Source: an uncultured Alphaproteobacteria bacterium (lineage in GTDB: Bacteria > Pseudomonadota > Alphaproteobacteria > Rhizobiales > Rhodomicrobiaceae). From it: a stretch of DNA of 40,000 nt. The notes beneath the pieces were generated by a model. It was not told where the DNA came from, did no database searches, and saw only the letters and a list, made by a program, of their open reading frames with translations. Every line of letters starts with the position of its first letter. Positions within the stretch are counted from its first letter, which is position 1. The translations under genes and the position numbers were made by a program. Location of the stretch: positions 1 through 40,000 of the forward strand of contig CAWCVC010000004.1 in NCBI GenBank assembly GCA_963798805.1, given 5' to 3'. This document shows, one piece after another, positions 1 through 40,000 of the stretch.

Positions 1-3000
1 GCGGCGCCCGTTGTACGGAAGGCTGGGGCGGGTACACTTTCTCCCGCACCGGAGGCGATTGAGCTGGCCTATGAGCCTGTACAGTGGAAGCCGGCCGAAG
101 GCGCCGATCTGAGCGATGCCATATATGAGGGCTACACGGTTCAATCCGTCCACATTCCAGGCGCTGCTCCGCACCCCACCAAGCTGGTGCAATCGGCGGC
201 TATGGCGTCCGTTGCGCCGCCGCATCCATCTTACCGGCCGCATGTGCCGCCACACATTATCCATGACGGCATCCTGTCGGGCGCCCAGCTCGAAAGTGTC
301 ATCTATGCCGGGGAAGCGCATGCCGGGCACCTGGCGGGAGCGTGGATCGTCGATGAGACCGGCGACAATCTCCATGCCGCCCCTGATGGCGTGGAAGATG
401 CCGTGCGTTTCCGCCGGGGCTGGTTTCTGGGCGATGGCACGGGCTGCGGCAAGGGCCGGCAAGTTGCGGGCGTGATCCTGGACAATTGGATCAAGGGGCG
501 TCGCAAGTCGCTGTGGATTTCCAAATCCGACAAGCTGATCGAGGACGCCCGCCGCGATTGGTCTGCTCTGGGCGGCGAGCCTCTGCTGATCCAGCCGCTT
601 TCGCGCTTCAAGAGCGGAGCACCGGTGCGTCTGCTGGAAGGGATTTTGTTTTGCACCTACGCCACATTGCGCAATGAGCCGCGCTTGAAACAGATTATCG
701 ACTGGCTCGGCTATGCCCCCGGCGCGGAGACCGGGACAGCTTTTGACGGTGTGATCGTCTTCGACGAAGCCCATGCCATGGCCAACGCCGCCGGCGGCAA
801 AAGCGAGCGCGGTGAACAGCTTGCCTCCCAGCAAGGGCGGGCAGGACTACGCCTGCAACGAGCGCTGCCGGATGCCCGTATCGTCTATGTGTCGGCGACG
901 GGAGCCACCGATGTCCGCAATCTCGCTTATGCCGAGCGGCTGGGATTATGGGGTGGGGCGGATTTCCCCTTCGCCAACCGGGCCGAGTTCATCGAGGCTG
1001 TTGAAGCCGGTGGAGTTGCCGCCATGGAGATCCTCGCGCGTGACATGAAATCCCTCGGCCTCTACACGGCACGGTCCCTCTCCTATGACGGCGTTGAGAT
1101 CGAAATTGTCGAGCACGCGCTGACCGCGGCGCAGATTGAGATTTACGACGCTTATGCGCAAGGCTTTCAGGTCATTCACCAGAACCTCAAGGCGGCGCTG
1201 AAAGCCGCAGGGATAACCGGCGAAAGCCGGACGCTGAACGGCCAGGCCAAATCCGCAGCGCTATCGGTGTTTGAGTCCTCGAAGCAGCGTTTCTTTGCCG
1301 CGATGCTGACGGGAATGAAGGTTGCGACGCTGATCAAATCCATCGAGAGGGACTTGGCGGCCGGGCATGCCGCCATCGTGCAGATCGTCTCCACCGGCGA
1401 GGCCATTCTCGACCGCCGCCTTTCCGAGATCCCGGCCGCGGAATGGGCGGATCTGAATGTCGACCTGTCTCCAAGGGACATCGTTCTCACCTATCTGCAG
1501 CATGCCTTCCCGACGCAGCTTTATGAGCCCTATACGGATGAAGACGGCAATCTGCGCTCACGCCCGGCTCATGATGAAGCAGGCAATCCGATTGAGTGCC
1601 GGGACGCCGTCGCGGCCCGCGACCGGATGATCGAGCAGCTTGCCTCGCTTGCTCCCGTGCCGGGCGCGCTCGACCAGGTCATCCAGCATTTCGGCACCGA
1701 GGCCGTGGCTGAGGTGACGGGCCGCTCGCGGCGCATTGTGCGTAAGGCAGACCGACTTTGTGTCGAAAACCGTGCCGAGTCGGCCAATCTGGCGGAAACC
1801 AGCGCCTTCATGGACGACGAGAAGAAGATCCTCGTCTTCTCCGATGCCGGCGGCACGGGACGTAGCTACCATGCCGATCGCGGAGCAAAGAACCAGCGGC
1901 TGCGTGTCCATTACCTGCTCGAAGCCGGCTGGAAGGCCGATAGCGCCATTCAGGGCCTCGGCCGCTCGAACAGAACGAACCAGGCGCAGCCGCCCTTGTT
2001 CCGGCCCATCACCACGGATGTAAAGGCGGAGAAACGCTTCCTGTCCACCATTGCCCGCCGCCTCGACACGCTGGGCGCGATCACCCGCGGCCAGCGCCAG
2101 ACCGGCGGCCAGGGCCTGTTCCGCGCCGAAGACAATCTCGAAGGCGATCAGGCGCGCGCGGCGCTTCGGCAATTTTACATGCTGCTCGCCCAAGGCGGCA
2201 TCGAGGATTGCCAGCTAGCGCGTTTCGAGGAGATGACCGGCCTTTCGCTCACCTTCGAGGGTACGCTGAGGGAGGACCTGCCGCCCATTACCACCTTCCT
2301 CAATCGCCTGCTGGCGCTGCCGATTGCCATGCAGAATACCCTGTTCTCGGCTTTCGAGGACATCCTCAATGCCCGCATCGAGGCGGCCATCGCCGCGGGC
2401 GTTCATGATATTGGGCTGGAGACGATCCGCGCCGAGAGCCTTGTCGTAACCAGCCGCCGCACCGTCTGGCAGCATGGTAGCGGGGCAGAAACGCGGCTAT
2501 TCACCATCGAGCGCAAGGATCGCAACCGGCCGATGAGTGTGGATGATGCGCTTGCTCATCGACAAGGGCCGCCCGCTGATCAATGAGCGTTCAGGACGCG
2601 CGGCCATCAAAACCACCGCTCCCAGCATGATGCTGGATGATGGCAGCATGGAGCGCCGTGTGCGGCTCATCCGTCCCATGCAGCGCGATACCATGAGTGT
2701 GGAGGATTTCGCCACGACCCACTGGAAGGAGGCGGATGAAGCCGAGTTCCGCGCCGCCTGGGACAAGGAGGTTGTTGCAATCCCTGAGCACTCCACCAGC
2801 ACTTTTCATCTGGTTACGGGGCTGCTGCTGCCGATCTGGCGGCGCCTGCCCCAAGCCAAGTCCCAGGTCTATCGCCTGCAGACCGATGACGGCGAGCGCA
2901 TCATCGGCCGGTTGCTGGGCCAGGTGGAGATGGAAGCCTTCTGCCGGAATATCGGCATGGACGCGCCGAAACTCTCCGCCGAAGATGCCTGGGCTCTCAT

Positions 3001-3254
3001 CCATGACGGAAAGGCTACAGCGCATCTCGCCGACGGTCTGGTACTCCGCCGCGTGCGCGTCATGAACGAGAACCGCGATGGAGCTGACCGGCTTCACCTC
3101 CGGCATGGTCGAGGCCCTGAAGGCCCGCGGCCTGTTCGGCGAAATCATCTCCTGGAAACTGCGCTTGTTCGTGCCCGTCGGCGAAGCCGGCAAGACCATC
3201 TTCGAGGCACTCATCGACCGCTGGCCCCTCACTGAACTCGCGGATCGGGGATGA
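1..3254 (+). pseudogene. Strawberry-notch (Sno)-type ICE helicase; 5' end outside window; two frameshifts
   Basis: Frame 1 is open from base 1 into ORF 187..2586. Motifs: LVQSAAMASVAPP, GWFLGDGTGCGKGRQVAGVILDNW (Sno-type P-loop), VIVFDEAHAMANA (DEAH-like), FSDAGGTGRSYHAD and GLGRSNRTNQ (helicase C). The frame breaks near 2551-2560 and resumes in ORF 2537..3235 as LIDKGRPLINERSGRAAIK. It breaks again near 3074-3080 and resumes in frame 3 as MELTGFTSGMVEALKARGLFGEIISWKLRLFVPVGE up to TGA 3252-3254. Confidence 0.8.
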
Positions 3255-3257
3255 CAG

Positions 3258-4242
3258 ATGTCTTGCGCCTCCGATCTCGCGCGCGGTCTCGGCGCACATG
3301 CCGAGGCCGTGTGCCGCCATTACCTGCCGAGCGGCCGCCGCGAGGGGCGATATTGGATCTGCGGCGACGTCATGGGAACGCCTGGCCGCAGCCTCTATGT
3401 CCGTCTGTTTGGCCCACGTGCCGGAAAATGGACCGATGCTGCAGATGGAACCCATGGCGACCTTCTCGATCTCATCGCCCTCAATCGCGGCCTCGATTTC
3501 CGCGCCGCGCTCGACGAGGCAAGGGCATTCCTCAGCCTGCCAATGCCGCCGATCCGCCATGCGGAACCGCCTGCCAGAGCGTGGTTCATCGGAAGCGGCA
3601 AGACGTCTGTTCGCCGCATCGAAGCCCGTTCGCGGCACACTGGCGGAAAGCTGGTTCCGCCAACGCGGCATTCTGCTGCCTGCGGACGCATCCGCCTTGC
3701 GCTTCCACCCGCGATGCTTCTATCGCGGGCCGGTGGGACGCGAAACATGGCCCGCGCTCATTGCCGCGGTGACCTCCCCTAGCGGCGCCATTACCGGCGT
3801 GCATCGCACCTGGCTGCATCCGGATGGCGGCAAGGCGCCGGTCGATCAGCCCCGCCGCGCGCTCGGCGCTCTCGCCGGCAACGCGGTGCGGTTCGGCAGC
3901 GCCTCGGATGTGCTGACGGCTGCGGAAGGGATCGAAACCGCCCTGGCGCTCAAAATGGTCATGCCGAAGATGCCAGTTGCCGCTGCGCTGTCCTCCGCCC
4001 ACCTCGCCGCCCTGGTCATGCCATCGTCACTCCGCCGCCTCTATGTCGCCGTCGACAATGATGCGGCCGGGGCCTTCGCGCTGGAACGGCTGCGGTCCAG
4101 ATGTGCACGGATCGAGATCCGCCCGCTCGCGCCGAGGACGGAGGATTTCAATGCCGATCTTCTGGCCCTCGGCCCGCCCCGCTTACGCGCATGGCTCGCC
4201 GGGCAGCTTGCGCCAGGCGACGCCGAACGCCTTGCGTCTTGA
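3258..4242 (+). pseudogene. DUF7146/Toprim-domain ICE protein; one frameshift
   Basis: The N-terminus MSCASDLARGLGAHAEAVCRHYLPSGRREGRYWICGDV...GKWTDAADGTHGDLLDLI (ORF 3258..) is typical of this ICE family. The sense frame switches near 3570-3585 into ORF 3298..4242: SSEAARRLFAASKPVRGTLAESWFRQRGI...AAEGIETALAL...VAVDNDAAG (Toprim-like acidic motifs). Confidence 0.75.
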
Positions 4243-4513
4243 GACGGCGTCGCGGCGGGGTGGGGCGCGACCGCAAGAAGGCAGGCTTATAGGCGGCATC
4301 CCCCAAGACCATGGCCTGCCCCGGTTCGGGAGGCCGCGCCCGTCGCGGCCTTTCCAAAAGGGGTATCTGCCGGAGGCCAGGCCGGGCTGCAACGGCTGCG
4401 CCGTCCTCCACTGACGTTCCGGCCCGTCGGGTGCAACCCGGCCTTCAAGCCTCCGGCGGGCAATCCCCGGAAAGGCCGCGGGCGGCCGCGGCTTTGAAAC
4501 CGGAGACAAGACC

Positions 4514-5482
4514 ATGATCCTTGATGACTATTCCGGCCAAGCCTGTCCCCTTCTCGAGGCGGCCGATGAGCCCCAACACACCGCCTCGCCAACCGCCCTT
4601 CTCCTCGATGAACTGGCGTTGTTCGGTTATCGTCCGCACGCCGATGAGCCGGATCCCCGGCCGCTGCCGACCGCAGATCAGGCAAGCCAGGAGATCGGAA
4701 ACGCCTTTGAAGCCCTTTCCACCCTCATGGCCGACACGCGGCTCGAAGATGATCTCGACGATCTGCTCTGGAGCCTCGTCAACATCTTCCACCGCAAGAT
4801 TGCCAGTCTCGACCGCTTGCTCGACGACAATGAACAGGCGCAGCGCCGGAAGCAGAATGAACAGGACGGCTCGGAGGTGAAATCCGCCGAGCTGGAACGC
4901 CTGACGGCGCTTGGCATCTCCATCACCGAGCGCCGCAACGCATTCGAAGCCTTCCGCGAGATCGGCGCATCATGGTTCGAGAGCCATACCTGCTCCGCCT
5001 GGCGGCCGCGTAGCGGCTCGATGACGAACCGCAAGACGCTCACCGCCGCCATGATCGACAGCCGCGACTATATCGCCGCCAAGCGCAAGGCAGACATCGA
5101 ACCGCTGATGCCCGCCGGTCCCAGGATCGCCTTCACCGGCGGCATCGACTGCAACGACCATGCCCGCATCTGGGACGCCCTCGACAAGGCGCACGCCAAG
5201 CATCCGGGCATGGTGCTGATCCACGGCGGATCGCCTAAAGGCGCCGAAAAGATCGCCTCCCTGTGGGCGGGCAATCGCAAAGTCCCACAGATCGTGTTCA
5301 AGCCGGACTGGTCCCGGCATCGGAACGCCGCGCCCTTCAAGCGCAACGACGCCATGCTGGACACTCTCCCCATCGGCGTCATCGCCTTTCCGGGTTCCGG
5401 CATCTCGCAGAACCTCGCCGACAAGGCCCGCAAGATGGGCATCAAGGTGTGGCGGTTCGCCAATGGCGAGGGCGGCGCGTAA
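4514..5482 (+). CDS. DUF2493-domain protein (conserved ICE backbone gene)
   Basis: Intact 322-aa ORF with GGAGAC upstream of the ATG. The C-terminal block IAFTGGIDCNDHARIWDALDKAHAKHPGMVLIHGGSPKGAEKIASLWA...PFKRNDAML is as in DUF2493 proteins. It follows the sno and toprim genes, as in alphaproteobacterial ICEs. Confidence 0.8.
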   Translation: MILDDYSGQACPLLEAADEPQHTASPTALLLDELALFGYRPHADEPDPRPLPTADQASQEIGNAFEALSTLMADTRLEDDLDDLLWSLVNIFHRKIASLDRLLDDNEQAQRRKQNEQDGSEVKSAELERLTALGISITERRNAFEAFREIGASWFESHTCSAWRPRSGSMTNRKTLTAAMIDSRDYIAAKRKADIEPLMPAGPRIAFTGGIDCNDHARIWDALDKAHAKHPGMVLIHGGSPKGAEKIASLWAGNRKVPQIVFKPDWSRHRNAAPFKRNDAMLDTLPIGVIAFPGSGISQNLADKARKMGIKVWRFANGEGGA

Positions 5483-6421
5483 TGCGCCGCTTATTGCAAA
5501 CGTTGCGCTCGTCATTTGAAACGGGCTTCTCTTATGTCCATTCCAGGCGAGGCAACGTTTCGCCAACAATTCGGCGAGTACCGGTATCTCCGACAGGTCA
5601 TGTCCGAACTTATCACTTTTGCCATGAAGCGCTCGGCTTCGGCCTTCGTTGAACAGTTTTTCCACGACCCACTCAAGCGTATGCCCATCCCGATGAAATC
5701 GAACCTGTTTCGCTGGGCGGTGCGGCGGCGATTTGAAGGCCACTGCTTCTGTTCTGACAGGCTTTCGGGAGCGGGAAACCGGATGCGGATGGCTCCCAGG
5801 CTTGGATAGCGCGTGGCCGTCTGATCGCGTCTTCCTGCATGTTTCGGGCCGGTGCATCTGAGCCGGGGCAGGGGCCGAGCGCGGATTGAGATTCACGCGC
5901 CACGGCGCTTTTTGGCCGCGCTGCGATCCACGCCGGTTTCCACGGCCGCGCTCGTGCGGGCTGAGACGTGCGCCGGGGCATTTCCCAGTCGCTCCGGTCA
6001 CGGGAGAGACGATCCGGCTGGCGGTTTTCGGGATTGGGTGAAGCTCCCGGCAAAGCCGTTATTGCAGCGGCGAAAGGCGGGGCGGGAATAGCCTTCAGTC
6101 TCCTTTTTGCCGGCGTTCATCGCGGCAGCACCACCCCTTGCTTGTCTTTCATCGCGTAAATCCCGCGCCGGTTCGTTCAACCGGCTTGGCCGGAAAAATT
6201 TCCCCTGGCCAGCGCAAAGTGCTCCACTTGCGTTCCGCCCCTTCGGGTGACGGCGGAGCCGTCAACTTTTCGCGGCCATTCCTCGCGGTACAAATTTTCC
6301 CTTCAAGCCGGTCCTTCGCTGATGCTGCGGCCCTTCAGGTGAACGCCCCGCCTATGCGGTCTTTTCGCTGGAGACATCGCAGGGATGGTCCCTGGCGAGG
6401 AACTCACGAAGGAGACTTATC

Positions 6422-6760
6422 ATGGCTATCACCCTCGGCGCATTCACCACGCAGAAAGACGGCAGCTTCACCGGCGTCCTCAAAACCCTTAACGCCAACG
6501 CCAATCTCACCATCGTCCCCGTGACGAAGAACAGCGAAAATGCGCCCGACTATCGCGTCTATGCCGGCAACGGCTCTCGATATGAAGTCGGCGCCGGGTG
6601 GTCGCAGGTCGCCAAGTCAAGCGGCGAGACTTACCTCAATCTCAAGATCGGAGCGCCCGAATTCGGTCCGGTCTGGGTGCGCGCCCGGCTCGTGAAGCTG
6701 GAGACGCCGACCGAAGACGGCGCGACGCATCTGGCCTTGTGGGAGCCGCGCGACCGCTGA
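6422..6760 (+). CDS. DUF736-domain protein
   Basis: 112-aa ORF with RBS GAAGGAG 7 nt upstream. The sequence MAITLGAFTTQKDGSFTGVLKTLNANANLTIVPV...APDYRVYAGN..EVGAGW is the characteristic DUF736 pattern. Confidence 0.85.
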   Translation: MAITLGAFTTQKDGSFTGVLKTLNANANLTIVPVTKNSENAPDYRVYAGNGSRYEVGAGWSQVAKSSGETYLNLKIGAPEFGPVWVRARLVKLETPTEDGATHLALWEPRDR

Positions 6761-6774
6761 ATTTTTGCCCTTCC

Positions 6775-6807
6775 GAAGCCCCGTCAGATCCGCACTGGCG
6801 GGGCTTC
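6775..6807 (+). terminator. Stem-loop 15 nt downstream of the DUF736 stop
   Basis: GAAGCCCCG (6775-6783) pairs with CGGGGCTTC (6799-6807), giving a 9-bp stem and 15-nt loop. There is no clean T-tract, so this is only a candidate. Confidence 0.3.
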
Positions 6808-7082
6808 AATCCGTATGTTTGCCGCGTGGAACCGCCGCATTTCAAGCGGTGTCGCCTGACGGCGACGGCACTTTCCGTCTCGGATTGTTGATGATGCCAC
6901 CCGGCGCAACGCGAGCCTCAAGGCTGCGCGGTTCCCCCAATTTTTCGGCTCCGTTGGAGCCAAAAAATCGGCACCCCCGCGCCCCGCTCACGCGGCGCTT
7001 CGCGGCCTTGACCCTCGCTAACCGGATGACCGGGGAACCTATTCTCGACGAAGAGAACAGCTCAATCAGAGGAGTTTTCCCC

Positions 7083-7271
7083 ATGTCAAATCGTATCGAA
7101 TATCGCGGCCATTTGTACGCTGAGGACGAACTGCGCGAGAGCATCTGGCTCGTGAATATCGAGTTGCGCGCAGGCCTGCCAAAGCGCGAGCGCATCGAGG
7201 CGCAGCAGCAAATCGTTGAGATGGAATCACGTCTCCGGGCGCTGCTGAGCGCGGAGACGGCGGGGCGCTGA
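7083..7271 (+). CDS. Small hypothetical protein (62 aa)
   Basis: An internal ATG of ORF 6765..7271 is preceded by GAGGAG. The stop codon lies inside a canonical intrinsic terminator. I did not recognise a family. Confidence 0.45.
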   Translation: MSNRIEYRGHLYAEDELRESIWLVNIELRAGLPKRERIEAQQQIVEMESRLRALLSAETAGR

Positions 7272-7284
7272 GCCCCGCTTTTAT
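7260..7284 (+). terminator. Rho-independent terminator
   Basis: GCGGGGC (7260-7266), loop GCTGA, GCCCCGC (7272-7278), followed by TTTTAT. It overlaps the TGA at 7269-7271. Confidence 0.6.
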
Positions 7285-7917
7285 CCGCAATTTTTCGAGC
7301 CGAACACCGGCTTCCCGTTCCGCATTTTCGAAGGCGGATCGTTTTCGACGCTGCCGCTTTTCGACCCTGAGCAAGTGCACCGCTGACCTCCATGCTTTGG
7401 CCATTCCTCACGATCTGCTGAGAAGAAACCAAAGGATGACAGATCATGACACAGGGGCGGAAGCGGCACGCAAGGGCTGTAATCCGATCCGTAATGTTAA
7501 GCACTGTCGGTCCCCAGTCTGACTTTCCGAAACGGGTGGGGGAGCGGCTGTCGTGGCTGAAAGGCGTATTTCTCTCAACGCCTCGTTGCGGGAATTCACC
7601 ATCGCGGCTGCTTCTTGCCCATCTTTGCCCGTCGCCTGTCCGCGGTGGTGACGGAGAGACTGCGGTGAAACTCTCTGTCCCGAAAGATGGGGGCAAAACT
7701 CAGTAACCAAAAAAGTCTGTCGACATGGGAGCTAGCCTTATTGACTCTGTTTGGCCCAGGCTCCATCAAGTTCGCAAAGGCAAATTAACAATCATGTTGC
7801 GCAACCGCAGCAACTTCCAGTTTTTACGGCCCATTTCGCCAATGGTTTGGCACAGCCAAGCCGATGAGGGTTATGGCCGTTCCCAGTATTAACACGTAGA
7901 ATTATGAGTCTTGACCA

Positions 7918-8913
7918 ATGAGAATTACCACCGAGCAAGCCTTCTTTATCGTCTCGAACCATTCCAGCGAGCTTGCAGTTGATCTTCCGAATGAGATCGC
8001 GCAAAGCTTAATTCGCGCATTTCGTGATGATAGAATAAAGAATGCCGGTCCCTTCGGACAGAAATTTCTCCGAAGCTCGTATACCTCTAGCGGCGATCGT
8101 ACCATTCTGTTTCAAAATGAGAGAGCTACTCTTTCAGAACTGCTTCAACCAAAATTTCGAGACTTGCATTTGGGCCTTCATCCGGCCCATGATTGGTTAC
8201 AGCTTGCGCAACGTCACCGCGATATTGTCAAAGATGAATTTTTGTTGATTTAGCTAAGAGACCTCTCTTGCAGCACCCGTTTAATTGTTGAAGATTTGTC
8301 TGACCAACATCAATATCTTATATTCCGTGTGCTTCGCGCACTGGCTCCAGCGTTACTCGCATTCAGCGCATCCTCGCCGCTTTGGCGGCATGTGGATACC
8401 CATTTTGCAAGCTATCGGGCAATTTTGCTTAGGCAGCGGCCTTTTAGCGGGACTTATCCTATCGAAATACTTGATGCGGAAAATCAATATAAATCCGCTC
8501 CGGAATTTCAAAGCGGATATTGGGATGTCCACTTTAAGCCTTTAACCGGTCGAATCGAAGCAATAGTATGCGATGCTTTTGTTTACGAAGAATTGCTTGT
8601 GATGGTTATCAATCTGCTTAAGAGGCTTTTCGAAAAGTGTATTACGGACCCAGCTTGGATCTTTAGGACATTGCCCGAGGGAACACCGTGGATTGAATAC
8701 AACCGGTGGGAAGCCGCCAAAAGTGGTCTTAGAGGCCAGTTCTGGACACACAAGGGCACGATTTCCGCATTTGAGCTTTTGAAAGAGTTAAGTGCCGAAC
8801 TCTTTACAAATGAAGGCAGCCTGTTGCAGGAGTTCAATAAAGCGCTTGGACATCAATATAGATGGTCGAGTAAAACTCTTGTTGATGAGGGTTTTCCTTT
8901 AATAAGGTTTTGA
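7918..8913 (+). pseudogene. GCS2/YbdK-like carboxylate-amine ligase interrupted by an in-frame TAG
   Basis: ORFs 7918..8253 and 8296..8913 share one frame and are separated only by TAG 8251-8253; codons 8254-8295 are open. ALAPALLAFSASSPLWRHVDTHFASYR and YWDVHFKPLTGRIEAIVCDA match the YbdK blocks SAASPY..G.DT.FAS.R and HWDIRP....GTVEVRV.D. The gene lies in AT-rich DNA. Confidence 0.65.
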
Positions 8914-9132
8914 AACAATTGCGCACTCCTTTGCACGGTGACACGATATAGCTGATCTTGATGGCCGGAACCGCTTTGGCGGCAACCTTTATCTTAACTC
9001 TCAGGAACGATTGAAAAAAGCCCATTCTTTTTCATGAGCGAAGATATGTCGTCGATAAAATCTTTTCGAAGCAGATTCCTACGTTGCATTGGCGAGAAGA
9101 TAGTTACGTCTGGATGAACTGCTTGCTGGATA

Positions 9133-9645
9133 TTAAGAGACAGCTGCTCGCAGCGTCGGCTCGGTCTTATCTCGCCATATATCAACATCTTTGAGGATCA
9201 TGTAGCACAGTAGTGCAGTGGTATGAGCCAGCGCTTTACTGCGTGGCTCTGCCAGGGCTTGGTCATCGAGTGCATTGGGGCGCACTTCATCGGCAAATAT
9301 CGACAATATTTCTGGCCCTCGCTCGCCAAGTCCGTATTTGGACAGCGCATAATACAGTCTCGCCTCCACGTTTTTTGTTGAGGCTGATTCATAAACTTTT
9401 ATTGAATCTTGCAATATACGCTCAGCCTGTGTGATATCACCATCTTTATGGTATTTTTTTGCGATGCAATACAAAAAATTCCCTTGTGTAATAACAATCT
9501 TATCCAAAATTGTCTGATCAATTTTTGACGACTCGGCATTCTTGGCCAACTCCGCGACATCATCAATCAGTGAGTTTGCACTTTCTCCATTATATAGTCG
9601 ACTCTCCAGAACAAGTCTCCTGAATTCGAATTTCCTCTCGTCTAG
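9133..9645 (-). pseudogene. 5'-truncated TPR-like ORF (fragment)
   Basis: This is the AT-rich part of ORF 9133..9759. It has repeat-helix-like sequence (GNFLYCIAKKYHKDGDITQAERILQDSIKVYE..EARLYYALSKYG). There is no ATG in the AT-rich part until near the C-terminus. The listed start lies in GC-rich DNA antisense to the brxL fragment, so it is probably fortuitous. Confidence 0.3.
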
Positions 9646-10227
9646 TACGATTGGCTCCAGGCGATCGAAACCGATCCGCTGCCGCCCGGGCAGGTCTGGG
9701 CGATTGCCACAGGCTTGGCCGACGGTGGAGCCGGTCTCTATCGCATCGAGGTCTCGCATCAGCCCGGCTCGGGAATTCGCATCCTTAACCAGCCGGCGCC
9801 GGCGCCATTCCGCGAGAGCGTCAAGGTCGGCGAACAGATTTTGTTCTCACATGCACGCAACGTTGTCGGCGACCGCGATCCGCGAGCACAGGAATTCACC
9901 ATCCAGCTCCGGGCGATCGACGCGGACAAGTCTGGCGGTGGCCTCGGCGTGGCGGTGCTCGTTGCCCTCTGCGGATCGCTGCTTGGCCGGAACAGCCGCG
10001 GCGGAACCATCGTCGTTGGCTCGGCAAGCCTCGGCGGCTCAATCGAATTAATCCCGAACGCGGTTCAAATCGCTGAGCTGGCCATTGAGAAGCAAGCGCA
10101 GACGCTGTTGATGCCGGTGTCAGCTCGCCGGCAGCTCAGTGATTTGCCCGACGAACTTTGGACCAAGATTAGCATCGAGTTCTACCGGGACCCCGCCGAT
10201 GCCACTCTTAAGGCGTTAGTTGAATAG
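9646..10227 (+). pseudogene. brxL: BrxL-like (BREX Lon-type protease) C-terminal fragment; 5'-truncated
   Basis: The frame is open from the TAG at 9643-9645. PGQVWAIATGLADGGAGLYRIEV...DKSGGGLGVAVLVALCGSLL...VVGSASLGGSIELIPNAVQIAELAIEKQAQTLLMPVSARRQLSDLPDELWTKISIEFYRDPADATLKAL is a Lon proteolytic-domain pattern with the BrxL-type C-terminal tail. Only about 190 codons remain of a family that is normally about 680 aa. Confidence 0.6.
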
Positions 10228-10714
10228 TGGAGTGAGGGCAATTGCGATCAGGCAACGCTTGTCAACCTCCGGTTCGAGCCCAATAATGATCTGACCCGCG
10301 CAGCGGATGCAGATCGCGCATGGCCAAATATAAACGTAGTCGAACTCCGACAGCAGGAATAGGCCAACTGCGCTCGGTATTTGAATGGCCGGTACTGCTA
10401 TGACACGGGTCAATGCCAGAGATGCTGCCTAGCGCCCCTTCGGGGCAACATGAGCCGCAGCGAACTCAAGGCCGGAATGGCCGCAACGGGCCAGTTTTGC
10501 TCGCTCGACGAGCTGTCTGCCAATGGCCTGTTTGCCCTTGAGGAAGTCACTCGCTATACCGAAGCAGCGAACCGGGCGCGGCTCGCGAATAGTGCGATCG
10601 CTGCATTGTCTGGGCAGGATAGAGCGGGTGAGACCGCAACATAAAATGGCAAGCTCATCGAATTGGCCTGCCAAGCGTTCATGTAAACCATTGAAAAAAA
10701 GAACATTATGGGAC

Positions 10715-10736
10715 TGGCGGATGGAGGGGATTCGAA
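10715..10736 (-). other. tRNA 3'-end-like 22-mer (candidate att-site remnant)
   Basis: The minus strand reads TTCGAATCCCCTCCATCCGCCA: a T-loop consensus, half a T-stem, an acceptor strand and CCA. No complementary 5' T-stem or D-arm lies upstream. The T-loop-to-CCA distance is 1 nt shorter than canonical. The site is about 105 bp beyond the 3' end of the integrase at 10841..12055. Confidence 0.3.
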
Positions 10737-10840
10737 TTCAATGGACTGCGCGCTATAGAACAAGTGTTGCCCATATAGGCTGAAAACTCCTCACCATCCC
10801 AAACAACGCTTGAGAAATCTGCAGGCGGTGTTTGTCTTGG

Positions 10841-12055
10841 TTAGCCTGCCGAAAACACCTCAAGCTTCCGGCCATCGCGAAGGGCATCCAGATAGTCGGC
10901 GTACCATTGAAGCATACTGCGTCGGCCTGTGAGATATTGAGCGGCATTGTAAGCGCCGCGAATCTTATTGGCTTCGTCGTGCGCTAATTGCCGCTCAATC
11001 CAATCGGGATGGAATCCGTTCTCGTTCAAAACGGTAGAGGCGACGCCCCTGAAACCGTGAACGGTTGCGCGGGAATGATGGCCCATTCGGTACAATGCGT
11101 AGAGCATGGTGTTTTCGCTCATGCCGCCTTTCTTCCCGCCGGATGGGAACAGGTAGGTGCCGTAACCGGTCAGCGGACGCAATGCATTAAGAATCTCGAC
11201 GGCCTGATGCGGTAGGGGAACTAGATGCTCCCGGGGCATTTTCATGCGTGAGGCAGGTATACGCCATAGAGGGGCATCGCCGCCCAGGTCTTCAAACTCC
11301 CGCCATTCCGCGCCGCGCAGCTCTTTCGTTCTAACCATCGTTAAAATGATCAGCCTAAGAGCCAGACGGGTTGTGACCTCGCCATCATAGGCTTCAAGTT
11401 GCCGAAGGAATGCGGGAAGCTCGCTGCGAGACATGGTCTTTTGATGCTGCACCGGCGGCGCTGCCTTCAGTGCGCCGCGAAGGTCCGCTGAAGGATCGCG
11501 CCGCGCCCGGCCGCTGGCAATCGCAAAGCGAAATATCTGCCCGCAGTGTTCCCGAAGGCGTTTGGTGATGTCATGCGCCCCGCGCCCCTCGACCTTGCGA
11601 AGCACGTCCAGCAGCTCCGGCGGCTCGATTGCCGCAACGGGCTGTTTGCCAATATAGGGAAAAATATCGCGTTCCAGCCGACGGATGATTCGCCCAGCGT
11701 GTTCCGGCGTCCATCGGTGAAGCTGGGCTTTATGCCATTCCCGCGCCATTGCTTCGAACGAGTTCTCGACCGCCAGGCGCAGCGCAGCCTTCTCAGCTTT
11801 GCGCGCCACTCCCGGATCAACGCCTTGCGCAAGCTGCTCTTTCGCTGCTTCACGGGCCTTCCGCGCGGCAGCAAGGCCGGTAGTCGGATATATGCCCATG
11901 GCTAGCGTCTTCTGCTTGCCAGCGAAGCGGTACGAGAACCGCCAAAGCCTTTTTCCGTCCGGCTGAATCAGAATAAAAAGACCGCCGCCATCAGCTTTCT
12001 TAAAGGGTTTAGGCGCGCCTTTCGGCTTGCGCAGGTAGGTGTCGGTCAGCGGCAT
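10841..12055 (-). CDS. Tyrosine recombinase/integrase, P4-type with DUF4102 N-terminal domain
   Basis: N-terminus MPLTDTYLRKPK..KPFKKADGGGLFILIQPDGKRLWRFSYRFAGKQKTLAMGIYP. Catalytic residues: VRTKELR, HGFRGV, LAHDE, RGAYNAAQY. ATG 12055 is preferred over the TTG at 12121 because GAGAGGAA lies about 8 nt upstream. Confidence 0.9.
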   Translation of the reverse strand: MPLTDTYLRKPKGAPKPFKKADGGGLFILIQPDGKRLWRFSYRFAGKQKTLAMGIYPTTGLAAARKAREAAKEQLAQGVDPGVARKAEKAALRLAVENSFEAMAREWHKAQLHRWTPEHAGRIIRRLERDIFPYIGKQPVAAIEPPELLDVLRKVEGRGAHDITKRLREHCGQIFRFAIASGRARRDPSADLRGALKAAPPVQHQKTMSRSELPAFLRQLEAYDGEVTTRLALRLIILTMVRTKELRGAEWREFEDLGGDAPLWRIPASRMKMPREHLVPLPHQAVEILNALRPLTGYGTYLFPSGGKKGGMSENTMLYALYRMGHHSRATVHGFRGVASTVLNENGFHPDWIERQLAHDEANKIRGAYNAAQYLTGRRSMLQWYADYLDALRDGRKLEVFSAG

Positions 12056-12378
12056 GTTGGTATTCCTCTCGCCCGGCAATGTCGGTACCAAAGGATCTAC
12101 CAACGAATGCGTTGGTTTCAATGAGAAAAGATGAAACGGATTATGGGCAAAATATCCCGTTTTCTCTATGATTTACATGAGATTAAGAGACTTATTGAGA
12201 CGTCGAGAAACAGGTAATGGTGCCGCAAGAGGGCACCAAACTGGCTTCTCACCGCATCGCTTCAAATCTCTTGAAATATCATAATTATTAGGTTTTACAG
12301 ACAGGTTAGCGTCTCTTCTTGTCTCCGCCCGTCGCTTCGCATAACATCCAAGCAACCGCTTTTGATATGGGCTGAAGT

Positions 12379-13539
12379 ATGGGCAAGTTGACCGATGTGC
12401 GGGTGCGAAAGACCGCGCAGACAGGACTGCACAATGATGGATATGGTCTCTATCTGAAGGTGACGGATGGTGACGCGCGGTCCTGGATTTTCCGGTTCAA
12501 GATCGGCGGCCGAACACGCGATATGGGGCTCGGGCCTTATCCTGAAATTTCGCTCGCCGATGCCCGTGAGAAGGCTGCTGATGCCAGAAAGCTGACACGA
12601 CAGGGCATCGACCCAATCGAAGCTCGCAGAGCTGACGGCGGGGCCGCGAAAGGGATGACCTTCGACAAGGCGGCTGCGGCCTACATCCAGGCTCACAAAG
12701 CGGGCTGGCGCGGCGCGCGAACGGCGCATCGCTGGCAATCAGAGCTGGAGCGCTACGCCTACCCTGCTTTCGGTAAGCGCGACGTGGCCACCGTCACCGT
12801 TGATGATGTACTGCGGATCCTTGCGCCGATCTGGACGACAAAGAACGAGACAGCATCAAAGGTCCGTGAGCGGATTGAAGCCGTGCTGGATTGGGCAGCG
12901 GCTAAGGGCTACCGCTCTGGCGTGAACCCGGCAATGTGGCGCGGGAATCTAAAACATCTCTTGCCAGCCCGCGCCAAGGTTCACACAGTCCGACATCATC
13001 CCGCCCTGCCGTGGCAGGAGCTGCCTGCCTTCATGGCCGATCTGCGCGGCCGTGACGCGCTTGCGGCCAGGGCATTGGAGACCACCATCTTGACGGCATG
13101 CCGCACGAGCGAAGTTCTGAATGCGGATCGTTCTGAATTGAATGGCGATCTATGGGTGATACCGGCCGAGCGAATGAAGGCGCGAAAGGAGCATCGCGTG
13201 CCGCTCTCCACTCAGGCTTTCACAATCATTTCATCGCTGCCATGTATTGCGGGCAATAGCTACGTCTTTCCCGGTCATCGTGACGGTCGTTCGCTGTCGG
13301 GCATGGCCATGGAGATGCTTCTGCGGCGCATGGGCCGCAGCGACATCACCGTGCACGGCTTTCGTTCCACGTTCCGCGACTGGGCAGCCGAAGCAACCGA
13401 TTTTCCTAGAGAAATTAGTGAATTGTGCTTGGCGCATGAAGTTGGCAATGAGGTTGAGCGCGCCTACCGGCGAAGTGACCTGCTGCTTAAACGTAGGGGA
13501 CTGATGCAGAAATGGGCTGATTATTGCTATCAGAAATAG
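12379..13539 (+). CDS. Tyrosine recombinase/integrase, P4-type with DUF4102 N-terminal domain (second copy, divergent)
   Basis: N-terminus MGKLTDVRVRKTAQTGLHNDGYGLYLKVTDGDARSWIFRFKIGGRTRDMGLGPYP. Catalytic residues: CRTSEVL, HGFRSTFRDW, LAHEVGNEVERAYRRSD. Intact at 386 aa. Confidence 0.9.
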   Translation: MGKLTDVRVRKTAQTGLHNDGYGLYLKVTDGDARSWIFRFKIGGRTRDMGLGPYPEISLADAREKAADARKLTRQGIDPIEARRADGGAAKGMTFDKAAAAYIQAHKAGWRGARTAHRWQSELERYAYPAFGKRDVATVTVDDVLRILAPIWTTKNETASKVRERIEAVLDWAAAKGYRSGVNPAMWRGNLKHLLPARAKVHTVRHHPALPWQELPAFMADLRGRDALAARALETTILTACRTSEVLNADRSELNGDLWVIPAERMKARKEHRVPLSTQAFTIISSLPCIAGNSYVFPGHRDGRSLSGMAMEMLLRRMGRSDITVHGFRSTFRDWAAEATDFPREISELCLAHEVGNEVERAYRRSDLLLKRRGLMQKWADYCYQK

Positions 13540-13545
13540 GTCGAA

Positions 13546-13615
13546 GTGTTTAAACACTGGTTTCGAATTTTAATTCAAGATATTTATACGACTATATTAT
13601 CGAGTGCTTAAGCAC
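13546..13615. promoter_or_regulatory. Pair of perfect 12-bp palindromes GTGnTTAAnCAC
   Basis: GTGTTTAAACAC is at 13546-13557 and GTGCTTAAGCAC at 13604-13615. Centres are 58 bp apart, flanking an AT-rich spacer, directly after the integrase stop and upstream of fic. Function unknown. Confidence 0.3.
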
Positions 13616-13681
13616 GATCTTTAGGGACCTTGAGCGCCGTCACGGCTGGCTCCGCCCCCTCTAATTTGCGAAAATGGTAGG

Positions 13682-13809
13682 AACTGGCTAAGAAACTGGG
13701 TAAGGAACTGGCTGAAACTGGGGTGATTCCGAGACCTCAAACGGCTATATTATTGATTTCCCTTCCAACAAGAGACAGCCTGTGACGGAAAAACTGGCAA
13801 AAAAACTGG
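13682..13809 (+). repeat. Phased AACTGG hexamer repeats
   Basis: AACTGG occurs at 13682, 13694, 13706 and 13716 (spacing 12, 12, 10 bp) and again at 13792 and 13804 (spacing 12 bp). All copies are on the same strand. Confidence 0.35.
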
Positions 13810-15048
13810 ATAAAAAACCGGCGAAGAGACAAACGGTCAAAGCCGCCCCGGCCGACCGCGGCGAACTCGTCTCCAGCATGGAGCCGATGCTTATCTCCAC
13901 GGAGTCACGGCACCGCGGGCGCCTCAACGAGTTGGTGTTCGAGCTTAATACCGCCGCTACCCAGCTCCGAACCAGCCTGCCCGACGGCATGGTCGCAGCC
14001 ATCTGCGATGTCGTGCGCTCGATGAACTGCTATTACAGCAACCTCATTGAAGGCCACTACACGCACCCAGTCGATATCGAACGAGCGCTTGCTGGAGACT
14101 ACAGCGAGGACAAGGAAAAACGCAATTTGCAGAAAGAGGCCAAAGCGCACATCGCCACCCAGCGCTGGATCGACGAAGGCGCGCTCGCCAGCAAGGCGGC
14201 CACCGTCCAAGCCGTGCTCGACGTCCACAGGCGCTTTGAATGTGCTCTGCCCCCTGACTTGCTCTGGGTCGAGGAACCCGGAACTGGACGGCGCGAGGCG
14301 GTCATCCCGGGCGAGTTGCGTCACAGTGATGTGCGGGTCGGCCAGCATATCGCGATCAGCCCGGGCGCTGTGCCGCGCTTCCTCAAGCGCTGGGAGGACG
14401 CCTATGCCCGGCTCGGCAAATCGGAGACGGTCCTGCAGGCCGCCGCGGCGCATCATCGCTCTGCTCTGGATCCACCCCTTCTCCGACGGCAATGGCCGGG
14501 TCGCGCGGCTGATCTCCTACGCTATGCTACTCGAAGCGCTGAACAGTGGTGGGATCTGGTCGATTGCGCGAGGCTTGGCCCGCAAGCAGGACGAATACAA
14601 AGCGCATCTGGCCAGTTGCGATCTGCAGCGCCGTAACGACCTCGACGGCCGCGGCAATCTCAGCGAGGAGGAGCTCGCCTCCTTTTCCGCCTTCTTCCTA
14701 GAGACTTGCCTGGATCAGGTGAAATTCATGGCTGAACTCATGCAACCGGGGGCCCTGCGCAAGCGTGTGCTCGACTGGGCCAGAGGCGAAGAGCAGGTTG
14801 GCAGCCTGATGCAAAGCAGCACCAAGATCCTCGCCCATATCCTTACCCACCGCGAGTTGGAGCGCAAAGATATGCCTGAGGTTACTGGCTTCAAGATGGA
14901 CAAGGCGCGCCGGGTTGCCGCGCTCCTTAACAAGCGCGGGATCATTAAATCCGACACGCACAAGTCGCCGTTTCGAATTGCATTTCCGGCGGAGCTCGCG
15001 CCTGGGCTTTTGCCCGGCCTCTATCCGACACTGCCGCAGCGCACTTGA
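13782..15048 (+). pseudogene. Class-II Fic (AMPylase-type) family protein; one frameshift just before the catalytic motif
   Basis: ORF 13782..14636 carries MEPMLIST..., the inhibitory-helix motif SNLIEG ([S/T]xxxE[G/N]) and AAAAHHR. The frame breaks near 14455-14465. ORF 14047..15048 continues with LLWIHPFSDGNGRVARL (HPFxDGNGRxxR). Deleting one nt after CGC at 14457-14459 would give HHRLLWIHPF. The start could be GTG 13782 or ATG 13878. Confidence 0.8.
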
Positions 15049-15113
15049 CCGCTCTCACCTTGCCACTTGCATCGGCGAAGATTTTATTCCGCCGTCAAGG
15101 CGCGCGGAGAAAC

Positions 15114-15353
15114 CATAGCGTCGGCACGGTGCGGGCGGTGCGCATCCACAAGACCTATGGCGCTGACGCCATTCCACTGGTCAGGGAGGATCGCTATCTG
15201 CTGGCCCGTGAGATTCGCGGCGTCGGCTTCCGCACCGCCCATCAACTGGCGGCAAAGCTCGGCATCCGGAAGGATTCGGTGTTGCGGGCGCGAGCCGGCA
15301 TTTCTGATGCACTCATCGAGGTGGTCGCCAATCGAGATTGCGGCCCGCTTCAA
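15114..15353 (+). pseudogene. RecD2-like helicase fragment (helix-hairpin-helix region only)
   Basis: GTVRAVRIHKTYGADAIPLVREDRYLLAREIRGVGFRTAHQLAAKLGIRKDSVLRARAGISDAL matches the conserved RAVRIYKTYG..NPYRLA.DI.GIGFKTAD.LA..LGI..DS..RA.AG block of RecD-like helicases. No ATPase domain follows. Confidence 0.6.
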
Positions 15354-15716
15354 GCAACAGTGCCCTCGCAGGTTCTTCTGGGAGGAAGGAACCGCAGCAG
15401 GAGTGGTATCGCGCACTTGCCAAAAGCACCTACCAGAGGACACGTGTCTAGCGACTCATAGCCGAGCGCAAGCCGTATCAAGTTCTACAGTTTTTGTACG
15501 AACAAATTCGCTCAATGCACCAAAACTGCGCCCGCTCTGCCACAGCCGCAAAACGCATAATTGGCCGTGGACGATTGGGCCAGACACCCATTTTCTCGTA
15601 AGCTGCGGATTAGACATCGTGCTAGCGTCCCGCAAAGTCGAGCTTAGCAGCGCTCTCCCTCATAGATTCAGCAGTCTTTGGGCCACCAAAGGCGACAGTT
15701 TTTGGAGAGGTACCGC

Positions 15717-16673
15717 ATGAGTAGCGCAGTTACTGAGGCGGAGAACGATAAGCTCGCTAATGCATTGCTGGTTCCCTGCACAAGCAGGAAATCGGTGCGT
15801 CCTGCACCCGAAGCGTGCGCAGTTTCATTGCCAAAGACTTGTCAACAGGGTGTTGAAACTGCTTGGTTGAGTCGCCTTAGCACCTTACCGGTTCGGCTAC
15901 CTGCGGGAGCGCTTTACGCGGGTCGAGGTTTTCACTTAGCCCGCCAAACTGCCAAAGCGTCTGGCGCCGCCCTCTACGCGGTGTCTGCCGGCTTAGGTCT
16001 GGTTGCAGCTGAACGGATCGTCCCTGCCTACGGCCTTACCATAGATGGACGCAGTCCTGAGAGCTTAACTGGCCGGGTCAGCGGCCTGTTTGATGCAACG
16101 GCTTGGTGGCGGGCTATTAGTTCAGGTCCATTTGCAACACAGTTGAGCGAACTGTTTGGCGGGGAAGTTGGGACACCGGTACTCGTAGCCCTTACCCGAC
16201 CATACGCACGAATGTTAGCTCCGGCGCTCGATGCCATACCAGATGTAGCCGTTGCTTATCTCAGAATTGTTGGCGTCAAGCTCGACGTGCTTCTGCCGCA
16301 GCGCCTGTCATCGCAATTGTTGCCCTACGATGAGCGCCTCGAGACAATTCTGCCAGGAACACGCGCCGACTTTCCCCAACGGGCTATCGCGCATTTTGTC
16401 AAGGAGGTGCTGCGTGCCCACCCAGACGCCGACGCGGCCGAGCACCGCCACTGGGTCGAGATGACGCTCGCTGGACGAAGTGCGCCCCAGCGCCGGCAAC
16501 GCCTGCGGCTTTCCGATAACGAGATTGTGCGGCTCATCGAGCGGCACCTGCCGGAGACAAGTGCGATTGGCCGTCTCCTGCGTATCATTCGGGATGAGGA
16601 GGGCGTCGCGTGTGAGCAGACACGTTTTACGAGGTTGTATCGCGCCACGATCGAACGGAGGGCCGCAGCATGA
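15717..16673 (+). CDS. First gene of the dpd modification operon; DpdC-like candidate (YaaA/DUF328- or DUF6884-like pattern)
   Basis: 318 aa, with RBS GGAGAGG upstream of ATG 15717. LLVPCTSRK...LPAGALYAGRGFHLARQ...LYAVSAGLGLVAAERIVPAYGLTI resembles the xxCxxxK...A..lY.g..f...ilSA.yGLv.p...i.pYd.t pattern. The stop overlaps the next start (ATGA). The assignment rests on position and motif only. Confidence 0.45.
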   Translation: MSSAVTEAENDKLANALLVPCTSRKSVRPAPEACAVSLPKTCQQGVETAWLSRLSTLPVRLPAGALYAGRGFHLARQTAKASGAALYAVSAGLGLVAAERIVPAYGLTIDGRSPESLTGRVSGLFDATAWWRAISSGPFATQLSELFGGEVGTPVLVALTRPYARMLAPALDAIPDVAVAYLRIVGVKLDVLLPQRLSSQLLPYDERLETILPGTRADFPQRAIAHFVKEVLRAHPDADAAEHRHWVEMTLAGRSAPQRRQRLRLSDNEIVRLIERHLPETSAIGRLLRIIRDEEGVACEQTRFTRLYRATIERRAAA

Positions 16674-17812
16674 CCCGCCGAAAGCCTGGCGATGACCCGA
16701 CGCTCGCAGTCCGCGCACTACGGACCCACCAAGCCGACAATGTGGATGTCTACGCCTTCTTCATCCCCGGCGCTGATCTCCTCCGCATTGCCGAGATCAG
16801 CCGCGTCCATCGAGATGCCGAAGGAGCATTGCATGGGTTTCAGCGCAAAGAAATCCGCAATCACGTGCAGGCGATTGTCGAATTCCTCGACCAAGGCCCG
16901 GTGCTCTTCCCGAACGCTATCATTCTTGCAATCTCACCTCGCGCAACCTTTACCTGCAGCCGCGGGAGTAAGCCTGAGGGCGACGTGAGGGCCTCGGAGG
17001 CTGGGACACTGCGCGTCCCGATTCCTCGAGATGGGTCGAAAGCTGCATGGATCGTCGATGGGCAACAGCGTTCGATTGCGCTGGCTCAGGTGCGCAACAA
17101 GAGCTTCCCCGTTCCGGTTGTCGCCTTCGTGTCCGAGGATCTCTCGGTCCACCGCGAACAGTTCATTCTTGTCAACAAGGCCCGCCCACTCCCGCCGCGC
17201 CTTATCAACGAACTCCTCCCAGAGGTCCAAGCGGATCTCCCACGCGACCTGGCGCCAAGGAAGATACCGAGCGAACTCGTCAACCTGCTCAACACGGCGC
17301 TGGACTCGCCATTTCGTGGGCTGATCCGGCGTCCCTCCGATGACAACTCAGACGCCATTGTCATCGACAGTGCGCTAATCAAGGTAATCCGCAGCAGCAT
17401 GAACAGTCCGCTTGGTGCACTTGCGCCCTACAAGGCGTCGCCATCGCGCCCTGCCGACCATGCGGCGATGTACCGCGTGCTCGTCGCATTTTGGGGTGCC
17501 GTGCGCGAAGCCTTTCCAAACGCCTGGGGGCGTCCGCCTACCGAAAGCCGGCTAATGCATTCGGCGGGAATCGAAGCCATGGGCTTTCTGATGGACCGCA
17601 TCATGTCGCGCGCCGCCGGCAACAGCGACCTGCGACGACACGCGATAGAAGCCCTCGCGCGAATCGCGCCGCACTGCCATTGGACGAGTGGACGTTGGCC
17701 CGACCTCGAGCGAGATTGGAACGATATTCAAAATGTCAGCCGGGATATCCGGCTGCTCTCCGACCAGTTGGCGCGCCTCGATCATGCGCATGCCTTCGCA
17801 AAGGTGGCCTGA
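16670..17812 (+). CDS. dpdB: DGQHR-domain (DndB/ParB-like) protein, DpdB family
   Basis: 380 aa. Motifs: AWIVDGQQRSIALAQV (DGQHR-type motif, here DGQQR), QFILVNKARPLP and SRLMHSAGIEAMG. It lies immediately upstream of dpdA with a 1-nt stop/start overlap (TGATG). Confidence 0.8.
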   Translation: MTRRKPGDDPTLAVRALRTHQADNVDVYAFFIPGADLLRIAEISRVHRDAEGALHGFQRKEIRNHVQAIVEFLDQGPVLFPNAIILAISPRATFTCSRGSKPEGDVRASEAGTLRVPIPRDGSKAAWIVDGQQRSIALAQVRNKSFPVPVVAFVSEDLSVHREQFILVNKARPLPPRLINELLPEVQADLPRDLAPRKIPSELVNLLNTALDSPFRGLIRRPSDDNSDAIVIDSALIKVIRSSMNSPLGALAPYKASPSRPADHAAMYRVLVAFWGAVREAFPNAWGRPPTESRLMHSAGIEAMGFLMDRIMSRAAGNSDLRRHAIEALARIAPHCHWTSGRWPDLERDWNDIQNVSRDIRLLSDQLARLDHAHAFAKVA

Positions 17813-19101
17813 TGAAGTTTGTGTTCGCCGACAGTCTCGACTTCGTCGACCCTTGCTACGACTTCGTGGCTGATCGAAATGGCGCGCGGCGTGCTGTTCA
17901 TCGAGATGACCAGTTCCCACACGAGTTTCTCGATGAGGCCCCCTATGACGGTATCCTAGTTTCTCGCGGGATTGTGGGGGACGCCCTTATCCCAGGGAAG
18001 TATACGGAAGCACAACTGATGCGCTTTCGTCGGGAAGGCGCTCGGCGTTTCTTGCGCTATTCCGAGGAACGCTTTCCAGGCAGCATGATGATGGGGGATT
18101 GCGGAGCGTTCACGTATCGGAACATGCCTGAACCTCCATACCGGGCGGAGGATACCGTTGAGTTCTATGCCGATGGGGGCTTCAGCCACGGTTGTTCACC
18201 AGACCATCTGATTTTCGATTTCGATGACGCTGACCAAGAGCGCTCCACGACCGATATACCGAAGGAGACACTGAAACGCTTCGAGATCACGCTTCAAAAT
18301 GCGACAGAATTTTTCCAGGCCGCAAAACGGCTCGGGCAGCGGTTCACTCCTATGGGGGTCATCCAGGGGTGGTCGGCATCCAGCATGGCCTCTGCGGCAG
18401 CGGATCTCGCCCGCATAGGTTACGACTATCTGGCGGTCGGCGGAACGGTTCCGCTCAAGATTGAACAACTCCGCCGGGCGTTGGCTGCGATACGCGAGGC
18501 ACTACCATCGAACGTTTGCTTGCACGTGCTTGGGTTTGGAAAGATCGAGAACCTTGCCGACCTGGAGCAGTACGGCGTTGGGAGTTTTGACACGACGTCA
18601 CCGCTTGTGCGTGCCTTCAAAGACGCTCGCAAGAACTACTGGATGCGGAGCCCTGAGGGTGACCTATCCTACTACACCGCGATCCGCATTCCGCAAGCCA
18701 TCGAGAACAACCGTCTGAAGCATAAGGCGCTCGAAGGGCGGCTCAACCAGGAAGAAATGAAGCTTCTAGAGGACGCCGCTCTCGGCGGCGTACGGCGGTT
18801 GGCACGAGGCGAAGCTGATCTCGACGAGGCGCTTGACGCGGTTATGGCCTATTGGAAGCTACTCAACTGGGAGGATGAAGCCTCTCCGTCTCGCCGCGCC
18901 GAAATCCTGGAACGGCAGCGGCGCTCCTACGCCCGCACGCTCGCCGACCGTCCGTGGGAGGCATGCGACTGCCGCGTATGCCGGGAGGGCGGCATCGAGG
19001 CCCTGATCTTCCGAAGCTCTAACCGAAACAAGCGACGCGGTATGCATAACCTCCATGTCTTCCATCGCCACCTGCGTGATTTCCGGGCGGAGGTCGCATG
19101 A
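17812..19101 (+). CDS. dpdA: DpdA, DNA-guanine transglycosylase (TGT superfamily, TgtA5-like)
   Basis: 429 aa. MKFVFADSLDFVDPCYDF, GDCGAF and a TGT-type Zn site CDCRVC...H (WEACDCRVCREGGIEALIFRSSNRNKRRGMHNLHVF). The gene is flanked by DGQHR genes and followed by queE, queD and queC. Confidence 0.85.
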   Translation: MKFVFADSLDFVDPCYDFVADRNGARRAVHRDDQFPHEFLDEAPYDGILVSRGIVGDALIPGKYTEAQLMRFRREGARRFLRYSEERFPGSMMMGDCGAFTYRNMPEPPYRAEDTVEFYADGGFSHGCSPDHLIFDFDDADQERSTTDIPKETLKRFEITLQNATEFFQAAKRLGQRFTPMGVIQGWSASSMASAAADLARIGYDYLAVGGTVPLKIEQLRRALAAIREALPSNVCLHVLGFGKIENLADLEQYGVGSFDTTSPLVRAFKDARKNYWMRSPEGDLSYYTAIRIPQAIENNRLKHKALEGRLNQEEMKLLEDAALGGVRRLARGEADLDEALDAVMAYWKLLNWEDEASPSRRAEILERQRRSYARTLADRPWEACDCRVCREGGIEALIFRSSNRNKRRGMHNLHVFHRHLRDFRAEVA

Positions 19102-20198
19102 GTCCGACCCGCCTACTTCACTATGACGTAATTGTTCCGCAGCAGAGCGAACGACTGCCGGTCTTCACCTTCGCGGCGAGGGCGACCGATGTCGCGCGCT
19201 TCGCGCGGATTGAGCGGGCTGGCCGCGATGAGGGTGGCATACTGAAGGGCTTCCAGCGCCCGCAAATCGCCGGACATATCCGCGAGATCAGGGACTACCT
19301 CGAAAAGCCGACCGCAATCCTTCCGAATCCCATCGTTGTCGCTTTCACCGGCGCCGCTGTACTTGAGCCGCTGCTGCCGCTCCACGGTGGCAACGGCGGC
19401 AGGTTTGGCAGGCTCACCATCGACGTGGGTGGCGGCCCGCCGGGCTGGATTGTCGATGGCCAGCAGCGTTTCACTGCGCTCAGCGAACTGCGTGGATGCG
19501 CCTTCGAGGTTCTTGTTTCGGGCTTTATTTGTGACAGCCTAGAGGAACTTCAGAAGCAGTTCATTCTGATCAACAACACCCGCCCGCTACCCAAGGCGCT
19601 CGTTTATGAGCTTCTGCCGCAGGTTAGCGACCTGCCACAGCGCTTGTCGAATCGTAGCCAGGCTGCATTGATGACTGAAGCACTCAACTTCCGGCCCGGC
19701 TCATCGCTACGGGGCCTCATCCGACAGCAAACGAACCCGAAAGGGATCATCCGAGACACGGTTCTTCAGCGCGTGCTTATGAACTCCCTAAGCGATGGCG
19801 CACTCCGCCTCCACGCAGACGACAACCGTTTGCTACTCGAGCGTGGGGTTAACCTCATCAGCGAGTTCTTCCACGCCGTAAAACACGTCTTCGAGGAGGA
19901 CTGGGAAGGGAAGACGCCGAAAACATCACGGCTAGTGCACGGCACAGGCATCATCGCGATGGGCTATGTTATGGAAGCGCTGCACATCATGACTGGTGCC
20001 GAGGAACGCGATGCTTTCGCCCGGGGTCTTCGGCTCTTGAAGGGACGAACCGCCTGGAGTTCCGGCGAGTGGGTGTTCGGCGACGAGCGCCGACGCTGGA
20101 ACGGCCTGCAGAACGTACCGTCCGATATCCGGCAGCTATCACTATACCTCGTCGGAGAACTCAAGCGGTCGCTGCCAAAAACTGCCGAGGCAGCGTGA
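19098..20198 (+). CDS. Second DGQHR-domain protein (DpdB paralogue)
   Basis: 366 aa and collinear with the 16670..17812 product. Shared blocks: GWIVDGQQRFTALSEL, QFILINNTRPLP, SRLVHGTGIIAMG, WNGLQNVPSDIRQL. ATGA overlap with the dpdA stop. Confidence 0.8.
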   Translation: MSPTRLLHYDVIVPQQSERLPVFTFAARATDVARFARIERAGRDEGGILKGFQRPQIAGHIREIRDYLEKPTAILPNPIVVAFTGAAVLEPLLPLHGGNGGRFGRLTIDVGGGPPGWIVDGQQRFTALSELRGCAFEVLVSGFICDSLEELQKQFILINNTRPLPKALVYELLPQVSDLPQRLSNRSQAALMTEALNFRPGSSLRGLIRQQTNPKGIIRDTVLQRVLMNSLSDGALRLHADDNRLLLERGVNLISEFFHAVKHVFEEDWEGKTPKTSRLVHGTGIIAMGYVMEALHIMTGAEERDAFARGLRLLKGRTAWSSGEWVFGDERRRWNGLQNVPSDIRQLSLYLVGELKRSLPKTAEAA

Positions 20199-20202
20199 TA
20201 TC

Positions 20203-20838
20203 ATGGCATACTCTGTCAAAGAGATCTTTTACACATTACAGGGTGAGGGCCAGAATGCCGGCCGTCCGGCCGTTTTCTGCCGGTTCGCCGGCTGCAATCT
20301 CTGGTCTGGGCGCGAAACTGACCGCGCGAAGGCTGTTTGCACCTTTTGCGATACTGACTTCGTTGGTGTTAATGGTGAAGGCGGTGGGCGCTTCGGTACT
20401 CCTGGTGAACTTGCCGGCGCCATTGCCGTGTGCTGGCCGGTAACAAGAGATAAGCGCCGCTTTGTCGTGCTCACCGGAGGTGAGCCGTTGCTTCAGGTGG
20501 ACAGCCCGCTTATTGCGGCATTGCACGCCGAAGCGTTCGAGATTGCTATCGAAACGAACGGCACCATCGAGCCGCCACCGGGCATCGATTGGGTATGCGT
20601 CAGCCCCAAGTCTTCAGCACCCCTTGCGCTGAAATGCGGTAACGAACTCAAGTTCGTGTTTCCGCAGGCTGACACTGAGCCCGAGCACTTCGAGGGGTTA
20701 GAGTTCGATCATTTTATGCTCCAGCCCATGGACGGTCCGGCACGCGAGGTGAACACTGCAGCGGCGGTTGCCTACTGTCTTGCCCATCCTCGCTGGCGGC
20801 TTAGTCTTCAAACTCATAAACTGCTTGGAATACGATGA
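20203..20838 (+). CDS. queE: 7-carboxy-7-deazaguanine synthase QueE (radical SAM)
   Basis: EIFYTLQGEGQNAGRPAVFCRFAGCNLWSGRETDRAKAVCTFCDTDF (CX14CX2C-type cluster motif), TGGEPLLQ, LSLQTHK. Confidence 0.9.
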   Translation: MAYSVKEIFYTLQGEGQNAGRPAVFCRFAGCNLWSGRETDRAKAVCTFCDTDFVGVNGEGGGRFGTPGELAGAIAVCWPVTRDKRRFVVLTGGEPLLQVDSPLIAALHAEAFEIAIETNGTIEPPPGIDWVCVSPKSSAPLALKCGNELKFVFPQADTEPEHFEGLEFDHFMLQPMDGPAREVNTAAAVAYCLAHPRWRLSLQTHKLLGIR

Positions 20839-21188
20839 AACTTACTCAGGCATTTTCGTTCGAGGCCGCGCATCGCCTGCCGAACGTACCCGCAATCCAT
20901 CGCTGCCATCGGATGCACGGTCACTCTTATCGGGTGGAGCTTAGGATCGAGGGGCCGGTAAACCCAGAGACCGGGTTCGTCCTCGACTTCTTCGACATTG
21001 AGGCAGCCGTTGGTCCGTTACTGGAGCAACTGGACCACCACTGCCTCAACGAGGTTGATGGACTTGAGAACCCGACCGCCGAGAACATAGCGGTATGGAT
21101 TTGGACCCAAATTAAGCCAATTCTGCCGGAAACGGCGGCAGTCGTAGTTTACGAAACTCCCAATTGTTGGGCTGAATACGAAGGCTGA
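20835..21188 (+). CDS. queD: 6-carboxy-5,6,7,8-tetrahydropterin synthase QueD
   Basis: 117 aa. [24 protein letters not shown]...[13 protein letters not shown] overlap with the queE stop. Confidence 0.9.
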
Positions 21189-21205
21189 AGTTGAGGGCGC
21201 AGAGC

Positions 21206-21910
21206 ATGAACGGCAAGAATGCGATGGTTCTTTTTTCAGGCGGTCAGGATTCGACAACCTGCTTAGCATGGGCACTCGACCGGTTTGACCACGTGGAGAC
21301 CATCGGATTTGATTACAGGCAGCGCCACCGCGTCGAACTTGATATGAGACCGTCCGTCCTCGACGGTCTAAGACGCAAGTTTCCAATCTGGGCAAGCAAA
21401 CTCGGCGAGGACCACCTGATTGACATGGCGGTGCTCAGCCAAGTGAGCGAAACCTCGCTTACACGTGGTGGCGAGATCGCGATGCAGGCGAATGGGCTGC
21501 CGAACACCTTCGTACCAGGGCGCAACCTGCTGTTCCTAGTCTTTGCGGGCGCGATTGCCTATCGACGCGGGGCCAAACACCTCGTTACCGGCGTGTGTGA
21601 AACAGATTACTCTGGCTACCCTGACTGTCGCGATGACACAATGAAGGCAATGCAACTCGCCCTCAATCTAGGCATGGAGACGCGCTTCACCGTTCACACA
21701 CCGCTGATGTGGATCGATAAAGCAGAGACTTGGCAGCTTGCTCGAGACCTCGGCGGTGACACTCTTGTCAATCTCATCCGCGAGGCGACTCACACCTGTT
21801 ACAATGGTGACCGAACTCACTGTCATGAATGGGGATTTGGTTGCGGGGCATGCCCGGCGTGTGAACTGCGCGCTCAGGGATGGGAACGCTTCCGAACGTC
21901 GATAAGTTGA
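21206..21910 (+). CDS. queC: 7-cyano-7-deazaguanine (preQ0) synthase QueC
   Basis: PP-loop [12 protein letters not shown] and C-terminal Zn cluster [25 protein letters not shown] 21206 with GAGGG 8 nt upstream is preferred over the TTG at 21191. Confidence 0.9.
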
Positions 21911-21938
21911 GGCCCGCGCCCTGAGTAGCCAAATTGCG

Positions 21939-24096
21939 CTAGCTCTCTCCGTCGCGCAAGTGGGCTTCGATGGCGCGCAAGATGCTCGAGAACCCGCGGC
22001 CCTGGGCGTAGAGCAAAGGCCGATTGGCTCGATGGTCTCGGATAAAGTCGGTTGCTGCGTGCTTGGCGGACTGCCAAGTCAGCACGAAAATGTCAGCATT
22101 CTCGGCAAGGGCTCGCAACCTTGCGCTTCCGACCTGGTCGGCGTTGCATTCAACGACCGCTGACGGCGCGATCTCCTCAATCGCCGCCTTAGCTTGTCTG
22201 CTCGACGTTTCAGTAAGTGTGTAGATAGCGATTCGCTTGCTAGCGAGCCGATCTGAATAGTGATCGCTGGGCGTCACGCTGGCGGGCAGGCCAAAGCTTG
22301 CGAACTCCCAGCCGAGTTCAACGCTCAAGCGGGATAAGGCACTGCGCTGTAGGCTGCTTAGCCTGCCATAGATTGGCGCCACCTTGGCCAGAGCAGCATG
22401 AAGAAAAGTTTCGCGTACGTCTGGAGACGACGCCCCAAAGCTAAGCAGGATTTCGATGATCTCGAGCAGCCAGTAGATCATCTCAACGCCGAAGCCTCGG
22501 CCGGCAAGCTCTTCGACATCCGAGATCAGGTCGCGATAGCTTTTCTCGTCCAATCCGGAGGCGAGCATTGCGTAGATTAGAAGTTGACTGGATTCATAAA
22601 TCCCGCGTCCTCGCGCCGAACTGAGGGCAAGCAAAGTCAGCAAATGCGAGTAAACTGGGACCACCGCGCTCCTTGGGAAAAGCGGGTCGCGTCGGAGCCA
22701 AGCCGTTATGAACGGAAGCGCATGCATCGTGCGCTCCGCCGCAAGCTCGAGACTGTTGCGCTCTGTCCAATGCGGCGACGAACCGCTGCACGACCACTGG
22801 GTCATCGAGTGCTTCACCGACTGGCCACTCGTCCATACCCTGGCGTGCGATATCTAGCGCATTGGAAAACGCAGGATCGCCGGCTTGCTCCAACCATTCC
22901 AACCAGTCGCGGGGCACACGCCCAGCCGGCAGTTCCTGCTGCAGTGCTCGCAGCAGCGTGCGAAAAGGCTCTGCCTCTCGGAGCCGACCGAAGTCGGTGG
23001 CATCCAGCTTCTCAAGGTTCGCGATCGCGCTGGCGACCGAGTCGAGACTTGACGCGGTGTCGAACTCCGTCAGAGCGTCGCGCGCTTCATCGATGGGGTT
23101 CGGTTGTACTTCGCGGATGCGGTCAACGGCCTCGAAATTAGAAGGCGCATCCACGACCTTGGTGGCGAGCCATCCAATCTGATCGTCACGGGTTGAAAGG
23201 GCATCGGTGAGATCGCGACGGCTCGGCGCAACCCAGGCTTCAAGTGCAAGGATCCGCCAGCCCCCCTGCATAAGCGTGACCGGTGCGGGCATGCCGAGCA
23301 TCGGGTGGGCAAGCGGTCTGACATGCTCTTCATAAGCTGCCCGCGTCGCATTCGCGTCACCCGAATCGAAGGCTGCTGCCAGGTGACCGCGATAAAGAGC
23401 CTCGAACAGGAGTGCGACAATCGCTGGCGGCTTACGAGCCTGGCAGAGGCTCGCAAATCCAGGCAGGTTGAGGATCGTCGGCCACTCATCGAACGCCGCG
23501 AGCAGTTGAACGTTGAGGAATTTGAGGTTGAGTGCGTCGAGCCGAAGTTCGGAGCGAAGCCGCTTCAGTAGGATCATCGCAGGCTCGCGCGCGCCGACGT
23601 TCAGATAATCTTGAAATTCAGCGAGCATCCAACTAGTCGGCTCTGGCGCGCGGCGCTGCAAAGTCGGCGCACGAGCAAGCGTACCGCGCAAGCACTCCAG
23701 GGCACGGAGTGCGGCGACCGTCCGCTTGGCTTCACTAGGCAGCCGCAAGACGGTTGCGGTGACAGGCCCAGCCTCTCGCACCAGGTCTGCAATTGGATCT
23801 TCTGCTGGTAAATTCACGGGCCGCCCGTCAAAGGAGGTGATCGTCGGTCCGGCAAATGCGACGAGTACTGGCGCGAGCCGTCGCCATTGGGCCGCAGTTG
23901 GGGCGGCCACATAGACATTAACCTCCCCCGTGTCTCGGACGGATGGGATCAGGGCGCCTGGAAAACCCGCGTCGACAACGGTCGCCAAGAGCGCCCGGCA
24001 CAGATCGGTGGCATCATGCGGAAGTCGATCGTAAGCGGCGGCGCCATGCAACCGGTCGCGAACGGCGATCGAGAGCTCTGGATCGGCTGCTATCAT
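21939..24096 (-). pseudogene. dpdD: DpdD-like protein (last gene of the - strand operon); one frameshift
   Basis: ORF 22594..24114 (N-terminal part) and ORF 21939..22817 (C-terminal part) overlap by 224 nt in different frames. Sense appears to switch near 22745-22760: ...FVAALDRAQQS then LELAAERTMHALPFITAWL. The C-terminus IAIYTLTE...ADIFVLTWQSAKHAATDFI...PLLYAQGRGFSSILRAI is DUF2325-like. ATG 24096 is preferred because GGAGGAG lies 8 nt upstream and it forms an ATGA overlap with the dpdK stop. The name is assigned by elimination and position. Confidence 0.55.
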
Positions 24097-24620
24097 CTCA
24101 GCAACTCCTCCCATTGCAACTCAAGCTGAATGCTTTGCTCTGCGATCGCGGCAGGATCAGTCCGAAGGACCAGATGCTCTCCGTTTACGGAAATGCCGTT
24201 CAAGGTCAGGTTCATGGAGCCGCTAAGGAAATAATCGGCACCAAGCAGGCCTTTGGCATGGAAGCTCTTTTCGATCGTCCATTTGAGGAGATCACCATGG
24301 CGCGCCTTAAGCGCCTTCAACCGAGCGACGAAGTAGTCGTTGTGACCATCCTCGCGAATAATGAGTCGAATGGCAGCGCCTCGAATAAGCAGTGCACGGA
24401 GGACGTGTGACAGGCGAATGGAAGCGGCCGGCCAATCCGGCTCCAGCGCCGCAAACTGGCGCGCCGAGTTGTCGAGGATCTCAATGTCCGAGATCCAGGC
24501 GAAGAACAGCCACAATTTGGGGCTAGGGCAGATCAACTCGGCTGCCAATAGGGTCTGGAGGAGATCGCGGACAGCCCGTGACTGCGCCGGTCCGTGGAGG
24601 TCGCGAGAGGGCGAAGCCAT
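24093..24620 (-). CDS. dpdK: PLD/HKD-family nuclease-like protein, DpdK-like
   Basis: 175 aa from ATG 24620, which overlaps the upstream stop (TGATG). HKD-type motif FHAKGLLGADYFLSGSMNLTLNG. The longer listed ORF (to 24833) would overlap dpdJ by more than 200 nt. Confidence 0.75.
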   Translation of the reverse strand: MASPSRDLHGPAQSRAVRDLLQTLLAAELICPSPKLWLFFAWISDIEILDNSARQFAALEPDWPAASIRLSHVLRALLIRGAAIRLIIREDGHNDYFVARLKALKARHGDLLKWTIEKSFHAKGLLGADYFLSGSMNLTLNGISVNGEHLVLRTDPAAIAEQSIQLELQWEELLR

Positions 24621-27600
24621 CAGACCTGCTCCCTTAAAGCAAGCGTCGCGAGCATATTCCCCTCGGCACGCTCCATCCGCTCGACCGCTGGAAAGAACTG
24701 AAGGAAACCAACATCGACTGGAGTAGCTGCCAGCCTCACTAATATATGGCGAAGGCCGGCTGCCGCGCTGGCCGTAGCACGCAAGCGGCAAACACCATGC
24801 GCTTCGAAGGCCGTCTGAAGCTGCATTTCCCAATCTGGATCCTCGAGATCAACCGTCGTGATTGAACCGGTGAGCAGCAAATGCCCTACAAGCCCAGGAT
24901 CGGTGGTTCGGGCTTGCCGATAAGGATGGTAGGCGTGAAGGACCTTCTGCCGAAGCTCGGCCTCTCGGGGCCAGAGCAATGTCATAAGAGCAGCATTGAT
25001 CGTCACATGATCAATGGCCGCCGCAGGGACTGTCGCCGACAAGAAACTCCGGACCGCAGGGGCGATCAGTCGATCCTTGCTGCAGATGAAGGCGAACTCA
25101 CGAAGGCCGATCGACAGCCCGAACTCGGCCTCGAGTGCGTCCCAGCGCTCCTGAAGCATGCGAAGCAACTGATCGAGTTCAGGTCCTGAGCCCGAGCGGA
25201 GCAGGCGCGTGTTGAGGGAGACGGTGAAGGCGTGACTGAGGTCGATCGAGCCTCTGGATGCGAGGATGGGCGATAGCTCATGCCAGTGGATCGCGCGCTC
25301 GGCATGTGAACTGGTCGAGCGAAGCTTGGCAAGGAGGCCGGCGATCTTGGTGTCAGTCTGTGCGAGGCTCAACACTTCGCGGAGGCTGCCATCGACCAGT
25401 TCGAGGTCCGTTGGAGCCAGCGCTGCCTCCAACGCGCTGAAGAATAGCCGCGGCTCGGCAGCGAAGCTTTCGGCAAATGCCTGTAGGACGCCAGCACCGC
25501 CAACGGTCAATTCGGTGATCCAGACGCGCGCAATGTCGGCCTGGGGCACCTGGTGAATGTCGACCAGTAGGGTGTCGACGGTCGCATGGCGAGGGGCAGC
25601 TACGGCGCAGGCCTGAAGCATCGCTTCCCCGAGCGTTTCGAGGACGGTTCGCCGCAGCCACGCACCGAAAGCCTCCTGATCTGGATTTGAGAGCTGCGCC
25701 GCAGTTGCGCGCAGCGCGTCGCGAACGACGGCCCGACCGAGTTGGACTGCAAGCGACTGTTGCAAACGACTTGAGCCTTGCGGACCCGACGCTCGCGCCT
25801 GGAGAGGGGGCGCATTGTCTGTATCGTCAGCCTCGTCTCCGTTCGCCTCCTCATCATCTGGGAGAGGCGGCGGCAATGCGCCGAAAATCTCGTTCATCGC
25901 GCTCTGGAGCGTTGCATGGAGATGCGGCTCCGCAAGTAGATCGGCCGCTACGGCGCCAATGGATCGGCTGCTCGCTACGGCGTCGGACAGGAGCGCCGAG
26001 ACAAGAATCTGGAAGAGCCAGTCGCGCTGAAAGCTGTTCAAATCTTCAGGCAGCGAGGTGTCCGTCAGAAACCGGTCACGCGCATGAGCCAGCTTGCTGC
26101 TCGCCAAGAGCCGCGGCGGCAGCCCACTCTCGATGAGACGGCCCGCGGCCGGAAGCTCAAGATCAATATAGAAACCGTCGAACTCCCAGCTCGAAGCCGA
26201 GCGCCGCACGCCGACCGTCATCGCTCCTGAAATGAAGCGTGACTGGAAAGTCGTCCTGAAGCGTGCGGATATTCGCATTCACGGTCGGAGCGAAGCGCCT
26301 GACGCTGACGCTCGCCCGAAACCGGTGCAGGTGGAAGCCGACCGCCTTAACATACGTGTGCCATCGCGTCCGGGGCGGCACGCGTACAATCAGAGGATCT
26401 CCGTTCGGCTCGATATCAGTCCGCCAACTCAGGTGCGCATTGCTGCTGGGGAGTGCGTCGGTGCGCGCAGCGCGCTGAAGGCGCACTTGCCATGGCCTGA
26501 AGACGAGCAGCGGATCTTCCTCTGCGTCATCATTGCAGCGCGCTAGGAAGCTGCCGACAAACTCATTCTCCTCAGCATAATCGCTGATGCGTAGCTGTTG
26601 GATGGGCATTGACGGGTCAACCGGCACCCAGTGCGACAATCCTCCTCGTTCAAAGGCGAAACGCCGTGTCACACGCCCAGGCGCCAGCTGATTGAGAGCT
26701 TGCAATATCGGCACCATCTCAACCCGCTCCTCGTAGTGAACAGTGGCAGGCGGAATGATGACCCGGACTTCAGGAAGGTTCAGGTCGCTAAAGAGGGTCC
26801 GCGGCACAAAGTCAGGTAGCGGGTGGTAATCGATCTGGAGATCAAATTCGCGCGCGCCATCTGGGAAAGCGAGTTGCCAATGTCGGAATAGACGGCGGAC
26901 GAGGGTCGGGACTGCTTCCAAGAGGAGCGAGCGGGGCGCTTCCCATAAAAGCATGTCGACCGTTTGTGTATCGAGCGCGAGTGCACCTTCAAGATAGGTT
27001 CGCAAGTTGCATAGCGCTGCCTCGTCACCCTGGATAACTTGGGTCAGCAGTTTTTTCGCGGCCTCAATGACCAACTTTTCCGGTGCCGACGGATTTGGCA
27101 CTGGCCGGCTCAGAAAATTCCAGAACCAGCTCTTCTCGAATCCAGCAGTCCGGGCAGCTAGCCAATCGATCAATGCAAAGACAGCCTGGATCTTCAGGAC
27201 ATAGGGGTTATGAATAGGGAGGTGCTGCGGTTCGAGCGTTGGATCGAACAGGTGCTCGTAGGCCTGATAGAAGCTGCGGTCACGTCCATAATCGGAAAGC
27301 ACGGTAAGCGTGATGGGGCGCATCCGCCGATCCCGTCCCGCACGGCCCTTGCGTTGCAGGAAAGACGCCATTCCGCGCGGCGCCTTGTGTTGGATGACGG
27401 CACCAACCTCAGGATCGTTAAATCCGACCTCGAGGGCGGCGGTCGCGACGACGATGTTGGCGCTCTGGTTGACCCCCGCGTCCTGCGATGTGGTACGACC
27501 AACCACTAGACGGCGATTGAGCGGGTGGCCAATTTCTTCGCATAGTTTCCAGCGTTGACCTTCGAGGTCGCGTAGAGCAGCGTCAGGGCCTGCACTTCTC

Positions 27601-29189
27601 AAGTTGGCAAGCGGATCGCGCTGCTGATCGGCTTTGCCGAAGATAGTATAAGCTTCAGCATCCTTGAGATCATCATAGAGACGGTTGGTGACGTCGAGAT
27701 CGTCGGTGAAAAGGAAAGCCCGACTGCCGAAAGCGCCCATCGAGACTGGCTGGCCAGGTGGATCGAGGGTGCGTGGCAACAGCATCGATGATTGAATTGT
27801 CGTCGAGAGCAGCGAAGCGCGCGATGTAGGGTCGCCGCGAAGCAGAATTTGATATTCGGCTCCTTCTTCCTCATACTCGTCCGCTGCGGGTGTGATCTCG
27901 ACGACTTGGTCCGGGGCCGCACCGGTCAAGTCGGCGAAGAAGCGTGTCGCGTCGCCAAGCGTGGCCGAAAGACCAGCCCAATGGATCGGGACACCGAGAA
28001 GATGACGCCAGCGGCGGAGCGTTAGCGCCACCTGTGCACCGGCTGTGCCTTCGTAGGTGTGGACCTCGTCGAGCAGTGCAAAAATGGGCTTTCTTTTCGA
28101 AGCGGTTCCAACGCCGAAGAGCCCTCGCATCCATTGATCGGAAAGACGTTGGTTCAGGATTTCGGTTGTCGTAAATAGGATGTCTGGTGGCTCCTCCTGT
28201 ATTCGTTGCCGCGTGAGCAGCAAATGGTCATCGGAGATGACCTCGCCACATCCAGGACGAATGCAAGTGAGCCGCTCGCGCGCAGTTTCTAGGTCTGTGG
28301 CGCGCCACGCAAGGTCGGCGTCGCATGTTGGACAGCGGAGCCACGGGCATACAAAATCCGGGCCTCGCGAACGCCATTCACGCCGGACAAGCTCGTCTCG
28401 GTTCGCCGATCTCGGCGTTCCCTTGAACAGCGCACCTATACGGAGCGCTCTCCGGCCGTGTTCACGGAGTGGCGCATCAATCCCACGAGCCATGCGGTAC
28501 GCTTCGGCGAACTGGTCTTTCAGCAATTCAATGCGCGGGTAGATCGCAATCGCTTTGACGAAATGGGTGGCCGAAATGGCTTCACCAATCCTTATCATCG
28601 CGGGGAGGTAGAACCCAATCGTCTTGCCACTGCCGGTACCGGCGGTCACTATCGTGCCACCGTCGGGGCCGGGCTCTGCAAGTCGGAGCAGTGCGCGCTC
28701 CTGAAAGGCTGCAAACTTCATCCCCGGGCGAGAAGTGAGCGCGTCCCAAAGCGCCTTACGCACTGCGGTCGGTACAATGATTGCACTTGCGTCGGTGACT
28801 ATGTCGGCGGGGATACGATCGCGGCGGGGGAAGCGGCGCGGTCGGCGGTCGACCCTGAAATCGGCGACCAGACGGGGTGCGCTCTGCCAAGGCTTGTTGG
28901 AGAACAACTGACGCGAGGCGACCAGCAACCGCATCATCTCTGCAAAGCGTGATCGAATCCGGACGCCGCCGTCCACCGACCTGATTTCGAAGATCAGCTT
29001 TGCTTCGATCAGTTCTTCGACAAGATCGTAGCCTCGGCCGTCGCCGCTGATTTGATCGGCCAGGCCGAATGTTTCATCCTCGCTGAGCGAGCCCTCCGTG
29101 TAGCCCCATTCCAGCGACCGCATCTCAGTCGCCTCGATGCGATCGAGCAACTGGAGGGCCTTCGATGTAGGTTCCATCGGCATGGTCAA
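24620..29189 (-). pseudogene. dpdJ: Large DEAD/DEAH (DEVH) helicase, DpdJ-like; one frameshift
   Basis: ORF 26163..29189 has TAGTGSGKT (Walker A), LLDEVHTYEG, LSATLG, QRKGRAGR and an inserted Cys-rich ribbon (CPWLRCPTCD...CIRPGCG). ORF 24620..26278 overlaps it by 116 nt. Sense joins near 26180-26195: ...RAALGFELG then (E)FDGFYIDLELPAAG. Combined length is about 1520 aa. Confidence 0.7.
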
Positions 29190-29896
29190 ATTCGGATTCG
29201 GAAGGCGCCAAGGAGATTGCGCTGAGTGAGCCAGTTATGCACCTCGTCAGTTAAGCTGTCGAGCGGAGCCCCTTCGGCGGCGCAAACTTTCAGGAACCTG
29301 ATCACCGAGTCCGGGACGCCGTCGGCTGTCAATTCCTCCCACGCGGATCGATGGGCGGCGACGAACTCCTTCAGCCGCAAAACGCTCGCTTGTGGATCCG
29401 CCGGGATCGTCGAGGCGAGTGTTGCGATCTCCGACCTGTACTGGCGCATCCGCGCGATGATTGGCTTGAACTGTGGAATGGCAGCTAAGGCCTTCAATAT
29501 CTCTTCCGAATATCCATCGCTGTGGGCACTAGTGTACGCGCGCCATGATTCCAGCATCGCCTTTTCAGCAGCGTCATGAATGGCGATAAGTCGCGCGGTG
29601 AACTTATGTTTGAGATCGAAAGGCGGATCAGTAAGGACATGCGGGTTGGCCTGAACTGCGGCCCGAAGAGTGCGCGCACGCTCAGCGAGCGTTGCACCCT
29701 CGATAGGCACAAACGCAACAGGCACGCCAGCGCTCCGAAGTCTTCCAAGCAGATCGCGCGTGCGCTCGAACTGAGTTGCGATTTTGCTGAACTGGGTTGC
29801 CCGAGTCTCGAAGAAGGCCGCTTCTTCGGCTGTACCCTTTAGTTGATTATATTGGGCGATTCTTGTGGAGAGTCCGGCCGCGCGCTCAAGCAGCAT
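29186..29896 (-). CDS. dpdI: DpdI-like small protein (assigned by position)
   Basis: 236 aa from ATG 29896, with GAGGAGG 6 nt upstream and an 11-nt overlap with the dpdH end. Predicted helical, no motif recognised. It sits between the P-loop protein and the DEVH helicase, as dpdI does. Confidence 0.5.
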   Translation of the reverse strand: MLLERAAGLSTRIAQYNQLKGTAEEAAFFETRATQFSKIATQFERTRDLLGRLRSAGVPVAFVPIEGATLAERARTLRAAVQANPHVLTDPPFDLKHKFTARLIAIHDAAEKAMLESWRAYTSAHSDGYSEEILKALAAIPQFKPIIARMRQYRSEIATLASTIPADPQASVLRLKEFVAAHRSAWEELTADGVPDSVIRFLKVCAAEGAPLDSLTDEVHNWLTQRNLLGAFRIRI

Positions 29897-32800
29897 GGGC
29901 GGCCTCCTCAATCTCCAACATCATAGCCCCTAAATCCGCCTCGATCCGCTCGAGGGCGCGGTCAATCCTTTCGATACTTGCGGCCGTTGCCGCGTGCTGA
30001 GCACCATGGTCGGCACTAAAAGCACTTAGATTTCGGTCGACGGCATCCAGGAATGTTGTTGCCAATTGCCTGAGTTCGTCGCCAGCGATAACCGCAGCCC
30101 GCCGTCCTCGGCCGAAGTGTGGCAATGCCGAGAGCGGATCCTCTACCTTGGAGATTGCCCGCGCAGCCGCGATCGCATCGTCAAACTGAACAGACTGGAA
30201 GCGTTCCAGAGCCTCGGCAAGCGGCCTCGACGTTCCACCGACTGCAATACCAGCCTGGTCTGCTGCCTCGTGTGCCTTTGACAGAGTGGTGATGATTGTC
30301 GCACGAGTCGCCCCCGCGCCGAACGCTTCTTCCAGGTCGGACAGCCACTGACGCCTAGCATTCCACTCAGCGACCGCCCCAGTCTCAAGCGCTGCCTGCA
30401 CCTCCTTGTAGAGTTTTGAAAGTGCCAGGAACTCCGAATGCCTTTCATCACCGGATGGCGTCAGCGTCAGCCGCCACTTCGCATGCCGAAACGCACGGAC
30501 GCCCGCGATGAAGCGGTCGGGGTTGAGCATCGCGCCTACGCGCCCGCCTTTCATGCTCGAAATTTGCGCGCGCGCAATCGCGCTGAGCTTGTCACGATAC
30601 TTCAGGAGCTTGTCATAAATGGCCTTGAGTTCGGGTGCACTCGCCTGACTTTCGAGCGGCCAAGCGCTGAAAGCGCCGTCGATCATTTCGGCAATTCGCG
30701 CTTCCGGCTTGATCTTGTTCCCAATTGCGGCGCCGATGTACAGCAACTGCAGGGCGGCCATGGACTGAGACCATTCGGGGGAGGGGCCGCACAGCGCTCG
30801 AAGCTGTCTCTCGACCTCCTTCGCCCAGGCATCTACGCAATCGAGAAAGGCCGTAAGCATGCGATCGCCCCCCTCGAAATCCCAGCGGAAGCCCGCTTTA
30901 CTCGCTCGGATCAGGCCTTGAAGCGCGGCACCGGTCCGAATTGGATCGGCATGTGGGCCGGGTATGCGGAGCTGAACCGGTAGATGGGTTTGGATTTGCG
31001 TTGTCTGACGATCAAAACTGACGCTGTTCGTCTGGAACGCTTTGCCCGTCTTGCCAACGAACGAACTACGCTCGAGCCCCAGCATGTCCCAATCGATCGC
31101 ATCCGCGACGGCGATGAAGGTCAAGTTCCGCAAAGTTGTCGCAACCGTTTGATCGAGACCGCTGCCCTTGATCCAAGCCTCGATCGCAACGTCTTCACGA
31201 CTAGCTGCCTTCGCTTTCGGCTGAGGAACTCGCTCGTCGGCAAGTTCTGTATTACCTTCCGCCGCAGTACCGACACCGGGTATCTCCGGGATCGAGAAAG
31301 TATCCCGCAATTCGGCCGGTAGATTCTCGATCTTGCCCGACCCGTCATAGAGCTCGAGCGCAGCAATCCACCGTTCCTCTGCCTGTGGATTGGCGCTCTT
31401 GAGCCGATTGCGAGCGGCGAGGTTGAGGGTGCGCGGCGGGTTGGGAGCGCGAGGGGCTTCAAGCTTCTCGAGAAGACGATAGGGCGGAAATTCCCCGGCC
31501 TGGATCGAGCTCGCATAGGTGTCGAGTACCTCGACCAGCACGCTGTTTTGAAGAATTCGCGGATTGAGGCCCTCCGGCATTGCAAGGTCCGCTCAACTCG
31601 CCGCATTCCAAAGCGCTGTCCGAGTGAAGGGGTAGAGGCCGTAACCATCGATGGCCCCGAACGTCTGATGACATCCGCTGTTGTGAGGGCAGCTTTTGCA
31701 CTTTGACGGCGCATGCTCCCCAGGTTCCGCTGTATCGCTCCACTGCTCGATCCGCTCGAGTCCCAACCGAGCGGCATTCAGGTAACGCGAGGCGAACGTG
31801 CTCAAGGAGGTGGCAGTCACGCGACTGCCGTCTGCCCGTCCCGCAGATCGGTCCATATCGATGATGTGGGTCGTCCGCATATAAGCGGTTTCGGCGACAC
31901 TCTCGAAGAAACCCGTGGTGACAGCTATCGCCGAGCGGATCTTGCATTGATCGTCGTCTCCATGTGCCGTAATCGCCTGGAGAAGTGCGCGGTCGATGCC
32001 CTGGAGGCGTGCAAACTCCTCAACCAGAAGAACCAACTCCTTGCGTTGACTCTTCAGATGCGCCCGTAACCGCGCCATCAGTTCCTCGACGCGGTCACCC
32101 GAGAAGCTCAATGTGCGCGCCACCGCCTTGTCGAGGTTGCGGTTGATGATCTGGACCGCAAGTGGTTGGGACACGCCCGGCTCAAGCTCGATGACGTGCA
32201 TCGCATCGCGGGCATGTTTCGATGCATGGACGAAATCAAAACCACCCAGCGGCAAGTCTTGCTCGACGAACTGGCGGCGTCTATCGGGCCGATCCTTGGC
32301 ATTGGAAGCCGCGAAGATATGGTCAACGATGTCGGCAATGATCGTGCCATCGCGCAGGAAATGCTCCTGCCGCATATGAGGATCTTGAAATAGGTGCGGC
32401 AGTTGCTTGACTAGCTCTGCCTCAAGCTCATCTGCTTCTTCGGGAACATACTCCTCACGGATCGCGAATGCGAGGTCATTGAGAAGCTGTTGTTTCTGCC
32501 CGTCGCGAGTAGCCGTACTCTCACCGGCACGATTGAGAATGTCGAGAAAGCCTTGTTGCTCGGAAGCCGGCAACTGATGGATGATCATCTTGACGATGGT
32601 GCGAAGGCTTGTCCCCGACTTCTTGACGACTAGCACCATACGCTTCTCGTCGGGCCTCATGTTGAGGCGCATCCAGTGGACAAGGTGTGACTTGCCAGAA
32701 CCCGTCGAGCCGAGGATCGCAGCGAGAACGTGCGGCCGATCCTCACGCAGAAAATCTTCGAGGAATACAGCTGGCGTCATCTGTTCGTAAGATGCCCCAC

Positions 32801-32951
32801 TGATCTCCTGGAAGGATTTCCCCATCGGGGCGCTGACCTGGAGCGCCCAGTCGCTGTGAACTGCCCGGAATAAACTATCAGGGATATGTTCAGCGAATGG
32901 ATTGATGACGCGGCGGGCTTCTTTCGGGTCCCAGCAGAGATATTTGCGCAT
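29886..32951 (-). pseudogene. dpdH: P-loop NTPase of about 1020 aa, DpdH-like; split by an in-frame TGA
   Basis: ORFs 31593..32951 (Walker A GSTGSGKSH; LVLLVEEF Walker-B-like) and 29886..31580 share one frame. They are separated by TGA 31593-31595 plus 4 codons: ...TALWNAAS * ADLA MPEGLNP... No obvious SD precedes ATG 31580. The alternative is two naturally separate genes. Confidence 0.55.
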
Positions 32952-33872
32952 TATACCGGAGCCTTTCTAACTATATGAGTTATGCGCTCAGTTCTCACCC
33001 CGAAGTCGAGTAGCAACGGGGGCGCATCGGCCCGGCTGATCATTTCGATCTGCTGGCGATCGGCGAGCCGCTGTAGCGCGATGCTGGTCGCAGGTGAAAG
33101 ACGGCGTTCACTCTGGTAAGGTGACGCCCCGTTCATTGCCTCGATTTCCTGCCGCGCCGACCCACCTTCGAGCACCGGGAAGATGCCCGCGAGTTTGCTC
33201 ATGAAGGCGTCGCCGGACAGTTCGGTGACCGAGGAGAATATTGTCGGGAGCGCTGAGGCAATGGCGCCGCAAGGATCCGGAACCGCGCGACGGGCGTCCT
33301 TACCGTCGTCCTGATCGTGCGTTCCGAGCAGGGTCGCAAATTCGAGGTAACGGGCCCAATAGAGAAAGTTTTGGTAGCGGTTGAGGTTGGTCAACTCGGT
33401 GCGGTCATACTCCTCGCCCAAGGTGGAACGCAGCAAGTTCTGCGGTGGGGTCGCAAAACCGATCGGCTCTAAGGGGCTAAGCGTCAGGAACCAAGCCAAA
33501 GCAAGCATGAAGCCTGCTTGCTGGCTCTCTGCTGCACGCGCTGGGTCGAAGAGAGTTCTGAGAAGGTGGGCGCGAAACCGCTCCTCATATGCCGTTTTTT
33601 CGGCCGCCACCCTCGCGTGCTTCGCCCGGGACCCTGAGCCTGTCGTCAATCTCTTCGATGAGCCCTAGCTTCTTCGCCTCGGCCAACGTGTTGGTGAACA
33701 ATGTTGTCGCCGTGTCGCTATCCTCGTCGCTGCCCCCCCGGGAGCGGAGCGACGGCGGCGTAGACCAACCCTCCAGACGCTCCCGCACTACACCGTTTGG
33801 ATTGTCGACAAGCGACACATAAAGGCTGTAAAGGCGACTGGGAACAGCCTGCGCGGTGGTGATAATGCTCAT
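32951..33872 (-). pseudogene. dpdG: DpdG-like protein (assigned by position); one frameshift
   Basis: ORF 33585..33872 (MSIITTAQAVPSRLYSLYVSL...) and ORF 32951..33649 overlap in different frames. Removing one A from the A6 run (T6 at 33595-33600 on the + strand) gives a continuous ...PGEAREGGGRKTAYEERFRAHLL... of about 306 aa. ATGA overlap with the dpdF stop; TAATG overlap with the dpdH start. Confidence 0.55.
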
Positions 33873-35246
33873 TCGGCAACCTTTGCGTGGAGCTCATGGA
33901 GGGTCAGAATCCTGCTAGCAAACACGTCGCGTAAGCGACGCCCGTCGGGTGCGAGATAGTCTTTGGGAGCGATGAAGATACGCGGCGTCTCAGGTCTAGG
34001 CGCAAGGTTCACGGGCTCCAGCACAAACTTTCCTGTTACCATCACAATTTCGGGCCCTTTGGGCTGGCGGGAGTAGACAAGCGCCGATACTTTGCTCACG
34101 AAGAATGGGACTCTCTCTGCGAATTCCAGCACGCGCTTCATATCGAAGGGCTGCTCGCCCAGGAGCAGCAGCTTGGACACGCCGGCTTGCTGCAGACGTC
34201 GGAAGCTCTCCGCTAGACGACGCGAGGCGTTCCGAGGCAGGTCGTCCGGATCATAGGTGACCAGAAGACGGCCGTCGTGGCCGAGTAGGCGAACCAGGGA
34301 AGGTGTGAGCGGTGGGTGCCAAGGCGAGCGCGGCTCGCTGACGGATACGGGCTTGTGAAGTTGACCGGGGTTCGCCCGGCAGCGACTGCACCGACTGCAC
34401 AGACGCCCGAGTCGATTCGCGCCGTAGAGATCCTCGAAAACATTGGCCGGGCAGCAATCGTCTCGCAAATAGCGCCGCATCAGCGCCAGGTTGCGCTCAT
34501 TTGCCCTCCACACTTCCTCGCGGACCGGCCCGAGGCGTTCCTTCCAGACCACCTCGTCGAGATGCCCTTCGTCAAGGATTTCGATTTCAAGCCAATCGCC
34601 TATTTTTTCGATCCGGGGATATGGTGTGCCGAGCATCCGGATGAGTCCAGCGCGAGCCATCAGCGCCAGAGTTCGTAGATTCCAATCGGTGTTCGCCTCA
34701 CCGAACATATCGATATCCTTCTCGGCATTGCCGGGGCGCCCATCGATACGCAGCGCCCAGCGGCCCGTGTCGAGTTTCCATTTCTTATTGAACATGGCCG
34801 TCCAGCGGTGTAGGCCTCGGTCGATTCCTATCACTTTTTGCTGGTTGATCTGTTCGGCCAAGCCAAAGTCGCGCTCAGTCGGGACGATAAGCGATAGCGA
34901 GACGCAACCATCGCGACCGCCGCGCCCTACCTCCTGGTAGAAGCGATCGAGTGTCTCGGGCACGCAGGCATGAATAACTGTGCGCGCGTGAGGGTAGTCG
35001 ATCCCGAGCCCAAAGGCCGAAGTGCCAACCACGACATCGAGCTGGCCTTGACGCCAGGAGTCCACGACTCGCTCGCGTTCCTGGCGATCTGACCTGCCAT
35101 GGAGCTTGGCTATCCGCCTGAAGCCCGCGCGGAGAAGGCGGCGATGCCAGGCATCAGCATCTTCGACCTGTGTCACATAGAGAACTGTGGGGCGTGGTGT
35201 GTGGTGCAGCGCCTCGAGTACCCGCGCGATACGTTCGTTCTCATTA

Positions 35247-36292
35247 GAGCGCCGGACCTAAAAGCGGAATCAGGATTCCACTTTTAAGCGAACTGTGATT
35301 CACCATGTCAGGAGGTGGATCATGGGCAAGAGCTATTCCTCGGATTTGCGGGAGCGTGTTGCCGCTTTTGTCGGGGCGGGGCATTCGCGCCGCGCGGCTT
35401 CGCGGCATTTCGGTGTCAGCGGCAGCTTCTCGATCAAGCTGATGCAGCGTGTGAGGGCCTTGGGTTCGATCCTGCCTGGGCAGCAGGGCCGGCCACCGGG
35501 CAAAGGCAAGCTTGCTGCCCATGAGGCCTTTCTTATCGAGGCGGTCGAAGCAAAGCCTGACATGACCATGCCGGAGTTGAGCGCAAGGCTGCAAGCCGAG
35601 CGTGGTGTATGCGCTGAGCCGGCGAGTTTGTCGCGCTTTCTCTGCCGGCGCGGCTTTACTTATAAAAAAAACGCTGATGGCGTCGGAATGCGCACGCGCC
35701 GATGTCAAGGCTGAACGCCGTCTCTGGATCGATCGCCGCCAGCCCAGAATGTGTCTCGAGCCGCATCGTCTCGTCTTTATCGATGAGACCTCTGTCAACA
35801 CGAAGATGGTGAGGCTTCGAGGCCGCTCTCCTTGTGGTGAGCGGCTGCGCGCCGATGCACCCTTCGGCCATTGGGGAACCCAAACCTTTATCGCTGGCCT
35901 TCGCTGCAATGAGCTGACAGCGCCGTGGGTGATCGACAAGGCGATCGATCGGGCATCCTTCGATCTTTGGGTCGAAACCCAACTCGCTCCGACCCTGTCG
36001 CCGGGCGATGTGGTCATTCTCGACAACCTCGCCGTCCACAAGAGCGCCAAAGCCGCCGAATGCCTGAAGCGCCGAGGCGCCTGGTTCCTCTTCTTGCCGC
36101 CCTACTCTCCAGACCTCAATCCGATCGAGATGGCCTTCGCCAAGCTCAAGGCACATCTGCGCGCCGCCGCCGCCAGGACCTTCGACGCCCTATGGCGAGC
36201 CATTGGCGATATCTGCGACCTGTTCAGCCCCGAAGAATGTTGGAATTATCTGCAAGCTGCCGGATATGCGTCCGATTAAAAGTCCGATGCTC
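35247..36292 (+). mobile_element. IS630-family insertion sequence (1046 bp) with TA target duplication
   Basis: TA at 35245-35246 and TA at 36293-36294 flank the element. Imperfect terminal inverted repeats are GAGCGCCGGACCTAAAAGCGGA and GAGCATCGGACTTTTAATCGGA (reverse complement of the right end), with 16 of the first 25 positions matching. The transposase genes lie inside. Confidence 0.85.
35322..36279 (+). CDS. IS630-family transposase encoded in two frames bridged at an A8 tract
   Basis: Frame A starts at ATG 35322 (RBS AGGAGG): [23 protein letters not shown]. Frame B runs to 36279: [12 protein letters not shown]...[12 protein letters not shown]...DNLAVHKS...[19 protein letters not shown] (DDE signature region of IS630/Tc1-like transposases). 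The junction is at A8, 35664-35671. Confidence 0.8.
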
Positions 36293-37462
36293 TAGGTGTC
36301 GCCGGAGCGATCCAATAATCCGGCTCAGGACGAAGCTGCACAGCTGCTATGCTTTCGAAAGGACCATCGGTCCCGAATAGAGCGCGGAGGGTCTCGAGTG
36401 AGGTTTCAGTCAGTGTTGCTGAGAGAAGCAAGGTGCGCATTCGCTGATCGGGCCGTGCGGCGGCGATCAGTTCACGCCGAAGGCCACTCAGTTCCTGAAA
36501 CTCGGTGCGGAAGCCAGTTCCCCATTGGTCAACGAGATGCGCTTCGTCGATCACCAGCGCGCGAAGATGACCATGCTCCGCCGCAGTTCGTAGCGACGAC
36601 CGCAAGCGGCCGCAGGCGGCTTCAGGCGACGCAAAGCAAAGGCCAAGCGTTCCATCTGCGATGCGCTCGGCGATGACGGCATTCTGAACGTCATCGCCGC
36701 CCCGGAAAGCAAGCGGCCGCTCGAGTCCACAAACCCGAACGGCTTCCTGCTCGTGATTTATGCCGAGGGCGACCGTCGGAATAATAACGAGTGCGATGCC
36801 CCGTGCCTCCGGCTGCGCGCCCACAAAACCGACGCTTTGGACAAGCTGGAAGACCATGCTCTTGCCCTCTCCCGTCGGCAGCGCGATGACGAGGGTGCCA
36901 CCGGCGGGCGTGCACAGCGCTGCCCGAACCGCGGCTCGCTGTCCCGGGCTGCGATATGCTGTGCGGTTGATGGACTTGAGACAGGGATCGCCGGTTGTTC
37001 CAGGGCCAGTAAAATCTCGCAATACGTGCTCGGAAGTTGCATAGCCATCGACCCCCTCACTCGCTTGCCCCAACCACTCCGGCGACCACGGCTGGGCGGT
37101 GATCGAGAGGCTATCGCCTGAACGGTTTGCTCGCAGTCCCACCCGCTCCCAGTGGCTAAAAGCGGTCAGCCGAGGGTGACGAAGGCGAATCGTTGGAGAA
37201 ACGGCATAGGATCGCCGAGCATGCTCGTGCCTGAGCGCTTGCCTTAATAGGACGGCAAGGTCGAGCGGGCTCGCGCGCGATGGTTGTTCTGCAAGCGCGG
37301 CACGGAGTCGATCGATGGCAGGTGAACTCGCAGACCAAGCGTCTGCCGCTTCCGTGTCGCCCAGGAGCGCCCGCATCGCTTCGAACGCCCCATGCCCTTC
37401 AAGCTCAGTCATTGGAGCCCCGCTGAGGCCGCTGCCTTGTAACCACGAACGCGCCCATAGCT

Positions 37463-40000
37463 TCAAGCCGCACCGAGGGCGTAGCGAGAACTCGGCAGGA
37501 TCATTTCTAGGAGAGCGATGTCCGAGCGCGCCATGGCATCACCAGCCGACTGGCGTCGCAGTAGCCTATTCCGGCGTCGTTCGAGATCGGCACGTGCTGA
37601 TGCCACGGCCGACGTGATTCTCGTTTGCGGCTCGGGGCGCGTGCGCACTATCTCACGCGCTTTGTCGCGAATGGCGCGGCACCGTTCGCTGAATGACGTG
37701 AGGTCAATGACTTGTTCCAGAAGCTGAAGCCGGCTAGAGAGATTGGTGTCGCGACCGCCATCCTCGACGCTCCGATAAGGGCGCCCGAGCACATCCAAAA
37801 GCTTAGGGTCTGTCACTTCCTCGCCGTTGATATCGATCACTAGCTGATGGCCTTGGGAGGGAAGATAAACCTGTGCACGCCTGAATGCTGCTAACTCCTC
37901 ACGTGTGGGCGCGAGCAAATCGGATAATTGAATGTCGGGCTCGATGATAAAGGAGAGCCGAAAACCGATCCAAAGATCGGCGACAAATTCGGGAGCTACT
38001 CGCCAGGTCGCGAAGGCTGTGCCTCGATCGTCCCAACGCGTGAACCGTTCGATGATATCGACGAGCGGCGTGCCGGGCCGCAGCAATGTCACGGCAGGAT
38101 CACGCGTGGCGATCCTCCGGCGCCAAGTAAGGCGCTCATTGCCATCGACTTCGAACTCCATCAGCCAAGGCTCGCGCGGCACAAGCGCGCCTTGGCTGAT
38201 GCTTAACTTGAAGGGGTCTTCATTGGGTCGGGCAGATGAGAGCCTTTTGAACTGAAGTACACCGATCAACCATTGGTGTACGTCACGTTCGAGCTGCGGC
38301 TCATCCGATTCGGCATCTTCGAGCAAGTTAATGAAATCTTCAACTGGCTCTTCGGCGAGCGCAATCTGATCGAGTGCAAATTGCTCGTCCTGAGACCGGC
38401 GCTCTTCCCGAATCCGCTCCCGCATCTCGTTGGTGAACGCCGCCAACGCGTCGGGGCCGTTCAACAGCAGCGTCCGGAACGCTTCGGCTTCGAAACCCTC
38501 CAGCAAAAACTGCACATCACTGATGGACTGATTGAAAATTAGAAGTCCGCGCGCGAGAAAATCGAACCACGCGGCCCATGGATTTCCGTCTTCATCGGAT
38601 GGTAGCAGAATGCGGTGGCGGATCAGGTTCTGGCGCCTCCCAAAGCGATCGAGCCTACCAATTCGTTGCTCAAGTCGTGCTGCGGAAAATGGAAGATCGA
38701 GATGGACGATCGCGTCGGCGCAAGCAAGATTGAGGCCCTCTTCACCGCATCGGTCGGTGACTAGCAGACTTGGCAGATCCGACGCGACGAAATTTGCCAC
38801 TGCGTGGGGATCTTCGTTCTCTCTAGCGTAGGTAAGGAGAAAGGCAGGCGCGTCGTCGATATGCTCCTTCAGCGCCTCGAAGAATGCGGTCGCGACGCCG
38901 GTCGAAGAAGAGAAGACAACGATCTTCGGATGTGGCCCTTCTTTACGGAGAAGTCTTGATGAGCCGTTTCGTGCTGTCAACCATCAGCTCGATTCGGGGC
39001 TCAGCCTCCCGCTCGTCGGGATTGGGCGTCAGGCTTGCGAGGAACTCGGGTTCATCGTCAAAGAGAACCTCTGTCTGCCTAAGTTCTCGGGCAAGATGGC
39101 TTGGTGAGACGCTAAGCGCTGATAGAAAGAGCGCATAGCGAGCGGCAAGACGATTGAGCAACTTTTCGTCACTGCCACCTGCCTCGATGGCCGAATAGCG
39201 CCAATCTTCCAACACTGCGAACAGCCTATGTGTTTCATGCGGATTAGTCTCGAATTTGACGTGTGAAAGGTTTGGCTCATTCTCGACCTTTGGCCCGCGC
39301 GGCATGAACTCCCAGCCCGCGGCGTCGGCGCGGCGCGAGCGGATTAGCCGCTGATGGATACGATAGGTATCGGCGATATGTTCCTTAAGCGTTGTACAAA
39401 GTGAAGGGACAGCTTCCGGAGCCTCGCGAGTAGCTGCCGCGAGGCATGGGGCCAACTCCGAGACAATGGGATCATCAGGAAAGAGGCGTTGCAATTCGGC
39501 GCCGCGTTGGCGAAGTACGAGCCCAGGATTGTCCGGATCGAGGCTTAACAGGATACGACCGAACTCACGCCGTTGCTCAAGCTTCGCACGAAAGCTTTCT
39601 ACATCATCGAGCGAGTGAGTCAGTGGATCGAGCAGATTGAGAAGCGCCAGGAATCGAGCCTCGTCGCCGAGCGCCGGGGTTGCTGAGAGAAGCAGCAGCA
39701 CAGGAGCCTGGGCAGCCAGTTCACGCAACCTGATGGCTGACGCGGCAAGCGGACCGCCGTCTATCCCGACGACGTGATGAGCTTCGTCCACAACGAGGAT
39801 ATCAGGAACCTGTGTTACCTGGCCCAAGTCGGCATGGCTAACATATTCCAAGCGCTTGCCGAACTGGTCGAGCCGGAGCTTCGTTTCCAATTCAGTGCGC
39901 CACTGCTGCCGCAGATGCGACGGCACAGCGATCAGCACTGCTGTGTCTGGTTTGTCGATTAGGTGCTGACGAACAATAAGCCCGGCCTCGATCGTTTTTC
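37463..40000 (-). pseudogene. dpdE: SNF2-family helicase, DpdE-like; 5' end outside window; one frameshift
   Basis: The upstream frame is open to base 40000: KTIEAGLIVRQHL... (motif I tail), ILVVDEAHHV (DEAH), LLLSATP. ORF 38943..39938 ends ...KRLIKTSP*. ORF 37463..38980 continues in another frame with LLRKEGPHPKIVVFSS...TDRCGEEGLNL...LEQRIGRLDRFGR (SNF2 motifs IV-VI). The 38-nt overlap places the shift near 38945-38965. Confidence 0.65.

Follow-up and report, generated by a model that had tools for sequence, protein, structure and literature searches.

A canonical Dpd-type 7-deazaguanine DNA modification and restriction island with an IS630 insertion in dpdF and probable assembly errors in its restriction operon

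Introduction

A 40,000-nucleotide stretch of DNA from an uncultured alphaproteobacterium (the whole stretch is referred to as the window) holds a gene cluster that raises two questions: (i) whether it encodes a known type of DNA modification and restriction, and (ii) whether the many interruptions of its restriction genes are real. The region represents the Dpd system in a complete and unremarkable form; this system, described before, inserts 7-deazaguanine into DNA and restricts unmodified DNA. Supernumerary dpdB copies, preQ0 genes within the island and an integrase have each been reported from dpd islands. We hold with considerable confidence that this is a canonical island of the Salmonella Montevideo type beside a tyrosine integrase, that most of its gene breaks are basecalling or polishing errors, and that its genuine lesion is an IS630 element in dpdF. 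The reference for such islands is the dpdA-K system of S. enterica serovar Montevideo (Thiaville 2016, as cited in PMC5699537), which performs 7-deazaguanine restriction-modification (PMC10164549).

Gene content of the modification block

Curated models (PADLOC and NCBIfam equivalogs) name all genes of the island except the DpdI-position gene, whose match is weak, and the first-pass annotation of a Dpd-type 7-deazaguanine island with preQ0 genes is hereby borne out, as are the gene positions, order and orientations that it gave. PADLOC called DpdC, DpdB, DpdA, DpdB, QueC, DpdD, DpdK, DpdJ, DpdH, DpdG, DpdF and DpdE and had no match for the DpdI-position gene, queE or queD; the NCBIfam equivalogs concurred and also named queE, queD and queC.

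The order on the plus strand is dpdC, dpdB, dpdA, a second dpdB, queE, queD and queC. The ATG of dpdC (15717..16673; PADLOC E 1.6e-76, full length) is exactly the previously proposed island start, 15717; its product scored 29.1 bits against Pfam DUF6884, slightly under the cut-off of 30, and had no NCBIfam match. The two copies of dpdB (DGQHR/ParB-like) are located at 16670..17812 (NF041060 463.2 bits, cut-off 300; PADLOC E 1.9e-136) and 19098..20198 (NF041060 375.6 bits, cut-off 300), on either side of dpdA. They are diverged paralogues with a pairwise identity of 35%, which corrects the earlier mention of an unspecified number of DGQHR genes. The preQ0 genes follow as queE (Cx14CxxC type; 20203..20838; TIGR04508 344.1 bits, cut-off 240), queD (20835..21188; TIGR03367 101.4 bits, cut-off 89.25) and queC (21191..21910; TIGR00364 207.6 bits, cut-off 150.3). 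No folE was found within the window, in agreement with the earlier description.

The DNA-guanine transglycosylase gene dpdA occupies 17812..19101 on the plus strand. Genes for QueC, QueD, QueE and a member of the TGT superfamily also serve tRNA queuosine biosynthesis, and the block might accordingly be read as a queuosine/tRNA-modification cluster merely adjoining unrelated helicases, a reading whose probability we regard as close to nil. The transglycosylase scored 526.5 bits against the DpdA equivalog NF041059 (cut-off 200), but only 37.9 bits against bacterial tRNA Tgt (cut-off 306.75) and 32 bits against TgtA (cut-off 350); queF, queA and queG are absent, and all neighbours belong to Dpd families. 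Because the DpdA equivalog passed, tRNA Tgt failed and the neighbours are of the Dpd kind, DNA modification was preferred and the queuosine cluster was rejected. The protein is also similar to the S. Montevideo DNA-guanine transglycosylase of known structure (PDB 7UI4, E 2.5e-91), its residues D96, D131 and D260 align with the catalytic Asp95, Asp130 and Asp256 of that structure, all three being conserved, and it carries a CxCxxC...H zinc motif. The proposal that the TGT homolog is of the DpdA type thus withstood these comparisons.

The restriction operon

The minus-strand operon converges on the modification block in the order dpdE-F-G-H-I-J-K-D, so that its first seven genes follow the dpdE-K order recognized previously, with DpdI as a weak match. 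The SNF2-family helicase gene dpdE (37405..40000) is shifted in frame at two GANTC sites, by +1 insertions at 38951 and 37489, and the intact 1021-aa copy of a comparator contig (introduced below) scored 915.2 bits (cut-off 500). Judged from that contig, the N-terminal ~157 aa (~0.47 kb) lie beyond the window end; the island had been expected to continue past base 40000, which holds for this part of dpdE and for nothing further. The RecQ-like DEAH helicase gene dpdF (33869..37412) is split by an IS630 element into fragments covering DpdF profile positions 3-378 and 403-856, which when rejoined encode 831 aa and score 809.3 bits (cut-off 550). In dpdG (32951..33872; 306 aa in the comparator) an A5 run has become A6 at 33595, and the unbroken protein scored 153 bits (cut-off 80). 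The 1021-aa P-loop protein DpdH (29886..32951) reads as 452 + 564 aa owing to an in-frame TGA at 31593-31595; repaired, it scored 539.8 bits (cut-off 450).

The following 236-aa gene (29186..29896) was assigned to DpdI from its location, with dpdH on one side and dpdJ on the other, which is also the arrangement in Roseomonas indoligenes; its size and place fit, but its sequence match is weak (NF041066 46.1 bits, cut-off 150). The 1520-aa DEVH helicase gene dpdJ (24620..29183), whose product has been assigned to the YprA family (bioRxiv 10.1101/2025.09.15.676423), is read as 1008 + 552 aa in different frames after an inserted A at 26181, and the intact copy scored 1753 bits (cut-off 800). The small PLD/HKD nuclease-family protein DpdK (24093..24620) scored 205.7 bits against NF041068 (cut-off 100) and matched Pfam PLDc_2. 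The final gene, dpdD (21939..24114), is broken by an inserted A at 22752, outside GANTC, into fragments covering DpdD profile positions 29-445 and 445-708; the intact comparator copy scored 534 bits (cut-off 300). Pfam did not return the DUF2325-like tail ascribed to this eighth gene, which the first-pass annotation had left unnamed.

As read, the window interrupts six of the minus-strand operon's eight genes (dpdE twice, dpdG, dpdJ and dpdD by frameshifts, dpdH by the TGA and dpdF by the IS), and all seven plus-strand genes are intact. Undoing the lesions yields eight full-length frames, all above the curated cut-offs with the exception of the weak DpdI match. The long proteins of the first-pass annotation were therefore found, but DpdH, DpdJ, DpdE, DpdG and DpdD not as single ORFs; likewise, its RecQ-like helicase is DpdF, but the insertion sequence that splits the gene had been overlooked. 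The seven point lesions of the raw sequence had also been passed over without comment.

Frame breaks and GANTC sites

For an assessment of the point lesions, which among the restriction genes hit dpdE (twice), dpdG, dpdJ, dpdD and dpdH, the ENA metagenome contig ERZ25039539:contig_39642 was used as comparator and aligned to window positions 12229-40000. Its copy of the island is almost identical in sequence (blastn identity of 99.62% over 12229-27814, and of 99.82% and 99.92% over the remainder). The two sequences differ by 17 substitutions from 15453 to 40000, and 15 of these are G/A or C/T exchanges in the first or fifth base of a GANTC site (binomial P about 2e-33), with the motif lost in the comparator at 11 sites and in the window at 4; the only other substitution difference is an adjacent GA/AG swap at 15601-15602. 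The ~59 GANTC sites in 24.6 kb correspond to ~2.4 guanines per 1000 nt, and about one third of the sites disagree between the two assemblies.

The flanking genes differ in another manner. The tyrosine integrase gene that borders the island on its left side (12379..13539, plus strand; Pfam Arm-DNA-bind_3, Phage_int_M and Phage_integrase) is also present on the comparator contig, with many non-GANTC SNPs between the copies, and a Fic-domain gene (13782..15048, plus strand) is split by an inserted C at 14459 and intact in the comparator (421 aa). Across this diverged integrase/Fic block there are 47 SNPs, one of them in a GANTC site.

All indels of the window are insertions. Those at 26181, 37489 and 38951 convert GANTC to GAANTC or GANTTC (in dpdJ, GACTC is read as GAACTC), and the dpdG break lies in the A5/A6 homopolymer. 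The sequence at the DpdH stop is GAGTT in the window and GAGTTC in the comparator, the latter an apparent +T break of its own within GAGTC; GAGTC itself would give Arg, the same residue as in Roseomonas DpdH, and we infer from the aligned sequences that the TGA is a miscalled CGA (Arg) within a GAGTC site. Neither a GANTC site nor a homopolymer accounts for the insertions at 22752 (dpdD) and 14459 (Fic gene) in the window or for the +T in dpdF of the comparator (window 34523).

GANTC is the CcrM methylation motif of Alphaproteobacteria; no ccrM gene was found in the window. Homologues on plasmids and ICEs point to an alphaproteobacterial host. Nanopore errors beside methylated bases have been described as R/Y ambiguities whose minimal motif is RA/TY, one purine being called for the other, or one pyrimidine for the other, directly 5' of the methylated adenine (PMC11610573). 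Among the error motifs given for agrobacteria is GANTC (PMC12710330), and two Brucella errors were tied to the same motif (PMC12392509). Since the differences seen here are focused on GANTC and match these published miscalls beside m6A, most gene breaks are probably long-read basecalling or polishing errors beside CcrM-methylated adenines and no mutations, and the operon is probably intact except for the IS630 insertion in dpdF. This error reading was drawn from two assemblies that disagree. Unlike in the published cases, some of the errors here are 1-nt insertions, and disagreement at about one third of GANTC sites exceeds the rates reported with recent methylation-aware models.

We also considered whether the frameshifts and the stop are real, so that a truly decaying restriction operon leaves an orphan 7-deazaguanine modification module. 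Dpd islands without restriction genes are known (PMC12235509), the raw interruptions hit six of the eight minus-strand genes of the island and none of the seven plus-strand ones, the insertions at 22752 and 14459 lie outside GANTC, and, the IS630 insertion being real, the operon may by now be under relaxed selection. The intact, indel-free state of the modification half would fit such selective decay as well, but at the observed rate zero indels in 6.2 kb have a chance of roughly 0.1-0.2 and are thus uninformative. Decay appears improbable to us, as four to five of the seven point lesions lie exactly on GANTC and another in a homopolymer, and the comparator has reciprocal changes at 11 other GANTC sites in addition to its own dpdF and dpdH breaks; with the 15601-15602 swap as the sole non-GANTC substitution in ~24 kb, several real indels are implausible.

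The G/A disagreements at GANTC could alternatively be the nanopore footprint of a 7-deazaguanine (dPreQ0 or dADG) that the island installs at the guanine of this motif, with CcrM m6A not the cause, which would reveal the DpdA target motif and its overlap with the cell-cycle methylation site of the lineage. The miscalled base is indeed the guanine, with the adenine unaffected, the island is present in both assemblies, and the density of GANTC guanines is of the same order as bacterial Dpd modification (~1 per 1000 nt; PMC10164549); some phage DpdA target motifs contain GA (PMC10484667). GANTC is nevertheless exactly the alphaproteobacterial CcrM motif, a purine 5' of the methylated A is the base usually made ambiguous by m6A, the agrobacterial and Brucella errors occur at the same motif, and the partial S. 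Montevideo DpdA motif, CxGCxG, differs from it (PMC10164549). A 7-deazaguanine footprint is hence very improbable, even more so than decay, and miscalls beside m6A remain the preferred explanation.

The IS630 insertion in dpdF

The IS630-family element (1046 bp; 35247..36292, plus strand) is the only clearly real damage in the island. It is flanked by a TA target duplication (35245-46 and 36293-94), and removal of the IS plus one TA restores the empty site of the comparator exactly; the insertion is considered real because of these two observations. Its terminal inverted repeats are imperfect (16/24 matching), and an HTH orfA starting at 35322 (HTH_Tnp_IS630 PF01710, weak) overlaps, around an A8 run at ~35664-35671, a DDE_3 orfB ending at 36279 (PF13358, E 4.2e-31). 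The element is 75-77% identical to annotated IS630 transposase genes.

The insertion should inactivate DpdF and, since the IS lies antisense inside the operon, may be polar on dpdG through dpdD. As judged from the gene sequences, restriction is likely impaired by dpdF::IS630 and modification still functional; the likeliest phenotype of the strain would be modified DNA with Dpd restriction weakened or absent.

Putative function by analogy

By analogy with the characterized system, preQ0 would be made by QueD, QueE and QueC from host-supplied dihydroneopterin triphosphate, and specific DNA guanines would be exchanged for preQ0 by DpdA with the ATPase DpdB. DpdC would then hydrolyze the nitrile to give dADG, as in the conversion of preQ0-DNA to ADG-DNA in S. 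Montevideo. DNA without the mark would be restricted by DpdD-K as a group, i.e. the SNF2 protein DpdE, RecQ-like DpdF, DpdG, the P-loop protein DpdH, DpdI, YprA-family DpdJ, the PLD nuclease DpdK and DpdD.

Comparison with known Dpd systems

The island shares with S. Montevideo the full set of dpdA, B and C plus dpdD-K, with DpdI placed by position and size, the restriction order E-F-G-H-I-J-K beside the modification block, the catalytic aspartates and zinc motif of DpdA, and the mobile-island context. It differs by the two diverged dpdB genes around dpdA, by having queE, queD and queC inside the island, by the position of dpdD at the end of a restriction operon that converges on the modification block, by a Gln in place of His181 in DpdA, by the IS630 break in dpdF, and by a DpdI-position protein too diverged for the model cut-off.

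The IS630 insertion is absent from the two alphaproteobacterial islands compared, those of Roseomonas and Caulobacter. On contig32 of Roseomonas indoligenes SG15 the restriction genes are intact and likewise arranged as dpdE-F-G-H-I-J-K-D, with dpdA-dpdB-queE-queC after them. Its DpdJ is 57% identical, and an extra diverged DGQHR gene of its own lies between queC and dpdD. A plasmid of Caulobacter sp. S6 (NZ_CP073079) carries the identical block of a hypothetical gene at the DpdC position, dpdB, dpdA, dpdB, queE, queD and queC, with a DpdA 75% identical to that of the window, and pairs it with different helicase and AAA genes.

Identity and gene layout of the island

Membership of the Dpd protein families was judged using the NCBIfam equivalog models with their curated cut-offs. 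The modification half on the forward strand begins with dpdC (15717-16673), which was recognized by PADLOC (E 1.6e-76) and by a borderline Pfam match to DUF6884 and had no NCBIfam match. It continues with a first copy of dpdB (16670-17812; 463.2 bits, cut-off 300), dpdA (17812-19101; 526.5 bits, cut-off 200), a second copy of dpdB (19098-20198; 375.6 bits, cut-off 300), queE (20203-20838; 344.1 bits, cut-off 240), queD (20835-21188; 101.4 bits, cut-off 89.25), and queC (21191-21910; 207.6 bits, cut-off 150.3). DpdA scored just 37.9 bits on the bacterial tRNA Tgt model (cut-off 306.75) and matched the crystal structure of Salmonella Montevideo DpdA (7UI4) with an E-value of 2.5e-91. Its residues D96 and D260 align with the catalytic Asp95 and Asp256 of 7UI4 and D131 aligns with the base-binding Asp130, a Gln replaces His181, and the CxCxxC...H motif is kept. 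The two DpdB copies are 35% identical in pairwise comparison and are old paralogs, not the outcome of a recent duplication. As the first-pass annotation had said, folE is missing from the window; like that annotation, we presume that the host provides the GTP cyclohydrolase step.

The restriction operon on the reverse strand runs from past base 40000 down to 21939 and converges on queC with a gap of 28 bp; a scan of this queC/dpdD junction for a terminator found none. PADLOC assigned its products to DpdE, DpdF, DpdG, DpdH, DpdJ, DpdK, and DpdD and gave no match for the small gene in the DpdI position, between dpdH and dpdJ, whose protein scored weakly on NCBIfam (46 bits, cut-off 150). DpdK (reverse strand, within the operon) scored 205.7 bits (cut-off 100). 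The other reverse-strand families were scored as rejoined DpdF (809 bits, cut-off 550), repaired DpdH (540 bits, cut-off 450), or the intact copies of DpdE (915 bits, cut-off 500), DpdG (153 bits, cut-off 80), DpdJ (1753 bits, cut-off 800), and DpdD (534 bits, cut-off 300) from a comparator, the near-identical island on the ENA metagenome contig ERZ25039539:contig_39642, which was found via exact-sequence look-up of DpdB and DpdI.

The genes, their order, and their orientation are present as the first-pass annotation listed them, and its identification of a Dpd-type island held against the NCBIfam cut-offs and the comparison of DpdA with tRNA Tgt. The eighth gene of the operon, described there as having a DUF2325-like tail, is present and encodes DpdD according to PADLOC; DUF2325 was not recovered by Pfam. 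The long reverse-strand proteins do not exist as unbroken ORFs in the raw window, and the breaks were passed over, as was an IS insertion in dpdF. Because of these broken ORFs and the missed insertion the observation is just partly confirmed, and the interpretation built on it is supported.

Broken reading frames and their sequence context

DpdH is split in the raw window into 452 and 564 aa by an in-frame TGA at 31593-31595, DpdJ into 1008 and 552 aa in two different frames, and DpdD into 506 and 292 aa. DpdE contains two frame changes, the DpdG ORF has 232 aa (about 300 expected), and the DpdF fragments cover profile positions 3-378 and 403-856 with a gap of about 1 kb that holds a transposase on the opposite strand. 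Upstream of the dpd genes, a Fic-domain gene (13782-15048) is frameshifted by an additional C at 14459; the comparator copy is intact (421 aa). Eight unbroken frames of the expected lengths were restored by taking out six one-base insertions and the IS element and replacing A with G at 31595. The insertions at 26181 (dpdJ), 37489, and 38951 (both dpdE) convert GANTC to GAANTC or GANTTC, and the dpdG frameshift (33595) lies in an A5/A6 run. The site of the DpdH stop is GAGTT in the window and GAGTTC in the comparator; GAGTC here would give AGT CGA GCG, with the Arg found in DpdH of Roseomonas indoligenes. Only 22752 (dpdD), 14459 (Fic), and an extra T of the comparator at window position 34523 are without GANTC or homopolymer context.

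The comparator aligns to window positions 12229-40000, with 99.62% identity over 12229-27814 and 99.82% and 99.92% over the rest. It encodes intact DpdE (1021 aa), DpdG (306 aa), DpdJ (1520 aa), DpdK (175 aa), and DpdD (718 aa), and it carries breaks of its own: one-base insertions at positions 5373 and 8302 of its sequence (L003; window 34523 and 31594) split dpdF into 622 and 203 aa and dpdH into 497 and 474 aa, so that Dpd proteins in databases built from it are truncated. Among the 17 substitution differences in 15453-40000, 15 are G/A or C/T differences at position 1 or 5 of GANTC, with the motif lost in the comparator in 11 and in the window in four (23811, 24118, 27420, 33195); the sole other case is an adjacent GA/AG swap at 15601-15602 (2/17). 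With about 59 GANTC sites in these 24.6 kb, the binomial probability of such a concentration is about 2e-33. The mismatches follow exactly [G/A]ANTC and GANT[C/T] and occur in both assemblies.

GANTC is the CcrM site of m6A methylation in Alphaproteobacteria, and the flanking element and the nearest Dpd relatives are alphaproteobacterial. In methylation-related nanopore errors, one purine has been described as ambiguous with the other, or one pyrimidine with the other, at the minimal motif RA/TY (PMC11610573). For agrobacterial long-read assemblies GANTC has been explicitly given as an error motif (PMC12710330), and two errors in Brucella have been tied to it (PMC12392509). Given the CcrM motif, the RA/TY precedent, the presence of the pattern in both assemblies, and a single other substitution difference in the island, the GANTC-linked breaks and differences are probably best explained as methylation-linked basecalling or assembly artefacts. 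That the restriction operon is truly decaying through real mutations is improbable: five or six of its eight genes are broken in the raw window while the modification genes are intact, but the list of differences follows GANTC and the comparator has breaks of its own. Selective pseudogenization of the restriction half was rejected on these two grounds. A CGA to TGA nonsense mutation in dpdH was likewise rejected: its C to T change falls on position 5 of a GANTC, as does the one at 33195, and the comparator has an insertion at the TGA site. That the miscalls mark deazaguanine instead of m6A is very unlikely indeed.

If they are artefacts of m6A, such errors are recognizable from their GANTC context alone; a naive ORF annotation would turn most restriction genes into pseudogenes, and a naive comparison would count about 20 "mutations." Across the whole window GANTC occurs 74 times, with about 146 expected from base composition, and TCGA is over-represented (359 vs. 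about 144). Miscalled sites may be part of the GANTC deficit.

The integrase and Fic genes (12271-14801) differ from the comparator by 47 SNPs, one of which lies in GANTC, and these look like true strain divergence. Since 47 SNPs here stand against one non-GANTC substitution difference in the dpd cargo, cargo and integration module would have different histories, through either recombination or recent transfer of the cargo.

IS630 insertion in dpdF

The IS element (35247-36292, 1046 bp) has a TA at either flank and terminal inverted repeats that are imperfect (16/24). Its two genes, an HTH_Tnp_IS630 orfA and a DDE_3 orfB, share an overlap around an A8 run. Transposase genes annotated as IS630-family on plasmids of Bosea and Sinorhizobium match the element with 75-77% identity. 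Deleting the element and one TA in silico yielded exactly the comparator sequence. The element has genuinely transposed into dpdF; it lies between helicase motifs, and its transposase reads in the direction opposite to the operon. The dpdF::IS630 allele and the empty-site allele form a natural isogenic pair for asking if Dpd restriction needs DpdF.

Putative function and comparison with known dpd islands

The S. Montevideo system combines modification with DpdD-K-dependent restriction of unmodified DNA (PMC10164549, PMC5699537). By analogy, preQ0 would be made by QueD, QueE, and QueC, guanine in DNA would be replaced with preQ0 by DpdA with the ATPase DpdB, DpdC would convert preQ0 in DNA to dADG, and unmodified DNA would be restricted via DpdD-K. 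DpdJ is a member of the YprA helicases, a family common to DISARM and Druantia, and has the PLD nuclease DpdK as its partner (bioRxiv 10.1101/2025.09.15.676423). We infer that the modification half is probably active in this strain and that the IS630 insertion in dpdF impairs restriction; polar effects might extend to the genes from dpdG to dpdD.

No part of the island architecture is new, and the island is one more case in a family for which genomes have been catalogued by the tens of thousands. Among 37,198 dpd islands surveyed, complete operons were the most frequent state; there were 801 extra dpdB copies, preQ0 genes occurred in about 27%, and Arm-type integrase domains and transposases in >20% (PMC12235509). 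An identical dpdB-dpdA-dpdB-queE-queD-queC block is annotated in RefSeq on a plasmid of Caulobacter sp. S6. The sole match in a scan of genome contigs for relatives was Roseomonas indoligenes (57% identity), which shares the E-F-G-H-I-J-K-D order in intact form. Unlike the window, its strain SG15 carries two extra genes between queC and dpdD (17122-19187 of its contig32, L002): one encodes a strongly diverged 396-aa DGQHR protein that scores far under the threshold for DpdB, the other a protein of 296 aa without a family match.

Genomic context of the island

Positions 1-7000 hold an alphaproteobacterial conjugative-element backbone (70-74% identity to plasmids of Methylocystis, Pseudosulfitobacter, Ketogulonicigenium, and others), with genes for a strawberry-notch helicase (187-2586), a YAcAr/DUF2493 protein (4514-5482), and a DUF736 protein (6422-6760). 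A DUF7146-Toprim gene of this backbone is apparently broken into two overlapping frames (3258-3782 and 3298-4242); no GANTC-type error context was found around the frame change at about 3540-3600, a region that the comparator does not cover.

The stretch 7900-12121 is of low GC content (45-55% vs. about 60% elsewhere) and contains short ORFs. These include one that partially matches GCS2 (8296-8913) and another that matches Lon_C/ChlI weakly (9715-10227). At the end of the stretch lies a second Arm-type tyrosine integrase (10841-12121, reverse strand) back to back with that of the dpd island, an arrangement that suggests islands in tandem at a single site. A search of the window with ARAGORN yielded no tRNA genes. 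At the other end, about 0.7 kb past window base 40000, positions 1-300 of the comparator, upstream of dpdE, appear by eye to hold part of an IS5-type transposase broken up by many stops, which, if so, would place the right edge of the island just beyond the window end.

Follow-up and report, generated by a model that had tools for sequence, protein, structure and literature searches.

The Dpd system of Salmonella Montevideo (S. Montevideo) is built from a TGT-like DpdA, a ParB-like ATPase, DpdB, which carries a conserved DGQQR motif (PMC10164549), and a DpdC of the DUF6884 type, with dpdD-K located alongside. The Salmonella-type layout, as read from an Enterobacter plasmid, is dpdC-dpdA-dpdB with one DpdB. 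A need for ATPase activity in the DpdA-dependent insertion of preQ0 has been demonstrated in one case, that of the single DpdB of Salmonella. In the literature, DpdB is related to ParB, which dimerises in a nucleotide-dependent manner, and to SspE; a published comparison reports that DpdB does not have the EHxxP nicking motif of SspE, a statement that pertains to the published DpdB. Extra copies of dpdB are also on record, with 801 counted in a genome-mining paper from 2025.

The DNA considered here, referred to as the window, is a stretch of 40,000 nucleotides from an uncultured alphaproteobacterium. It encodes the same DpdA and DpdB families as S. Montevideo and a probable DpdC, again with dpdD-K alongside; however, dpdC and dpdA are separated by an extra, 35%-identical DpdB paralogue, the operon also includes queE/D/C and the restriction genes are broken. 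On the forward strand, dpdC (15678-16673; the ORF opens with TTG at 15678 and the likely start is ATG at 15720) is followed by dpdB1 (16670-17812), encoding the upstream DGQHR/ParB-like paralogue B1 of 380 aa. Next are dpdA (17812-19101), encoding a TGT-like DNA transglycosylase of 429 aa, and dpdB2 (19098-20198), encoding the downstream DGQHR/ParB-like paralogue B2 of 366 aa. Further along the same strand are queE (20203-20838; 7-carboxy-7-deazaguanine synthase, for preQ0 supply; TIGR04508, 344 bits, cutoff 240), queD (20835-21188; 6-carboxytetrahydropterin synthase; TIGR03367, 101 bits, cutoff 89; Pfam PTPS, 130 bits) and queC (21191-21910; 7-cyano-7-deazaguanine (preQ0) synthase; TIGR00364, 208 bits, cutoff 150), which closes the seven-gene operon. 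The stop codon of dpdC and the start codon of dpdB1 overlap in ATGA at 16670-16673, dpdB1 and dpdA meet in TGATG with base 17812 common to both, and dpdA and dpdB2 overlap in ATGA at 19098-19101. As a result, dpdA overlaps its upstream neighbor by 1 nt and its downstream neighbor by 4 nt. The initial annotation had placed two full-length, diverged DpdB paralogues around dpdA with overlapping stop and start codons, and its coordinates, lengths and junctions were all confirmed. The sequence blocks that it quoted as common to B1 and B2, namely WIVDGQQR, QFIL(V/I)N..RPLP and SRL(M/V)H..GI.AMG, were also found in each protein. Matches from a promoter and terminator scan of positions 15000-22200 did not exceed the frequency in shuffled sequence. 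Rfam and tRNA scans of the window returned no matches, thus neither a preQ1 riboswitch nor a tRNA integration site is present within it.

Both paralogues belong to the DpdB equivalog NCBIfam NF041060 (cutoff 300 bits), B1 with a score of 463.2 bits and B2 with 375.6 bits, each end-to-end over the 352-position profile. B1 also scores 205 bits against TIGR03187, and the dpdA product scores 526.5 bits against the DpdA family NF041059 (cutoff 200). B1 and B2 are collinear over approximately 350 residues with 35% identity (E = 2e-57), a similarity far above chance. With Pfam DUF6884, the domain given to DpdC in the literature, the dpdC product reaches 29.0 bits where the cutoff is 30, and nearly all related loci have a homologous ORF directly 5' of B1 or dpdA. 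The dpdC product matches 344 representative proteins with E values of 1e-30 or lower, and the best 150 of the 344 are mostly 300-330 aa in length.

The two-DpdB arrangement was initially regarded as an exception to a minimal machinery with one DpdB. A survey of dpdA neighborhoods did not bear this out, since the arrangement predominates in all of the collections sampled, although the loci lean toward relatives of the window. The order dpdC-B1-dpdA-B2-queE/D/C is found in 21 of 27 related genome loci. The dpdC-B1-dpdA-B2 layout is present in all 52 assessable metagenome loci, with DpdA identities as low as 44%, in 9 of 17 plasmids bearing DpdA, and also in Methylophaga, one deltaproteobacterial MAG and one Vulcanimicrobiota MAG. 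Among other loci, the upstream copy is of the B1 type in 99 of 99 cases and the downstream copy is of the B2 type in 107 of 107. RefSeq already names both paralogues DpdB in two-copy plasmid operons, as in Bradyrhizobium sp. 41S5, Sinorhizobium americanum CCGM7, Skermanella rosea, Caulobacter sp. S6 and Methylobacterium sp. XJLW. These operons read hypothetical protein (dpdC)-DpdB-DpdA-DpdB-QueE-QueD-QueC, with gene order and paralogue types identical to those of the window and a DpdA that is 50-75% identical; unlike the window, the plasmid copies are mostly without dpdD-K nearby. Thus, the two-DGQHR form is common, but it is not already characterized; no experimental study of the RefSeq plasmid operons was found in the searchable literature. 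From this survey, the locus in the window is an ordinary example of a widespread dpdC-B1-dpdA-B2-queE/D/C Dpd 7-deazaguanine DNA-modification operon.

At the level of sequence, the comparisons establish B1 and B2 as two old, position-tied paralogue families, both under strong purifying selection. The dN/dS ratio of B1 is 0.033, compared to 0.040 for dpdA and 0.042 for B2. In either clade, 138 alignment columns reach ≥90% conservation; 64 columns are invariant across both clades, including GFQR, VDGQQR and QFxLxN, while 18 positions are fixed differently between them. The nucleotide-binding motifs GFQR, DGQQR and QFxLxN (QFILVN in B1 of the window) are retained in both proteins. The glutamine that replaces histidine in the family-name motif had been singled out as a distinguishing trait; however, DGQQR is the canonical DpdB motif, including that of the Salmonella protein (PMC10164549). 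It is invariant in an alignment of 25 B1-type and 31 B2-type sequences and is also present in the single Enterobacter DpdB.

A neighbor-joining tree separates two superclades, one of the upstream copies (bootstrap 0.535) and one of the downstream copies together with the canonical DpdB (0.43). With moderate support, the characterized Salmonella/E. coli DpdB therefore appears to group with the downstream B2 type. B2 and the Salmonella-type DpdB, as represented by the single Enterobacter protein, share signature blocks and the position after dpdA. The blocks common to B2 and canonical DpdB are PNPxxxAF, PGxxVDGQQRxxAL, NxTxPLPKxLxYEL and TNP--xGxIxD. By BLAST, the Enterobacter DpdB is equally close to B1 (217 bits) and B2 (216 bits), and the distance between B1 and B2 (1.50) exceeds those of the canonical type to the two paralogues (1.26 and 1.29). 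Given the grouping with B2, the model system has probably lost B1, which suggests that the single-DpdB laboratory model is a reduced form.

B1 is absent from 6 of the 27 related genome loci, where dpdA and B2 are intact and, in five of the six, dpdC is also present. One of these loci, L015, retains dpdJ, dpdK and dpdD. Besides its probable loss from the model system, B1 was lost again in a Sphingomonas-centered clade, with dpdC kept, and it is also absent from loci of Enterobacter, Tolumonas and Marinobacterium in which dpdC is present. The reverse case, in which B1 is kept and B2 is lost, was not seen in any locus examined, nor was a B1 without an upstream dpdC. Locus L018 was considered as a case of joint loss of B1 and dpdC and was rejected, since an IS element cuts the 5' end of the operon.

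The AlphaFold2 model of B2 (pLDDT = 83) is composed of a mixed α/β amino terminal half and a helical carboxy terminal half. A Foldseek search with this model identified the ParB N-domain 5k5d_B as the best match (E = 3.7e-3, probability 0.94), but the TM-scores were only 0.26-0.35; ParB, PadC and SspE were also among the weak structural matches. The resemblance to ParB CTPase clamps and SspE is thus a weak one, and searches of the PDB by sequence with B1, B2 and DpdC identified nothing meaningful (best E ~0.2). A natural DpdC-B1 fusion was also modeled with AlphaFold2. Its domains were confident (pLDDT = 85); however, a pTM of 0.48 indicates that no defined packing is predicted between the DpdC and B1 domains. 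With this two-domain model, Foldseek matched the B1-type domain weakly to ParB and SspE (E = 0.07-0.2).

The fusions join B1 in frame to the carboxy terminus of DpdC. Approximately 25 distinct clusters at 90% identity contain DUF6884+DndB fusion proteins of ~640-700 aa, whose identities with the query lie between 41% and 100%, and in Candidatus Accumulibacter the locus reads [C-B1 fusion]-A-B2-DpdD/K/J. A minimum of one lineage carries the DpdC-B1 fusion, and there may be two, since the fusion protein P0149 branches apart from the main fusion clade, suggesting a second event. True fusions are rare, with one among the best 150 of the 344 DpdC cluster representatives (50% identity). Protein P0407, a candidate for a second kind of fusion, was rejected as a frameshifted gene call. 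Pfam also identifies fusions of DpdC to DpdA, on plasmids of Scytonema and Paenibacillus, and for this reason a fusion may only mark a shared complex. A Nostoc DpdA of 715 aa, equal in size to the DpdC-DpdA fusions, is a candidate for another. The C-B1-A-B2-queE/D/C operon occurs without nearby dpdD-K on plasmids of Bradyrhizobium, Sinorhizobium and Agrobacterium vitis and in a genome locus of Azospirillum melinis. This places B1 in the modification module, and an assignment of B1 to the restriction side was rejected.

With respect to function, the reading that we favor, while putting it somewhat short of an even chance, is that of an ordinary two-DpdB operon in which B2 would be the ATPase partner of DpdA and B1 an accessory paralogue on the DpdC side. 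B2 would allow DpdA to swap guanine for preQ0 in DNA. B1 would be an accessory DNA-binding NTPase serving DpdC, the enzyme for conversion of preQ0-DNA to ADG-DNA; it would bring DpdC to DNA or hold it there, possibly via ParB-like nucleotide-dependent dimerization of its N-domain, and thereby couple insertion to conversion. The dpdC and dpdB1 genes lie side by side and overlap in ATGA, fusions join their products in some lineages and every B1 seen had a dpdC upstream, in keeping with a link between B1 and DpdC. Counting against the favored reading, Salmonella DpdC alone converts preQ0-DNA in vitro, dpdC persists in loci without B1, the fusions are rare, the fusion model predicts no defined domain packing, the partial correlation of B1 with DpdC is 0.04 and the deep nodes of the tree are supported at 0.43-0.54. 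A stronger version is rather doubtful. It would have B1 as a dedicated DpdC loader that meets B2 on DNA by ParB-like N-domain dimerization, so that insertion by DpdA with B2 and hydrolysis to ADG by DpdC with B1 are coupled in one complex; the two-DpdB complex would then be ancestral and commonest, and the Salmonella "minimal machinery" secondarily reduced. Some division of labor between the paralogues, as the initial annotation had suggested, is plausible given that both are diverged, co-expressed with dpdA, keep their motifs and are as constrained as DpdA, and that DpdC-B1 fusions exist. The specific split that it named, DNA loading versus ATPase, finds no support; neither copy has lost its NTPase motifs.

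The initial annotation had also raised a heteromeric DpdB. Here, a B1:B2 heterodimeric clamp would have replaced the DpdB homodimer as the partner of DpdA after duplication. Such a heterodimer would be structurally natural, since the DpdB of S. Montevideo forms a homodimer, and a published model shows it as a ring around DNA closing via the NTPase domains. The strict co-conservation and translational coupling of B1 and B2 around dpdA would fit, and their mutual distance, greater than that of either to the canonical type, is what complementary divergence would give. Among mirror-tree partial correlations for B1, calculated over the 24 taxa with all four proteins at full length, that with B2 is also the highest (0.54, compared to 0.08 for DpdA and 0.04 for DpdC), although the signal is weak and may reflect just a shared fold and rate, as same-fold paralogues can be correlated for trivial reasons. 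An obligate heteromer is nonetheless unlikely. The losses of B1 with dpdA and B2 intact argue against it, in L015 even with restriction genes retained, as do its absence from the Enterobacter, Tolumonas and Marinobacterium loci, the one-sided direction of loss and the published finding that a single, downstream-type Salmonella DpdB suffices with DpdA in vitro. The complete motif set in both copies gives no sign of complementary loss.

By analogy to DndB in phosphorothioation, B1 might instead be a regulator that sets the level or sites of modification or represses the operon and stands outside the chemistry. Phosphorothioate modification of DNA is regulated by DndB, a DGQHR protein (PMC4507180), and one review counts it among DNA-binding regulators that stand apart from the core pathway (PMC5699537). 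It has Pfam PF14072, a probable ParB-like fold and a DGQHR-type motif in common with B1 and B2, both of which match Pfam DndB, and the dispensability of B1 in several lineages would suit such a role. However, B1 (62.0 bits) and B2 (28.2 bits) fall far below the 450-bit cutoff of the Dnd-specific DGQHR model TIGR04172, which places DndB in another subfamily. The motif in the window is DGQQR and the partners are dpdA and dpdC, not dndACDE; no dnd genes were found in the window. A regulator is also decidedly unlikely in view of the translational coupling of B1 within an enzyme operon, a constraint equal to that on DpdA, the retained NTPase motifs and the fusion to the enzyme DpdC in some lineages. 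The location of dpdA between the two genes, overlapping each, and the 18 differently fixed positions would be compatible with B1 and B2 each pairing with DpdA for different DNA substrates or contexts, such as distinct motifs, or DNA in replication as opposed to DNA at rest. The sequence data are silent on site specificity, the B1-DpdA partial correlation is low and the B1 fusions are with DpdC and not DpdA, which makes this a very improbable arrangement. Plain redundancy, with B1 as a spare copy that has no distinct role, would account for its loss on more than one occasion while the rest of the module stayed. It is scarcely credible for an old duplication whose families are 35% identical and span several phyla in the same arrangement, with the position of each type fixed and with B1 at such a low dN/dS and high column conservation.

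The biochemistry of Dpd modification comes entirely from the single-DpdB Salmonella system, yet most of the dpd operons sampled here, with their lean toward relatives of the window, encode a second conserved paralogue. New in this study are the old, position-fixed B1 and B2 families and their constraint, the moderately supported B2-type grouping of the Salmonella/E. coli DpdB, the losses of B1 and the DpdC-B1 fusions. Treated as an orthologous group of its own, B1 would offer a cheap and concrete test of ParB-like ATPase function, given its age, its constraint, its occasional fusion to DpdC and its absence from the model organism. A separate group would also justify its own name and its own HMM, since public annotation uses one name for both paralogues.

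The restriction half of the island (21939-39938) is encoded entirely on the reverse strand and reads dpdD-K-J-I-H-G-F-E in forward-strand order. All eight dpdD-K families are detectable in the window, but five of the genes are disrupted: for DpdD, DpdJ, DpdH, DpdF and DpdE, the NCBIfam profile hits a pair of distinct ORFs, one for each of two adjoining stretches of the profile. Frameshifts, in-frame stops or IS insertions account for the splits across these genes, with an in-frame stop in dpdH and a DDE_3 transposase inserted within dpdF. In relatives, dpdD, dpdJ, dpdE and dpdF are single intact ORFs, and ORFs of 955-1156 aa match the N-terminal half of dpdH.

The modification operon in the window comprises seven closely packed genes on the plus strand (15678–21910). 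It opens with dpdC, encoding a DUF6884 protein (15678–16673, 331 aa from a TTG start; 317 aa from an ATG at 15720), followed by the upstream DGQHR protein B1 (16670–17812, 380 aa), dpdA (17812–19101, 429 aa), the downstream DGQHR protein B2 (19098–20198, 366 aa), queE (20203–20838, 211 aa), queD (20835–21188, 117 aa), and queC (21191–21910, 239 aa). The dpdC/B1 and dpdA/B2 junctions each read ATGA and the B1/dpdA junction reads TGATG. The two diverged DpdB-like paralogues that the initial annotation placed on either side of dpdA are real: B1 and B2 align collinearly with 35% identity (E = 2e-57), far beyond chance, and the alignment holds the shared sequence blocks quoted at that time. The gene names given then are also borne out by curated models, with B1 and B2 scoring 463 and 376 bits against the DpdB model NF041060 (cutoff 300) and the window DpdA scoring 526 bits against NF041059 (cutoff 200). 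Pfam DndB is matched by B1 and B2 alike.

The same annotation considered the two-copy layout to be unusual and the glutamine in place of histidine in the family motif to be a peculiarity. Neither view holds. A conserved DGQQR motif was described for DpdB itself in the Salmonella reconstitution study (PMC10164549), and DGQQR is invariant in all of the aligned B1-type and B2-type sequences as well as being present in the single Enterobacter DpdB. When dpdA neighbourhoods were surveyed across genomes, metagenomes, and plasmids, the two-DpdB layout proved to be the rule. Species-representative genomes, searched with the DpdA of the window, gave 27 loci, of which 21 presented the order dpdC-B1-dpdA-B2, mostly followed by queE, queD, and queC. 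A metagenome scan was performed with a diverse DpdA alignment, and the best 80 of at least 554 loci were taken, in which DpdA identity fell as low as 44%; B1-dpdA-B2 was present in each of the 52 loci that extended far enough on both sides. Among 17 plasmids encoding DpdA, the nine closest were all from Alphaproteobacteria and every one had the two-DpdB arrangement. Where these plasmids are annotated in RefSeq, both flanking genes are named "DGQHR domain-containing protein DpdB". The window locus is thus an ordinary case of a common and already annotated form of the Dpd operon. A literature search, with three key papers outside its reach, found no paper asking about the role of the second DpdB copy. 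Thiaville et al. (2016) reportedly found modified DNA in a set of bacteria that includes Kineococcus radiotolerans and Comamonas testosteroni.

Some variations on this layout were observed. In three metagenome loci, a third DGQHR gene of the B2 type lies divergently just upstream of dpdC (L089:2729–3805, L098:1270–2361, and L101:2717–3937, minus strand). On an Acetobacter pasteurianus plasmid and the Methylorubrum extorquens AM1 megaplasmid (L030 and L034), dpdC-dpdA lacks any DpdB-type neighbour within 5–6 kb. In an Azonexus MAG, queC is followed by three tandem QueD-like ORFs (L022:13111–14136).

B1 is an old orthologous group of its own. In the retrieved loci, the B1-type profile gave the best score for every upstream copy (99/99) and the B2-type profile for every downstream copy (107/107). 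B1 and B2 formed separate clades in a neighbor-joining tree, and the internal branching of the two clades was closely similar. Each clade has 138 columns that are conserved at 90% or above; 64 columns are identical across both, including GFQR, VDGQQR, QFxLxN, ELLP, and SRLxH, and 18 are fixed differently between them. Compared to the closest relative, Azospirillum melinis, dN/dS was 0.033 for B1, 0.040 for dpdA, and 0.042 for B2, values that are approximate because synonymous sites are near saturation. From these sequence comparisons, neither B1 nor B2 resembles a duplicate in decay or one that has lost catalytic activity.

The relationship of the two families to canonical DpdB, the characterised single-copy protein of the Salmonella and E. 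coli type, was examined with the DpdB of an Enterobacter plasmid. This protein shares 99% identity with an E. coli cluster (P0241); for clusters named from Klebsiella and Salmonella (P0242, P0254), identity within the aligned region is at least 92%. Its gene sits after dpdA, as B2 does, and it has several B2-specific blocks in common; by BLAST, however, it scores equally against B1 and B2. Relatives of canonical DpdB at 53–62% identity were found in Methylophaga, a deltaproteobacterial MAG, a Vulcanimicrobiota MAG, and a metagenome contig, and all of them occupy the downstream position in the order dpdC-DndB-dpdA-DndB. In the Tolumonas, Marinobacterium, and Enterobacter loci, the order is dpdC-dpdA-dpdB, with a single DpdB. 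In an enlarged neighbor-joining tree, an upstream superclade (bootstrap 0.535) was separated from a downstream superclade joining B2 and canonical DpdB (0.43), while a sister grouping of B1 and B2 received 0.5% support. The best reading, with moderate support at the deep nodes, is an old duplication after which the laboratory model system would have lost the upstream copy, leaving B1 missing from it. In a model of B2 (pLDDT = 83), the N-terminal half is mixed α/β and the C-terminal half is helical. The strongest match of this model in the PDB was to a ParB N-domain (5k5d_B, E = 3.7e-3, probability 0.94), followed by weaker matches to SspE, PadC, and Spo0J. The predicted structure agrees with the published description of DpdB, though at low TM-scores.

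B1 accompanies dpdC, dpdA, B2, and queE/D/C on plasmids with no dpdD-K, the restriction half of the island, nearby. This company places B1 in the modification module rather than the restriction module. Among the loci compared, no B1 was found without dpdC directly upstream. Two metagenome loci have dpdC and B1 joined in a single reading frame, and natural DpdC-DpdB1 fusions of ~690 aa are encoded at L046:3068–5221, L058:661–2733, and L122:6001–8082. A Candidatus Accumulibacter locus has the fusion followed by dpdA and B2, then dpdD, dpdK, and dpdJ. A database search returned ~25 distinct clusters combining DUF6884 and DndB (~640–700 aa, from 100% down to 41% identical to the query), the Candidatus Accumulibacter protein among them. 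The fusions are rare: of the 150 top DpdC representatives, a single one is a true fusion. One fusion protein (P0149) fell outside the main fusion clade, a hint that two separate fusion events may have occurred. An AlphaFold2 model of a natural fusion has confident domains and a pTM of 0.48, and so does not define a DpdC-B1 interface. DpdC also occurs as a fusion with DpdA. On plasmids of Scytonema and Paenibacillus (L035:4119–6263, L036:4158–6227), DpdA is ~700 aa and its N-terminal ~280–300 aa is a DpdC-like DUF6884 region. No B1- or B2-type gene is adjacent to these fusions; in Scytonema, an unrelated DGQHR gene is encoded on the other strand. A Nostoc DpdA of 715 aa (L037:4077–6221) matches them in size.

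With these observations in mind, a tentative model, one we hold at somewhat below even confidence, is that B2 serves DpdA in the role of DpdB and that B1 is an accessory ParB-like NTPase on the DpdC side. B1 would bring DpdC to the DNA or hold it there, and may touch B2 by way of the nucleotide-dependent N-domain dimerisation known for the ParB-like fold. An obligate B1:B2 heterodimer, one form of the heteromeric DpdB that was proposed from the initial annotation along with a division of labour, draws on a distance-matrix comparison, itself a caveat to the tentative model, in which B1 correlates best with B2 (partial r = 0.54) and barely with DpdC. Against it, six related genome loci keep dpdA-B2 without B1. 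Five of these (L014, L015, L017, L019, and L020) retain dpdC and group in one clade, made up of Sphingomonas, Allosphingosinicella, and a Rhodospirillales MAG; in L015, dpdJ, dpdK, and dpdD are still present. The sixth, L018, lacks dpdC too, its operon having been truncated at the 5' end by an IS element. B1 was also lost in the canonical single-copy group, and none of the loci compared had B1 without B2. Judged by gene content, B1 is dispensable for the remainder of the module. Salmonella DpdB is homodimeric. In vitro, this one protein is enough for DpdA (PMC10164549). Together, these losses, the lack of a B2-less case, and the Salmonella homodimer argue against the obligate heterodimer, which is unlikely. 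Three other readings, namely that B1 has a DndB-like regulatory role, that B1 and B2 divide substrate specificity, or that the two are plainly redundant, are each less probable still. Whether or not B1 acts with DpdC, it is an old group that the model system lacks and that is sometimes fused to DpdC, and these points are worth keeping.

The restriction half is present on the minus strand (21939–39938) as dpdD-K-J-I-H-G-F-E; however, it is damaged. Three genes are each broken into two overlapping ORFs that do not share a frame: dpdD (21939–22817 and 22594–24114), dpdJ (24620–26278 and 26163–29189), and dpdE (37463–38980 and 38943–39938). dpdH has an in-frame stop at 31593–31595, and dpdF is broken by a ~1.1-kb insertion (35176–36276) that is probably an IS element, with a DDE_3 superfamily transposase ORF on the plus strand (35602–36279). 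In relatives, dpdD, dpdJ, dpdE, and dpdF are each one intact ORF and long ORFs of 955–1156 aa match the N-terminal half of dpdH. The seven-gene modification operon has no lesion. Under a uniform lesion rate, chance would give this result in ~18% of cases, which makes the contrast with the damaged restriction half no more than suggestive.

Upstream of dpdC, a Fic-domain gene is split into two overlapping ORFs (13782–14636 and 14047–15048) and is followed, directly before dpdC, by an isolated RecD2-type HHH fragment (15045–15461). Two divergent tyrosine integrases (10841–12121, minus strand; 12379–13539, plus strand) and a TraI-like relaxase fragment (3298–4242) are also present. From these neighbours, the dpd island lies in mobile, decaying DNA of an integrative character. 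There are no tRNA genes or Rfam matches anywhere in the window, and the GC content falls to 45% at 8–9 kb.

Follow-up and report, generated by a model that had tools for sequence, protein, structure and literature searches.

Cut-and-paste transposition with duplication of a TA dinucleotide is established for the IS630 family (PMC2170065), which is also known to use frameshifting or realignment (PMC5009743). Its described members IS630, from Shigella sonnei, and ISY100, from Synechocystis, encode their transposase in a single ORF. Among Dpd (7-deazaguanine) islands, that of Salmonella enterica serovar Montevideo carries DpdA to DpdK; the restriction phenotype is due to DpdD-K and the modification to DpdA, DpdB and DpdC (PMC10164549). 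Both kinds of element meet in the DNA considered here, a stretch of 40,000 nucleotides from an uncultured alphaproteobacterium (the window), where an IS630-family element very probably entered a TA of dpdF recently, presumably disabling the helicase and leaving the modification genes intact.

Like IS630 and ISY100, the element of the window is about 1 kb long and combines imperfect terminal inverted repeats, a probable helix-turn-helix part, a DD35E transposase and a TA duplication. Its assignment to the family, proposed by the first-pass annotation from the letters alone, is borne out by the matches of orfB to NF033545 and PF13358 (Table 1) and by the catalytic triad; orfA reaches 21.2 bits on PF01710, whose cut-off is 21.3. 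Placed through the motifs FIDET, ILDN and NPIEM in a conceptual 318-aa orfA-orfB fusion, the triad corresponds to D154, D234 and E269, with a D-E spacing of 35. The terminal repeats are indeed imperfect, as had been noted: over 24 nt including the TA they are 75% complementary and, when the TA is left out, 16 of the 22 outermost bases match. Whereas CTAG is the preferred target, the target tetranucleotide is here TTAG/CTAA.

The ends of the element were set independently in three ways, namely by a second copy in the same genome, by relatives found on plasmids and by a natural empty site carried by contig_39642 of the ENA metagenome assembly ERZ25039539 (L027 below), and the TA/TA bounds given by the first-pass annotation proved exact. 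The proposed count of identical copies in the genome gave two. The other one (contig C1, positions 1-1049) terminates at the same bases and differs at a single base (window 36198), while other IS families are present in 9 to 33 copies. The plasmid relatives, annotated as "IS630 family transposase" elements on the Bosea sp. AS-1 plasmid NZ_CP022370.1 and on plasmids of Sinorhizobium sojae and S. fredii, have termini in common with the window element, their nucleotide identity to it being only 75-77%.

Unlike the single ORF of IS630 and ISY100, the transposase of the window is spread over two frames joined at a run of eight A. The orfB frame is +1 relative to orfA, and their junction requires the run to lose one A or to gain two. 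In the Bosea and Sinorhizobium relatives, A7G stands at the position of A8, and the frame layout is the same, without any indel; their annotated CDS span 955 nt, that is 3n+1. Relatives with a 318-aa transposase in a single ORF are found only at 73-75% identity. Two interpretations of the run were rejected: a dead, frameshifted transposase, since the two-frame layout is kept in relatives at 75-77% identity, and a -1 ribosomal frameshift, since orfB sits in the +1 frame. The A8 run is probably a recoding or slippage site, and the element could be active through slippage on it.

Table 1. Coordinates of the IS630-family element and of the two parts of dpdF in the window.
Feature	Coordinates	Strand	Evidence or remark
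IS630-family insertion sequence	35247..36292	+	1046 bp; its transposase is read against the direction of the dpd operon
Target-site TA, left duplicate	35245..35246	.	Sequence; single TA at the L027 join
Target-site TA, right duplicate	36293..36294	.	Sequence; single TA at the L027 join
Left terminal inverted repeat	35247..35268	+	Inverted-repeat comparison
Right terminal inverted repeat	36271..36292	+	Inverted-repeat comparison; nearly invariant in relatives
Transposase orfA, probable HTH DNA-binding part	35322..35714	+	NF033545 positions 2-115, 46 bits
Transposase orfB, DDE catalytic part	35602..36279	+	NF033545, 135.1 bits (cut-off 100); PF13358, 108.2 bits (cut-off 28.6)
A8 run, overlap of orfA (frame 0) and orfB (frame +1)	35664..35671	+	Probable recoding/slippage site
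dpdF 5' part with motifs I, II (DEAH) and III (SAT) of RecA-like domain 1	36295..37412	-	NF041063 positions 10-360, 375.6 bits
dpdF 3' part, RecA-like domain 2 (motif VI) and DpdF-specific C-terminal region	33869..35244	-	NF041063 positions 385-809, 378.6 bits; PF00271

The 5' part of dpdF, whose start (ATG 37412) was taken from the gene call of L027, now reads into the element, which adds five foreign residues before a stop at 36276-36278. Joining the flanks by script with one TA yields a stop-free frame of 849 aa from TTG 37466, or 831 aa from ATG 37412, which reads ...YWIAPATPNENERIARVLE... across the insertion site, in agreement with the first-pass annotation. In the 831-aa product, GEGKS lies at 181, DEAH at 289, SAT at 331 and QxxGRxxR at 477, so that the element does lie, as had been stated, between motif III and the later motifs (motif VI at 477). 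Both PF00270 and PF00271 match the pieces. Their comparison with DpdF of Ensifer sp. R-19 agrees with the earlier claim that excision restores the frame exactly: the N-terminal piece covers residues 14-390 (68% identity) and the C-terminal piece residues 392-848 (65% identity), and the joined protein aligns undisrupted to 11 full-length homologues. Among named genomes, the nearest counterparts are in Ensifer sp. R-19 and Sphingobium fuliginis, where DpdF is a single ORF of 848-862 aa with 64-68% identity. The contig scan that found the Ensifer and Sphingobium proteins (64%) used an alignment as query; queried with the C-terminal piece of dpdF only, it returned no matches.

The first-pass annotation had suggested a search for an uninterrupted allele. 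No DpdF was found among 60 relatives of the same genus, family or order, which have only RecQ-type helicases; the Dpd island is thus not vertically shared, and no allele can be obtained from these relatives. An empty site does exist in the public contig L027, which is 99.9% identical to window positions 19184-40000 over 19.8 kb. It lacks the element and has one TA exactly at the predicted join, where a continuous 622-aa ORF crosses the site and matches NF041063 positions 10-612 in one stretch with 724.8 bits, above the curated cut-off of 550 bits for this DpdF family. The dpdF of L027 carries its own 1-base indel at the equivalent of window position 34523, and no assembled copy of the gene is wholly open. 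Over the 19.8 kb, no substitution outside GANTC sites separates the filled from the empty allele, which indicates a recent insertion; the recent date initially proposed from the intact junction is therefore more strongly supported than before.

It could be argued that the element was threaded into dpdF by mis-resolution of a repeat and that no molecule carries the insertion. Contig C1 opens with the near-identical second copy, and this position at a contig end shows that the repeat was a problem for the assembler; moreover, the island is also known without the element (L027), and systematic consensus errors are present in the assembly. However, mis-joins at repeats link unrelated flanks, whereas the codons on one side of the element continue directly those on the other, and what stands between them is precisely the element and its duplicated TA, the biochemical signature of IS630 integration. 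Furthermore, IS families of 9-33 copies were assembled through, so the reads evidently span repeats of 1-1.7 kb; the assembly would, on this basis, have been made from nanopore-type reads. Such an artefact is highly improbable and, as far as assembled sequences can tell, the insertion is confirmed as non-artefactual, as the first-pass annotation had maintained.

The genes around dpdF encode DpdE, G, H, I, J, K, D, A and B together with QueC and QueE, all recognised by NCBIfam equivalog matches, in an island of about 20 kb with the modification genes on one strand and the restriction genes on the other. On the plus strand, dpdA, two dpdB, queC and queE (modification and preQ0) are undamaged; the ORF 15678-16673, upstream of dpdB, matches no NCBIfam family, DpdC included. 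On the restriction side, dpdE, dpdG, dpdJ and dpdD are frameshifted in the window and dpdH has an in-frame TGA; the positions of the frame-breaking differences are 22752, 26181, 31594, 33595, 37489 and 38951. These lesions would fit a neutral insertion into an operon already dead, dpdD, E, G, H and J having been pseudogenes beforehand. This is quite unlikely, given that L027 encodes uninterrupted forms of DpdE (1021 aa), DpdG (306 aa), DpdJ (1520 aa) and DpdD (718 aa), all scoring above their NCBIfam cut-offs, and given the places where the lesions fall. Those of dpdE, dpdJ and dpdH lie within GANTC sites and that of dpdG (33595) in a T6/T5 run outside GANTC; at the dpdH site, the window and L027 assemblies are both broken, each in a different way. 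Every one of the 13 substitutions that distinguish the window from L027 affects the G of a GANTC site (P about 6e-26); of the seven indels, four are within GANTC and another is in a homopolymer. The dpdD lesion (22752), also outside GANTC, is the only one with no obvious error context, and a CTCGAG signal that would account for it is absent among the contexts of indels in the repeats of the genome.

The same bias is seen genome-wide: where repeat copies differ by a substitution, the site is a GANTC in 12-23% of cases, against 1.1% expected. Indels between repeat copies, which are mostly real copy differences, show a modest asymmetry, 16 of them destroying a GANTC and three creating one. The genome also encodes a homologue of CcrM (C10:265977-266642), matching Caulobacter CcrM (6pbd_A) over its full length with E = 7.7e-163. 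Nanopore errors at methylation motifs have been documented in agrobacteria and Brucella (PMC12710330, PMC12392509), and the case resembles those described for GANTC and CcrM in Alphaproteobacteria, with the same G/A (C/T) miscalls on the G and an extra A in GA-NTC; the likeness covers the neighbouring lesions and not the IS630 insertion. Together, the concentration at GANTC and the presence of CcrM suggest that most of the neighbouring dpd lesions arose in the basecalling of long reads, where the sites are methylated. That miscalls on the G of GANTC report 7-deazaguanine at this G rather than the 6mA made by CcrM is very unlikely. Probably no lesion other than the IS630 insertion, or hardly any, is real; if the indels at dpdD 22752 and dpdG 33595 were real, restriction would be lost for other reasons too. 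It follows that the apparent wholesale decay is mostly artefact and that the dpd restriction genes of this record should not be annotated as pseudogenes.

From these elements, the following course of events can be proposed. An element of the IS630/Tc1-mariner cut-and-paste type entered a TA inside dpdF and duplicated it. This gene encodes a RecQ-like SF2 helicase and belongs to a Dpd island that is probably borne by an integrative or mobilisable element. Motifs I-III, in RecA-like domain 1, are now cut off from motifs IV-VI, in domain 2: the gene is reduced to an N-terminal stump of 373 residues, with its five-residue foreign tail, and to a 3' part that has no promoter. With the domains split in this way, no functional helicase could be made and, judging from helicase architecture, the activity, which the first-pass annotation took to be abolished, is probably lost. 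Polar effects of the element on dpdG-H-I-J-K-D, which overlap one another downstream, may be added to this; a scan of the IS region found no promoter-like site and two weak terminator-like sites against 1.3 expected, which neither favours nor disfavours polarity. The expected phenotype would be DNA modification retained and Dpd restriction lost, modification on with restriction off being the direction in which the inactivation of R-M systems would be tolerated.

The record shows one allele, and the filled and empty alleles could coexist as an unfixed polymorphism, in which case the population would not be devoid of DpdF. This is a tangible but minor possibility. It agrees with the occurrence, in a public metagenome assembly, of an empty-site allele without any substitution outside GANTC, and with signs of mixed strains in the genome (contamination of 4.69%, and stretches of 15-17 kb that recur on another contig at 99.4-99.7%). 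However, L027 may come from a different sample, and an exact look-up of the truncated N-terminal product of dpdF found no other contig. A more speculative proposal, which we regard as unlikely, is that the two alleles form a restriction-off/restriction-on polymorphism within one population, with modification in both, the element acting as a population-level switch. If true, such a switch would open some cells to unmodified foreign DNA, and the alleles would be a natural near-isogenic pair for the part of the DpdF helicase in Dpd restriction. Taken by itself, a recent insertion that disables dpdF, which remains our preferred reading, is a routine knock-out of a defence gene by an IS; the filled and empty islands nevertheless offer a clean pair for testing whether DpdF is needed in restriction, a role that the literature leaves open.

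Compared with the Dpd system of Salmonella Montevideo, the island of the window shares DpdA, DpdB, DpdD-K, QueC and QueE but has two DpdB paralogues, no recognisable DpdC and an interrupted dpdF. In the same way as when an IS inactivates the restriction half of other R-M or defence systems, a restriction gene is struck and, from the gene layout, the modification side stays intact. The difference from the known IS-hit restriction halves is that the gene struck codes for a helicase rather than a nuclease.

The metagenome stretch L027 (20.7 kb fetched from ERZ25039539:contig_39642, a contig that encodes a letter-for-letter copy of the DpdI protein of the window) aligns with C4 19184-40945 with 99.9% identity and lacks the IS630-family element that splits the helicase gene dpdF. 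The uninterrupted allele, which the first-pass annotation had proposed to look for in related genomes, was thus found: the alignment blocks join at one TA, as predicted for an unoccupied target. Furthermore, a 622-aa ORF of L027 crosses the insertion point and matches the DpdF profile in one stretch (positions 10-612; 724.8 bits, cut-off 550). These observations are direct evidence for entry of the element into an intact gene with duplication of the TA. Since the gene is uninterrupted in all the homologues, the event is read as an insertion and not as a precise excision from L027. An indel of one base in L027 itself (about its position 5375, equivalent to 34523 of the window, where the window reading agrees with the homologues) splits its dpdF into 622 and 203 aa; given this indel and the IS of the window, none of the assembled dpdF copies has an open frame over its whole length.

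The element consists of 1046 bp lying between a TA at 35245-35246 and a second TA at 36293-36294. Its terminal inverted repeats, described beforehand as imperfect, are present at both ends and extend over 24 nt including the TA, with 75% complementarity (without the TA, matches at 16 of the 22 outermost bases). The excision claimed to restore the helicase frame does so: a scripted join of the flanks with one TA retained gives a stop-free reading of 849 aa from TTG 37466, or 831 aa from ATG 37412, which is the start in L027 and overlaps the dpdE stop. Aligned to 11 full-length homologues, the joined protein is continuous over the junction, the only difference in length being one residue in a variable linker. 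The N and C pieces correspond to residues 14-390 and 392-848 of the intact 848-aa DpdF of Ensifer sp. R-19 (which scores 811 bits against NF041063). As announced, the junction falls between motifs III and VI; the DEAD domain (Pfam) is left in the upstream ORF and Helicase_C in the downstream one. The interrupted product comprises 373 DpdF residues and five foreign ones before a stop within the IS.

Features of the dpd region, the element and the source genome
Feature	Position	Strand	Remarks
TraI-like fragment, two P4-type integrases	3298-4242, 10841-12121, 12379-13539		mobility genes flanking the cluster
RlxS-type relaxase	L023 (stretch of C4) 3923-5665 (C4:41923-43665)		flanking mobility gene
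dpdF 3' ORF, downstream of IS	33869-35176	-	NF041063 positions 385-809, 378.6 bits
dpdF 5' ORF, upstream of IS	36276-37466	-	DpdF NF041063 positions 10-360, 375.6 bits
dpdF motif I	residue 181		GEGKS
dpdF motif II	residue 289		DEAH
dpdF motif III	residue 331		SAT
dpdF junction codon	residue 373		Pro
dpdF motif VI	residue 477		QxxGRxxR
orfA	35322-35714	+	N-terminal third of IS630 transposase model NF033545, 46 bits
orfB, catalytic part	35602-36279	+	NF033545 135.1 bits (cut-off 100); PF13358 DDE_3 108 bits
A8 run, orfA/orfB overlap	35664-35671	+	orfB in +1 frame relative to orfA
GANTC indel, dpdJ	26181		
GANTC indels, dpdE	37489, 38951		
GANTC indel, dpdH	31594		frame broken in both assemblies, differently in each
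T6/T5 run indel, dpdG	33595		
Indel without obvious context, dpdD	22752		one extra A vs L027 breaks frame; neither GANTC nor homopolymer
Indel without obvious context, dpdF	34523		L027 dpdF broken there
Repeated stretch	C12:30428-45336 / C14:1-16652 / C19:16870-33534		
Repeated stretch	C13:11317-20046 / C15:279002-287740		

It is very improbable that the placement of the IS results from a mis-join of repeats during assembly. Such a mis-join would bring together unrelated flanks, whereas those in dpdF are halves of one codon series, parted by exactly the element and the duplicated TA. Moreover, IS families other than this one, with 9-33 copies and lengths of 1.1-1.7 kb, were assembled through, so repeats of this size were evidently bridged by reads. 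A single further copy of the element exists in the genome (6.0 Mb, 19 contigs); it opens contig C1 and differs by one synonymous base.

The IS load of this genome is very high, with several families present as 9-33 near-identical copies (e.g., C2:2627-4283, C2:203279-204423, C2:31317-32657), against only two for the IS630 element. On C1 1-2100, the IS630 copy is followed by TA and then by an IS481-family element 100% identical to one on C3, forming a nested IS region at the contig break. Stretches of 9-17 kb, 99.0-99.7% identical, also occur on two or three contigs; together with 4.69% contamination, they suggest that the record mixes strains or contains a mobile element in duplicate.

It should be stressed that the other apparent pseudogenes of the dpd operon are mostly artefacts. 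Four of these genes (dpdD, dpdE, dpdG and dpdJ) carry frameshifts in the window, and an in-frame TGA interrupts dpdH. In L027, the four frameshifted genes encode whole proteins that exceed the respective cut-offs: DpdD of 718 aa, DpdE of 1021 aa, DpdG of 306 aa and DpdJ of 1520 aa. The two sequences differ at just 20 positions in 19.8 kb (13 substitutions, seven indels). Each of the 13 substitutions affects the G of GANTC and is G/A, or C/T when read on the opposite strand (chance about 6e-26), the motif being lost now in the window, now in L027; an additional base inside GANTC accounts for four of the seven indels. Among near-identical repeats genome-wide, 12-23% of substitutions lie at this G, vs 1.1% expected. 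CcrM has a full-length homologue in this genome (E = 7.7e-163 to 6pbd), and GANTC-associated errors are documented in nanopore assemblies of Alphaproteobacteria (PMC12710330, PMC12392509). Taken together, this bias, the whole genes of L027, CcrM and the documented errors indicate that the apparent decay is mostly consensus error. For the lesions at 38951 (dpdE), 26181 (dpdJ), 31594 (dpdH) and 33595 (dpdG), errors of the long-read consensus at CcrM-methylated sites or in homopolymers are the probable cause, rather than decay. The extra A in dpdD may have arisen as a true mutation in the lineage that carries the IS, or may be an error of another type. Of all the lesions, probably only the IS insertion cannot be a consensus error. 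Outside GANTC, the filled and empty alleles show zero substitutions over 19.8 kb and the two IS copies are one base apart, which supports the proposal that the insertion is very recent.

On the minus strand, dpdF neighbours genes for DpdE, DpdG, DpdH, DpdI, DpdJ, DpdK and DpdD, while the plus strand encodes DpdB, DpdA, a second DpdB, QueE and QueC. NCBIfam gives no match for the first gene of this plus-strand modification operon (15678-16673), and the window has no recognisable DpdC. The cluster is flanked by mobility genes, and the G+C content of C4 is lower (59.4% vs about 62%). The cluster is a Dpd 7-deazaguanine modification-restriction island, which seems to be carried by a mobile element of integrative or mobilisable type. 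The modification is the work of DpdA/B/C, and the restriction phenotype is due to DpdD-K, single-protein roles not being assigned (PMC10164549). Splitting the two RecA-like domains of this SF2 helicase would remove ATP-driven translocation. Because the IS is antisense within an operon of overlapping genes, it may also lower expression of dpdG to dpdD; a terminator scan of the IS region gave no support for or against such polarity. The modification genes, on the opposite strand, would be unaffected, and the expected state would be modified DNA with Dpd restriction absent. The insertion itself is confirmed and its initial interpretation supported; a useful by-product is the natural pair of dpdF alleles, one filled and one empty.

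The assignment of the element to the IS630 family holds, based on the NF033545 and PF13358 matches, the DD35E triad and the TA duplication, which was shown biochemically for this family (PMC2170065). OrfA is just below the cut-off of Pfam HTH_Tnp_IS630 (21.2 bits, cut-off 21.3). Fusion of the two overlapping ORFs requires the A8 run to have one A fewer or two more; with one fewer, conceptual translation gives 318 aa carrying the triad (D154, D234, E269). Elements from a Bosea plasmid and from Sinorhizobium plasmids, 75-77% identical and with the same termini, keep the two-frame layout, with A7G in place of A8 and without indel; their annotated CDS is a 955 nt span (3n+1). Near relatives in the protein collection are almost all called as a 200-aa orfB, single-ORF 318-aa forms being found there only at 73-75% identity. 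Since relatives share it, the split is a conserved trait rather than the sign of a dead, frameshifted copy. Published work describes frameshifting or transcriptional realignment for the IS630 family (PMC5009743, PMC6211511).

The element is an unnamed IS630-family member, whose target here (TTAG/CTAA) agrees at three of four bases with the CTAG preferred by the family. The host system is a standard Dpd of the two-DpdB form, and both belong to known kinds.
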